Shown one piece after another: positions 1-64,000 of a stretch of 64,000 nucleotides of DNA. Position numbers and translations under genes: made by a program. Numbering within the stretch: position 1 is the first letter of the stretch; every line of letters starts with the position of its first letter. The DNA lies in contig OZ286462.1 in assembly GCA_965644265.1 (NCBI GenBank), forward strand, positions 32,798,001 through 32,862,000, in the 5' to 3' direction. The notes beneath the pieces are model-generated. The model had not been told where the DNA came from, ran no database searches, and saw nothing but the letters and a program-made list of their open reading frames with translations. This stretch comes from Glycera tridactyla (lineage: Eukaryota).

Positions 1-66
1 TTTATTACTGTGGGACATAAAGCTGGGAAGATCGACGACATTTACCACATCACTACTACTCTACAT

Positions 67-81
67 GTTTTGATCCATCAG
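67..81 (+). pseudogene. 15-nt micro-exon homologue with dead acceptor (would encode GFDPS)
   Basis: ctactctacat|GTTTTGATCCATCAG|gttata; CAG changed to CAT. Confidence 0.45.
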
Positions 82-466
82 GTTATAGTTATTGCAACAC
101 CAGTGAAATCACAAGAGGATTGAGCATTAGTCTGACATCGGTTCAGCTGCTGCAGCAATCAATCTCTGCATTATGATATGGTGCACTTGTCTTTTGCAGA
201 ATATTGAATTAACGAGTAAGAGGTATCCACATGAAATCACTGTATAGACTGAATAGGAGATGATACTGAGCTCTATATATTATTGTGCTGAAGACAGGGG
301 CTTGCCAGCTATAAGCCATTTTCTATTCAATGGAGTTCATGTGTTCCTAAATCTTGGATATCAGTGATGCAAAGAGGCCATGAAAAATGAAAAGCCCCTG
401 ATATACCTCATACCCTATTTCAAAGTTCAGTGTGAAAGAATATGTTTCATTTTATTCATTCATCAG

Positions 467-3400
467 AGTCAAATGTCACAGAGGACACAGGACCAACGAC
501 AGAGACAATCACAGCAGGTCAGTATCAGATTAGCGACCGATAGTCTAACCCTGCTTACAACAACAGTCTGCCTGTCTGAATTCGTCAGTATCGATGATGA
601 GGCAACCATAGAGATGATCGAACTTCATTGCAGTGCCCTGATGTTGAGACAATGATATGATCACGCTTCTAATCTCCATGATTAGCCACAATGAGACCAA
701 CTGTCTGACTAACCTGATTAGCGAAGATGGTCTATCCCTGGTCGAATATGATAAGCATATTTGTCAGGTTCTAAGAACAAAAATGATAGAAGATACTTGT
801 GACAGTCGCATGTCAGCTAAAAGCCAATCTTTATTCAATGAAGTTCACCTGTGCCGACATCTCGAATATCAGTGATGCCAAGAGACCTGAGAAGAATGAT
901 ATATCTCTTACAAGTTCAGTGTAAAAGAGTATGTTGCATTTGATTCATTCATCAGAGTCAAATGTCACAGATCACACTGGACCGACAACAGAGGCAGTCA
1001 CAGTAGGTCAGTATCGTTTAACCCTGCTTACAACAATAGAATGTCTGAATTCTGCACTGCCAATGATGTGACAATCAAAGAGATGATCGAACTCCATTGC
1101 AATGCACTGACCGAGAGGCAATGATAAGACCATCCTCCTAATTTGCATGATTATACACAGTTGGACATTCTATCTGACTTCCACAATTACCAAAAATGGC
1201 CTCCTCTGAACAAACATGATGAGCATATTCTTCAGATTCTGATGAAAAACATGACGCGTAGACTTTTATTAGCCTACCTGTTGTCTTCCCAACTGACTTA
1301 ATATTCTTTATCGGACATAGACCAACCAAAACATATTCAGCAATTGAAAGTATGTTCATCATCTGCCCCACTAGGATACTTTCTTCTGATATCAGAGGTT
1401 GCTGTCTTGTTAATCTCTCCGATATTATCATATCACCACCACCATCAATTTTGACTTGTCCATGCTGCTCACTCTCAGCATATCTACCCTAACTATTATA
1501 TCAACACCACTAACCGCCACCATATACGCATTGTAATTCTTAGCCACTTTTGCCTTGTGTGAGACATGAATCAGAGAATATTGACGACACTCACTGACCA
1601 CATACCTTTCTTCCTGAAGGTACTGAACGATCAGGTTGTGGTCATGTCACTGACTGGCCAATTTACACTAGGAACACTGATTGATGATTTTCTAACCACG
1701 ATAGCATCAATGCAACATCAGACTCCAGCACTGTTGACGATTAGTCGATCAATAAAGATGCATGAACTGAGATGCAAGAAACCAACAATGAGTCAATTAG
1801 GGAGGAGGCCCCTCTATAGTGTAATAAGGCACACCCATTGATAGATGACTATGAGGATCATTGAGTGAATATGTATTACAGATCACGACATGAGGATAAA
1901 ATCTCTCTTCGAAAGAATATGGCTCATTCCACCAAAGGGATATTATGACATGAAGCTGAATCAGTATCTAAATTTAAGGCCGGATAATGTCGAGCTCTAT
2001 ACCATAGTGCTCATAATTTCAATGGTGACGATCATATGTTAGCCAAGAACCCATTGCATAGGTCATATGTGCTTGCAATACAAATTGGATATTAGCCGAA
2101 TACACGAACTTCACAAATGGGTGGAAGATGTAGGCTTCATCTGATACTATATGTCAATACTTGATGTGGGGAAGTATAATTTTTTCTCCATTTATCATAT
2201 GTGAATGTGACAGACGACACAGGACCGACTACAGAGGCAATCACAGCAGGTCAGTGTATCAGCTGATTAGCTGATAGCTTAACCTTGCTAACATCAAAAC
2301 TATATCTAAATCATGCACCGTCGAACATCAGTCAAACATATGAATGATTCAAAATCAATGCAGTGCACCAATGGCGAGACTACGCTGAGATCATCTACAT
2401 AATTTTCATGATAGATCATGAGTTGACAAGCCATTTGATTAGCCAGAATAACGGAATTATCATCCCTATGAACTCAGGGGAGATAGATGACATTTGCCAC
2501 ATTATTACTTCTCTCCAGGGACTGATCTTTCGGGTTATAAATATAGAATACTCCAGTGAAATCACAACACGATTGAACATCAGTCTGACAACAACTCACC
2601 TGCAGCAGCAATCAATCTCTGCTTTATGATATGGCGCACTTGTCTTTAGCCGAATGTTGATTCAATGTGTAAGATGTAATCACTAAAACTCAATATATGT
2701 TCTCAATGGTAGATGACACTGAGCTATATATATATTATTGTGCTGGTGACAGTCGCATGTCAACTAAAAGCCATTTTCTATTTAATGGAGTTTATGTGTT
2801 CCTACATCCTGGATATCTTTGATGCAAAGAGGCCATTAAAAATGGAAAGCTCTGGATATATCTCATACCCTTTTTCGAAGTTCAGTGTGAAAGTGTATTT
2901 TGAATTTCATCTATTCATCAGTGTCAAATGTCACAGAAGACACCGGACCAACGACAGAGACAGTCACAGCAGGTCAGTATCAGATTTCCGACTGATAATC
3001 TAACCCTGCTTACAATAACAGAATGTCTGAATTTCTTAGTATCGATGATAAAACAACCATAGAGATAATCGAAATTTATTGCAGTGTCCTGATTGTGAGA
3101 CAATGATGTGATCAAGCTTCTAATTTCCATGATCAGCCACAATTAGACCAACTGTCTGACTTACCTGATCAGCAAAGATGGTCTATCCCTGGTCAAATAT
3201 GATGAGCATATTCGTCAGGTTCTAATGAAATCCATGATAGGAGATGATACTAGTGACAGTCGCATGTCAGCTAGAAGCCATTTTTCATTAAATGGAGTTC
3301 ACCTGTGCCTACATCTTGGATATAAGTGATGCGATCAGACCTGATAAGAATAAAAAGATCTGGATATACCTCATACCATATTTCAAAGATCAGTGTCGAA

Positions 3401-6400
3401 GAGTATGTTTCATTTTATCCATCCATCAGAGTCAAATGTCACAGATCACACTGGACCGACAACAGAAGCAGTCACAGCAGGTCAGTATCAGATCACTGAC
3501 TGAGAGTTTAACCCTGCTTACAACAACAGGATGTCTGAATTCTGCACAGCAAATGATGAGACAATCACAGAGATGAACGAACTTTATTGCAATGCACTGA
3601 TCATGAGGCAGTGATAGGATCATCCTCCTAATTCGCATGATTATACACAATTAGACCATATATCTGACTTCCACGACTACCAAAGATGGCCTTCTCTGAT
3701 ATAGCATGATGAGCATTTTCTTCAGATTCTGATGAAAATATGACGTGACTATTCTTGTTATTTTCGTGACTATCTCTGACTGGCCTTTTATTAGCCTAAA
3801 TGTTGTCTTCCCAACTGACTCAATACTTTTTACCGGATATAGCTCAACCAAAACATATACTTAAGCAATAGGAAGTATGCTCATCATCTGACTCACTAGG
3901 ACACTTTGTTCTGATATCAGAGGAGGCTGTCTTGTTAATCTCTCTGATATCATCATATCATCACCGACATCAACATCATTTTTCACTTGTCCATGCAGCT
4001 CACTATCAGCATACCGTCTCTTGCCATCATATCAACACCACTAACCGTCACCATATACTCATTGTAACTCTCATCCCACTTTTGGCTTTGCGAGACATGA
4101 ATTTGAGAATATTGACGACACTCACTAACCAAATAACTATCTCTCTGAAGGTACTGAACTATCAGACTGTGGTCATGTCATTGACTGGCTGATTCACACT
4201 AGGAACACTGATTCATGATCTGTTGACCAAGGTAGCATCAATGCCACATCAGACTCCGGCACTGTCAAAGATTGGTCAATAAATACAGATGCAGAAACCA
4301 ATAGTCAGGCAATGAGGAGGGACGGTCCTCTATAGTGGAAAAAGGCACACTCATTGGCAGTTGGCTATAAGGATCATTGAGTGAGTATGGATTGCAAATC
4401 ACAACATGAGGATAACGTCTCTTCTCGAAAGAATATGGCTCATTCCACCAAAAGGGTCATTATCACACCAAGCCAAGTCAGTATCTCAATTCAAGGCCAG
4501 ATAATGTCAAGCTCCATACTGAAGTGTACATTGTTTCAATGGCTACGATCAAATGTCAGCCGAAAACACATTGCATAGGTCACATGTGCCTAAAATGCAA
4601 ATTGGGTATCAGCAGAATGCAGCAACTTTACATATGGAAGGAAGATGCAGGGTTTATCTGATACTATATGTCAATGGTGGATGTGGAGGAGAATAATTTT
4701 TTTCTCCATTTATCAGATGTGAATGTCACAGACAACACAGGACCAACTACAGAGGCAGTCACAGCAGGTCAGTGTATCAGCTGATTAGCTGATAGCTTAG
4801 CCTTGCTAACATAATTGAAACATCTGAATCATGCATCGTCAAAGATCAGTCAAACATAGGAATGATTCAAATTCATTGCAGGGCACCAATGCCAAGACTA
4901 CGATGAGATCATTTTCATAATTTCCATGATGAGTCATGATTTGACAATCCCTATGATTTCAAAGAATAACCAAATTAGCATGCCTATGAACACAGGTGAA
5001 ACACATACATTCTGTGTTCAGGAAAAGTTCTGACAAAAGCAACTCTCATAATTCTTCCAAATAATCATGACAACCCCATTTCCGATATTTAGAATCAGTC
5101 TTCTTTCGAATTTGATGACTGCCAATGCCAATACTACTACAGATCCACCGATTTGATATACATTCCAAAATATCTCCTTCCTCGAAAAACTTTCTTCGAA
5201 ATCTGAATGTCCGCCCATCATTCATGCCTTGATGATGCTTTGCCCTGCTTTCTCTGAATGATGACTCGTGATATCTCAGAATCTATATCATCATTTAAAT
5301 ATACCTTCTCTCCATGCATATTCATCACTGTTTTTATATTCACCCACTTCGCCATTACTACCAGTCACCATATACACATTGTAGTTCTTTTCCAATGTGG
5401 GTTTTCATTTCTGTGGGACATGAATTAGGGAAGATTGACAACATTTATCATGCTATTACTCTACAGGTTTTGATCTCTCAGGTAATATTATAGCATATAC
5501 CAGTGAAATCAAAACAGGATTGAGCATTAGTCTGACATCAGCTCAGCTGCAGCAGCAATCAATCTCTGCGTTGCAATATGGCACACATGTTTTCAGCAGA
5601 ATATTGAGTAAATGAGTAGGATGTATTCACTTGAAATCACTATATTGACTCAAAAGAAGATGACACTGAGCTCTATAAATTATTGTGCTGATGACAGCCG
5701 CATGCCAGATTCTAATGGAGAATATGCTAAGAGATGATACATGTGACATTCACATGTCAGCTAAAAGCCAATTCATATTCAATGGAGTTCATGTTTACCT
5801 ACATCTGAGATATCAGTGAAGGAAAGAGGATATAAAAAGTGAAAACGTCAGGATATATCTCATACCCTTTTTCAAAGTTCAGTGTGAAAGAGTATGTTTT
5901 CATTTTATTCATCCATCAGACTCAAATGTCACAGAGGACACAGGACCGACAACAGAGACAGTCACATCAGGTCAGTATCAGATTAATGACTGATAATCTA
6001 ACCCTGCTGACAGCAACATAATATCTGAATTCCTCAGTATCGATGATAAAATAATCATAGAGATGAATAACTTTATTGCAGTGCCCTGACGGTTGGACAA
6101 TTATATGATCAAGCTTCTGATTTCCATGATTAGCCACAGCTAGACCAACTGTCTGACTCACTTGATTAGCGAAGTAGGTCTATCTCTGGTCGAATATGAT
6201 GAGCATATTCATCAGATTCTGATGATGAACATGCTAAGAGATGATACATGTGACATTCACATGTCCGCTAAAAGCCAATTTATATTCAATGGAGTTCAGC
6301 GGTGCCTACATCTTGGATCTGAGTGATGCAAAGAGACCTGAAGAGAATGAACAGCTCAGCATGATCTCTTACCATATTTCAACGTTCAGTGTGAAAGAGT

Positions 6401-9400
6401 ATGTCTCATTTTATTCATCCATCAGAGTCAAATGTCACAGATCACACTGGACCGACAACAGAAGCAGTCACAGCAGGTCAGTATCAGATGACTGACTGAG
6501 AGTTTGACCCTGCTTACAACAACAGAATGTCTCAATTCTGCACTGCAAATGATAAGACAATCATAGAGATGATCGAACTTTATTGCAATGCACTGATCAT
6601 GAGGCAGTGATAAGATCATCCTCCTAATTCGCATGATTATACCCAATTAGACCATACATCTGACTTCCACGATTACCAAAGATGGCTTTCTCTGATATAG
6701 CATGATAAGCATTTACTTCATATTCTGATGAAAAATATGACGTGACTATTCTTGTCATTTTCGTGACCATCTCTGACTGGCCTTCTATTAGCCTAAATGT
6801 TGTCTTCCCAACTGACTCAATACTTTTTACCGGATATATATCAACCAAAACATATACTTCAGCAATTGGAAGTATGCTCATCATCTGCCTCACTAGGACA
6901 CTTTGTTCTGATATCAGAGGAGGCTGTCTTGTTAATCTCTCTGATATCATCATATCATCACCGACATCAACATCATTTTTCACTTGTCCATGCAGCTCAC
7001 TATCAGCATACCGTCTCTTGCCATCATATCAACACCACTAACCGTCACCATATACTCATTGTAACTCTCATCCCACTTTTGGCTTTGCGAGACATGAATT
7101 TGAGAATATTGACGACACTCACTAACCAAATAACTATCTCTCTGAAGGTACTGAACAATCAGACTGTGGTCATGTCATTGACTGGCTGATTCACACTAGG
7201 AACACTGATTCATGATCTGTTGACCAAGGTAGCATCAATGCCACATCAGACTCCGGCACTGTCAAAGATTGGTCAATAAATACAGATGCAGAAACCAATA
7301 GTCAGGCAATGAGGAGGGACGGTCCTCTATAGTGGAAAAAGGCACACTCATTGGCAGTTGGCTATAAGGATCATTGAGTGAGTATGGATTGCAAATCACA
7401 ACATGAGGATAACGTCTCTTCTCGAAAGAATATGGCTCATTCCACCAAAAGGGTCATTATCACACCAAGCCAAGTCAGTATCTCAATTCAAGGCCAGATA
7501 ATGTCAAGCTCCATACTGAAGTGTACATTGTTTCAATGGCTACGATCAAATGTCAGCCGAAAACACATTGCATAGGTCACATGTGCCTAAAATGCAAATT
7601 GGGTATCAGCAGAATGCAGCAACTTTACATATGGAAGGAAGATGCAGGGTTTATCTGATACTATATGTCAATGGTGGATGTGGAGGAGAATAATTTTTTT
7701 CTCCATTTATCAGATGTGAATGTCACAGACAACACAGGACCAACTACAGAGGCAGTCACAGCAGGTCAGTGTATCAGCTGATTAGCTGATAGCTTAGCCT
7801 TGCTAACATAATTGAAACATCTGAATCATGCATCGTCAAAGATCAGTCAAACATAGGAATGATTCAAATTCATTGCAGGGCACCAATGCCAAGACTACGA
7901 TGAGATCATTTTCATAATTTCCATGATGAGTCATGATTTGACAATCCCTATGATTCCAAAGAATAACCAAATTAGCATGCCTATGAACACAGGTGAAACA
8001 CATACATTCTGTGTTCAGGAAAAGTTCTGACAAAAGCAACTCTCATAATTCTTCCAAATAATCATGACAACCCCATTTCCGATATTTAGAATCAGTCTTC
8101 TTTCGAATTTGATGACTGCCAATGCCAATACTACTACAGATCCACCGATTTGATATACATTCCAAAATATCTCCTTCCTCGAAAAACTTTCTTCGAAATC
8201 TGAATGTCCGCCCATCATTCATGCCTCGATGATGCTTTGCTCTGCTTTCTCTGAATGATGACTCGTGATATCTCAGAATCTATATCATCATTTAAATATG
8301 CCTTCTCTCCATGCATATTCATCACTGTTTTTATATTCACCCACTTCGCCATTACTACCAGTCATCATATACACATTGTAGTTCTTTTCCAATGTGGGTT
8401 TTCATTTCTGTGGGACATGAATTAGGGAAGATTGGCAACATTTATCATGCTATTACTCTACAGGTTTTGATCTCTCAGGTAATATTATAGCATATACCAG
8501 TGAAATCAAAACAGGATTGAGCATTAGTCTGACATCAGCTCAGCTGCAGCAGCAATCAATCTCTGCGTTGCAATATGGCACACATGTTTTCAGCAGAATA
8601 TTGAGTAAATGAGTAGGATGTATCCACTTGAAATCACTATATTGACTCAAAAGAAGATGACACTGAGCTCTATAAATTATTGTGCTGATGACAGCCGCAT
8701 GCCAGATTCTAATGGAGAATATGCTAAGAGATGATACATGTGACATTCACATGTCAGCTAAAAGCCAATTCATATTCAATGGAGTTCATGTTTACCTACA
8801 TCTGAGATATCAGTGAAGGAAAGAGGATATAAAAAGTGAAAACGTCAGGATATATCTCATACCCTTTTTCAAAGTTCAGTGTGAAAGAGTATGTTTTCAT
8901 TTTATTCATCCATCAGACTCAAATGTCACAGAGGACACAGGACCGACAACAGAGACAGTCACATCAGGTCAGTATCAGATTAATGACTGATAATCTAACC
9001 CTGCTGACAGCAACATAATATCTGAATTCCTCAGTATCGATGATAAAATAATCATAGAGATGAATAAACTTTATTGCAGTGCCCTGACGGTTGGACAATT
9101 ATATGATCAAGCTTCTGATTTCCATGATTAGCCACAGCTAGACCAACTGTCTGACTTACTTGATTAGCGAAGTAGGTCTATCTCTGGTCGAATATGATGA
9201 GCATATTCATCAGATTCTAATGAAGAACATGCTAAGAGATGATACATGTGACATTCACATGTCCGCTAAAAGCCAATTTATATTCAATGGAGTTCAGCGA
9301 TGCCTACATCTTGGATCTGAGTGATGCAAAGAGACCTGAAGAGAATGAACAGCTCAGCATGATCTCTTACCATATTTCAACGTTCAGTGTGAAAGAGTAT

Positions 9401-12400
9401 GTTTCATTTTATTCATCCATCAGAGTCAAATGTCACAGATCACACTGGACCGACAACAGAAGCAGTCACAGCAGGTCAGTATCAGATGACCGACTGAGAG
9501 TTTGACCCTGCTTACAACAACTGAATGTCTCAATTCTGCACTGCAAATGATAAGACAATCATAGAGATGATCGAACTTTATTGCAATGCACTGATCATGA
9601 GGCAGTGATAAGATCATCCTCCTAATTCGCATGATTATACCCAATTAGACCATATATCTGACTTCCACGATTACCAAAGATGGCTTTCTCTGATATAGCA
9701 TGATGAGCATTCACTTCATATTCTGATGAAAAATATGACGTGACTATTCTTGTCATTTTCGTGACCATCTCTGACTGGCCTTCTATTAGCCTAAATGTTG
9801 TCTTCCCAACTGACTCAATACTTTTTACCGGATATATATCAACCAAAACATATACTTCAGCAATTGGAAGTATGCTCATCATCTGCCTCACTAGGACACT
9901 TTGTTCTGATATCAGAGGAGGCTGTCTTGTTAATCTCTCTGATATCATCATATCATCACCGACATCAACATCATTTTTCACTTGTCCATGCTGCTCACTA
10001 TCAGCATACCGTCTCTTGCCATCATATCAACACCACTAACCGTCACCATATACTCATTGTAACTCTCATCCCACTTTTGGCTCTGCAAGACATGAATTGG
10101 AGAATATTGACGACACTCACTAACCAAATAACTATTTCCCTGAAGGGACTGAACTATCAGACTCTGGACATGTCATTGATTGGCTGATTCACACTAGGAA
10201 CACTACTTCATGATCTGTTGACCAAGGTAGCATCTATACAACATCAGACTCCTGCACTGTCAAAGATTAGTCAATAAATACAGATGCAGAAACCAATAGT
10301 CAGGCAATGAGGAAGGACGGTCCTCTATAGTGAAAAAAGGCACACTCATTGGCAGTTGGCTATAAGGATCATTGAGTGAGTATGGATTGCAAATCACAAC
10401 ATGAGGATAACGTCTCTTCTCGAAAGAATATGGCTCATTCCACCAAAAGGGTCATTATCACACCAAGCCAAGTCAGTATCTCAATTCAAGGCCAGATAAT
10501 GTCAAGCTCTATACTGAAGTGTACATTGTTTCAATGGCTACGATCAAATGACAGCCGAAAACACATTGCATAGGTCACATGTGCCTAAAATGCAAATTGG
10601 GTATCAGCAGAATGCAGCAACTTTACATATGGATGGAAGATGTAGGGTTTATCTGATACTATATGTCAATGGTGGATGTGGAGGAGAATAATTTTTTTCT
10701 CCATTTATCAGATGTGAATGTCACAGACAACACAGGACCAACTACAGAGGCAGTCACAGCAGGTCAGTGTATCAGCTGATTAGCTGATAGCTTAGCCTTG
10801 CTAACATAATTGAAACATCTGAATCATGCATCGTCAAAGATCAGTCAAACATAGGAATGATTCAAATTCATTGCAGGGCACCAATGCCAAGACTACGATG
10901 AGATCATTTTCATAATTTCCATGATGAGTCATGATTTGACAATCCCTATGATTTCAAAGAATAACCAAATTAGCATGCCTATGAACACAGGTGAAACACA
11001 TACATTTTGTGTTCAGGAAAAGTTCTGACAAAAGCAACTCTCATAATTCTTCCAAATAATCATGACAACCCCATTTCCGATATTTAGAATCAGTCTTCTT
11101 TCGAATTTGATGACTGCCAATGCCAATACTACTACAGATCCACCGATTTGATATACATTCCAAAATATCTCCTTCCTCGAAAAACTTTCTTCGAAATCTG
11201 AATGTCCGCCCATCATTCATGCCTCGATGATGCTTTGCTCTGCTTTCTTTGAATGATGACTCGTGATATCTCAGAATCTATATCATCATTTAAATATGCC
11301 TTCTCTCCATGCATATTCATCACTGTTTTTATATTCACCCACTTCGCCATTACTACCAGTCATCATATACACATTGTAGTTCTTTTCCAATGTGGGTTTT
11401 CATTTCTGTGGGACATGAATCAGGGAAGATTGACAACATTTATCATGCTATTACTCTACAGGTTTTGATCTCTCAGGTAATATTATAGCATATACCAGTG
11501 AAATCGAAACAGGATTGAGCATTAGTCTGACATCAGCTCAGCTGCAGCAGCAATCAATCTCTGCGTTGCAATATGGCACACATGTTTTCAGCAGAATATT
11601 GAGTAAATGAGTAGGATGTATCCACTTGAAATCACTATATTGACTCAAAAGAAGATGACACTGAGCTCTATAAATTATTGTGCTGATGACAGCCGCATGC
11701 CAGATTCTAATGGAGAATATGCTAAGAGATGATACATGTGACATTCACATGTCAGCTAAAAGCCAATTCATATTCAATGGAGTTCATGTTTACCTACATC
11801 TGAGATATCAGTGAAGGAAAGAGGATATAAAAATTGAAAACGTCAGGATATATCTCATACCCTTTTTCAAAGTTCAGTGTGAAAGAGTATGTTTTCATTT
11901 TATTCATCCATCAGACTCAAATGTCACAGAGGACACAGGACCGACAACAGAGACAGTCACATCAGGTCAGTATCAGATTAATGACTGATAATCTAACCCT
12001 GCTGACAGCAACATAATATCTGAATTCCTCAGTATCGATGATAAGATAATCATAGAGATGAATGAACTTTATTGCAGTGCCCTGACGGTTGGACAATTAT
12101 ATGATCAAGCTTCTGATTTCCATGATTAGCCACAGCTAGACCAACTGTCTGACTTACTTGATTAGCGAAGTAGGTCTATCTCTGGTCGAATATGATGAGC
12201 ATATTCATCAGATTCTAATGAAGAACATGCTAAGAGATGATACATGTGACATTCACATGTCCGCTAAGAGCCAATTTATATTCAATGGAGTTCAGCGGTG
12301 CCTACATCTTGGATCTGAGTGATGCAAAGAGACCTGAAGAGAATGAACAGCTCAGCATGATCTCTTACCATATTTCAACGTTCAGTGTGAAAGAGTATGT

Positions 12401-15400
12401 TTCATTTTATTCATCCATCAGAGTCAAATGTCACAGATCACACTGGACCGACAACAGAAGCAGTCACAGCAGGTCAGTATCAGATGACCGACTGAGAGTT
12501 TGACCCTGCTTACAACAACTGAATGTCTCAATTCTGCACTGCAAATGATAAGACAATCATAGATATGATCGAACTTTATTGCAATGCACTGATCATGAGG
12601 CAGTGATAAGATCATCCTCCTAATTCGCATGATTATACCCAATTAGACCATATATCTGACTTCCACGATTACCAAAGATGGCTTTCTCTGATATAGCATG
12701 ATGAGCATTCACTTCATATTCTGATGAAAAATATGACGTGACTATTCTTGTCATTTTCGTGACCATCTCTGACTGGCCTTCTATTAGCCTAAATGTTGTC
12801 TTCCCAACTGACTCAATACTTTTTACCGGATATATATCAACCAAAACATATACTTCAGCAATTGGAAGTATGCTCATCATCTGCCTCACTAGGACACTTT
12901 GTTCTGATATCAGAGGAGGCTGTCTTGTTAATCTCTCTGATATCATCATATCATCACCGACATCAACATCATTTTTCACTTGTCCATGCTGCTCACTATC
13001 AGCATACCGTCTCTTGCCATCATATCAACACCACTAACCGTCACCATATACTCATTGTAACTCTCATCCCACTTTTGGCTCTGCAAGACATGAATTGGAG
13101 AATATTGACGACACTCACTAACCAAATAACTATTTCCCTGAAGGTACTGAACTATCAGACTGTGGACATGTCATTGATTGGCTGATTCACACTAGGAACA
13201 CTGCTTCATGATCTGTTGACCAAGGTAGCATCTATGCCACATCAGACTCCTGCACTGTCAAAGATTAGTCAATAAATACAGATGCAGAAACCAATAGTCA
13301 GGCAATGAGGAAGGACGGTCCTCTATAGTGAAAAAAGGCACACTCATTGGCAGTTGGCTATAAGGATCATTGAGTGAGTATGGATTGCAAATCACAACAT
13401 GAGGATAACGTCTCTTCTCGAAAGAATATGGCTCATTCCACCAAAAGGGTCATTATCACACCAAGCCAAGTCAGTATCTCAATTCAAGGCCAGATAATGT
13501 CAAGCTCTATACTGAAGTGTACATTGTTTCAATGGCTACGATCAAATGACAGCCGAAAACACATTGCATAGGTCACATGTGCCTAAAATGCAAATTGGGT
13601 ATCAGCAGAATGCAGCAACTTTACATATGGATGGAAGATGTAGGGTTTATCTGATACTATATGTCAATGGTGGATGTGGAGGAGAATAATTTTTTTCTCC
13701 ATTTATCAGATGTGAATGTCACAGACAACACAGGACCAACTACAGAGGCAGTCACAGCAGGTCAGTGTATCAGCTGATTAGCTGATAGCTTAGCCTTGCT
13801 AACATAATTGAAACATCTGAATCATGCATCGTCAAAGATCAGTCAAACATAGGAATGATTCAAATTCATTGCAGGGCACCAATGCCAAGACTACGATGAG
13901 ATCATTTTCATAATTTCCATGATGAGTCATGATTTGACAATCCCTATGATTTCAAAGAATAACCAAATTAGCATGCCTATGAACACAGGTGAAACACATA
14001 CATTTTGTGTTCAGGAAAAGTTCTGACAAAAGCAACTCTCATAATTCTTCCAAATAATCATGACAACCCCATTTCCGATATTTAGAATCAGTCTTCTTTC
14101 GAATTTGATGACTGCCAATGCCAATACTACTACAGATCCACCGATTTGATATACATTCCAAAATATCTCCTTCCTCGAAAAACTTTCTTCGAAATCTGAA
14201 TGTCCGCCCATCATTCATGCCTCGATGATGCTTTGCTCTGCTTTCTTTGAATGATGACTCGTGATATCTCAGAATCTATATCATCATTTAAATATGCCTT
14301 CTCTCCATGCATATTCATCACTGTTTTTATATTCACCCACTTCGCCATTACTACCAGTCATCATATACACATTGTAGTTCTTTTCCAATGTGGGTTTTCA
14401 TTTCTGTGGGACATGAATCAGGGAAGATTGACAACATTTATCATGCTATTACTCTACAGGTTTTGATCTCTCAGGTAATATTATAGCATATACCAGTGAA
14501 ATCGAAACAGGATTGAGCATTAGTCTGACATCAGCTCAGCTGCAGCAGCAATCAATCTCTGCGTTGCAATATGGCACACATGTTTTCAGCAGAATATTGA
14601 GTAAATGAGTAGGATGTATCCACTTGAAATCACTATATTGACTCAAAAGAAGATGACACTGAGCTCTATAAATTATTGTGCTGATGACAGCCGCATGCCA
14701 GATTCTAATGGAGAATATGCTAAGAGATGATACATGTGACATTCACATGTCAGCTAAAAGCCAATTCATATTCAATGGAGTTCATGTTTACCTACATCTG
14801 AGATATCAGTGAAGGAAAGAGGATATAAAAATTGAAAACGTCAGGATATATCTCATACCCTTTTTCAAAGTTCAGTGTGAAAGAGTATGTTTTCATTTTA
14901 TTCATCCATCAGACTCAAATGTCACAGAGGACACAGGACCGACAACAGAGACAGTCACATCAGGTCAGTATCAGATTAATGACTGATAATCTAACCCTGC
15001 TGACAGCAACATAATATCTGAATTCCTCAGTATCGATGATAAGATAATCATAGAGATGAATGAACTTTATTGCAGTGCCCTGACGGTTGGACAATTATAT
15101 GATCAAGCTTCTGATTTCCATGATTAGCCACAGCTAGACCAACTGTCTGACTTACTTGATTAGCGAAGTAGGTCTATCTCTGGTCGAATATGATGAGCAT
15201 ATTCATCAGATTCTAATGAAGAACATGCTAAGAGATGATACATGTGACATTCACATGTCCGCTAAGAGCCAATTTATATTCAATGGAGTTCAGCGGTGCC
15301 TACATCTTGGATCTGAGTGATGCAAAGAGACCTGAAGAGAATGAACAGCTCAGCATGATCTCTTACCATATTTCAACGTTCAGTGTGAAAGAGTATGTTT

Positions 15401-18400
15401 CATTTTATTCATCCATCAGAGTCAAATGTCACAGATCACACTGGACCGACAACAGAAGCAGTCACAGCAGGTCAGTATCAGATGACTGACTGAGAGTTTG
15501 ACCCTGCTTACAACAACTGAATGTCTCAATTCTGCACTGCAAATGATAAGACAATCATAGAGATGATCGAACTTTATTGCAATGCACTGATCATGAGGCA
15601 GTGATAAGATCATCCTCCTAATTCGCATGATTATACCCAATTAGACCATATATCTGACTTCCACGATTACCAAAGATGGCTTTCTCTGATATAGCATGAT
15701 GAGCATTCACTTCATATTCTGATGAAAAATATGACGTGACTATTCTTGTCATTTTCGTGACCATCTCTGACTGGCCTTCTATTAGCCTAAATGTTGTCTT
15801 CCCAACTGACTCAATACTTTTTACCGGATATATATCAACCAAAACATATACTTCAGCAATTGGAAGTATGCTCATCATCTGCCTCACTAGGACACTTTGT
15901 TCTGATATCAGAGGAGGCTGTCTTGTTAATCTCTCTGATATCATCATATCATCACCGACATCAACATCATTTTTCACTTGTCCATGCTGCTCACTATCAG
16001 CATACCGTCTCTTGCCATCATATCAACACCACTAACCGTCACCATATACTCATTGTAACTCTCATCCCACTTTTGGCTCTGCAAGACATGAATTGGAGAA
16101 TATTGACGACACTCACTAACCAAATAACTATTTCCCTGAAGGTACTGAACTATCAGACTCTGGACATGTCATTGATTGGCTGATTCACACTAGGAACACT
16201 GCTTCATGATCTGTTGACCAAGGTAGCATCTATGCCACATCAGACTCCTGCACTGTCAAAGATTAGTCAATAAATACAGATGCAGAAACCAATAGTCAGG
16301 CAATGAGGAAGGACGGTCCTCTATAGTGAAAAAAGGCACACTCATTGGCAGTTGGCTATAAGGATCATTGAGTGAGTATGGATTGCAAATCACAACATGA
16401 GGATAACGTCTCTTCTTGAAAGAATATGGCTCATTCCACCAAAAGGGTCATTATCACACCAAGCCAAGTCAGTATCTCAATTCAAGGCCAGATAATGTCA
16501 AGCTCTATACTGAAGTGTACATTGTTTCAATGGCTACGATCAAATGACAGCCGAAAACACATTGCATAGGTCACATGTGCCTAAAATGCAAATTGGGTAT
16601 CAGCAGAATGCAGCAACTTTACATATGGATGGAAGATGTAGGGTTTATCTGATACTATATGTCAATGGTGGATGTGGAGGAGAATAATTTTTTTCTCCAT
16701 TTATCAGATGTGAATGTCACAGACAACACAGGACCAACTACAGAGGCAGTCACAGCAGGTCAGTGTATCAGCTGATTAGCTGATAGCTTAGCCTTGCTAA
16801 CATAATTGAAACATCTGAATCATGCATCGTCAAAGATCAGTCAAACATAGGAATGATTCAAATTCATTGCAGGGCACCAATGCCAAGACTACGATGAGAT
16901 CATTTTCATAATTTCCATGATGAGTCATGATTTGACAATCCCTATGATTTCAAAGAATAACCAAATTAGCATGCCTATGAACACAGGTGAAACACATACA
17001 TTTTGTGTTCAGGAAAAGTTCTGACAAAAGCAACTCTCATAATTCTTCCAAATAATCATGACAACCCCATTTCCGATATTTAGAATCAGTCTTCTTTCGA
17101 ATTTGATGACTGCCAATGCCAATACTACTACAGATCCACCGATTTGATATACATTCCAAAATATCTCCTTCCTCGAAAAACTTTCTTCGAAATCTGAATG
17201 TCCGCCCATCATTCATGCCTCGATGATGCTTTGCTCTGCTTTCTTTGAATGATGACTCGTGATATCTCAGAATCTATATCATCATTTAAATATGCCTTCT
17301 CTCCATGCATATTCATCACTGTTTTTATATTCACCCACTTCGCCATTACTACCAGTCATCATATACACATTGTAGTTCTTTTCCAATGTGGGTTTTCATT
17401 TCTGTGGGACATGGATCAGGGAAGATTGACAACATTTATCATGCTATTACTCTACAGGTTTTGATCTCTCAGGTAATATTATAGCATATACCAGTGAAAT
17501 CGAAACAGGATTGAGCATTAGTCTGACATCAGCTCAGCTGCAGCAGCAATCAATCTCTGCGTTGCAATATGGCACACATGTTTTCAGCAGAATATTGAGT
17601 AAATGAGTAGGATGTATCCACTTGAAATCACTATATTGACTCAAAAGAAGATGACACTGAGCTCTATAAATTATTGTGCTGATGACAGCCGCATGCCAGA
17701 TTCTAATGGAGAATATGCTAAGAGATGATACATGTGACATTCACATGTCAGCTAAAAGCCAATTCATATTCAATGGAGTTCATGTTTACCTACATCTGAG
17801 ATATCAGTGAAGGAAAGAGGATATAAAAATTGAAAACGTCAGGATATATCTCATACCCTTTTTCAAAGTTCAGTGTGAAAGAGTATGTTTTCATTTTATT
17901 CATCCATCAGACTCAAATGTCACAGAGGACACAGGACCGACAACAGAGACAGTCACATCAGGTCAGTATCAGATTAATGACTGATAATCTAACCCTGCTG
18001 ACAGCAACATAATATCTGAATTCCTCAGTATCGATGATAAGATAATCATAGAGATGAATGAACTTTATTGCAGTGCCCTGACGGTTGGACAATTATATGA
18101 TCAAGCTTCTGATTTCCATGATTAGCCACAGCTAGACCAACTGTCTGACTTACTTGATTAGCGAAGTAGGTCTATCTCTGGTCGAATATGATGAGCATAT
18201 TCATCAGATTCTAATGATGAACATGCTAAGAGATGATACATGTGACATTCACATGTCCGCTAAGAGCCAATTTATATTCAATGGAGTTCAGCGGTGCCTA
18301 CATCTTGGATCTGAGTGATGCAAAGAGACCTGAAGAGAATGAACAGCTCAGCATGATCTCTTACCATATTTCAACGTTCAGTGTGAAAGAGTATGTTTCA

Positions 18401-21400
18401 TTTTATTCATCCATCAGAGTCAAATGTCACAGATCACACTGAACCGACAACAGAAGCAGTCACAGCAGGTCAGTATCAGATGACTGACTGAGAGTTTGAC
18501 CCTGCTTACAACAACAGAATGTCTCAATTCTGCACTGCAAATGATAAGACAATCATAGAGATGATCGAACTTTATTGCAATGCACTGATCATGAGGCAGT
18601 GATAAGATCATCCTCCTAATTCGCATGATTATACCCAATTAGACCATATATCTGACTTCCACGATTACCAAAGATGGCTTTCTCTGATATAGCATGATGA
18701 GCATTTACTTCATATTCTGATGAAAAATATGACGTGACTATTCTTGTCATTTTCGTGACCATCTCTGACTGGCCTTCTATTAGCCTAAATGTTGTCTTCC
18801 CAACTGACTCAATACTTTTTACCGGATATATATCAACCAAAACATATACTTCAGCAATTGGAAGTATGCTCATCATCTGCCTCACTAGGACACTTTGTTC
18901 TGATATCAGAGGAGGCTGTCTTGTTAATCTCTCTGATATCATCATATCATCACCGACATCAACATCATTTTTCACTTGTCCATGCTGCTCACTATCAGCA
19001 TACCGTCTCTTGCCATCATATCAACACCACTAACCGTCACCATATACTCATTGTAACTCTCATCCCACTTTTGGCTCTGCAAGACATGAATTGGAGAATA
19101 TTGACGACACTCACTAACCGAATAACTATTTCCCTGAAGGTACTGAACTATCAGACTCTGGTCATGTCATTGACTGGCTGATTCACACTAGGAACACTGA
19201 TTCATGATCTGTTGACCAAGGTAGCATCTATGCCACATCAGACTCCTGCACTGTCAAAGATTAGTCAATAAATACAGATGCAGAAACCAATAGTCAGGCA
19301 ATGAGGAAGGACGGTCCTCTATAGTGAAAAAAGGCACACTCATTGGCAGTTGGCTATAAGGATCATTGAGTGAGTATGGATTGCAAATCACAACATGAGG
19401 ATAACGTCTCTTCTTGAAAGAATATGGCTCATTCCACCAAAAGGGTCATTATCACACCAAGCCAAGTCAGTATCTCAATTCAAGGCCAGATAATGTCAAG
19501 CTCTATACTGAAGTGTACATTGTTTCAATGGCTACGATCAAATGTCAGCCGAAAACACATTGCATAGGTCACATGTGCCTAAAATGCAAATTGGGTATCA
19601 GCAGAATGCAGCAACTTTACATATGGATGGAAGATGTAGGGTTTATCTGATACTATATGTCAATGGTGGATGTGGAGGGGAATAATTTTTTTCTCCATTT
19701 ATCAGATGTGAATGTCACAGATAACACAGGACCAACTACAGAGGCAGTCACAGCAGGTCAGTGTATCAGCTGATTAGCTGATAGCTTAGCCTTGCTAACA
19801 TAATTGAAACATCTGAATCATGCATCGTCAAAGATCAGTCAAACATAGGAATGATTCAAATTCATTGCAGGGCACCAATGCCAAGACTACGATGAGATCA
19901 TTTTCATAATTTCCATGATGAGTCATGATTTGGCAATCCCTATGATTTCCAAGAATAACCAAATTAGCATGCCTATGATCATAGGTGAAACACATACATT
20001 CTGTGTTCAGGAAAAGTTCTGACAAAAGCAACTCTCATAATTTTCCCAAATAATCATGACAACCCCATTTCCGATATTTAGAATTAGTCTTCTTTCGAAT
20101 TTGATGACTGCCAATGCCAATACTACTACAGATCCACCGATTTGATATACATTCCAAAATATCTCCTTCCTCGAAAGACTTTCTTCAAAATCTGAATGTC
20201 CGCCCATCATTCTCGCCTTGATGATGCTTTGATTTGCTTTCTCTGAATGATGACTCGTGTTATCTCGGAATCTATATCATCATTTAAATATGCCTTCTCT
20301 CCATGCATATTCATCACTGTTTCTATATTCACCCACTTCGCCATTACTACCAGTCATCATATACACATTGTAGTCCTTTTTAAATGTGGGTTTTCATTTC
20401 TGTGGGACATGAATCAGGGAAGATTGACAACATTTATCATGCTATTACTCTACAGGTTTTGATCTCTCAGGTAATATTATAGCATATACCAGTGAAATCA
20501 AAACAGGATTGAGCATTAGTCTGACATCAGCTCAGCTGCAGCAGCAATCAATCTCTGTGTTGCAATATGGCACACATGTTTTCAGCAGAATATTGAGTAA
20601 ATGAGTAGGATGTATCCACTTGAAATCACTATATTGACTCAAAAGAAGATGACACTGAGCTCTATAAATTATTGTGCTGATGACAGCCGCATGCCAGATT
20701 CTAATGAAGAATATGCTAAGAGATGATACATGTGACATTCACATGTCAGCTAAAAGCCAATTTATATTCAATGGAGTTCATGTTTACCTACATCTGAGAT
20801 ATCAGTGAAGGAAACAGGGCATAAAAATTGAAAACGTCAGGATATATCTCATACCCTTTTTCAAAGTTCAGTGTGAAAGAGTATGTTTTCATTTTATTCA
20901 TCCATCAGACTCAAATGTCACAGAGGACACAGGACCGACAACAGAGACAGTCACATCAGGTCAGTATCAGATTAATGACTGATAATCTAACCCTGCTGAC
21001 AGCAACATAATATCTGAATTCCTCAGTATCGATGATAAAATAATCATAGAGATGAATAAACTTTATTGCAGTGCCCTGACGGTTGGACAATTATATGATC
21101 AAGCTTCTGATTTCCATGATTAGCCACAGCTAGACCAACTGTCTGACTTACTTGATTAGCGAAGTAGGTCTATCTCTGGTCGAATATGATGAGCATATTC
21201 ATCAGATTCTAATGAAGAACATGCTAAGAGATGATACATGTGACATTCACATGTCCGCTAAGAGCCAATTTATATTCAATGGAGTTCAGCGGTGCCTACA
21301 TCTTGGATATGAGTGATGCAGAGACCTGGAGCGAATGAACAGCTCAGCATAATCTCTTACCATATTTCAATGTTCAGTGTGAAAGAGTATGTTTCATTTT

Positions 21401-24400
21401 ATTCATCCATCAGAGTCAAATGTCACAGATCACACTGGACCGACAACAGAAGCAGTCACAGTAGGTCAGTATCAGATGACTGACCGAGAGTTTGACCCTG
21501 CTTACAACAACAGAATGTCTCAATTCTGCACTGCAAATGATAAGACAATCATAGAGATGATCGAACTTTATTGCAATGCACTGATCATGAGGCAGTGATA
21601 AGATCATCCTCCTAATTCGCATGATTATACCCAATTAGACCATACATCTGACTTCCACGATTACCAAAGATGGCTTTCTCAGATATAGCATGATGAGCAT
21701 TTACTTCATATTCTGATGAAAAATATGACGTGACTATTCTTGTCATTTTCGTGACCATCTCTGACTGGCCTTCTATTAGCCTAAATGTTGTCTTCCCAAC
21801 TGACTCAATACTTTTTACCGGATATAGCTCAACCAAAACATATACTTAAGCAATAGGAAGTATGCTCATCATCTGCCTCACTAGGACACTTTGTTCTGAT
21901 ATCAGAGGAGGCTGTCTTGTTAATCTCTCTGATATCATCATATCATCACCGACATCAACATCATTTTTCCCTCGTCCATGCTGCTCACTATCAGCATACC
22001 GTCTCTTGCCATCATATCAACACCACTAACCGTTACCATATACTCATTGTAACTCTCATCCCACTTTTGGCTTTGCAAGACATGAATTGGAGAATATTGA
22101 AGACACTCACTAACCGAATAACTATTTCCCTGAAGGTACTGAACTATCAGACTCTGGTCATGTCATTGACTGGCTGATTCACACTAGGAACACTGATTCA
22201 TGATCTGTTGACCAAGGTAGCATCTATGCCACATCAGACTCCTGCACTGTCAAAGATTAGTCAATAAATACAGATGCAGAAACCAATAGTCAGGCAATGA
22301 GGAAGGACGGTCCTCTATAGTGAAAAAAGGCACACTCATTGGCAGTTGGCTATAAGGATCATTGAGTGAGTATGGATTGCAAATCACAACATGAGGATAA
22401 CGTCTCTTCTTGAAAGAATATGGCTCATTCCACCAAAAGGGTCATTATCACACCAAGCCAAGTCAGTATCTCAATTCAAGGCCAGATAATGTCAAGCTCT
22501 ATACTGAAGTGTACATTGTTTCAATGGCTACGATCAAATGTCAGCCGAAAACACATTGCATAGGTCACATGTGCCTAAAATGCAAATTGGGTATCAGCAG
22601 AATGCAGCAACTTTACATATGGATGGAAGATGTAGGGTTTATCTGATACTATATGTCAATGGTGGATGTGGAGGGGAATAATTTTTTTCTCCATTTATCA
22701 GATGTGAATGTCACAGATAACACAGGACCAACTACAGAGGCAGTCACAGCAGGTCAGTGTATCAGCTGATTAGCTGATAGCTTAGCCTTGCTAACATAAT
22801 TGAAACATCTGAATCATGCATCGTCAAAGATCAGTCAAACATAGGAATGATTCAAATTCATTGCAGGGCACCAATGCCAAGACTACGATCAGATCATTTT
22901 CATAATTTCCATGATGAGTCATGATTTGGCAATCCCAATGATTTCCAAGAATAACCAAATTAGCATGCCTATGATCATAGGTGAAACACATACATTCTGT
23001 GTTCAGGAAAAGTTCTGACAAAAGCAACTCTCATAATTTTCCCAAATAATCATGACAACCCCATTTCCGATATTTAGAATCAGTCTTCTTTCGAATTTGA
23101 TGACTGCCAATGCCAATACTACTACAGATCCACCGATTTGATATACATTCCAAAATATCTCCTTCCTCGAAAAACTTTCTTCAAAATCTGAATGTCCGTC
23201 CATCATTCTCGCCTTGATGATGCTTTGTTTTGCTTTCTCTGAATGATGACTCGTGTTATCTCGGAATCTATATCATCATTTAAATATGCCTTCTCTCCAT
23301 GCATATTCATCACTGTTTCTATATTCACCCACTTCGCCATTACTACCAGTCATCATATACACATTGTAGTCCTTTTCCAATGTGGGTTTTCATTTCTTTG
23401 GGACATGAATCAGGGAAGATTGACAACATTATTCATGCTGTTACTCTACAGGTTTTGATCTCTCAGGTAATATTATAGCATATACCAGTGAAATCGAAAC
23501 AGGATTGAGCATTAGTCTGACATCAGCTCAGCTGCAGCAGCAATCAATCTCTGCGTTGCAATATGGCACACATGTTTTCAGCAGAATATTGAGTAAATGA
23601 GTAGGATGTATCCACTTGAAATCACTATATTGACTCAAAAGAAGATGACACTGAGCTCTATAAATTATTGTGCTGATGACAGCCGCATGCCAGATTCTAA
23701 TGAAGAATATGCTAAGAGATGATACATGTGACATTCACATGTCAGCTAAAAGCCAATTTATATTCAATGGAGTTCATGTTTACCTACATCTGAGATATCA
23801 GTGAAGGAAACAGGGCATAAAAATTGAAAACGTCAGGATATATCTCATACCCTTTTTCAAAGTTCAGTGTGAAAGAGTATGTTTTCATTTTATTCATCCA
23901 TCAGACTCAAATGTCACAGAGGACACAGGACCGACAACAGAGACAGTCACATCAGGTCAGTATCAGATTAATGACTGATAATCTAACCCTGCTGACAGCA
24001 ACATAATATCTGAATTCCTCAGTATCGATGATAAAATAATCATAGAGATGAATAAACTTTATTGCAGTGCCCTGACGGTTGGACAATTATATGATCAAGC
24101 TTCTGATTTCCATGATTAGCCACAGCTAGACCAACTGTCTGACTTACTTGATTAGCGAAGTAGGTCTATCTCTGGTCGAATATGATGAGCATATTCATCA
24201 GATTCTAATGAAGAACATGCTAAGAGATGATACATGTGACATTCACATGTCCGCTAAGAGCCAATTTATATTCAATGGAGTTCAGCGGTGCCTACATCTT
24301 GGATATGAGTGATGCAGAGACCTGGAGCGAATGAACAGCTCAGCATAATCTCTTACCATATTTCAATGTTCAGTGTGAAAGAGTATGTTTCATTTTATTC

Positions 24401-27400
24401 ATCCATCAGAGTCAAATGTCACAGATCACACTGGACCGACAACAGAAGCAGTCACAGTAGGTCAGTATCAGATGACTGACCGAAAGTTTGACCCTGCTTA
24501 CAACAACAGAATGTCTCAATTCTGCACTGCAAATGATAAGACAATCATAGAGATGATCGAACTTTATTGCAATGCACTGATCATGAGGCAGTGATAAGAT
24601 CATCCTCCTAATTCGCATGATTATACCCAATTAGACCATACATCTGACTTCCACGATTACCAAAGATGGCTTTCTCAGATATAGCATGATGAGCATTTAC
24701 TTCATATTCTGATGAAAAATATGACGTGACTATTCTTGTCATTTTCGTGACCATCTCTGACTGGCCTTCTATTAGCCTAAATGTTGTCTTCCCAACTGAC
24801 TCAATACTTTTTACCGGATATAGCTCAACCAAAACATATACTTAAGCAATAGGAAGTATGCTCATCATCTGCCTCACTAGGACACTTTGTTCTGATATCA
24901 GAGGAGGCTGTCTTGTTAATCTCTCTGATATCATCATATCATCACCGACATCAACATCATTTTTCCCTCGTCCATGCTGCTCACTATCAGCATACCGTCT
25001 CTTGCCATCATATCAACACCACTAACCGTTACCATATACTCATTGTAACTCTCATCCCACTTTTGGCTTTGCAAGACATGAATTGGAGAATATTGAAGAC
25101 ACTCACTAACCGAATAACTATTTCCCTGAAGGTACTGAAATATCAGACTCTGGTCATGTCATTGACTGGCTGATTCACACTAGGAACACTGATTCATGAT
25201 CTGTTGACCAAGGTAGCATCTATGCCACATCAGACTCCTGCACTGTCAAAGATTAGTCAATAAATACAGATGCAGAAACCAATAGTCAGGCAATGAGGAA
25301 GGACGGTCCTCTATAGTGAAAAAAGGCACACTCATTGGCAGTTGGCTATAAGGATCATTGAGTGAGTATGGATTGCAAATCACAACATGAGGATAACGTC
25401 TCTTCTTGAAAGAATATGGCTCATTCCACCAAAAGGGTCATTATCACACCAAGCCAAGTCAGTATCTCAATTCAAGGCCAGATAATGTCAAGCTCTATAC
25501 TGAAGTGTACATTGTTTCAATGGCTACGATCAAATGTCAGCCGAAAACACATTGCATAGGTCACATGTGCCTAAAATGCAAATTGGGTATCAGCAGAATG
25601 CAGCAACTTTACATATGGATGGAAGATGTAGGGTTTATCTGATACTATATGTCAATGGTGGATGTGGAGGGGAATAATTTTTTTCTCCATTTATCAGATG
25701 TGAATGTCACAGATAACACAGGACCAACTACAGAGGCAGTCACAGCAGGTCAGTGTATCAGCTGATTAGCTGATAGCTTAGCCTTGCTAACATAATTGAA
25801 ACATCTGAATCATGCATCGTCAAAGATCAGTCAAACATAGGAATGATTCAAATTCATTGCAGGGCACCAATGCCAAGACTACGATCAGATCATTTTCATA
25901 ATTTCCATGATGAGTCATGATTTGGCAATCCCAATGATTTCCAAGAATAACCAAATTAGCATGCCTATGATCATAGGTGAAACACATACATTCTGTGTTC
26001 AGGAAAAGTTCTGACAAAAGCAACTCTCATAATTTTTCCAAATAATCATGACAACCCCATTTCCGATATTTAGAATCAGTCTTCTTTCGAATTTGATGAC
26101 TGCCAATGCCAATACTACTACAGATCCACCGATTTGATATACATTCCAAAATATCTCCTTCCTCGAAAAACTTTCTTCAAAATCTGAATGTCCGCCCATC
26201 ATTCTCGCCTTGATGATGCTTTGTTTTGCTTTCTCTGAATGATGACTCGTGTTATCTCGGAATCTATATCATCATTTAAATATGCCTTCTCTCCATGCAT
26301 ATTCATCACTGTTTCTATATTCACCCACTTCGCCATTACTACCAGTCATCATATACACATTGTAGTCCTTTTCCAATGTGGGTTTTCATTTCTTTGGGAC
26401 ATGAATCAGGGAAGATTGACAACATTATTCATGCTGTTACTCTACAGGTTTTGATCTCTCAGGTAATATTATAGCATATACCAGTGAAATCGAAACAGGA
26501 TTGAGCATTAGTCTGACATCAGCTCAGCTGCAGCAGCAATCAATCTCTGCGTTGCAATATGGCACACATGTTTTCAGCAGAATATTGAGTAAATGAGTAG
26601 GATGTATCCACTTGAAATCACTATATTGACTCAAAAGAAGATGACACTGAGCTCTATAAATTATTGTGCTGATGACAGCCGCATGCCAGATTCTAATGAA
26701 GAATATGCTAAGAGATGATACATGTGACATTCACATGTCAGCTAAAAGCCAATTTATATTCAATGGAGTTCATGTTTACCTACATCTGAGATATCAATGA
26801 AGGAACGAGGATATAAAAATTGAAAACGTCAGGATATATCTCATACCCTTTTTCAAAGTTCAGTGTGAAAGAGTATGTTTTCATTTTATTCATCCATCAG
26901 ACTCAAATGTCACAGAGGACACAGGACCGACAACAGAGACAGTCACATCAGGTCAGTATCAGATTAATGACTGATAATCTAACCCTGCTGACAGCAACAT
27001 AATATCTGAATTCCTCAGTATCGATGATAAAATAATCATAGAGATGAATAAACTTTATTGCAGTGCCCTGACGGTTGGACAATTATATGATCAAGCTTCT
27101 GATTTCCATGATTAGCCACAGCTAGACCAACTGTCTGACTTACTTGATTAGCGAAGTAGGTCTATCTCTGGTCGAATATGATGAGCATATTCATCAGATT
27201 CTAATGAAGAACATGCTAAGAGATGATACATGTGACATTCACATGTCCGCTAAGAGCCAATTTATATTCAATGGAGTTCAGCGGTGCCTACATCTTGGAT
27301 ATGAGTGATGCAAAGAGACCTGAAGCGAATGAACAGCTCAGCATAATCTCTTACCATATTTCAATGTTCAGTGTGAAAGAGTATGTTTCATTTTATTCAT

Positions 27401-30400
27401 CCATCAGAGTCAAATGTCACAGATCACACTGGACCGACAACAGAAGCAGTCACAGCAGGTCAGTATCAGATGACTGACTGAGAGTTTGACCCTGCTTACA
27501 ACAACAGAATGTCTCAATTCTGCACTGCAAATGATAAGACAATCATAGAGATGATCGAACTTTATTGCAATGCACTGATCATGAGGCAGTGATAAGATCA
27601 TCCTCCTAATTCGCATGATTATACCCAATTAGACCATATATCTGACTTCCACGATTACCAAAGATGGCTTTCTCTGATATAGCATGATGAGCATTTACTT
27701 CATATTCTGATGAAAAATATGACGTGACTATTCTTGTCATTTTCGTGACCATCTCTGACTGGCCTTCTATTAGCCTAAATGTTGTCTTCCCAACTGACTC
27801 AATACTTTTTACCGGATATAGCTCAACCAAAACATATACTTAAGCAATTGGAAGTATGCTCATCATCTGCCTCACTAGGACACTTTGTTCTGATATCAGA
27901 GGAGGCTGTCTTGTTAATCTCTCTGATATCATCATATCATCACCGACATCAACATCATTTTTCCCTCGTCCATGCTGCTCACTATCAGCATACTGTCTCT
28001 TGCCATCATATCAACACCACTAACCGTCACCATATACTCATTGTAACTCTCATCCCACTTTTGGCTTTGCAAGACATGAATTGGAGAATATTGAAGACAC
28101 TCACTAACCGAATAACTATTTCCCTGAAGGTACTGAACTATCAGACTCTGGTCATGTCATTGACTGGCTGATTCACACTAGGAACACTGATTCATGATCT
28201 GTTGACCAAGGTAGCATCTATGCCACATCAGACTCCTGCACTGTCAAAGATTAGTCAATAAATACAGATGCAGAAACCAATAGTCAGGCAATGAGGAAGG
28301 ACGGTCCTCTATAGGGGAAAAAAAGCACACTCATTGGCAGTTGGCTATAAGGATCATTGAGTGAGTATGGATTGCAAATCACAACATGAGGATAACGTCT
28401 CTTCTTGAAAGAATATGGCTCATTCCACCAAAAGGGTCATTATCACACCAAGCCAAGTCAGTATCTCAATTCAAGGCCAGATAATGTCAAGCTCTATACT
28501 GAAGTGTACATTGTTTCAATGGCTACGATCAAATGACAGCCGAAAACACATTGCATAGGTCACATGTGCCTAAAATGCAAATTGGGTATCAGCAGAATGC
28601 AGCAACTTTACATATGGATGGAAGATGTAGGGTTTATCTGATACTATATGTCAATGGTGGATGTGGAGGAGAATAATTTTTTTCTCCATTTATCAGATGT
28701 GAATGTCACAGACAACACAGGACCAACTACAGAGGCAGTCACAGCAGGTCAGTGTATCAGCTGATTAGCTGATAGCTTAGCCTTGCTAACATAATTGAAA
28801 CATCTGAATCATGCATCGTCAAAGATCAGTCAAACATAGGAATGATTCAAATTCATTGCAGGGCACCAATGCCAAGACTACGATGAGATCATTTTCATAA
28901 TTTCCATGATGAGTCATGATTTGACAATCCCTATGATTTCAAAGAATAACCAAATTAGCATGCCTATGAACACAGGTGAAACACATACATTTTGTGTTCA
29001 GGAAAAGTTCTGACAAAAGCAACTCTCATAATTCTTCCAAAAAATCATGACAACCCCATTTCCGATATTTAGAATCAGTCTTCTTTCGAATTTGATGACT
29101 GCCAATGCCGATACTACTACAGATCCACCGATTTGATATACATTCCAAAATATCTCCTTCCTCGAAAAACTTTCTTCGAAATCTGAATGTCCGCCCATCA
29201 TTCATGCCTCGATGATGCTTTGCTCTGCTTTCTCTGAATGATGACTCGTGATATCTCAGAATCTATATCATCATTTAAATATGCCTTCTCTCCATGCATA
29301 TTCATCACTGTTTTTATATTCACCCACTTCGCCATTACTACCAGTCATCATATACACATTGTAGTTCTTTTCCAATGTGGGTTTTCATTTCTGTGGGACA
29401 TGAATTAGGGAAGATTGACAACATTTATCATGCTATTACTCTACAGGTTTTGATCTCTCAGGTAATATTATAGCATATACCAGTGAAATCAAAACAGGAT
29501 TGAGCATTAGTCTGACATCAGCTCAGCTGCAGCAGCAATCAATCTCTGCGTTGCAATATGGCACACATGTTTTCAGCAGAATATTGAGTAAATGAGTAGG
29601 ATGTATCCACTTGAAATCACTATATTGACTCAAAAGAAGATGACACTGAGCTCTATAAATTATTGTGCTGATGACAGCCGCATGCCAGATTCTAATGGAG
29701 AATATGCTAAGAGATGATACATGTGACATTCACATGTCAGCTAAAAGCCAATTCATATTCAATGGAGTTCATGTTTACCTACATCTGAGATATCAGTGAA
29801 GGAAAGAGGATATAAAAATTGAAAACGTCAGGATATATCTCATACCCTTTTTCAAAGTTCAGTGTGAAAGAGTATGTTTTCATTTTATTCATCCATCAGA
29901 CTCAGATGTCACAGAGGATACAGGACCGACAACAGAGACAGTCACATCAGGTCAGTATCAGATTAATGACTGATAATCTAACCCTGCTGACAGCAACATA
30001 ATATCTGAATTCCTCAGTATCGATGATAAAATAATCATAGAGATGAATAAACTTTATTGCAGTGCCCTGACGGTTGGACAATTATATGATCAAGCTTCTG
30101 ATTTCCATGATTAGCCACAGCTAGACCAACTGTCTGACTTACTTGATTAGCGAAGTAGGTCTATCTCTGGTCGAATATGATGAGCATATTCATCAGATTC
30201 TAATGATGAACATGCTAAGAAATGATACATGTGACATTCACATGTCCGCTGAGAGCCAATTTATATTCAATGGAGTTCAGCGGTGCCTACATCTTGGATC
30301 TGAGTGATGCAAAGAGACCTGAAGAGAATGAACAGCTCAGCATGATCTCTTACCATATTTCAACGTTCAGTGTGAAAGAGTATGTTTCATTTTATTCATC

Positions 30401-33400
30401 CATCAGAGTCAAATGTCACAGATCACACTGGACCGACAACAGAAGCAGTCACAGCAGGTCAGTATCGGATGACTGACTGAGAGTTTGACCCTGCTTACAA
30501 CAACAGAATGTCTCAATTCTGCACTGCAAATAATAAGACAATCATAGAGATGATCGAACTTTATTGCAGTGCACTGATCATGAGGCAGTGATAAGATCAT
30601 CCTCCTAATTCGCATGATTATACCCAATTAGACCATACATCTGACTTCCACGATTACCAAAGATGGCTTTCTCTGATATAGCATGATGAGCATTTACTCC
30701 ATATTCTGATGAAAAATATGACGTGACTATTCTTGTCATTTTCGTGACCATCTCTGACTGGCCTTCTATTAGCCTAAATGTTGTCTTCCCAACTGACTCA
30801 ATACTTTTTACCGGATATATATCAACCAAAACATATACTTCAGCAATTGGAAGTATGCTCATCATCTGCCTCACTAGGACACTTTGTTCTGATATCAGAG
30901 GAGGCTGTTTTGTTAATCTCTCTGATATCATCATATCATCACCGACATCAACATCATTTTTCCCTTGTCCATGCTGCTCACTATCAGCATACCGTCTCTT
31001 GCCATCATATCAACACCACTAACCGTCACCATATACTCATTGTAACTCTCATCCCACTTTTGGCTCTGCAAGACATGAATTGGAGAATATTGACGACACT
31101 CACTAACCAAATAACTATTTCCCTGAAGGTACTGAACTATCAGACTGTGGTCATGTCATTGATTGGCTGATTCACACTAGGAACACTGCTTCATGATCTG
31201 TTGACCAAGGTAGCATCTATGCCACATCAGACTCCTGCACTGTCAAAGATTAGTCAATAAATACAGATGCAGAAACCAATAGTCAGGCAATGAGGAAGGA
31301 CGGTCCTCTATAGTGAAAAAAAGCACACTCATTGGCAGTTGGCTATAAGGATCATTGAGTGAGTATGGATTGCAAATCACAACATGAGGATAACGTCTCT
31401 TCATTAAAGAATATGGCTCGTTCCACCAAAAGGGTCATTATCACACCAAGCCAAGTCAGTATCTCAATTCAAGGCCAGATAATGTCAAGCTCTATACTGA
31501 AGTGTACATTGTTTCAATGGCTACGATCAAATGACAGCCGAAAACACATTGCATAGGTCACATGTGCCTAAAATGCAAATTGGGTATCAGCAGAATGCAG
31601 CAACTTTACATATGGATGGAAGATGTAGGGTTTATCTGATACTATATGTCAATGGTGGATGTGGAGGAGAATAATTTTTTTTCTCCATTTATCAGATGTG
31701 AACGTCACAGATAACACAGGACCAACTACAGAGGCAGTCACAGCAGGTCAGTGTATCAGCTGATTAGCTGATAGCTTAGCCTTGCTTACATAATTGAAAC
31801 ATCTGAATCATGCATCGTCAAAGATCAGTCAAACATAGGAATGATTCAAATTCATTGCAGGGCACCAATGCCAAGACTACGATGAGATCATTTTCATAAT
31901 TTCCATGATGAGTCATGATTTGGCAATCCCTATGATTTCCAAGAATAACCAAATTAGCATGCCTATGATCATAGGTGAAACACATACATTCTGTGTTCAG
32001 GAAAAGTTCTGACAAAAGCAACTCTCATAATTTTTCCAAATAATCATGACAACCCCATTTTCGATATTTAGAATTAGTCTTCTTTCGAATTTGATGACTG
32101 CCAATGCCAATACTACTACAGATCCACCGATTTGATATACATTCCAAAATATCTCCTTGCTCGAAAAACTTTCTTCAAAATTTGAATGTCCGCCCATCAT
32201 TCTCGCCTTGATGATGCTTTGTTTTGCTTTCTCTGAATGATGACTCGTGTTATCTCGGAATCTTTATCATCATTTAAATATGCCTTCTCTCCATGCATAT
32301 TCATCACTGTTTTTATATTCACCCACTTCGCCATTACTACCAGTCATCATATACACATTGTAGTCCTTTTCCAATGTGGGTTTTCATTTCTGTGGGCCAT
32401 GAATCAGGGAAGATTGACAACATTTATCATGCTATTACTCTACAGGTTTTGATCTCTCAGGTAATATTATAGCATATACCGGTGAAATCGAAACAGGATT
32501 GAGCATTAGTCTGACATCAGCTCAGCTGCAGCAGCAATCAATCTCTGCGTTGCAATATGGCACACATGTTTTCGGCAGAATATTGAGTGAATGAGTAGGA
32601 TGTATCCACTTGAAATCACTATATTGACTCAAAAGAAGATGACACTGAGCTCTATAAATTATTGTGCTGATGACAGCCGCATGCCAGATTCTAATGAAGA
32701 ATATGCTAAGAGATGATACATGTGACATTCACATGTCAGCTAAAAACCAATTCATATTCAATGGAGTTCATGTTTACCTACATCTGAGATATCAGTGAAG
32801 GGAAGAGGATATAAAAATTGAAAACGTCAGGATATATCTCATACCCTTTTTCGAAGTTCAGTGTGAAAGAGTATGTTCTCATTTTATTCATCCATCAGAG
32901 TCAAATGTCACAGAGGACACAGGACCGACAACAGAGACAGTCACAGCAGGTCAGTATCAGATTAATGACTGATAATCTAACCCTGCTGACAGCAACATAA
33001 TATCTGAATCCCTCAGTATCGATGATAAAATAATCATAGAGATGAATAAACTTTATTGCAGTGCCCTGACGGTTAGACAATTATATGATCAAGCTTCTGA
33101 TTTCCATGATTAGCCACAGCTAGACCAACTGTCTGACTTACTTGATTAGCGAAGTAGGTCTATCTCTGGTCAAATATGATGAGCATATTCATCAGATTCT
33201 AATGAAGAACATGCTAAGAGATGATACATGTGACATTCACATGTCTGCTAAAAGCCGATTTATATTCAATGGAGTTCAGCGGTGCCTACATCTAGGATAT
33301 GAGTGATGCAAAGAGACCTGAAGAGAATGAACAGCTCAGCATAATCTCTTACCATATTTCAACGTTCAGTGTGAAAGAGTATGTTTCATTTTATTCATCC

Positions 33401-36400
33401 ATCAGAGTCAAATGTCACAGATCACACTGGACCGATAACAGAAGCAGTCACAGCAGGTCAGTATCAGATGACTGACTGAGAGTTTGACCCTGCTTACAAC
33501 AACAGAATGTCTGAATTCTGTACAGCGAATGATGAGACAATCATAGAGATGATCGAACTTTATTACAATACACCGATCATGAGGCAGTGATAAGATCATC
33601 CTCCTAATTTGCATGATTATACCCAATTGGACCATATATCTGGCTTCCAAGATTACCAAAGATGGCTTTCTCTGATATAGCATGATGAGCATTTACTTCA
33701 GATTCTGATGAAAAATATGGCGTGACTATTCTTGTCATTCTCGTGACTATCTCTGACTGGCCTTTTATTAGCCTTGTCTTCCCAACTGACTCGATATTTT
33801 TTTACGAGATGTAGCTCAACCAAAACATATACTTCAGCAATTGGAAGTATGCTCATCATCTGCCTCACTGGGACACTTTGTTCTGATATCAGATGAGGCT
33901 GTCTTGTTAATCTCTCTGATATCATCATATCATCACCGACATCAACATCATTTTCCACTTGTCCATGCTGCTCACTATCAGCATAATGTCTCTTGCCAAC
34001 ATATCAACACCACTAACCGTCACCATATACTCATTGTAACTCTCATCCCACTTTTGTCTTTGCTAGACATGAATTGGAGAATATTGATGACACTCACTAA
34101 CCAAATAACTATTTCCCTGAAGGTACTGAACTATCAGACTCTGGTCATGTCATTGACTGGCTGATTCACACTAGGAACACTGATTCATGATCTGTTGACA
34201 AAGGTAGCATCTATGCCACATCAGACTCCTGCACTGTCAAAGATTAGTCAATAAATACAGATGCAGAAACCAATAGTCAGGCAATGAGGAAGGACGGTCC
34301 TCTATAGTGAAAAAAAGGCACACTCATTGGCAGTTGGCTATAAGGATCATTGAGTGAGTATGGATTGCAAATCACAACATGAGGATAACGTCTCTTCTTG
34401 AAAGAATATGGCTCATTCCACCAAAAGGGTCATTATCACACCAAGCCAAGTCAGTATCTCAATTCAAGGCCAGATAATTCAAGGCCAGATATATAACACA
34501 TAACCTGGTTTCTCCATCAAATTATGCATTCATTCTTATTGAATCGCCTACTTCGAACTTTTGATACAATTAAAAATCTTTCTCTCAGATGTCACCATCC
34601 CTCCCTCCGTTATCACAGTGCTCCTCGTGCAAACCGGCGTAACTACGCTCGCCAAGTAAACAAACGTGTGCATGCGCAACTCGTATTTTTCCCTTTCACT
34701 TCGCAATAACGGAGGTTTTGATATTCTAATAGTGTTTTACCGAAATTAGTAGGTAAAGTCATCGCGCCCGCTTTCGAGCTTATATGTACTGTTTTATAAG
34801 CATCTTAGCTGTGTTCTGCCGCATACTGCGCTCGTGCTTTGTGTTTGCTTGTACAGATATGGTGAACTTTGTGTCGAGTTGACAGATATCGTGACCTCAG
34901 ATAAGCTTTGAAATGACCTGATCCGATTCATCCGTTCGTGGGTCTATGAATTTCATATCATTTCAGGTGATGTCTACAGAAAGTCACAATTCACTAAAAG
35001 GAGGCCTTTGCGGCCATTATCTTGCAGTATGGGACGATCATCCTGTTTGCCCCTCATGTCGTCCATATGGAGGTTCATGTGGGTGGGCTGGAGTTGATGA
35101 GGTGCTGTGCAATATTTGTACCTCATGGACTCAAGAACAGTGGAAGAAACATGTCGGTAGAAGGACTTATAAGTCAAAGTTCAAACCCAAAGCTGAGACT
35201 AAAGTTTCTGAGTCTTCTAGGTGCTCCACAGCTCGTCCCCAAGCTGAGTCTAGTACGCTTGCTAGAACTAGGGTTACTAGACCAGCTTCAGTGACTAGGG
35301 AGGTAGTAGGTCCCGAATCTTGGAAGAGATTGTCTAAGACCAAACAGATGTCCGGTGAAGTGGAGACCTCTTCTTCCCCAGTTTCACATAGTCTTCCGTC
35401 TGTCTGTCCAGTTGAGAGTCCGGTAAAGAGGGACCGCGGTCAGACCGAAAGGAGTGAGACTTCAATTAGTAAGAGTGTCCGGTCGATGGAAGGTCCTAAG
35501 AGAGTTATCTTGTCCGGACATTCTCAGAAGTCCACGCATTCTAGAAGTAGTGCGTTGGGTGTGTCGGGTGTGTCGGGTGTGTCCAGTACTCCCGGTGTGT
35601 CTGGCATGCCTGGTAGGTCTGGTGTGGCTGGTATGTCCGGTGTGTCTGGCTTGTCTGGTATGTCCGGTATGTCTGGTGTGTCCGGTATGTCAGGAATGTC
35701 CGTTGGGTCCGGTGTGTCCAGTGGGTCCGGCAGATCCGGTAAACTTCAAGGGGCCGGTACTACTGAGCTCCATACTGGAACTAAGTAGACGAGGGATTGG
35801 TCGGTTGATACTGGGTAGGCAGAATCATCCAGTAACTCAGAGAAATCTTTTAGAGCAGTAATCCAGCCTGAGACTCATGCTACTAAGTCTGGTGGTGATT
35901 CAGTCAAATCTAGTAGAATTGGAGTTTCTGGTGGTCATGCGAGCTCGCATGAATCGCAAAATATACCAGTGGATAAGGTGGATTCGCACAGAGATAGTTC
36001 TCTGGCAAAGTCAACAGGTCTTCTGCATCTGGTGCTAAGTCTGATATTAGACCTTCTGTCTTGAATAAGTCTGGTACAGGTTTGGTCCTATCTGGCAGTC
36101 CAGTAGAGTCAGATATTCCGACTCACTTCGAGGGTCAGGTCAGTTTGTCAAGTGCCTCGGAAGTGTCAGTTCAGATATCTGATTTATCAGTGAATCTACC
36201 TGGTAAGGTTAGAGAGTCTGACAGTGTGAAGATTATGGATTCTGATAGAGGTAGATCTAAGTTGAGGTCACCAGCCGTGCATAGGTCTACATCTCATGTA
36301 CATAAAGTTGAGTCCCACCCTGTACATAAATCTAGTAGGGACTCTGTTCGATCATCGAGTAAACATTCTGATATAGTTATCCGTTCATCACATGAATCTC

Positions 36401-39400
36401 CGGCTAAAGGTTCATCATCTAAGAGTCTAGGACAGTTAGTTCAGTTAGTTCTGGGAGGTCTACCTCCAAGTTGGATGATCAGGGGTTTAAGATCCCTTGT
36501 ATGTCTTCTAGCTCTTCTAAGATCAGAAATAGTAGTCTACCTCCTGAGGATGATGATAGTAAGATACAGGGAAATGGAGTGTCGGATCAACAAGCTCAGG
36601 GCTATGCCACAGCATTTCTTGTAACTTCTGCTTTATTACCAGGCCAGGAGCATATCCAGATTATTGCGGCTCCTGGATTGTCAGTGGAAGATGCAGAGTC
36701 CTTGGCGGTCCCTGGATCACACGGTATAGTTGATGCGTCACAAGCGAGAGATATCTTTGCCTCTTTTGGTAGGCAGATAGTTCGTGCTGAGGAAGCTGTG
36801 AGAGAGGGAGCTTCTCTCTCATAGAGGTTTGCAGTAAGGAAACCAGATCCGGCTAAACAGTTGATTACAGATGTAATTCATGAGTGTCTGTCAGGACCTA
36901 AACTCTCTTGGGAGTTGTTTGGTCAAGATTCAGACGAGTCGCAAGTAACCTTTCAGGTAACTTCCAATGAGGATAAGGTACAGTTGCCTGTACATAGTCA
37001 TAGTGTTTTTGTTCCAACTCAGGGTACGGTATTTCAGGTGGAATACAAACAAACAACTACTCCTTTAATGATGGATATAGAGTCTCAGGAAGTTATTTCT
37101 GATTCAGGGTCTGATCAACCAGGCTCAGTCCAGGAACCAGGTGGGGTTTCTGAGGGATCCCACAGTTTCTCCAGTTCCTTTGTTAGATCTGCAGGTTGTT
37201 TCTCCACAGCCTGATGCTTCTATTTTGGCTAAGGTAGAATCTCTCAGAGGGGAAGTCAGAATTCTGAGGGAAAGAGATATTAGAAAGAGGTCACATGATG
37301 AGAGTGTTTCTGTTGTGTCTGGAGAGTCAGAAGAGGAGGATAGACCTGATGTAAAGAGAAGGATGTCTTTCTTCAGAAGGTTTGCTTTGGAGACTTTGAC
37401 CAATATCATCAAAGATCCTGACCCCATTTCCAGAGAGGGCATCGGTATTTCATCAGGGAAATTTGACACTTTGTTTGCGGCTTGTGGACGAAGTAAGGAT
37501 ATTGATTTCCTTATTGATAGCTCTCTTCCAATTTCGCCTCTAGTTGGCAATGTTCAGAAGATCATGGACAGAGCTTTATATGGGAGGAAAGAGAATGAAA
37601 CTCCACAGTCTTGGGAGGTTCCGTTGGCAAAGGAGGGAGGACGGAAGCCCTTTCTAACACCTTCAAGAGCTCTCAACCGCGAATTTATGGCTGCAATTCG
37701 CGAGTTTATAAGCTCAGGCCCTCAGAGGATAGATCAAAGTTTGTAGTTACTTCACCACAAATTGATCCTGATTATTCGGAGCGTGGTAATGCATCAAAAT
37801 CTGATCTCAAGCCTAGTCAGCAGGAGGCTATTCTTAGGGATAGCCTTAAAGTGTTGTCCTATATAGATATTGCTCTCGCTACTGGTTTGACGGTAGCTGA
37901 GGGAGAGGATAAGTCTCCCGAAACTTGGGAGAAAGCTAGAGAGGCCATAGGGGAGGCCTACATGCTGTCGAACATGTAGCGATTATGGTCGGCAAGGTGG
38001 TGGGAAATTTAGAGCTAGCCAGAAGATCGGTGGCTCTAAAGTCAATGAAGTTTGACACTGATGTCAAAGCCAAATTACGGACTCTTCCGTTGGGCCAGGG
38101 ATTTCTGTTTGGGGGGGAAACTGGACGAAGCCAGTGATATAGCTGCTGAGAGGGCCCTCAAAAGAAGGAATATTGAGCTGGATTCTAGTAAGGCTAAATC
38201 TAAAGAGTCTAAGCCTTACAATTCCTCTATGTCTTCAACAAACTGGTGTGGAATGAAGAAGAAGAGAGGCTCTGGTGGAATGGGCCATGGTAGGCGTAGG
38301 GGTCAGAATGTGAACCAAGAGGCAGATCATCAGCCACAAATTCAGGTGACTGTTCCTGGTAAAGCAGCTCCTGAAGATTCTGGCAAGAGATTCTTCAAGA
38401 AGAAGGGTCGCGAAAGAGCTTCTCAGCTCTATGGGGACGCGCATCACTCCTGCAATGATTGTGGGAGCGAGGTTGTCTGCATTTGCAGGAGAATGACAGA
38501 ATCTAACGACAAACAGATTTATCTTGAACATTGTTAGATCAGGCCTGTCTTGGGTTTTCAAGGAGAATCCAATATTATCTCCAACTTGGCATCCCTCTGC
38601 TCTTTCGAAGAAGGGCCATTTGAAGAGGGAGGGTGTGCTGGAAGAGGTTCAATGTATGCTAGACAAGGTGGCGATTGTTCCTATTTATCAGGACGGGTCG
38701 GCAAGGTTTTACAGCAGGACATTTCTGGTAACAAAGGCAACAGGGGGATATCAACCCATTATAAATTTGAAACATCTGGATCAACACATATACAATCAGA
38801 GATTGGAAATGGAGACTTCTCGGTCGATAGTGCAAGCCGTCTCTTCGGGCAATTGGACAGTATCCATCAACCTCAAGGACGCTTACATTCATGTCCCCAT
38901 CAATCCGGAGTTCCAGAAGTACCTGTGGTTTGCCCTGTCGTCCACACAGGCTTTTCAGTTCAGGGCCCTGCCGTTCAGCTTGTGCACTTCCTCTTGCATC
39001 TTTACAATGCTAGTAAGGGAAGTGGTGCAACATTTACATGCCAGAGGGATGAAGTTTCATTTTCACCTGGACGACTGGCTGCTCAGACACCAGAACCCAG
39101 AGAACTTAGCATCCCACCCTTAAGTACACTCTCGAGTTTGCATGCAAACTAGGTTGGATCATAAACGACAAGAAATCGGACTTGGTTCCCAGTCAGCATT
39201 TGTCTATCTGGGGATCGAGTTCGACACAGAATCGTTCTTGGTCTTTCCCACTCTGTCCAGAGTAGAGAGGATGGAATGTTGGGTTCGGCTATTTCGACGG
39301 GTTCTCGAGCAGCCAGCTTGTTCACTTCTGAAATTACTCAGCCATATGTCAAGTCTCTCAGACACAGTTCATCTAGGCTGATTACATATGCGCCCCATTC

Positions 39401-42400
39401 AGATGGCTCTTTTGAGCCAGTGGAAGCCATTCTCAGACCATCCAGACCAGCTAGTCAGCCTACCTGTGGAGGTCCAGACCAATTTGTTATGGTGGGCCTC
39501 CAGAGAGAATACAAGGAAAGGAGTTCCCTTATCTGTCCTGGAGCCCTCAGTCAACCTTCTGACGGATGCTTGGTTGGAAGGCTGGGGAGCTCATCTGGTG
39601 GTGGGAGACCAGAGAATTCAGATTTCTGGGATATGGTCTCAGAGTCACCGAGGTCATTCAATCAACAGTCTAGAGTTAGAGACAGTTCTTCTAGCTCTTC
39701 AAGGCTTCTCAGAACATCTCCTGGGACAAGTGGTTCTTCTTTCAGACAACGCCACCACAAAATCATGTATTCAAAATCAGGGGGGACAGATTTGAGTCTT
39801 CTATGGGGTCTGACATGGCAGATATTCTCTCTGACAGAGAGCCTCAACGTGTTACTGAGAGCTCGACATATTCCAGGAAAACACAATGTTCTGGCTGACG
39901 CATAATCTCGTCAGGAGCCAGTTCAAACAGAGTGGGAACTACTGCAATCAGTTTTCCAGGGAGTAGTAGAGCATTTCAACCTGTCTCCAACAGTCATTCT
40001 CATGGCGACTCCTCACAACAGCAAGCTTCCGGTGTTCATGTGCCCGTTTCCGGACCCATCTGCTCTCGAGGTGGACGCGCTTTCCATGTCTTGGAAGGGT
40101 CTTGGGACGGCATATGTTTACCCACCAATAGCTTTAGTGAGGGATGTGGTCAACAAACTGAGAGGACTGGAGCTGGTTCTGATTTGCATAGCTCCCTGAT
40201 GGCCAAACCAATCTTGGTTCCCAGACCTCCTGGAGTTGTCCACAGATCTTCCAGTGGAGCTGCCTCTCCCTCGGGACCTGTTAATTCAGAAGATCAGAGG
40301 AAAGGTATTCAACGACTGGAAACCCCAAGTGCTCTCTCTGCACGCTTGGTGTCTGTGTGGTCAGCCCTCAGCCGCCAGGGCTTTTCAGCAAAGGTGGTTG
40401 AGTGGATCTCTGGATCTACCAGACCATCCACTACCAAGGTCTATGATACCAGATGGTCTGGATGGTAGGCTTGGTGTTCTACCCACAGGGTGGATAAAGA
40501 GCATCCCTCTATGGCGCAGTTAGGAGATTTCTTTATTGAATCATGGGAATCTGGTCTCGCTCTTGAGACAGTAAAGGGCTACCGTTCAGCCATAGGTTCA
40601 GTTTTATCCCGTTTTGGAATTAAAATTTCGGATTCTAGTGAGATTACTGATCTTTTCAGAAAATTTTCACTTGAATGGCCTGTCACTCCTAAAGTTGTCC
40701 CTCGCCAGATAGATCGTCTCTGATTATTGAGATTCAGGCATCATCAGGAGTTCCTGATATTTCGGAAGATGATTCGAGTCTTTTTATGTAGATCATCTAC
40801 ACTTCAGCTTTAGAAGAAGATTGTTCTTCGACCCCTCTTCTATCTCTCAGAAAGAGATGAGGGCTGCTGTTCTATTCAAATGGATTATGGATGTTGTTAA
40901 GGGCGCATACCTCAGGGCTGATAGAGAGGAAGAGTTAATGGATCATATGCCTGCTCACAAACTCAGGGCTCTCTCTGCATCCTGGAAAATGTTCAATAGG
41001 TCTTGTTCTGTTGGTGATATTATGCGCTCAGCTTCCTGGCGTTCTGGACGTACATTTGAAAATTATTATTTACGGGATATGTGTGGGCAGGCTATGGATT
41101 TGTATTCACTGGGTCCTATTGTGGCTGGACAAGCAGTGGTCTCTCCGCCTGCCCTCACTGATTAGTTTTCTTTCTCTCTAACCCACCATCCGTGGTATAT
41201 GCGTATGCATAATTTGATGGAGAAACCAGTTATTTGTTAACCCCCCCAGGTTCGCTTGCTAACTTGGGAGTTAACACTTTACCTGTTTCTCCATGAAATG
41301 GTATTTTCCCTCCTATCCTCCCCTGTGTGTGTATATAGTGTATATTGTTGTTATTTACGAGTTGCGCATGCACGCGTTTGTTTGAGTGGCGAGTGTAGTT
41401 CCACCGGTTTGCACGGGGAGCGCTGTGATAACGGATGGAGGGATGGTTACATCTGAGAAAAAGATTTTTAATTGTATTAAAAGTTCGAAATGGGCGATTC
41501 AATGAGAATGAATGCATAATTTGATGGAGAAACAGGTAAATGTTAACTCCCAGGTTAGCAAGCAAACCTGGGGGGAATTAGTTAATAAATACAGATGCAG
41601 AAACCAATAGTCAGGCAATGAGGAGGGACCGTCCTCTATAGTGGGAAAAGGCACACTCATTGGAAGTTGACTATAAGGATCATTGAGTGAGTATGGATTG
41701 CAAATCACAACATGAGGATAACGACTCTTCATGAAAGAATATGGCTCGTTCCACCAAAAGGGTCATTATCACACCAAGCCAAGTCAGTATCTCAATTCGA
41801 GGCAAGATGATGTCAAGCTCTATACTGAAGTGTACATTATTTCAATGGCTACGATCAAATGTTAGCCGAAACACATTGCATAGGTCATATGTGCCTGGAA
41901 TGTAAATAGGGTATCAGCAGAATGCAGCAACTTTACATATGGATGGAAGATGTAGGGTTTATCTGATACTGTATGTCAATGGTCGATGTCGAGGAGTATA
42001 ATTTTTTCTCCATTTATCAGATGTGAATGTCACAGACGACACAGGACCAACTACAGAGGCAGTCACAGCAGGTCAGTGTATCAGCTGATCAGCTGATAGC
42101 TTAGCCTTGCTAACATAATTGAACCATCTGAATCATGCACCGTCAAAGATCAGTCAAATAATCATGACAACCTCATCTCTGATATTTGAATTAGTCTTCT
42201 TTCGGATTTGATGACTGCCAATTCAATACTACTACAGATCCACCGATTTGATATACATTCCGAAATGTCTCCTTCCTCGAAAAACTTTCTCCGAAATCTG
42301 AATGTCCGCCCATCATTCACGCCTTGATGATGCTTTATTTTGCTTTCTCTGAATGGTGACTCTTGATGTCTCGGAATCTGTATTATCATTTAAATATGCC

Positions 42401-45400
42401 TTCTCTCAATGCATATTCATCACTGTTTTTATATCCACCCACTTCGCCATTACTACCAGTCATCATATACACATTGTAGTCCTTTTCCAATGTTGGTTTT
42501 CATTTCTGTGGGACATGAATTAGGGAAGATTGACAACATTTATCATGCTATTACTCTACAGGTTTTGATCTCTCAGGTAATATCATAGCATATACCAGTG
42601 AAATCACAACAGGATTGAGCATTAGTCTGACATCAGCTCAGCTGCAGCAGCAATCAATCTCTGCGTTGTAATATGGCACACATGTTTTCAGCAGAATATT
42701 GAGTAAATGAGTAGGATGTATCCACTTGAAATCACTATATTGACTCAAAAGAAGATGACACTGAGCTCTAAATATTATTGTGCTGGTGACAGCCGCATGC
42801 CAGATTCTAATGAAGAATATGCTAAGAGATGATACATGTGACATTCACATATCAGCTAAAAGCAAATTTATTTTCAATGGAGTTCATGTTTACCTACATC
42901 TGAGATATCAGTGAAGGAAAGAGGATATAAAAATTGAGAACCTCAGGACATATCTCATACCCTTTTTCGAAGTTCAGTGTGAAAGAGTATGTTTTCATTT
43001 TATTCATTCATCAGAGTCAAATGTCACAGAGGACACAGGACCGACAACAGAGACAGTCACAGCAGGTCAGTATCAGATAAATGACTGATAATCTAACCCT
43101 GCTGACAGCAACATGATATCTGAATTCCTCAGTATCGATGGTATAAAAATCATAGAGATGAATGAACCTTATTGCAGTGCCCTGACGGTTAGACAATTAT
43201 ATGATCAAGCTTCTAATTTCCATGATTAGCCACAGCTAGACCAACTGTCTGACTCACTTGATTAGCGAAGTAGGTCTATCTCTGGTCGAATATGATGAGC
43301 ATATTCGTCAGATTCTAATGAAGAACATGGTAAGGGATGATACATGTGACATTCACATGTCCGCTAAAAGCCAATTCATATTCAATGGAGCTCACCGGTG
43401 CCTACATCTTGGATATAAGTGATGCAAAGAGACCTGAAGAGAATGAACAGCTCAGCATAATCTCTTACCATATTTCAACGTTCAGTGTGAAAGAGTATGT
43501 TTCATTTTATTCATCCATCAGAGTCAAATGTCACAGATCACACTGGACCGACAACAGAAGCAGTCACAGCAGGTCAGTATCAGATGACTGACTGAGAGTT
43601 TGACCCTGCTTACAACAACAGAATGTCTGAATTCTGCACAGCAAATGATAAGACAATCATAGAGATGATCGAACTTTATTGCCATGCACCGATCATGAGG
43701 CAGTGATAAGATCATCCTCCTAATTCGCATGATTATACCCAATTAGACCATATATCTGACTTCCACAATTACCAAAGATGGCTTTCTCTGATATAGCATG
43801 ATGAGCATTTACTTCAGATTCTGATGAAAAATATGACGTGACTATTTTCGTCATTTTCGTGACTATCTCTGACTGGCCTTCCATTAGCCTAGATGTTGTC
43901 TTCCCAACTGACTCAATACTTTTTACCGGATATAGCTTAACCAAAACATATACTTCAGCAATAGGAAGTATGCTCATCATCTGCCTCACTAGGACACTTT
44001 GTTCTGATATCAGAGGAGGCTGTCTTGTTAATCTCTCTGATATCATCATATCATTACCAACATCAACATCATTTTTCACTTGTCCATGCTGCTCACTATC
44101 AGCATACCGTCTCTTGCCATCATATCAACACCACTAACCGTCACCATATACTCATTGTAACTCTCATCCCACTTTTGGCTTTGCGAGACATGAATTGGAG
44201 AATATTGACGACACTCACTAACCAAATAACTATTTCCCTGAAGGTACTGAACTATCAGACTGTGGTCATGTCATTGACTGGCTGATTCACACTAGGAACA
44301 CTGGTTCATGATCTGTTGACCAAGGTAGCATCAATGCCACATCAGACTCCTGCACTGTCAACGATTAGTCAATAAATACAGATGCAGAAACCAATAGTCA
44401 GGCAATGAGGAAGGTCGGTCCTGATTTCATCTTAATGGTGTAACATTTTGGTAGACTGCATGTCTGCATTATGAAGTCTGCATTCCCAGCTAAATTGCTT
44501 CATTAGCCATAGATGCTTATTCATCATGACGAAGTAACTAACGTTTGCCCTGACAGGATTTTCAACTCTAATAGATGTACCTCTCGATATACTTTTTGAA
44601 ATACAGAAAAACCTACGTCTCAGCAAAGGAGAAGATAAGCAACTTGAGAAGACAGAGATTCTGTATGATAATCAATGATATCCGCAGTACCAATATAGAA
44701 TCAGAGGTTTTTCGCAGTACTCGAGCACTAATTTTGATGAGTATGGTATCATATCCATGTTACATTGTCTTTTACTGTGTTTACTATCTCTGCTATCAGA
44801 TATAGGCATCAGATGGCAGAACATAATCATGTATGATGCAAAAAACCGCATCTGTTGGTGAATGTATGTGAAAATTCAATAGTTCCCATTTGGCCACCAG
44901 GCGGCTCTGGGTGCTGGGTTCCATATCTGAAATTGCTTGTTGGGGGTCAACGATCATTCATGCCAAGTTTCATGCTTTTTACCCAAAGTGCATGGTTTTT
45001 CCCTTATCTGCCCCACTATAAGTATATTTGGCAATGAAGTTACATGCCAAAACTAGGAAAAGTGGAGTAGCTGAAACTTTGCATTTCTTGTGTGCAGACT
45101 TTTTCAACAGATGTGGCGAATGCAGTCTGCACTAAATATGAGACCGAGGGTATTGTCTGTGCTCCAAAACTGTTTGTTTGTTCTCACAACTGCAGGATTC
45201 GACAAATTTTTCTTCATCTGTTCTTCGTTTAGGTGGAGCGAAATTTTCATCTGTCCTCCCTGTCATTCTCACCTTCCCTCCTGCGTATAATCATAGGCTG
45301 AATAACTGTTAGGTACCTGCCATCGGGCAGGCAGACTCATAAAATCACCTGCCCTATCAATCAATCCACATGTCTGTGCCAGTAGGGCAACCCTTATCGT

Positions 45401-48400
45401 AGAGCCCTGATATTGACTATGATCCTAGCTCAAGCAACTGACTCATCCCACGGTACAGGCATATCCTTGATGCAGCATCCATCAGCAGATTACTGAGGTG
45501 GGCCACAGTGTGTGCCAGTGATTGATGGCACAGTCCGGGAGCAAGAAACTATCAAACACTTATATTTTCAACACATATTGTCCAACTGATGGCGATGTAT
45601 TCGAGGCATTTCAGCAGTTGTCAAATCACATGAACATGCTGAACAACGTGAGAACCAAGGACACATTGGTACTCAGTGACCTCAATATAGACTATTTGAA
45701 AAGTTCCCCCAATAGATTACTTCTGTCTTTTCTTTAAAAACCATGGGACTCATTCAGATTATCTCCAGACCCACAAGATTATCACTGACAACAAGCACGC
45801 TATTGGATGTTATAAGGGTTAACTGTCCTGACCTCCATCAAATTCCTATTGTTTTCTCCCCTGGTCTCAGTGACTATGAAATGGTTATCACATCAAGAAA
45901 GGGACAGAAAACGTGCAAAGACAAAAAGACCATCAAAGCAGGGACTTCCAGAAACTATACAACCATATACTACAGGCAAGCGCTTGAGGCTACACTTAGC
46001 AAATTTGACTAGCAACCCTTCGAACCTACACTATTTTCATGGACACTCTCACATAGGTATTTGACGCCAAAGCACCATACGAGGTGATGTCAGTCAGAAT
46101 TGTAAAAGTCCCTTGGCGGACTGAGGCCTATATTTCCCTCATAAATGACTATAGGGAAGCCGATGATCAAGCCAGGATTTCAATAGTAGGAGATGATATA
46201 GAGAAAGCCCACCAGCTCATAAATGTTAGAAACAATGCAGCATGCCAACTGAAGAAGTCATCTTTCCTAGGCAAGTTTGAGAAGTACAAGACGGATAGCA
46301 AGAAATCATGGAAAACTTTCTCTCAGCTGCTGTCAAATTCCTCGAAGCATACCAGCATTGAGAGTTCAGAAATGGCCAATATTTTCAATAACTTTTCAGT
46401 GGAGATTGGGCGATACTCTCAGTAGCCAAATTACTGGCCCATCCCTCCCACATGAGCCAGAAATTCCAAAAGCCAATGAATCTTTTGATTTATCGCCCCA
46501 ACATTACCTGAGATCACTGCATATCTGAGAAAAATGCCACTGGCGAAAGCCACAGGTTTCCTGGGAATTTATGCAAGTAACACCACTCTTCAAGGAAGGT
46601 GACCGCTCAGATCCTAATTGCCCTGGGTCTCAAGGTTGATAAAAAAAAGTCTGTACATGCACAGCTTTACAAATATTTCAACAAAAATGAACTTCTAAAC
46701 TCATGTCAGTCTGGATTTCGATCGGGAAGTCACAAATAGTATGATAAATGAATCAGAAAATGGAAAACTCACAGTGGTTGCTTTTTTGGATCTTTAAATG
46801 GCTTTTAAAACGGTCAACCACACCAGACTGCTATCAAAACTGTCAAAATATGAGGTGTCAGAATGTGCTGTTGAGTGGTTCAAAAACTTTCTAGTGGGTA
46901 GACAACAAACAACTGTGATGAATCTGAAAATATCTGAACAGAAAGAAGTTACATCAAGGGATATGCGGGTATGCCCATCTTTTTTTCTCTTTTCGCTTAG
47001 TGTTTGTATGCTACCTGCATGTGTGACTTGTACTCAAAAAGGGAGATACAGTCTTCGGACTACCCCTTCAGAATTGAGATAAAATCATCTATGATTCACA
47101 ATAGTAATAAGAATAATAATGATGACAAATATAATGATAATAACAATGATAACAATATCACATTGATATCATAAAATGAATATGCTTAGATCGGTTGATA
47201 ATAAGTGTTTGTGGCATCATGATGTGGTTTAATCATCTTTCATTTTTCAATTACCACAGTGGCATAAGACCACGTTGACCGAATTCTCTGGCGAAAATGT
47301 CCACATAGCATCGTCAGTCATCAAAACAGTTATATCACATAATTGTTACTACTGAAAGATCCTTCCAGAAGTCAGGTGTTCAACATTGAATTGGAGGCCA
47401 AATGACATAATGATTATTGTTGTGTTGTAGATGTGTGTAACGTGACCAATGTGCAGGTATGCCAGACTATGGCTTTGCAAGTCCTGTTTGACATATTCCT
47501 GTCACCAGGAAACCCCAACCAATGCGAGTGAGTAACACAATGAAGATGCAGTGACTACCACTCACATCACCTATTCTTTTGAATGTACGGTTATTTTCAA
47601 CGACCCATATAAAGCATTTGCAATAAATTGTGACAAACTACCTTCAGGCAGATACTGCTTTCTTTGCTGCATATGCAGCTTAGTGTGTGTGCCAGGCTGG
47701 AATTCTGGATATTTAGTTGAGATGTTGGTTGACATGTATCCATTTGCTCCTGCTATGCACTACTTGGTCAAGATGGCTGTCAAACCTGAGTGAGGTCAGG
47801 CATGATATGATACTCATTTTTGTCATATTTTTCAACCACCATTGTGTATCATGTGCATGTATTCAATGTCTATATCATGTCATCAATTTCTGTTGAAAAG
47901 GTATTTAGCACATTCTTTGACAAGTTTGGAGACTGCACATCTGCTTTGCGATGATGAAGATGTCTTACTCTTTGCCATGCTTGGGCAGTCTGTCTATGCA
48001 AGCCTCGAGTGCGTGAATGGAAGTGAGTATATCTGCTCATAGTTTTCTGGCATTGTATCATTTGCCTCACTTTTATTCACTAGTTGCTAGCTTGTCTCAT
48101 GTACATCACAATACTCGAAAATGAATCGATCTCCACCAAGGATGCTCAGCCTTACGTTGTCACTAGCATCATCACCGTCACATCGTTTTCTTCCTCCTTC
48201 CTCTAGCTCTCCTCTCCCCGCTATCAATACTAGTGTTGTTGTCGTCATCACTGTCATCATCATATTCGACGACATCAATTATGTTGTTTTCATTATCGGC
48301 AGTGAACTGCCTTTGTAATTGTCGGTACCATCGTCGATAAATTGCCATCGACATCGCATTGTCCACCTAATCAATTTCTTTGCAATCTTCTTGCAGCAAT

Positions 48401-50466
48401 ACCGGACATTTCGACTGGATGTGATGAGGTTGCTTTTGAATTCGGAGTCGAACTCCGGCAAGTAGCTTCTGCCTTGGTATCAACAAGTGGACCTGAGATT
48501 TGCCAGTGAGTTCATCATAAGTATTAGGCACTGCCGTCATTGTCATTCCCATGGATACTTCGAAGGATGCACAACCGCCAACATTTCCACCATCATCACA
48601 ATTCACAATTCCTGCCCATCACAACACCTACAACAATAAGTCTATCACCACCAATATCACCACAGCTACCAAAACCAGTCATGTATAATTCTATCGTCAG
48701 CATTTTTACCAACACCTGTATTGCTTTCACTACTGCTACTACCACCAATCATATGCTATGCAAATTGAGAATTATGGTACATGTGTCTGGGTTCCAAAGA
48801 GTATCATGATCCAAGGATCCTACAGAATTGGGTAATTCGTTTCTATCTGGAAGTGGATCGGTATATTCTGGTGGCTGCCTCCCAGATAAAAATGAATTGG
48901 ACTGATAATAAGAATAAACGCTGGGTCGAATTGATAGGATACAGGAACAGGATTGTGAAAATGAATGTGAACAGATGGCCACGGATCGTCTGTGATTCGG
49001 ATTAGTCACTCAAATTGAATATGTGGGCACAAGAGGTCCAAAATGTTCTGATGTATATTACATTGAATGTTGACAAGAATGATCCAGATGGAATTATTGA
49101 TTAAGATGTTCTGTGGGTGAGACTGGAGCGCTTGTTGGAAGAGAGGGTGAGGCTGGAGGCAGATAATAAAGACAAATTAGATGCACTCATCGAGTGCGAG
49201 TTCCCCGCTAAGGGCCGAAATAGTTGGGCAAGTTAGTGCTGGTGGTCCAGAATGCCAGCTCTGAGTTTGTAGAGTACTCTGGGTATAAAAGGTGTATTGG
49301 ATGGGTTTCCAGATGTCATCTCAAAATTGTAAGAAGAATGAAATTTTGTGACGAGGCAAAATTTCAAGATGACCCCTGTGTGAGGGAAAATGTCCTTGAT
49401 CCACAGAATATATTGTGGTCACTTCTTATTTGAGAAGATTTTTTCAAAAGAAATGTTCCCATAGATAAATTGAACGACTTCCATACTTTATGAGTATATT
49501 CATTAGAAAAAAAACCTGGTTCTCATGTATACAGGGGGGTATTTTTATTATTCTATATTTGTTGTTAAGAATGTCTTCCTTGTTTGTAGAAATGCCAGTT
49601 TCTGGTATTTTTATAGTAGTTACTATGTGTTTTTATGTTGACCATGGTGTTTAACCCCATTGGTCTCATGGTTCTAACTTGTGGATCCAATTGTTTTCCA
49701 CCAAAAGCCATAAGAAATTGGGATGAGTCGCTTGCGGGTCGGTGTAGATGAAGTCAAGGACAAATAGAGAAACGTCATTCTTACCCTGATGGTCTTACAA
49801 ATTGAAGTGATGGCCGAATTCGTCTTCAACTACATTTCTCTTTATTCTGTCGAAATGGCCTTGTGGTCTTTTCATTATGCTTGTGCTTGTTTGTCCAACG
49901 TATTGTCTGTTGCAGCGTTTGCAGTGTATGCAATAGATCAGACTCTAGCTCTTGCATGTGAAGTTTATTCTACAGGTATAGCTTTTCCCTGTAAATGTGC
50001 TCTTGATTCGCCCACTGGGATCCAGAACTCTACAGTGGTTACAGTTTTTCGTCTTGTACATGTTCCGATTTTCACAATTTCACAGTTTCGTCATCTCGTT
50101 GTCATCCACCTTTGGCAGTTTGGCTCATATCAATTGGCTCTGTAAATTGGGTGCCCTTCTATAGCCAAAAACTACCTGTTTATGTTCGATGTCCTTTGTG
50201 GCAGACGACCTTTCCAGTACTTCCCAATTTGTTCTGGAGATGTGTTGCATCGGATTATTCCTGGGGTTAAAGGTAACAGTCAGAAAGAATCTGTCGTCCT
50301 TAATCGTGTCCATCTTCTCTTTCGGGATGAGGCTATCCATCCGATCCTTCTTCTGGGTCTGGTCTAGGGCCTGTTCTAGTAAATCCAGTGGGTAGCCCCT
50401 CCTCAAAAATGTCCCGCCATTATCACGCAATGTTTTTTGAAGTCTACCTCCCTGGTGTAGATATAC

Positions 50467-50508
<42 letters not shown>

Positions 50509-50906
50509 GTTTTTGTCGCCTCGTCAGACTTCATATATATATATATATGTGTGTGTGTCTGTGAGTGAGTGTGTGTGTGGGGGGGGGGTGTATATGTGAA
50601 TTGTTCGGGAAACCAAATCCTCTTATCATTGTAATTCAGTAGCAATACCAAGATCCCATCCCCAAATTTCATTCATATAGTGTGCAAAGGTGTAAATTGT
50701 TTTTTTCTTTTCCTTTTTTCCCTAACCACAACTGTCAGAACCAATATTATGATTATCGTTATTATCAATATTATCATTATCAGTAGTTTTAATGTCATAC
50801 TTATTAGTTGCCTTGGTTCCGGCTGTGTGAAACAAGGTATACCAATTTTTATATGTCCGTATTGCGAATCATGATCACTACAAGTAAACTATGAGTTTCA
50901 AAGTTT

Positions 50907-50978
<72 letters not shown>

Positions 50979-53900
50979 CAGACCAGTACTAGTACATATA
51001 CAATCACCATCACCACCACCATTGCTACTAACGCCCATAGCATAACCGCCACAACCACCCATGAAACCATTGGCAGCATCTTGGTGGTGCTAGTGATTAT
51101 GCAGGGAGGTGTACTGATACCTGCTGTGCAGTGATACAGGTGTTCAAGCATTGTAGCCAGGGTTCCAGGGTTCAAGCATTGTAGCCTTTGTTACACAATT
51201 AATCAATTCAACTTTAGATCATTTACTTGCTTTCCAGGGAGCTTGTACAATTCGTGACTATGATTGCTTCGTTTGGTGGCAACAACTGCTGGTTCATTCG
51301 GGAGATCTTAATCCCAAATGCAGAAGTACTATGTGCAGGAATGGATCAGGCATTGCCATGCGATCTGGAGATAATCGAATATCACATCGTTGAACTAGAG
51401 GGATTCGGAATCATATTCCCAACTGGTTCTGACATGAATTCCTCCAGCAGCGAAAATCCTCTTGTGACAGACGCTGCTAACTGCCAGTGAGTATCAATAT
51501 CACAAATTGGACTGTCACAGCTGTGGTATCGCCCATTCCACAAGCCAAAGTCTCTTTCAAACTGTTCGGTTGCCACTGACGTCCAGCAGGATGTGTGCTA
51601 GCATGGCCATGGTCAGAAATATACCATCACAACCAAGAAGCACATATACCCAAGACTATCGTGGAAATCTCTTGTCTATTGTGTTTCGTATATGTGTGGT
51701 ACGGGGGGGGGGGGGGGTAAATTATAGAAAACATGCCAGTTGAAGGCCCGTGAAATCCTCCTGACAATCTCGCCGAGTGAAAGATTGTTGTACCCTCAAC
51801 TGGCATGATTTCTTGCTTTCTTACCACAGATCAGATTCGGGATATACGTCGTTTGTCTGTATAAAAGGAAGGGAAAGTGTAACTTCTCTTATGTGTTTGT
51901 GTAAGTGACACGTACATGCAGGCATAGCCCGACCTCCCTGCCCACGACATTCCTGCGTTATGTGCGATGCTTGATGTCGTCATAATAACAGCGATTGTGA
52001 AGTGACATGATGTCATAATCGAGGTCACAGAACAACTGATGGAATCCACAGTGTGAAAGATAACGCAATTCTCTCACATCTTTCTCTTTCACTGAGTATA
52101 ACACATTTGAGTTAGAGAAGAAGAAATGATACCTGAACAAGATCAAGAATCAAACTGTAATGATATGCTGTATGCTTTCAGGGCAGTGGGAGTGTCAGCG
52201 AGTCTTCTACGGGAAACAATTCTACAGTGTTCCAGCTTCACGCAGCAAATATATGTCACCCAGCTCCACTTTCTAGACGTTCTTCATCAACATTCCTCCG
52301 AAGTCTGTGCAGGTAAGAGACTCCAATAATGAAGTAGGTGAGAGAGAGAATCGGATAAATGAGTGCATCAGTTGATAAGCCAAAGTGAGCGGTTTTATGA
52401 GAGGAGGAAAGAAGAGAGGGAATAGGGGGAAGGGACAAAGACAGACAGAAGGGTGAGCGGATTGAGAGATGGATGGAGAGGTGGAAGGATGAAGAGGTGG
52501 ATGGATGGGTGGATAGATGGTCGGATGCACATTTTCATCTGATCATGATGACACATACAGCACATGCATCAACTTGTGTACGAAATCATAGTTTAAATGG
52601 CCTGATGTTCATAATATTTATTCTGTTACAGATACTTGTAACTCCACCTCAATCGAGTCATGCAGAGTAAATGCTATCACTTCATTCGTCAGTGCCATCA
52701 GCTCTGGTGTTGAGGATCCCTTCCTGGCACAGTGCGAGTGAGTAGATTGGCCAACATCAGAGTGCTAGACGGGAGTTCAAGGATCTGAATACTCAAGAAG
52801 GAATGCGGGTCCCTCCCAAACCATACTTTCGATGCTGTGACCCCTACATCATGCTACACATATTAGTATACATTTGTATCTGCATCGGATACCCATTGCG
52901 ATTGCACATCTTCAAATTCTGTTGCACATTCTGTCAGACATCTGATGTATTGCTCGCCACATTTTNNNNNNNNNNNNNNNNNNNNNNNNNNNNNNNNNNN
53001 NNNNNNNNNNNNNNNNNNNNNNNNNNNNNNNNNNNNNNNNNNNNNNNNNNNNNNNNNNNNNNNNNNNNNNNNNNNNNNNNNNNNNNNNNNNNNNNNNNNN
53101 NNNNNNNNNNNNNNNNNNNNNNNNNNNNNNNNNNNNNACCAATAGCATCTGACTCTTTCAGGATGTCTACAGAGATGCAGGTATGTGTTGACGTGGATAT
53201 TTTCTGGTGTGGGCTGTCATTCGTTGCGGAAATCGATATACTCATGAGTAGTCTCTCAGAGATCACCTGTGTAGCATCAGGTAAGACTTTCTCACCAGTA
53301 GAAAGTGGTAGCTGGTCCTGAATTATTGATATATGATAGAAGTCATATATAAGATCAGCGTTGCATGTGGGGCTATGTGAGTGCTCATGAACAGGATAAT
53401 TAGTCCATCACAGCTGCTACTATACTCTGATGATGAGGAGNNNNNNNNNNNNNNNNNNNNNNNNNNNNNNNNNNNNNNNNNNNNNNNNNNNNNNNNNNNN
53501 NNNNNNNNNNNNNNNNNNNNNNNNNNNNNNNNNNNNNNNNNNNNNNNNNNNNNNNNNNNNNNNNNNNNNNNNNNNNNNNNNNNNNNNCAAAGATGATAAC
53601 AGCTTGAATGATCATGGACATGGCATGGAAGATGACAATGATTACGACAACATAGACAATGAATGTGTGGAGGTGATCACAGTGTCACTTATTGATGCGA
53701 GTTTTTCATTTTCAAGATGAGATCGATGAGGAGATGGAGGCATTAAGTGAACTCGTCACACAATGTTATGGCAATATCGATATAAGCACTTGCGAGTATG
53801 TATTTTTCCCAATCAAAAATCCCTATCTGCACTACGCATTTCAATAGCCAGTAAACTCGATTGGATTTCCTCCATATCATCATTATAGCGACAGTAACAT

Positions 53901-55447
53901 GGATTGCAGTAATGAAATAAACNNNNNNNNNNNNNNNNNNNNNNNNNNNNNNNNNNNNNNNNNNNNNNNNNNNNNNNNNNNNNNNNNNNNNNNNNNNNNN
54001 NNNNNNNNNNNNNNNNNNNNNNNNNNNNNNNNNNNNNNNNNNNNNNNNNNNNNNNNNNNNNNNNNNNNNNNNNNNNNNNNNNNNNNNNNNNNNNNGGTTA
54101 TATATATCTGTATTCGTTGGCTAGACAGATTTTCTGCAAGAGGCTGTAATTGAATGGCATGCTCACTCCAGTGGTCAGTATGTGATGGTGAGGAGCAAAA
54201 CAACCTACATATCCACTGCTGAATTGATATTTACTAGTCCATTGCCATGTTACTGATGTTTTATACACTCACATACGCTGTTTGTTTTTTACCTTATTCC
54301 AGGGGTCTGTCTGCAGTCATTGTATGTGTGTCAGGAAGTACAACTCCAGAGGCAATTACACTGTGCCCATGGGCTGCAGCCCTGTTTTCTCTCACTTATG
54401 ACGTGCAATGTGAGAGTGCATGTGACCTCCCAACTGCTGACACATGCTTTGATCTTGTGACCTCTGTCGTAAATGGCCTGACACCCAGTGAAGACCTACT
54501 CGACAGCCTGGATATCTTTGATGGGTTGGCAGAAGATCTTTGTGGGTAAGTCCATCAGAAAGTGTATGGAAGCCAAATCATGATTCCGGACAGGGGGAAA
54601 GATAATCTGACAGAGAAGACAGACACACAGACATACAGACAGAGATATTGAACAAGTTATGTCATATATTGCTTGTGATTGATTATAGGAGACCAATATA
54701 TTGCCTATGATGGATTATAGGCGACCAAGTAAAGTGAGATATTTCTTGAATGTATTATCAAGAGAGAAACACAAATGAAAGTAAACTATCAGAGTCGACC
54801 ATTTCTTGTTTTCGAATGAAGAGGGCTGAACAGATAGGAAGGTGCTGCTCAAATGCCTCGAGAAACAGAGTGAAAGTGAGAACAAACTGAAGAAGAAATG
54901 AAACTGATTATTATGTTGGTTGAAAGGAAGATGTATATGTAGTTGTGTGTGTATGTGTGTGATTGTGTGCATTTGCCCTTGTCCTCATCTGCTTACATGA
55001 GATCACAATTGAAACATTTCATATTTGCAGAGTCGTCAGTGTAGGTGTACAGTGTGTTTCATCCTCAATCAGCTTCTGCGGTGGATCCTATTCACAAACA
55101 TTCTCATTTGCAAATGTGGCAATATCAGTCATGGCACCAGAGTGTGAAGGTAGGCTCGGTTAGGTCTCATAAATGTGGATTATCGAAAAGCATCCCTTCA
55201 TTTGTCACTCATCAAAAGTATGTGTGGCATGCGATGGTCTCTTGCTTTTCTCCCAGATAATACTGCAAACATGTCATAAACGTGCTACCATATGCAGTAT
55301 CATATGCATCCAACAGACCGATGCATGCACAGAGTTACTCCTCACATGTCTTTAAGCCCCTCTTTCTCCCCGGCGACAAGCTTGAATTGCTGATATATAA
55401 TGCTTGTGTAAGTGTGTGTGTGTGTGCGTGTGTGTGTGTGTGCGTGT

Positions 55448-55481
<34 letters not shown>

Positions 55482-64000: not shown

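Follow-up and report, generated by a model that had tools for sequence, protein, structure and literature searches.

A 3-kb tandem repeat in Glycera tridactyla as a candidate exon array for a threonine-rich stalk

A tandem array and a downstream chain of candidate exons lie on the plus strand of the Glycera tridactyla window (the whole stretch of DNA analysed, 64,000 nt; Table 1). K-mer autocorrelation gives the array a period of 2996-2999 bp. Position 1 already lies inside it, and its start lies outside the window. The original prediction had placed the array at 467-43572. This is the span of its exons, while array homology runs on past the last stalk exon to ~44422. Identity among the core units, introns as well as exons, is 97.4-99.9%. 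One C-to-A intron houses a decayed retroelement that has a copy of the same ~240 nt of unit sequence on either side, and a LINE-like fragment lies within the gap between 43572 and 47431. Such intronic elements, the first of them 7 kb long and on the same strand as the array, might cause early termination of a transcript.

Each unit carries three short segments with the flanks of exons. The three types (A, B and C) are spaced by 1203 nt (A to B), 506-507 nt (B to C) and 1288 nt (C to A). Pattern matching and comparison of the peptides confirm that they are 51-nt segments, with a pyrimidine tract and CAG in front and GTCAGT behind, that read in phase 1. The pattern CAG + 51 nt + GTNAGT has exactly 37 matches in the whole 64-kb window, all of them on the plus strand within 467-43572 and all with the donor GTCAGT. 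Every one of these 37 segments is exactly 51 nt long and has the pyrimidine tract before its CAG. A filter for phase 1-1, a pyrimidine tract and GTNAGT, applied to one core unit, is passed only by the three claimed exons; the single extra match is exon B in a 93-nt form that uses an alternative acceptor. The donor CAG/GTCAGT agrees with the consensus CAG/GTRAGT at 8 of 9 positions. C at donor position +3 is uncommon. The segments are purine-rich and T-poor (11% T, against 30% in the introns). They are also symmetric, all being 51 nt and phase 1-1, so a change in copy number preserves the frame. Their share of a unit is 153/2998, or 5.1%, in line with the 5-6% first estimated. The longest open reading frame within a unit has no Pfam match.

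Table 1. Coordinates of the array, its predicted stalk exons and the candidate exons downstream
Feature	Position	Strand	Remarks
Tandem array, unit ~2998 bp	1..44422	+	ten core units, flanked by two diverged units on the left and one unit on the right
Type B stalk exon, first left-edge unit	467..517	+	
Type C stalk exon, first left-edge unit	956..1006	+	
38th copy, type A	2199..2249	+	acceptor CAT not CAG (broken); frame open, N-V-T kept
Type B stalk exon, second left-edge unit	2922..2972	+	
Type C stalk exon, second left-edge unit	3430..3480	+	
Ten core units	4717..33456	+	30 stalk exons of 51 nt
Core type A starts	4717, 7714, 10712, 13710, 16708, 19706, 22702, 25698, 28697, 31696	+	
Core type B starts	5920, 8917, 11915, 14913, 17911, 20909, 23905, 26901, 29900, 32899	+	
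Core type C starts	6426, 9424, 12422, 15420, 18418, 21414, 24410, 27408, 30407, 33406	+	
Decayed retroelement	34484..41576	+	reverse-transcriptase ORF; in C-to-A intron
Stalk exon, type A, right unit	42021..42071	+	
Stalk exon, type B, right unit	43015..43065	+	
Last stalk exon, type C, right unit	43522..43572	+	
Candidate linking exon E1	47431..47527	+	phase 1 to 2; opens D-V-C-N-V-T, ends Cys-x before GTGAGT
Candidate exon E2	~47925-48022	+	phase 2-1; acceptor uncertain
Candidate exon E3	48397-48505	+	phase 1-2
Candidate Cys-module exon E4	51238..51486	+	phase 2-2
Candidate exon E5	51830-51900	+	phase 2-1
Candidate exon E6	52632-52737	+	phase 1-2
Candidate exon E7	53162-53280	+	phase 2-1
Candidate exon E8	53717-53795	+	phase 1-2
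Candidate Cys-module exon E9	54303..54545	+	phase 2-2
Candidate Cys-module exon E10	58254..58517	+	phase 2-2
Candidate exon E11	60916-61031	+	phase 2-1
Candidate exon E12	62543-62636	+	phase 1-2; opens V-C-N-V-S
Candidate exon E13	62868-62998	+	phase 2-1
Candidate exon E14	63168-63270	+	phase 1-2

The predicted peptide is a long, acidic, threonine-rich repeat. Joined in phase 1, the 37 segments give 1887 nt, which read as 628 codons with no stop; a product of ~630 residues had been proposed. Its repeats are 17 aa long and of the form x-N-V-T-[DE]-x-T-G-P-T-T-E-x-V-T-x. As predicted, 36 of the 37 stop-free copies keep the N-V-T sequon, the exception at 29900 reading D-V-T. Threonine (31.4%), serine (5.6%) and proline (5.9%) together make up 42.9% of the 628 residues, and the net charge is about -124. 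Tandem repeats with roughly 40% or more Thr, Ser and Pro are one feature of mucin-like (PTS) domains, and the predicted product has such repeats. The composition fits an acidic, Thr-rich stalk bearing sequons. The glycosylation-related motifs present are the 36 N-x-T sequons and T-G-P-T-T-E, so that each repeat would have a single sequon for an N-glycan and, probably, a cluster of O-glycans. The 37 copies comprise only 15 distinct sequences, from about three old lineages plus edge variants. Therefore, the openness of 37 copies does not amount to 37 independent tests.

Exons are more conserved than introns in the older parts of the array. When the old paralogues are compared (A with B, A with C), a 51-nt window on the exon has an identity of 0.80. 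This rises to 0.86 when the window is moved 4 nt across the donor, the maximum within 400 nt to either side, where the median is 0.59-0.61. Pooled divergence among paralogues is 17.6% in exons against 30.4% in flanks (p = 4e-4), in pairwise tests that share branches, and the 48 indel events all fall in flanks and none in exons (P(0) = 0.006). At the left edge, exons have 18 mismatches in 255 positions against 380 in 2389 in the flanks of 250 nt to either side (p = 4e-5), and are about half as diverged. Exons are thus constrained relative to introns both at the left edge (7% against 16%) and among paralogues (18% against 30%).

The changes in the exons are also distributed as expected of a reading frame. 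Minimum changes number 15 at third, seven at first and five at second codon positions (third-position excess, p = 0.014). Differences between types within N-V-T and T-G-P-T-T-E are all synonymous, and the three non-synonymous changes within these motifs are singletons. A synonymous excess appears in the claimed frame only, and is marginal (14 synonymous to 20 non-synonymous changes against 27% expected, p = 0.058).

These patterns bear on the possibility that the array is a coding satellite that is now dead. In that case three exons of a gene that once worked would have been amplified recently and would no longer be spliced into any mRNA. Its open frames would then reflect youth, and the constraint signal would be older than the amplification. 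Such a history sits poorly with the left edge, where introns have diverged by 15-20% since duplication and exons, only 7% diverged, have retained their length, their frame and five of six splice-site pairs. The claim that edge units hold exon length and splice sites thus stands for length, as exons have no indels, and fails at one site, the acceptor of the 38th copy, which is probably skipped in splicing. The core is silent on the matter. Exon divergence there (0.6%) is not different from intron divergence (0.9%), which a dead array would also produce; the units there are too young for a test, and because of their near-identity their intactness says little. The original prediction spoke of diverged edge units, a description that proves true of the left units only. 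The right unit is only ~4% diverged from the core and has no significant exon-intron contrast. We dropped it as evidence of constraint, an apparent intron divergence of 11.6% being a misalignment around a ~210 bp deletion. In left unit 2, the 3' half has been homogenised with the core. Scanning the edge-core comparisons in sliding windows for unique minima of conservation was uninformative. The loss of one acceptor and one sequon, the three non-synonymous singletons, the same-strand retroelements and the blank protein searches described below would all suit a dead array. We nevertheless consider it unlikely, since the phase of the array also suits the downstream exon chain, for which no other first exon was found.

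Downstream of the array, about 14 candidate exons are mutually phase-compatible. A Cys codon plus 2 nt precedes 11 of 17 GTRAGT donors on the plus strand, against 3 of 15 on the minus strand. The Cys modules are mostly phase 2-2 and not 1-1, and a reading frame shared with the stalk holds only through E1, which is in phase 1 at its start and whose D-V-C-N-V-T echoes the motif that opens the stalk exons. The abundance of Cys in the modules suggests that the protein is extracellular. Downstream of the array, no exon convincingly encodes a membrane span; an apparent one at 48207-48314 was rejected as a translated pyrimidine tract. The 5' end of the gene, including any start codon or signal peptide, lies outside the window.

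Searches returned no homologues. The 51-aa spliced peptide has no match among proteins of 28-89 aa in a word-index search. For E9, a search against 1.84 billion representatives gave four matches, all spurious and to bacterial low-complexity proteins, and its single-sequence AlphaFold model has a pLDDT of 44. The protein search with E10 and the ESM Atlas search were blank, and ten downstream open reading frames had no Pfam match. An all-against-all BLASTP of the downstream open segments gave microsatellite noise only. A literature search on the peptide motifs found nothing relevant.

The exons may also be real without the stalk being fixed. They could form a cassette pool from which a variable subset is included, or belong to a gene that lies upstream and stops short of 47431, followed by a separate Cys-module gene. 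Any subset of symmetric exons keeps the frame, all donors are GTCAGT and thus off consensus at position +3, the Cys modules use phase 2 and not phase 1, and 3.9 kb with a LINE-like fragment separate 43572 from 47431. However, 43573-47431 holds no alternative ATG with a signal-like first exon; the phase-1 start of E1 and its stalk-like opening motif likewise point to one gene. Apart from the copy at 2199, no sequence mark distinguishes weaker exons. We judge both arrangements quite improbable. A non-coding array that hosts small RNAs, as at SNORD115/116 or in miRNA clusters, with the short exons as spacers and the product in the repeated introns, resembles the locus in its tandem exon-plus-intron layout and is very improbable: such arrays have a conserved structured RNA in every intron and unconstrained exons, whereas here no Rfam family reaches its gathering score anywhere in the window, the only Rfam match at E <= 1 within one unit is at chance level, no tRNAs were found, a unit has no hairpin-forming inverted repeats, the old-paralogue conservation peak is on the exon and not the introns, and changes are biased by codon position.

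We think it probable that the 3-kb repeat is the middle of a long plus-strand animal gene, with the predicted exons spliced into a stalk. Each unit would contribute three 51-nt exons, all symmetric and phase 1-1, and splicing of the 37 usable exons would yield 628 residues or more. These 17-aa repeats would make up a spacer that is disordered, rich in Thr and strongly acidic. Splicing over ~3.9 kb would connect the last stalk exon to E1, which would take the frame from phase 1 to phase 2 and open a series of orphan Cys modules. Because E1 would join the stalk to these modules, the stalk may keep them at a distance from the attachment site of the unseen N-terminal part. As exons and introns were amplified together and all exons are symmetric, unequal crossing-over between units would alter stalk length by 51-aa steps with the frame intact, and the loss of a single exon, such as that at 2199, would be harmless. 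The splicing, secretion, glycosylation and spacer function of the predicted stalk are what we infer from genomic sequence. The exon-array part of the proposal is supported by the paralogue conservation peak, the lack of exon indels, the third-position excess and the phase fit, and not by the core and right units, where there is no significant contrast. The exon reading is supported, not proven.

If these exons are spliced, ~44 kb that any ORF- or repeat-based annotation would mask as satellite would hold the core of the coding sequence of a large glycoprotein gene, and gene sets for this genome would miss a whole protein class. The locus would also be a clean, independent case in which protein length evolves as exon-plus-intron units undergo unequal crossing-over. 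It would, moreover, be a natural system in which to study the recognition, 37 times running, of 51-nt exons whose donor departs from the consensus. A wider reading is possible, and we offer it with considerable doubt. Homogenised exon-intron macrosatellites might be a general, length-tunable stalk builder in a free-living invertebrate. Individuals would then differ in copy number, and within an individual the skipping of symmetric exons would add variation. This would give an orphan Cys-module family a repertoire of stalk lengths and extend SmPoMuc-like diversity beyond parasitic flatworms; the stalk exons may have arisen from the 5' portion of an exon for a Cys half-module in the same gene. 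The array alone overturns nothing, because the principle is documented for SmPoMuc and LPA.

The predicted gene can be compared with four known systems. In vertebrate gel-forming and membrane mucins, the Thr/Pro-rich repeats of the VNTR form glycosylated extended domains and sit in one large exon. The Glycera array, in contrast, is 5% coding and has one repeat per exon. Human LPA kringle IV-2 is a multi-kb unit of exons and introns, in frame and highly identical, whose copy number sets protein length. It is likewise a coding macrosatellite with whole exons and introns, although the LPA unit encodes, on two exons, a kringle domain that folds, and the Glycera unit a low-complexity predicted stalk. 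As in LPA kringle IV-2 and SmPoMuc, whole predicted exons and introns lie within the genomic repeat unit in Glycera, and the introns are homogenised. The contrast with vertebrate mucins, true in itself, was overstated in the original prediction, since SmPoMuc of Schistosoma mansoni provides a precedent for one mucin repeat per small exon, with exon and introns amplified as a ~1 kb tandem repeat (PMC2576457). SmPoMuc has up to ~20 units with >94% intron identity between them, one 27-bp exon per unit encoding a 9-aa repeat, GA microsatellites between units and cDNA-verified splicing (PMC2576457). The likeness, a repeat per exon and tandem amplification of exon plus intron, is one of architecture, and we claim no sequence homology. 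The Glycera array differs in its 51-nt exons, in having three diverged exons per 3-kb higher-order unit, and in its N-V-T sequon per repeat and orphan Cys modules, and is known here from genomic sequence. The micro-exon genes (MEGs) of schistosomes have symmetric exons. Two sources describe MEGs as encoding secreted proteins from mostly very short exons with long introns (PMC10526429, PMC4350168), the exons measuring 3-81 bp in the first of these (PMC10526429). MEGs and, as predicted, the Glycera array have very short exons between long introns; MEG exons, however, are not homogenised copies of one unit, and MEG variation comes from exon skipping. Set beside these systems, the predicted design would be an uncommon one that is already documented in other animals.

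The 51-nt segments of the 3-kb tandem array are probably, if not provenly, exons of a coding array. Exactly 37 segments in the whole 64 kb fit a regular expression of CAG, 51 nt and GTNAGT, all on the + strand, from 467-517 to 43522-43572. Every one of these copies has a T-rich tract ending in CAG upstream and GTCAGT downstream, and the reading frame leaves two bases over at the start and one at the end of each, giving phase-1 introns on both sides. Within a unit the exons are spaced by 1203, 506-507 and 1288 nt. Joined, the 37 usable exons make 1887 nt, or 628 codons, without a stop. The product is rich in T (31.4%), V (14%), E (10.5%) and D (9.4%), has no K, R, C or aromatic residues, has a net charge of about -124 and bears 36 N-x-T sequons. 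The three exon types, CAG/GTCAGT flanks, stop-free frame and 36 sequons of the original prediction, which read the satellite as a cryptic exon array for an N-glycosylated Thr-rich mucin stalk, are thus confirmed by the regular expression and the joined translation. Its claim of intact splice sites holds for the 37 copies but overlooked a 38th, recovered by a mismatch-tolerant scan, whose acceptor is CAT. The 38 copies comprise 15 distinct sequences.

Candidate exons and other features of the locus (window coordinates)
Feature	Position	Strand	Description
Stalk exon, type A		+	D-V-N-V-T-D-N-T-G-P-T-T-E-A-V-T-A
Stalk exon, type B		+	D-S-N-V-T-E-D-...-T-V-T-S
Stalk exon, type C		+	E-S-N-V-T-D-H-...-A-V-T-A
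38th stalk copy	2199-2249		acceptor CAT
Core units U1-U9	4717-31695		identity 97.4-99.9%
Retroelement	34484-41576	+	decayed; in C->A intron
LINE-like ORFs	45500-47100	+	decayed
First exon of downstream chain	47431-47527	+	enters phase 1, leaves phase 2
Cys-module exon	51238-51486	+	strong splice sites; phase 2-2, not 1-1
Cys-module exon E9	54303-54545	+	strong splice sites; phase 2-2, not 1-1
Cys-module exon E10	58254-58517	+	strong splice sites; phase 2-2, not 1-1
Tandem duplication	61548-62290		372 bp, two copies, 98% identical
N run	52966-53137
N run	53441-53587
N run	53923-54095
N run	60572-60720
N run	63287-63439

The array is a strict long-period repeat. In this AT-rich window (GC ~0.39), 20-mer nearest-neighbour distances peak at 2996-2999 bp, a period missed by Tandem Repeats Finder, which was limited to periods of at most 500. 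The array is already under way at the window start, and its homology ends at ~44422. Next to the near-identical core, two left units are diverged (~79% and ~88% BLAST identity, with numerous gaps), and the right unit has ~95% identity and a ~200-bp deletion. The unit contains no further Pfam-matching ORF, and no Rfam family, tRNA or hairpin-type inverted repeat.

Open frames in young copies carry little weight, so we used older comparisons. Their sequences mark the three exon types as old paralogues, with flanks still alignable at 64-79% identity. When A is compared with B or with C, a 51-nt window on the exon has an identity of 0.80; with a 4-nt shift that takes in the donor, identity rises to 0.86, the highest value within ±400 nt (median ~0.6). 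In pairwise tests that have branches in common, pooled paralogue divergence is 17.6% in exons vs 30.4% in the ±250-nt flanks (p = 4e-4), and mismatches to the core occupy 18 of 255 sites in left-edge exons vs 380 of 2389 in their flanks (p = 4e-5). Paralogue flanks show 48 indel events and exons none (expected 5.2, P = 0.006). Minimum changes favor third codon positions (15, vs seven at first and five at second positions; p = 0.014). All between-type differences in N-V-T and T-G-P-T-T-E are synonymous (AAT/AAC, GTC/GTG, ACA/ACT/ACC, CCA/CCG, ACT/ACA/ACG, GAG/GAA); these motifs carry three amino-acid changes, each confined to a single copy (N->D at 29900, G->E at 18418 and T->I at 33406). Placed on a minimum spanning tree, the 15 variants are separated by 14 synonymous and 20 non-synonymous changes (27% synonymous expected; p = 0.058), with the synonymous excess confined to the claimed frame. 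Within the core, divergence does not differ between exons (0.6%) and introns (0.9%), and the contrast in the right unit is not significant after proper alignment. A first estimate of 11.6% divergence for the right unit was rejected as an alignment artefact.

When a core unit is filtered for phase 1-1, a pyrimidine tract and GTNAGT, only the three claimed segments pass, plus a 93-nt variant of exon B. The variant would start from a further in-frame AG lying 42 nt before exon B (14871-14912, and the same place in other units) and would add 14 residues; exon C lacks an AG at the paralogous position upstream.

Downstream of the array lies a coherent + strand chain of ~14 phase-compatible candidate exons (47431-63270) with ~9 Cys modules. 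Apart from the three phase 2-2 exons, a phase-1 intron divides other modules into a 2-1 and a 1-2 exon, and several modules show C-x7-C-x~20-C spacing, the half-module motif. Before every phase-2 donor stand a Cys codon and two further bases, a pattern found before GTRAGT in 11 of 17 cases on the + strand of 44422-64000 and in 3 of 15 on the - strand. The modules are orphans: they have no Pfam match, no HMMER relative and a blank ESM Atlas search. The E10 search found no relative, and E9 has only four matches among 1.84 billion representatives, all spurious bacterial low-complexity proteins. A single-sequence AlphaFold model of E9 is unusable (pLDDT 44). The five N runs in this region (147-173 nt) may conceal exons. 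The 372-bp duplication, rich in CA microsatellite, sits in what is presumably the intron separating exons 60916-61031 and 62543-62636.

The phases of the first downstream exon mean that it can take the stalk and pass to the modules. Since 43573-47431 contains no alternative first exon (ATG, hydrophobic stretch and phase-1 donor), the simplest reading is that array and modules form a single gene. Two half-module openings, D-V-C-N-V-T (47431-47450) and V-C-N-V-S (62543-62560), correspond to the stalk opening D-V-N-V-T plus a Cys. This match suggests that stalk exons may derive from the 5' part of a Cys half-module exon like 47431-47527 or 62543-62636.

Retroelements occur inside the locus. One, with frameshifted ORFs and an RVT_1 (Pfam) reverse transcriptase, leaves the stalk exons untouched. 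Array homology stops at 34483 (unit position 2793) and restarts at 41577 (unit position 2553), so ~240 nt of intron is duplicated on either side, far exceeding a normal target-site duplication. The LINE-like ORFs, without Pfam matches, lie in the intron that leads from the last stalk exon to exon 47431.

From sequence features we infer that the stalk product would be spliced, secreted and glycosylated; the 51-aa spliced peptide has no match among proteins of 28-89 aa. Exon definition could rely on the pyrimidine tract and CAG acceptor, a purine-rich, T-poor body (11% T, vs 30% in introns) and the CAG|GTCAGT donor. Because every stalk exon is symmetric, unequal crossing-over between 3-kb units would alter stalk length by 51-aa steps, and loss of the exon at 2199 would be frame-neutral. 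The product would be an acidic, extended, heavily glycosylated spacer ahead of the Cys modules. Such genes are unseen by ORF-based and repeat-masking annotation, and this is the main practical value of the locus.

Part of the same logic is found in LPA KIV-2, NBPF/Olduvai triplets, the exon blocks of titin PEVK and nebulin, and the gene for spider Flag silk. Schistosome micro-exon genes also have part of this logic in common with the stalk array. The closest documented case is SmPoMuc, in which a 27-bp exon within ~1-kb genomic repeats (up to ~20 copies, intron identity >94%) encodes a mucin VNTR (PMC2576457). All these systems are analogous, not homologous, to the stalk locus, whose peculiarities are a higher-order unit made of three exons, the presence of one N-glycan sequon in each exon, and orphan Cys modules. 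The exon-array principle is already known from other systems, and the stalk locus would add a further example.

What the first reader, a model, noticed from the sequence alone, without database searches (positions are those of the whole stretch)
467..47527. All stalk exons are symmetric phase 1-1: a built-in combinatorial splicing and length-polymorphism system
Seen: every 51-nt and 15-nt exon is a multiple of 3 with phase 1 at both ends, and the first Cys exon (47431) starts in phase 1. Any subset can be skipped, and any unit gained or lost, without a frameshift. Established analogues: Schistosoma micro-exon genes and SmPoMuc polymorphic mucins diversify through short symmetric exons. Inference: stalk length and glycan number may vary by splicing and by allele, as expected for a variable surface, adhesion or host-interaction protein.
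Basis: inference. Interest (0 to 1): 0.8.

Follow-up and report, generated by a model that had tools for sequence, protein, structure and literature searches.

The report
Symmetric 51-base exon array, mucin-like stalk
A 3-kb "satellite" in this invertebrate genome is very probably a run of at least 38 tiny in-frame exons coding a sugar-coated threonine-rich stalk; skipping or copying any of them keeps the reading frame, but that follows from how such arrays arise, and nothing here shows that it is used.

Summary
The core observation holds. There are 38 segments of 51 nt on the + strand, three per 2,998-bp tandem unit. All 38 have a GTCAGT donor and 37 have an AG acceptor. Only the phase-1 frame is open in all 38. 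The first Cys exon (47431-47527) is also open only in phase 1. All 38 exons end in G, so any exon-to-exon joint gives Asp, Glu, Val or Gly and never a stop.

The 15-nt exons are not confirmed. Two recurrent AG-15 nt-GT candidates exist. One has decent splice signals, but neither is more conserved than the surrounding intron.

An exon array made by tandem duplication must be symmetric to stay open. Class 1-1 modules are the rule in animal extracellular proteins, and tropoelastin is the textbook 1:1 cassette gene.

- Near-identical neighbouring units (99.6-99.8%) make copy-number change plausible.
- Splicing variation could not be tested. No RNA run was listed, and no database protein matched the one 40-residue Cys-exon query that I searched.

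The scan has already found the same design on other DNA of this genome (s1-302880, s1-340384, s1-302869). Verdict: a new member of a known kind, of low interest.

The parts
467..43572 (+). Array of 38 putative 51-nt coding exons (types A, B and C), three per 2,998-bp unit. It is interrupted by an insertion at 34484-41576. The array runs off the 5' end of the window.
   Evidence: The exon starts are listed in the observation check. Introns are 454-457 nt (A to B), 1,236-1,238 nt (B to C) and 1,152 nt (C to A).
8917..11914 (+). Representative core unit (u03), 2,998 bp.
   Evidence: it is 99.6-99.7% identical to its neighbours u04 and u05.
8917..8967 (+). Type A exon. Phase-1 peptide DSNVTEDTGPTTETVTS.
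9424..9474 (+). Type B exon. Phase-1 peptide ESNVTDHTGPTTEAVTA.
10712..10762 (+). Type C exon. Phase-1 peptide DVNVTDNTGPTTEAVTA. It has stops in phase 0.
2199..2249 (+). Type C exon whose acceptor is AT instead of AG. It is probably skipped, or used from the internal AG at exon positions 14-15, which would give a 36-nt exon that is still in frame.
43522..43572 (+). Last stalk exon (type B). Its final G plus the AT at 47431 gives GAT.
   Evidence: Array homology ends at 44422.
8464..8478 (+). 15-nt candidate b (GFDLS in phase 1). Identical copies start at 5467, 8464, 11462, 14460, 17458, 20456, 23452, 26448, 29447, 32446 and 42562. A diverged copy lies at 2519-2533, and the copy at 67-81 lacks AG.
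   Evidence: It has plausible splice signals but no excess conservation. Unverified.
7286..7300 (+). 15-nt candidate a (DAETN in phase 1). It has 13 copies, including 34261, 41595 and 44382. The pyrimidine tract is poor and the donor is weak.
   Evidence: Unverified and less likely.
7148..7162 (+). Homologue of candidate b in the B intron. It is followed by AC, not GT, in the core units, and by GT only in the old unit at 1619-1633.
47431..47527 (+). First Cys exon, 97 nt, running from phase 1 to phase 2.
   Evidence: Only this frame is open across the exon.
47901..48022 (+). Second exon of Cys module 1, 122 nt, running from phase 2 to phase 1. The module as a whole is therefore 1-1 (219 nt).
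48397..48505 (+). First exon of Cys module 2, 109 nt, running from phase 1 to phase 2.
34484..41576 (+). 7,093-bp insertion in a B-to-C intron (the DIRS element of note s1-328267). It is flanked by a 241-bp duplication of array intron at 34243-34483 and 41577-41817.

Best explanation
The 51-nt segments are real coding cassette exons of one + strand gene of an invertebrate extracellular protein. Each exon codes one 17-residue acidic repeat that is rich in threonine and carries an N-V-T sequon. Together the exons form a mucin-like stalk of at least 646 residues. This stalk is spliced in phase 1 onto a series of two-exon Cys modules that are also 1-1.

The array grew by unequal crossing-over of a 3-kb exon-plus-intron unit. 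That unit is itself an old triplication of one exon-intron unit. Only symmetric 3n exons survive such duplication with an open frame, so the uniform 1-1 phase is a by-product of the array's origin.

It does make exon loss, exon skipping and unit gain or loss frame-neutral. The likeliest real variation is allelic copy number. By default all exons are included, with at most stochastic skipping.

Shown here: the anatomy, the frame, the conservation pattern and the duplication history. Inferred: expression, glycosylation and any variation between alleles or transcripts.
For: - All 38 donors are GTCAGT and 37 of 38 acceptors are AG.
- Only phase 1 is open in all 38 exons. Five independent point variants create stops in the other two frames and none does so in phase 1.
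- The same phase is demanded independently by the Cys exon at 47431, and the chain of the next two exons is consistent.
- Exons are better conserved than their flanks in old comparisons, and they have no indels. Old unit against consensus is 92.8% versus 82.6% (p = 5e-4). Exon A against exon C and B against C are 80%, versus 49-62% for the flanks (p = 5e-4).
- Differences among the A, B and C consensus sequences fall mostly at third codon positions: 7 at position three, 4 at position one and 1 at position two.
- The composition is 31% Thr and 42.6% Ser+Thr+Pro, with 37 sequons in 646 residues.
- Core units are 97.5-99.8% identical and edge units 83-96%, the usual picture of unequal crossing-over.
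- Rfam finds nothing, and the unit holds no ORF longer than 130 aa and none over a 51-nt exon in the phase-1 frame, so no non-coding RNA or transposon explanation is supported.
- Class 1-1 symmetry is the general rule for such modules (PMC8001218).
Against: - There is no RNA evidence, because no run was listed.
- No protein in 1.84 billion representatives matches the 40-residue Cys exon b. The gene model is therefore unsupported by any annotation or transcript.
- Among the young core units the exons vary as much as the introns (6/153 versus 128/2,842 variable sites).
- A 7-kb retroelement in the same orientation sits in one intron, and transposon debris fills the last stalk intron.
- The 5' end of the gene lies outside the window.
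- The codon-position bias is not significant on its own.
Confidence: 0.65

Rival explanations
1. The symmetric exons are used as a regulated combinatorial system: different transcripts and alleles carry different subsets and numbers of repeats. This would give a variable surface or host-interaction protein, as with SmPoMuc.
For: - Every joint is frame-neutral and stop-free.
- Units have duplicated recently.
- One exon with a dead acceptor is tolerated.
- An in-frame internal AG lies at exon positions 14-15 in 38/38 exons. Its use would remove the sequon.
- SmPoMuc provides a precedent (PMC2576457).
Against: - All exons have the same donor and near-identical acceptors, so nothing singles out any exon as alternative.
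- Symmetry is expected from duplication alone (PMC8001218).
- No RNA and no second haplotype was available.
- In SmPoMuc the splicing variants described lie in the C-terminal part.
- An earlier follow-up on a similar array in this genome (s1-302869) also found no sign of combinatorial splicing.
Confidence: 0.15
2. The array is a decaying or silent relic. It would be a former exon array that now behaves as a 3-kb satellite and is not made into protein.
For: - No transcript or protein was found.
- The young core units show no exon-versus-intron difference.
- There are retroelement insertions.
- One acceptor is lost.
Against: - There are no stops and no indels in 38 exons in the coding frame, while stops have arisen in both other frames.
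- 37 of 38 splice-site pairs are intact.
- The downstream Cys exons are intact and in phase.
Confidence: 0.15
3. The units are a non-coding host gene with short non-coding exons whose introns carry small RNAs, like snoRNA cluster hosts.
For: The unit resembles tandem host-gene units of about 3 kb with very short exons (from general knowledge).
Against: - Rfam gives no hit at gathering threshold on either strand.
- The exons, not the introns, are the conserved part.
- One frame is kept open and matches the downstream coding exon.
Confidence: 0.03

Closest known systems
SmPoMuc polymorphic mucins of Schistosoma mansoni (PMC2576457)
   Same: The repeat region of the gene is a tandem array of genomic units, each holding a very short in-frame exon that codes one peptide repeat. 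In SmPoMuc the units are about 1 kb with a 27-bp exon, and there are about 20 repeats in one gene. The product is mucin-like, and repeat number varies.
   Different: Here the unit is 3 kb and holds three paralogous 51-nt exons. The repeat has no tested sequence relation to SmPoMuc. No gene family, no strain or individual polymorphism and no transcript data are known. The C-terminal part here consists of Cys modules.
Tropoelastin (ELN) gene design (PMC12554196)
   Same: All splice sites are in phase 1:1, so that one or several exons can be removed cassette-like without changing the reading frame downstream.
   Different: In tropoelastin alternative splicing is documented. Its exons alternate between hydrophobic and cross-linking types and do not lie in a homogenised tandem DNA array. 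There is no sequence relation.
Class 1-1 symmetric modules of metazoan extracellular proteins (exon-shuffling rule, PMC8001218)
   Same: The modules have 3n length and are flanked by phase-1 introns. They can be duplicated, inserted or skipped in frame. The two-exon Cys modules that follow the stalk here are also 1-1.
   Different: The rule was drawn from folded domains such as EGF, Ig and FN3. Here the module is a 17-residue segment that is probably disordered.
Schistosoma micro-exon genes (MEGs) (bioRxiv 10.1101/2023.06.21.545858)
   Same: Exons are short and symmetric (3-81 bp in MEGs) and are separated by much longer introns.
   Different: According to that preprint's abstract, MEGs are a schistosome gene superfamily encoding secreted proteins and built from short exons. 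Here the exons are tandem copies of one exon, in a long stalk that is joined to Cys modules. Not a member.
Other micro-exon stalk arrays in this same genome (scan notes s1-302880, s1-340384, s1-302869)
   Same: They are homogenised exon-plus-intron arrays with one acidic Ser/Thr-rich repeat per symmetric exon. One lies only 3.8 kb beyond this window's end.
   Different: They have other exon lengths (24, 30/36 and 57 nt) and other repeat peptides. I did not examine them myself.

Membership tests
Symmetric class 1-1 cassette exons | Exon length is a multiple of 3. | tested here: met
   All 38 segments are 51 nt.
Symmetric class 1-1 cassette exons | The same intron phase (1) at both ends. | tested here: met
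   Only phase 1 is open in all 38 exons. The Cys exon at 47431 is open only in phase 1. This is inferred from frames, not from RNA.
Symmetric class 1-1 cassette exons | Exons are actually skipped or included in different transcripts. | not testable with these tools
   No RNA run was listed, so read laying could not be used.
SmPoMuc-type polymorphic mucin | The repeat region is a tandem array of genomic units, each carrying a short repeat exon. | tested here: met
   There are about 13 units of 2,998 bp with three 51-nt exons each. SmPoMuc has units of about 1 kb with a 27-bp exon.
SmPoMuc-type polymorphic mucin | Sequence homology to SmPoMuc proteins. | not tested
   No SmPoMuc sequence was fetched. 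The 17-residue repeat is too short for the search tools.
SmPoMuc-type polymorphic mucin | A multigene family with polymorphism in repeat number between individuals and strains. | not testable with these tools
   Only one window of one assembly is available.
Schistosoma micro-exon genes (MEG) | Short symmetric exons (3-81 bp) separated by long introns. | tested here: met
   Exons are 51 nt and introns 454-1,238 nt.
Schistosoma micro-exon genes (MEG) | A schistosome-specific secreted-protein gene superfamily of micro-exon genes (preprint abstract), not a tandem exon-repeat array attached to other modules. | tested here: not met
   The exons here are tandem copies of a single exon. They code a stalk of at least 646 residues, which is followed by at least nine Cys modules.
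Mucin-like (PTS) domain | Tandem repeats rich in Thr, Ser and Pro. | tested here: met
   Thr is 31% and Ser+Thr+Pro 42.6% of 646 residues. There are 37 N-x-S/T sequons.
Mucin-like (PTS) domain | Dense O-glycosylation of the product. | not testable with these tools
   This needs protein chemistry.
Mucin-like (PTS) domain | Vertebrate mucins only: the repeats lie in one large exon (PMC13345508 abstract). | tested here: not met
   Here there is one repeat per 51-nt exon.

The most novel reading that the evidence does not exclude
A free-living invertebrate uses a homogenised array of symmetric 51-nt exons as a regulated length and glycan dial. Exon subsets, or the in-frame internal acceptor that removes the N-V-T sequon, would be chosen per tissue or individual. 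On top of this, allelic unit number would vary, so the stalk would become an individually variable surface protein of the SmPoMuc kind outside parasites.
Probability: 0.12. Interest if true: 0.5.

Novelty: new member of a known kind. Interest (0 to 1): 0.25.

Why it matters
If expressed, the locus adds a clean example of a mucin-like stalk built one repeat per micro-exon. The array is homogenised at the level of the whole exon-plus-intron unit, and it sits in a genome where this design recurs. Such loci are easily masked as satellites and missed by gene finders, so recognising them improves annotation. The specific claim of a built-in diversification system would matter only if transcripts or alleles were shown to differ. 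The symmetry itself is expected and already well described.

Tried and rejected
- RNA evidence: the look-up of sequencing runs on 42000-51999 listed no run, so read laying could not be used.
- Annotated or transcript-derived protein: phmmer of the 40-residue Cys exon b against 1.84 billion representatives gave 0 hits.
- The word search (search for homologous proteins) was not used. Its length window (0.55-1.75 times the query) cannot reach a long protein from a single exon. A spliced protein has no reference, and I did not type one.
- Pfam on ten open pieces of the Cys region gave nothing at or near any gathering score.
- Rfam on the whole window gave nothing, so the small-RNA host-gene idea was rejected.
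- A transposon or other ORF explanation for the unit was rejected, because the unit holds only short ORFs.
- I tested whether the 15-nt candidates are conservation peaks between old paralogous introns or in the old unit. They are not.
- I looked for intronic inverted repeats that could drive looping-out of exons. Only one 14-nt match was found. It is near-palindromic and is not kept in the diverged units, so it was not pursued.
- The exon-versus-intron test among the young core units has no power.
Full report
**What is there**

The window from 1 to about 44.4 kb is a tandem array with a dominant period of 2,998 bp. It is visible already as a periodic composition profile. A fuzzy search with the core of the proposed exon finds 38 copies, all on the + strand.

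Each copy is a 51-nt segment, three per unit. In phase 1 the three types read:
- type A: DSNVTEDTGPTTETVTS
- type B: ESNVTDHTGPTTEAVTA
- type C: DVNVTDNTGPTTEAVTA

Introns are 454-457 nt (A to B), 1,236-1,238 nt (B to C) and 1,152 nt (C to A). The array runs off the 5' end of the window, so 38 is a minimum.

**Check of the observation**

- All 38 segments are followed by GTCAGT, and 37 of 38 are preceded by AG after a pyrimidine-rich tract. The exception is 2199, which has AT.
- In phase 1 none of the 38 has a stop. In phase 0, 16 have one (all twelve type C exons plus 956, 21414, 24410 and 33406). In phase 2, five have one (18418, 19706, 22702, 25698, 31696). Several of these stops are point variants of single copies. 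Mutations have therefore made stops in the two unused frames but never in phase 1.
- The first Cys exon starts at 47431 behind a strong pyrimidine tract. It is open only when its first two bases complete a codon, because the other two frames meet TGA or TAA within 15 nt (sequence).
- The following exons chain without conflict. 47431-47527 runs from phase 1 to phase 2, 47901-48022 from phase 2 to phase 1, and 48397-48505 from phase 1 to phase 2. The Cys modules are therefore 1-1 as two-exon units.
- All 38 stalk exons end in G and begin with AG, AT, AC or TG. Every conceivable joint reads GAG, GAT, GAC or GTG, and the joint to the Cys exon reads GAT.

No joint can create a stop or change any other residue.

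**Are the 51-nt segments exons rather than satellite?**

The copies are not independent, so I compared old paralogues.
- The oldest unit (467-2921) is 82.6% identical to the core consensus in its introns, with about 570 of the 2,845 consensus intron positions left unaligned. In the three exons it is 92.8% identical (142/153), with no indel (Fisher p = 5e-4).
- Between the sub-repeats of one unit, exon identity is 86% (A/B) and 80% (A/C, B/C). The 250-nt flanks are 72-73% and 49-62% identical, and indels occur only in the flanks (p = 0.04, 5e-4 and 5e-4).
- The twelve columns that differ among the three type consensus sequences fall 7, 4 and 1 on codon positions three, one and two of the phase-1 frame. 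This is suggestive but not significant on its own.
- The N-V-T sequon is kept in 37 of 38 exons.
- The joined product is 646 residues with 31% Thr, 14% Val, 20% Asp+Glu and 42.6% Ser+Thr+Pro.
- Rfam finds nothing in the window. The unit holds no ORF longer than 130 aa and none over a 51-nt exon in the phase-1 frame.

I take the exon reading as well supported in silico. It is not proven, because no RNA run was listed for this stretch. A phmmer search of all 1.84 billion representatives with the 40-residue second Cys exon also returned nothing. These blanks say only that no transcript or annotation was available for the two stretches I queried.

**The 15-nt exons**

Only two AG|15 nt|GT strings outside the 51-nt exons recur once per unit or more.
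- Candidate b has 11 identical copies, for example 8464-8478, and reads GFDLS in phase 1. It has a reasonable acceptor (ctattactctacag) and donor (CAG|gtaata).
- Candidate a has 13 copies, for example 7286-7300, and reads DAETN. It has a purine-rich acceptor region and a weak donor.
- In the old unit, candidate b keeps AG, 15 nt and GT but differs at 5 of 15 bases, which is more than the intron average.
- In the partial unit at the window start its acceptor is AT.
- Its homologue in the B intron (7148-7162) has AC in place of GT in all core units. The region is no conservation peak between the two old introns: 10/15 against 57% overall.

The 15-nt exons remain candidates. If b is used it is also 1-1, and its joints are equally neutral.

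**History of the array**

- Core units are 97.5-99.8% identical. The closest pairs are neighbours: u03, u04 and u05 at 99.6-99.8%, and u07 and u08 at 99.7%.
- Edge units are 83-96% identical. This is the usual signature of unequal crossing-over that homogenises the centre.
- Among these young units the exons vary as much as the introns (6/153 versus 128/2,842 sites). Homogenisation therefore acts on the whole unit.
- The array has tolerated a lost acceptor (2199), a 543-bp shorter unit (u00), a 204-bp intron deletion (near 42155) and a 7,093-bp retroelement (34484-41576) flanked by a 241-bp duplication of array intron.

This makes allelic copy-number change plausible but does not show it.

**Interpretation**

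The uniform 1-1 phase is what any exon array made by tandem duplication must have if the gene stays open.
- It is the general rule for modules of animal extracellular proteins. Only symmetric modules can be duplicated or shuffled in frame, and class 1-1 predominates (PMC8001218).
- The same review notes that such 3n modules are well suited to exon skipping.
- Tropoelastin is the standard case. [quoted passage not shown]
- The closest architectural analogue is SmPoMuc. Its repeat region consists of genomic units of about 1 kb, each with a 27-bp exon (PMC2576457). In that paper the alternative and aberrant splicing events are described for the C-terminal part, and intermingled repeat types are taken to suggest ectopic recombination.
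- Here all donors are identical and all acceptors but one are near-identical, so no exon is marked as alternative.

**Relation to earlier scan notes**

The scan has already met this design on other DNA of the same genome: s1-302880 (said to be expressed), s1-340384 (3.8 kb beyond this window), s1-302869 and others. I did not test those.

**Verdict**

This is a new member of a known kind, of low interest, unless transcripts or alleles are shown to differ.

Noticed in passing
window 34243-34483 and 41577-41817, around the insertion 34484-41576: The retroelement insertion is bracketed by a 241-bp direct duplication of array intron sequence (227/240 identical). The array is therefore neither deleted nor shifted there. 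The boundaries given in note s1-328267 (34247-41811) include these duplicated flanks. The element's ORFs are all 161-280 aa, so it looks broken.
   Followed up: partly
window 7714-7727 versus 6249-6262 and 8739-8752 (the same in other core units): The first 14 nt of every type C exon are perfectly complementary to an intronic 14-mer about 165 nt upstream of exons B and A. The string is nearly palindromic, and the match drops to 11/14 in the diverged units. It could be chance or a splicing-related pairing.
   Followed up: partly
exon positions 14-15 of all 38 stalk exons (for example 8930-8931): An internal AG lies 15 nt into every exon. Used as an acceptor it would give a 36-nt exon, still in frame, that lacks the N-V-T sequon. 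It is the only usable acceptor for the exon at 2199.
   Followed up: no
window 47431-63270: At least nine exons end with a Cys codon plus two bases before GT (ends near 47527, 48505, 51486, 52737, 53795, 54545, 58517, 62636 and 63270). This fits a series of diverged two-exon Cys modules. There is no Pfam match, and the one exon searched has no relative.
   Followed up: partly
window 44423-47430: The last stalk intron (3.9 kb) holds sequence unrelated to the array. By eye, the open stretches at about 45500-47000 look like a broken retroelement. It was not searched.
   Followed up: no
window 61548-62290: A 372-bp unit is present in two copies at 98% identity. It includes CA-rich microsatellites and an acidic Asp-rich open stretch, and it lies inside the Cys-module region.
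   Followed up: no
window 52966-53137, 53441-53587, 53923-54095, 60572-60720, 63287-63439: Five runs of N lie in the Cys-module region. I left them as they are. They limit any gene model there.
   Followed up: no

What the first reader, a model, noticed from the sequence alone, without database searches (positions are those of the whole stretch)
47431..63270. Tandem, diverged Cys-spaced modules of an unrecognised family follow the stalk in the same reading frame
Seen: 12 exons (1,723 nt, about 574 aa) chain with consistent phases. Modules begin C-X7-C (CNVTNVQVC, CNSTSIESC, CDLPTADTC, CNVSAIATC). A phase-2 intron falls one codon after a Cys, giving C-X8-C across it (QC|EGLSAVIVC, LC|GVVSVGVQC, IC|RALELAQIC). 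There are many NxS/T sequons. I do not recognise these as EGF, vWD, LDLa, CUB or Ig domains. Inference: roughly 6-8 copies of a small disulfide-bonded, probably helical module. The spacing loosely recalls DUF19-type six-Cys invertebrate domains (unverified). Mucin stalk plus such modules is an architecture I cannot assign to a known protein.
Basis: partly seen in the sequence, partly recalled or inferred. Interest (0 to 1): 0.75.

Follow-up and report, generated by a model that had tools for sequence, protein, structure and literature searches.

The report
Orphan six-cysteine modules in mucin-like gene
The small cysteine-spaced exons are real, selected coding exons: 11 acidic six-cysteine modules with no detectable relatives anywhere, and the 19-exon block is present three times in one giant, probably membrane-anchored, mucin-like gene of a marine invertebrate.

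Summary
All quoted motifs are at the stated places.

My model has 19 exons (17 inside the finding, two 0.9-2.5 kb past the window end). They give 2568 nt, 856 codons, 60 Cys and no stop.

The same 19-exon block occurs twice more upstream on the same strand. Splice positions and phases match for most exons. dN/dS is 0.29-0.42. Cys is kept at 60/60 and 58/60 sites against 76% and 57% overall identity.

All four N gaps fall in introns. The gap-free paralogous blocks show no exon expected inside them.

A module is one A exon plus one B exon (C-x7-C-x~20-C, twice). Paired Cys losses suggest in-register disulfides 1-4, 2-5, 3-6.

Exon-by-exon searches found no relative: Pfam, PDB sequences, ESM Atlas, one word search of one exon, and one HMMER profile search of 1.84 billion proteins. 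Nothing supports DUF19.

Each block sits between phase-1 Thr-rich microexon arrays. EGF-like, SEA-like and transmembrane exons lie downstream.

No RNA evidence could be obtained. The joined peptide was not searched or folded. This stretch was already logged as s1-328249.

The parts
43522..43572 (+). Last 51-nt microexon of the upstream Thr-rich array (phase 1 in, phase 1 out). It is the presumed splice partner of e1.
   Evidence: One search lists 37 such microexons in the window. The junction codon 43572|47431-47432 reads GAT.
47431..47527 (+). e1, A-type exon (intron phase 1 in, 2 out), module 1. Pattern C-x7-C-x20-C.
   Evidence: Paralogues lie at -25652..-25553 (block II) and -64393..-64294 (block I) with the same phases.
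47901..48022 (+). e2, B-type exon (2 in, 1 out), module 1. Block III has lost the fourth Cys here.
48397..48505 (+). e3, A-type exon, module 2. It lacks C1 in all three blocks.
52182..52312 (+). e4, B-type exon, module 2. It lacks C4 in all three blocks.
52632..52737 (+). e5, A-type exon, module 3.
52966..53137 (.). Assembly gap inside intron 5.
It sits on a 303-bp island between two gaps.
   Evidence: The island is 93% identical to block II, against 66-83% elsewhere.
53441..53587 (.). Assembly gap inside intron 6.
Block III has lost its first Cys.
53923..54095 (.). Assembly gap inside intron 7.
54303..54545 (+). e8, fused B+A exon (2 in, 2 out). It holds the second half of module 4 and the first half of module 5.
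   Evidence: There are only three copies in the genome, all in this locus.
55031..55149 (+). e9, B-type exon, module 5.
56053..56164 (+). e10, A-type exon, module 6. It lacks C3 in all three blocks.
   Evidence: The acceptor at 56053 keeps the conserved C-x7-C motif.
It lacks C6 in all three blocks.
58254..58517 (+). e13, fused B+A exon. It holds the second half of module 7 and the first half of module 8.
60572..60720 (.). Assembly gap inside intron 13.
60916..61031 (+). e14, B-type exon, module 8.
62543..62636 (+). e15, A-type exon, module 9.
62868..62998 (+). e16, B-type exon, module 9.
63168..63270 (+). e17, A-type exon, module 10. The block goes on outside the window with e18 (L009:870-1160, fused B+A) and e19 (L009:2331-2452, B-type).

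Best explanation
**What it is.** The finding is the third of three paralogous 19-exon blocks, each about 856 aa, inside one very large + strand gene. Each block encodes 11 tandem, strongly diverged six-cysteine modules of about 75-85 aa.

**Module design.**
- Each module is built from an A half (C-x7-C-x~20-C; intron phase 1 in, 2 out) and a B half (x7-C-x7-C-x~20-C; phase 2 in, 1 out). A whole module is therefore a phase 1-1 cassette.
- This is the same symmetry as the Thr-rich 51- and 57-nt microexons on either side of each block.
- I infer that the two halves pack side by side and are stapled in register by three disulfides (C1-C4, C2-C5, C3-C6).

**Likely role (inferred).** The modules would form compact, N-glycosylated, extremely acidic beads (D+E about 13%, K+R 1-2%). 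These would interrupt the extended, probably O-glycosylated, stalk of a cell-surface mucin-like glycoprotein. That protein seems to end in EGF-like, SEA-like and single-pass transmembrane exons 40-46 kb downstream. On this reading the blocks work as protease-resistant structured spacers or interaction nodes, comparable in role but not in fold to the CysD domains that interrupt vertebrate gel-forming mucin domains. They may also bind cations.

**Shown:** real conserved exons, purifying selection, invariant Cys, phase compatibility with the arrays, and no detectable relatives.

**Inferred:** one transcript with arrays and anchor, the disulfide map, helical structure, and function.
For: - **Open frame and splice sites.** 856 codons have no stop, and all 19 exons have AG/GT sites.
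- **Paralogy.** Block II is colinear including its introns. In block I only exons stay alignable, at 36-70% aa identity. All 19 exons are present in both blocks with the same phases. 18 and 16 of them lie exactly at the projected splice positions.
- **Selection.** dN/dS is 0.42 at dS 0.34 (III vs II) and 0.29 at dS 1.04 (III vs I). Cys is kept at 60/60 and 58/60 sites.
- **Internal to a larger transcript.** e1 opens with an acceptor and has no in-frame ATG in its open segment. e19 ends with a donor and no stop. Both are phase 1, like the array microexons.
- **Disulfide map.** Module 2 lacks C1+C4 and module 6 lacks C3+C6 in all three blocks. Module 7 of block I lacks C2+C5. Three in-register pairs out of 15 possible pairs each give a chance of about 0.008.
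- **Homology of modules.** The best profile-profile pairs are same-type halves aligned in register, for example e1-e5 with P = 1e-4. Ten of the top 12 pairs are same-type, against 48% expected.
- **Extracellular features.** Sequons are enriched and the composition is extremely acidic.
- **Anchor.** EGF-like, SEA-like and hydrophobic transmembrane exon candidates lie at +106.1, +107.25, +110.08 and +112.62 kb with compatible splice sites.
- **Uniqueness.** Only this locus in the 2.04-Gb genome matches.
Against: - There is no RNA evidence. Splicing and linkage to the arrays and anchor are untested.
- No signal-peptide exon was found upstream.
- Structure predictions are of low confidence (pLDDT 59 and 43). 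They were made on B+A exons, which straddle two modules.
- The hydrophobic moment peaks at both 100 and 170-180 degrees.
- A and B halves show no profile similarity to each other. Module HMMs do not cross-detect other modules. Homology among modules therefore rests mostly on Cys spacing and intron phases.
- Block III has lost two otherwise conserved Cys and has the higher dN/dS, so it may be under relaxed constraint.
- The SEA and EGF assignments are by motif only. Pfam found nothing in the exon pieces.
- A DIRS ORF piece from this genome also found nothing at E <= 1e-10 among proteins of similar length. That would fit a lineage poorly represented in the protein collections, so the lack of relatives may partly reflect database coverage.
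Confidence: 0.6

Rival explanations
1. The modules are very diverged members of a described disulfide-rich extracellular domain, for example DUF19, GDNF/GAS1-like or saposin-like helical domains. Exon-sized queries are then simply too short to detect the relationship.
For: - All family searches had to be run exon by exon, on pieces of 23-96 aa.
- The joined module was never searched or folded.
- The fold models are too poor to exclude a known fold.
Against: - The three fused B+A exons (80-96 aa, six Cys each) gave no family hit at E <= 10 or E <= 1 apart from obvious noise.
- A 96-position profile found no credible relative among 1.84 billion representatives or among PDB sequences.
- The Cys spacing differs from saposin's and the inferred connectivity differs from saposin's nested 1-6/2-5/3-4. 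The Cys number and domain length differ from DUF19's 12 Cys in about 130 aa. The saposin and DUF19 figures are recalled from Pfam descriptions and are my own knowledge.
Confidence: 0.15
2. The Cys blocks and the microexon arrays are not one constitutive mRNA. The blocks could be optional cassettes that are usually skipped, or they could belong to a separate transcript from the arrays or the anchor.
For: - No RNA data exist for this locus.
- The whole block (2568 nt, 1-1 symmetric), the module pairs e6+e7 and e11+e12, and every microexon can be skipped without changing the frame.
- Another note on this genome reports array microexons that assembled transcripts skip (s1-314068, unchecked).
Against: - The block has no start codon context at e1 and no stop at e19, so it cannot be a gene of its own.
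- The [block + array] unit has been triplicated as a unit on one strand.
- Purifying selection and invariant Cys show that the exons are translated in at least some isoform.
Confidence: 0.15
3. Block III, the block in the finding, is a decaying duplicate. It would be a set of pseudo-exons that merely remain open after recent segmental duplication of block II.
For: - dS between III and II is only 0.34, and dN/dS is higher (0.42) than against block I.
- Block III alone has lost two conserved Cys, in e2 and e7.
- Its assembly is fragmentary, with five gaps. One island is 93% identical to block II.
Against: - There is no stop or frameshift in 856 codons, and all 38 splice sites are intact.
- Exon identity (84.6% nt) exceeds the identity of the alignable stretches that are mostly intron (about 66-79%).
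- All 60 Cys of block III are shared with block II.
- dN/dS is well below 1.
Confidence: 0.1

Closest known systems
CysD domains of gel-forming mucins (MUC2, MUC5AC, MUC5B)
   Same: Both are disulfide-rich globular domains that interrupt long O-glycosylated mucin domains. MUC2 CysD lies between two mucin domains (PMC3195396, abstract as listed). Its proposed role is as a structured node between extended glycan-bearing stretches (my knowledge).
   Different: From my own knowledge, CysD is about 110 aa with 10 Cys and a WxxW motif, and it occurs singly. Here a module is about 78 aa with 6 Cys and no WxxW, and 11 modules run in series. There is no sequence match. The carrier protein looks membrane-anchored, not vWD-polymerised.
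SEA-type transmembrane mucins (MUC3/12/13/17 class); chicken Muc13 with a multi-exon mucin domain
   Same: Both have a Thr-rich repeat ectodomain followed by EGF-like, SEA-like ('G-S-T-I-V' motif), EGF-like and single-pass transmembrane pieces. In chicken Muc13 too, the mucin domain is encoded by many exons (PMC1552070, title and abstract).
   Different: SEA and EGF are not confirmed by any profile here. No described transmembrane mucin that I know of carries 33 six-Cys modules in three blocks between its repeat arrays.
   Same: It is also a Cys-rich, presumably extracellular, invertebrate domain.
   Different: No Pfam match to any exon at E <= 10 or E <= 1. From my own knowledge of the Pfam description, DUF19 is about 130 aa with 12 Cys and is found in nematodes.
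Saposin-like six-Cys helical domains
   Same: Both are about 80 aa with six Cys, and the modules here are predicted to be helical.
   Different: The saposin spacing (C-x2/3-C ... C-x~10-C ... C-x5/6-C) and nested 1-6/2-5/3-4 bonds are from my own knowledge. They differ from the tandem C-x7-C-x20-C x2 pattern and the inferred 1-4/2-5/3-6 map. There is no Pfam match.
Micro-exon gene arrays (schistosome MEG and SmPoMuc genes)
   Same: Both use symmetric microexons, one peptide repeat per exon, in homogenised exon-intron arrays. Note s1-340384 makes the same comparison.
   Different: This applies to the flanking stalks, not to the Cys modules. Here the arrays alternate with large blocks of structured domains.

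Membership tests
DUF19 (PF01579) | Match to the Pfam model at or above its gathering score | tested here: not met
   All 19 exons of block III and several paralogues were scanned singly. No DUF19 hit appeared even at E <= 10 or E <= 1. The joined peptide was not scanned.
DUF19 (PF01579) | About 130 aa with 12 conserved Cys (Pfam description, my knowledge) | tested here: not met
   The repeating cassette is about 75-85 aa with 6 Cys, bounded by phase-1 introns.
EGF, vWD, LDLa, CUB, Ig or any other Pfam-A domain | Profile match | tested here: not met
   Only sub-threshold noise was returned, such as methyltransferase and MlaA models.
Saposin-like (SapB) | Cys spacing C-x2/3-C ... C-x5/6-C in a palindromic order | tested here: not met
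   The spacing here is C-x7-C-x~20-C-x8/9-C-x7-C-x~20-C.
Saposin-like (SapB) | Nested disulfides 1-6, 2-5, 3-4 | tested here: inconclusive
   Paired Cys losses point to 1-4, 2-5, 3-6. This is an inference, not a measurement.
Mucin CysD domain | About 110 aa, 10 Cys, WxxW motif (my knowledge) | tested here: not met
   There are six Cys per module, no WxxW in the module sequences shown, and no profile hit.
Mucin CysD domain | Position between two mucin (PTS) domains | tested here: met
   Each block lies between Thr-rich microexon arrays on the same strand and in a compatible phase.
SEA-type transmembrane mucin | Ser/Thr-rich tandem-repeat ectodomain | tested here: met
   There are 39 microexons of 51 nt before the block and 32 of 57 nt after it, each encoding a Thr-rich acidic repeat of about 17-19 aa.
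SEA-type transmembrane mucin | SEA domain | tested here: inconclusive
   An exon at +110079-110246 begins with an S-T-I-V motif after a Gly, like the SEA cleavage site. Pfam found nothing in that piece.
SEA-type transmembrane mucin | Single transmembrane helix near the C-terminus, in the same transcript | tested here: inconclusive
   A hydrophobic segment of about 27 aa follows an EGF-like end in exon +112624-112801. Linkage to the Cys blocks has no RNA support.
SEA-type transmembrane mucin | N-terminal signal peptide | tested here: inconclusive
   A crude scan of 26 kb upstream of block I found no convincing first exon.
Micro-exon array genes | Symmetric microexons in a tandem exon-intron unit | tested here: met
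   The 2998-bp unit occurs about 12 times, with three 51-nt phase 1-1 exons each. This holds for the flanking stalk, not for the modules.

The most novel reading that the evidence does not exclude
The A+B cassette may be a previously undescribed extracellular fold. It would be an internally duplicated, helical, six-Cys domain whose two halves are stapled in register (1-4, 2-5, 3-6). It would have been amplified to 33 copies in a lineage-restricted polyanionic surface glycoprotein, so a new domain family was born and expanded inside a mucin gene by phase 1-1 exon duplication.
Probability: 0.45. Interest if true: 0.6.

Novelty: new variant of a known kind. Interest (0 to 1): 0.45.

Why it matters
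If the modules are a new fold, they add a domain family to the small set of structured units known to interrupt mucin stalks.

The locus is also an unusually clean case of domain amplification by symmetric-phase exon duplication, repeated at three nested scales: half-module, module, and block plus array.

The paired Cys losses give a testable disulfide map without any structure.

In practice, gene predictors are likely to fragment or miss this gene. The 19-exon model and its two paralogues give an annotation template.

The biological role is open. It could be surface barrier, cation binding or adhesion. Without RNA data or homologues from other species, the wider importance stays modest.

Tried and rejected
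- **Pfam.** All exons were scanned singly. Only noise came back.
- **Word search.** Exon e18 found nothing among proteins of 53-168 aa.
- **HMMER search of 1.84 billion representatives with the e18 profile.** It returned three hits, none credible. The tick protein is a 98-aa tandem-repeat ORF (sequence read). The bacterial protein is a PKD-domain protein (Pfam). The Chlamydomonas protein is Thr/Ser-rich by composition. I judged the last two without viewing their alignments.
- **PDB sequence search.** Profiles A1 and A2 gave nothing.
- **ESM Atlas.** The feature search on e18 and e13 gave no usable hit.
- **AlphaFold.** The two B+A exons, each with a 3-row alignment, gave pLDDT 59 and 43.
- **Fold searches on the better model.** They gave only generic helical matches: Z <= 6.7, below the tool's stated noise level for helical models, and atlas TM <= 0.58.
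- **Internal comparisons.** The A-half profile against the B-half profile showed no similarity. Module HMMs detect only their own paralogues. A composite B plus B+A alignment (A3) misaligned the Cys and was dropped.
- **Database calibration.** A DIRS ORF piece found nothing at 1e-10, so this is uninformative beyond hinting that the lineage is poorly represented.
- **Signal-peptide scan.** Nothing convincing was found upstream of block I.
- **Hydrophobic-moment test for helicity.** The result was ambiguous.
- It was built only inside scripts to check the frame and composition.
Full report
**Setting**

The window is G000:C10:32798001-32862000 (+) of a 2.04-Gb genome. Other notes of the scan call the animal a marine worm. 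I did not verify that.

Positions 1-34000 and 42900-45900 are about 12 copies of a 2998-bp unit. Each unit carries three 51-nt, phase 1-1 microexons that encode Thr-rich acidic 17-mers. There are 37 such exons in the window. A mobile-element insertion splits the array at 34.2-41.8 kb (note s1-328267). The finding starts 3.9 kb after the last microexon (43522-43572).

**Checking the observation**

I listed stop-free segments, acceptors and donors. This rebuilt a chain that alternates between two exon types:
- A-type exons: intron phase 1 in, 2 out.
- B-type exons: phase 2 in, 1 out.
- Three fused B+A exons: phase 2 in, 2 out.

**Paralogous blocks**

A DNA search of the animal's own genome showed copies of the last exons 75 kb and 110 kb upstream. 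I fetched 140 kb upstream and 80 kb downstream. The whole block occurs three times on the + strand:
- Block I: window coordinates -64393 to -45397.
- Block II: -25652 to -10520.
- Block III, the finding: 47431 to +66452.

Block II is colinear with block III through exons and introns at 66-93% nucleotide identity. In block I only exons are still alignable.

It also exposed two exons beyond its end, L009:870-1160 and L009:2331-2452. It moved two acceptors as well, to 47901 and 56053.

The final model has 19 exons, 2568 nt and 856 codons, with no stop. The same 19 exons exist in blocks I and II with the same phases and canonical AG/GT sites. Most lie exactly at the projected positions: 18 in block II and 16 in block I.

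**Gaps**

The four N runs in the finding lie in introns 5, 6, 7 and 13. A fifth (63287-63439) lies in intron 17. Their flanks are colinear with gap-free block II. Blocks I and II show no extra conserved exon in the matching introns. So no reading frame crosses a gap, and no exon is expected to be hidden.

One caution remains. Exon e6 sits on a 303-bp island between two gaps. That island is 93% identical to block II, well above the 66-83% seen elsewhere. It could reflect gene conversion or a misplaced short contig.

**Are they coding?**
- dN/dS is 0.42 (III vs II, dS 0.34), 0.29 (III vs I, dS 1.04) and 0.34 (II vs I).
- Amino-acid identity is 76% and 57%, yet Cys is conserved at 60/60 and 58/60 positions.
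- Exon nucleotide identity between III and II is 84.6%. The alignable stretches that are mostly intron are about 66-79% identical.
- N-x-S/T sequons are enriched: 13 against 6.6 +/- 2.3 in shuffles.

These are translated, disulfide-bonded, probably glycosylated exons.

**Anatomy of a module**

Both halves show C-x7-C-x~20-C. The A half ends at its third Cys plus two bases. The B half adds seven residues before its first Cys and one to four after its last. An A+B pair is a phase 1-1 cassette of about 75-85 aa with six Cys. A block holds 11 cassettes. Two have short A halves (e7, e12) and two have long insertions (e13, e18).

Direct sequence evidence that the modules are homologous is weak but points the right way:
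- The best profile-profile pair is e1 against e5 (P = 1e-4 over 231 comparisons).
- Ten of the twelve best pairs are same-type halves, mostly aligned in register, against 48% expected.
- A and B profiles do not match each other, and module HMMs do not cross-detect.

**Disulfide map (inferred)**
- Module 2 lacks C1 and C4 in all three blocks.
- Module 6 lacks C3 and C6 in all three blocks.
- Module 7 of block I lacks C2 and C5.

Cys are usually lost in bonded pairs. This suggests 1-4, 2-5 and 3-6, meaning the two halves are stapled in register. It also argues that A+B, not B+A, is the folding unit. The chance of three in-register pairs is about 0.2 cubed, or 0.008. Block III alone has lost C4 of module 1 and C1 of module 4, which leaves two unpaired Cys.

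**Composition**

Each block has 107-112 Asp+Glu but only 10-20 Lys+Arg. That makes it an extreme polyanion.

**Searches for relatives**

The joined peptide was built only inside scripts and was not searched or folded.
- Pfam found nothing credible for any exon or for paralogous copies.
- The genome itself holds only the three copies of e8 and e13. A B-half profile finds only this locus.
- The word search found nothing.
- I chose the e18 profile for the single large HMMER search. In a held-out test it scored 145 bits on block I, against 81 bits for a general B-half profile.
- Against 1.84 billion representatives it returned three hits. I read the tick hit's sequence: it is a tandem-repeat ORF. 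The other two are a bacterial PKD-domain protein and a Thr/Ser-rich algal protein, judged from Pfam and composition only.
- PDB sequences and ESM Atlas gave nothing.

AlphaFold models of e18 and e8 are all-helical but of low confidence (pLDDT 59 and 43). Fold searches on the better model gave only generic helical matches below the tool's stated noise level. A hydrophobic-moment test was ambiguous. 'Helical' therefore remains a weakly supported guess.

**Gene context**
- e1 has no upstream in-frame ATG in its open segment, and e19 has no stop. Both junctions are phase 1, like the microexons. The junction codons read GAT and GTG. Each block must therefore be internal to a longer mRNA.
- The order along the strand is: block I, 5 microexons, block II, 39 microexons, block III, 32 microexons of 57 nt plus six more.
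- After that come candidate exons for an EGF-like domain (+106141-106252 and +107252-107331), an SEA-like piece (+110079-110246), and an EGF-like end followed by a hydrophobic segment of about 27 residues (+112624-112801).
- This agrees with note s1-340384, which called the downstream array the stalk of a membrane-anchored protein.
- Pfam did not confirm EGF or SEA on these short pieces. I found no signal-peptide exon.

**RNA**

Splicing, exon inclusion and linkage to arrays and anchor are therefore inferred, not shown.

**Verdict**

The finding is real, and larger than described. It is one of three 11-module blocks of an orphan, acidic, six-Cys domain embedded in a giant microexon-built mucin-like gene.

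It is not DUF19 or any family I could detect. That negative result is limited by exon-sized queries and by possibly thin database coverage of this lineage.

The general design has precedents: structured Cys domains interrupting mucin stalks, SEA-type anchors, and microexon arrays. The module itself appears new.

Noticed in passing
window 53138-53440: A 303-bp island between two N gaps, holding exon e6, is 93% identical to block II. Neighbouring stretches are 66-83% identical. This could be gene conversion or a misplaced short contig.
   Followed up: partly
window 61548-62290: A 372-bp unit is duplicated in tandem (2.0 copies, 98% identical) inside intron 14 of the block.
   Followed up: no
window 46057-47082 (+) and 50125-50430 (-): These open frames look to me like reverse-transcriptase and mobile-element fragments. 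They lie in the introns before e1 and between e3 and e4. I judged them by eye only and ran no search.
   Followed up: no
L009:1177-1269: A partial tandem copy of the 3' end of exon e18 lies 17 nt after its donor, in the same frame. It was seen only in block III.
   Followed up: partly
L013:6033-6251, L014:3236-3553, L015:4769-5008: Three similar + strand open pieces contain 'G-S-T-[IV]-V', like an SEA cleavage motif. The first precedes the transmembrane exon of this gene. The other two may belong to downstream paralogous genes.
   Followed up: no
L009-L011 (window +68290 to +92920): Every 57-nt microexon of the downstream array has a second AG 6 nt further on, in frame, as note s1-340491 reports.
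   Followed up: partly
blocks I-III (L024, L003-L008, window, L009): Each block of about 856 aa has 107-112 Asp+Glu but only 10-20 Lys+Arg. The flanking stalk repeats are acidic too.
   Followed up: partly
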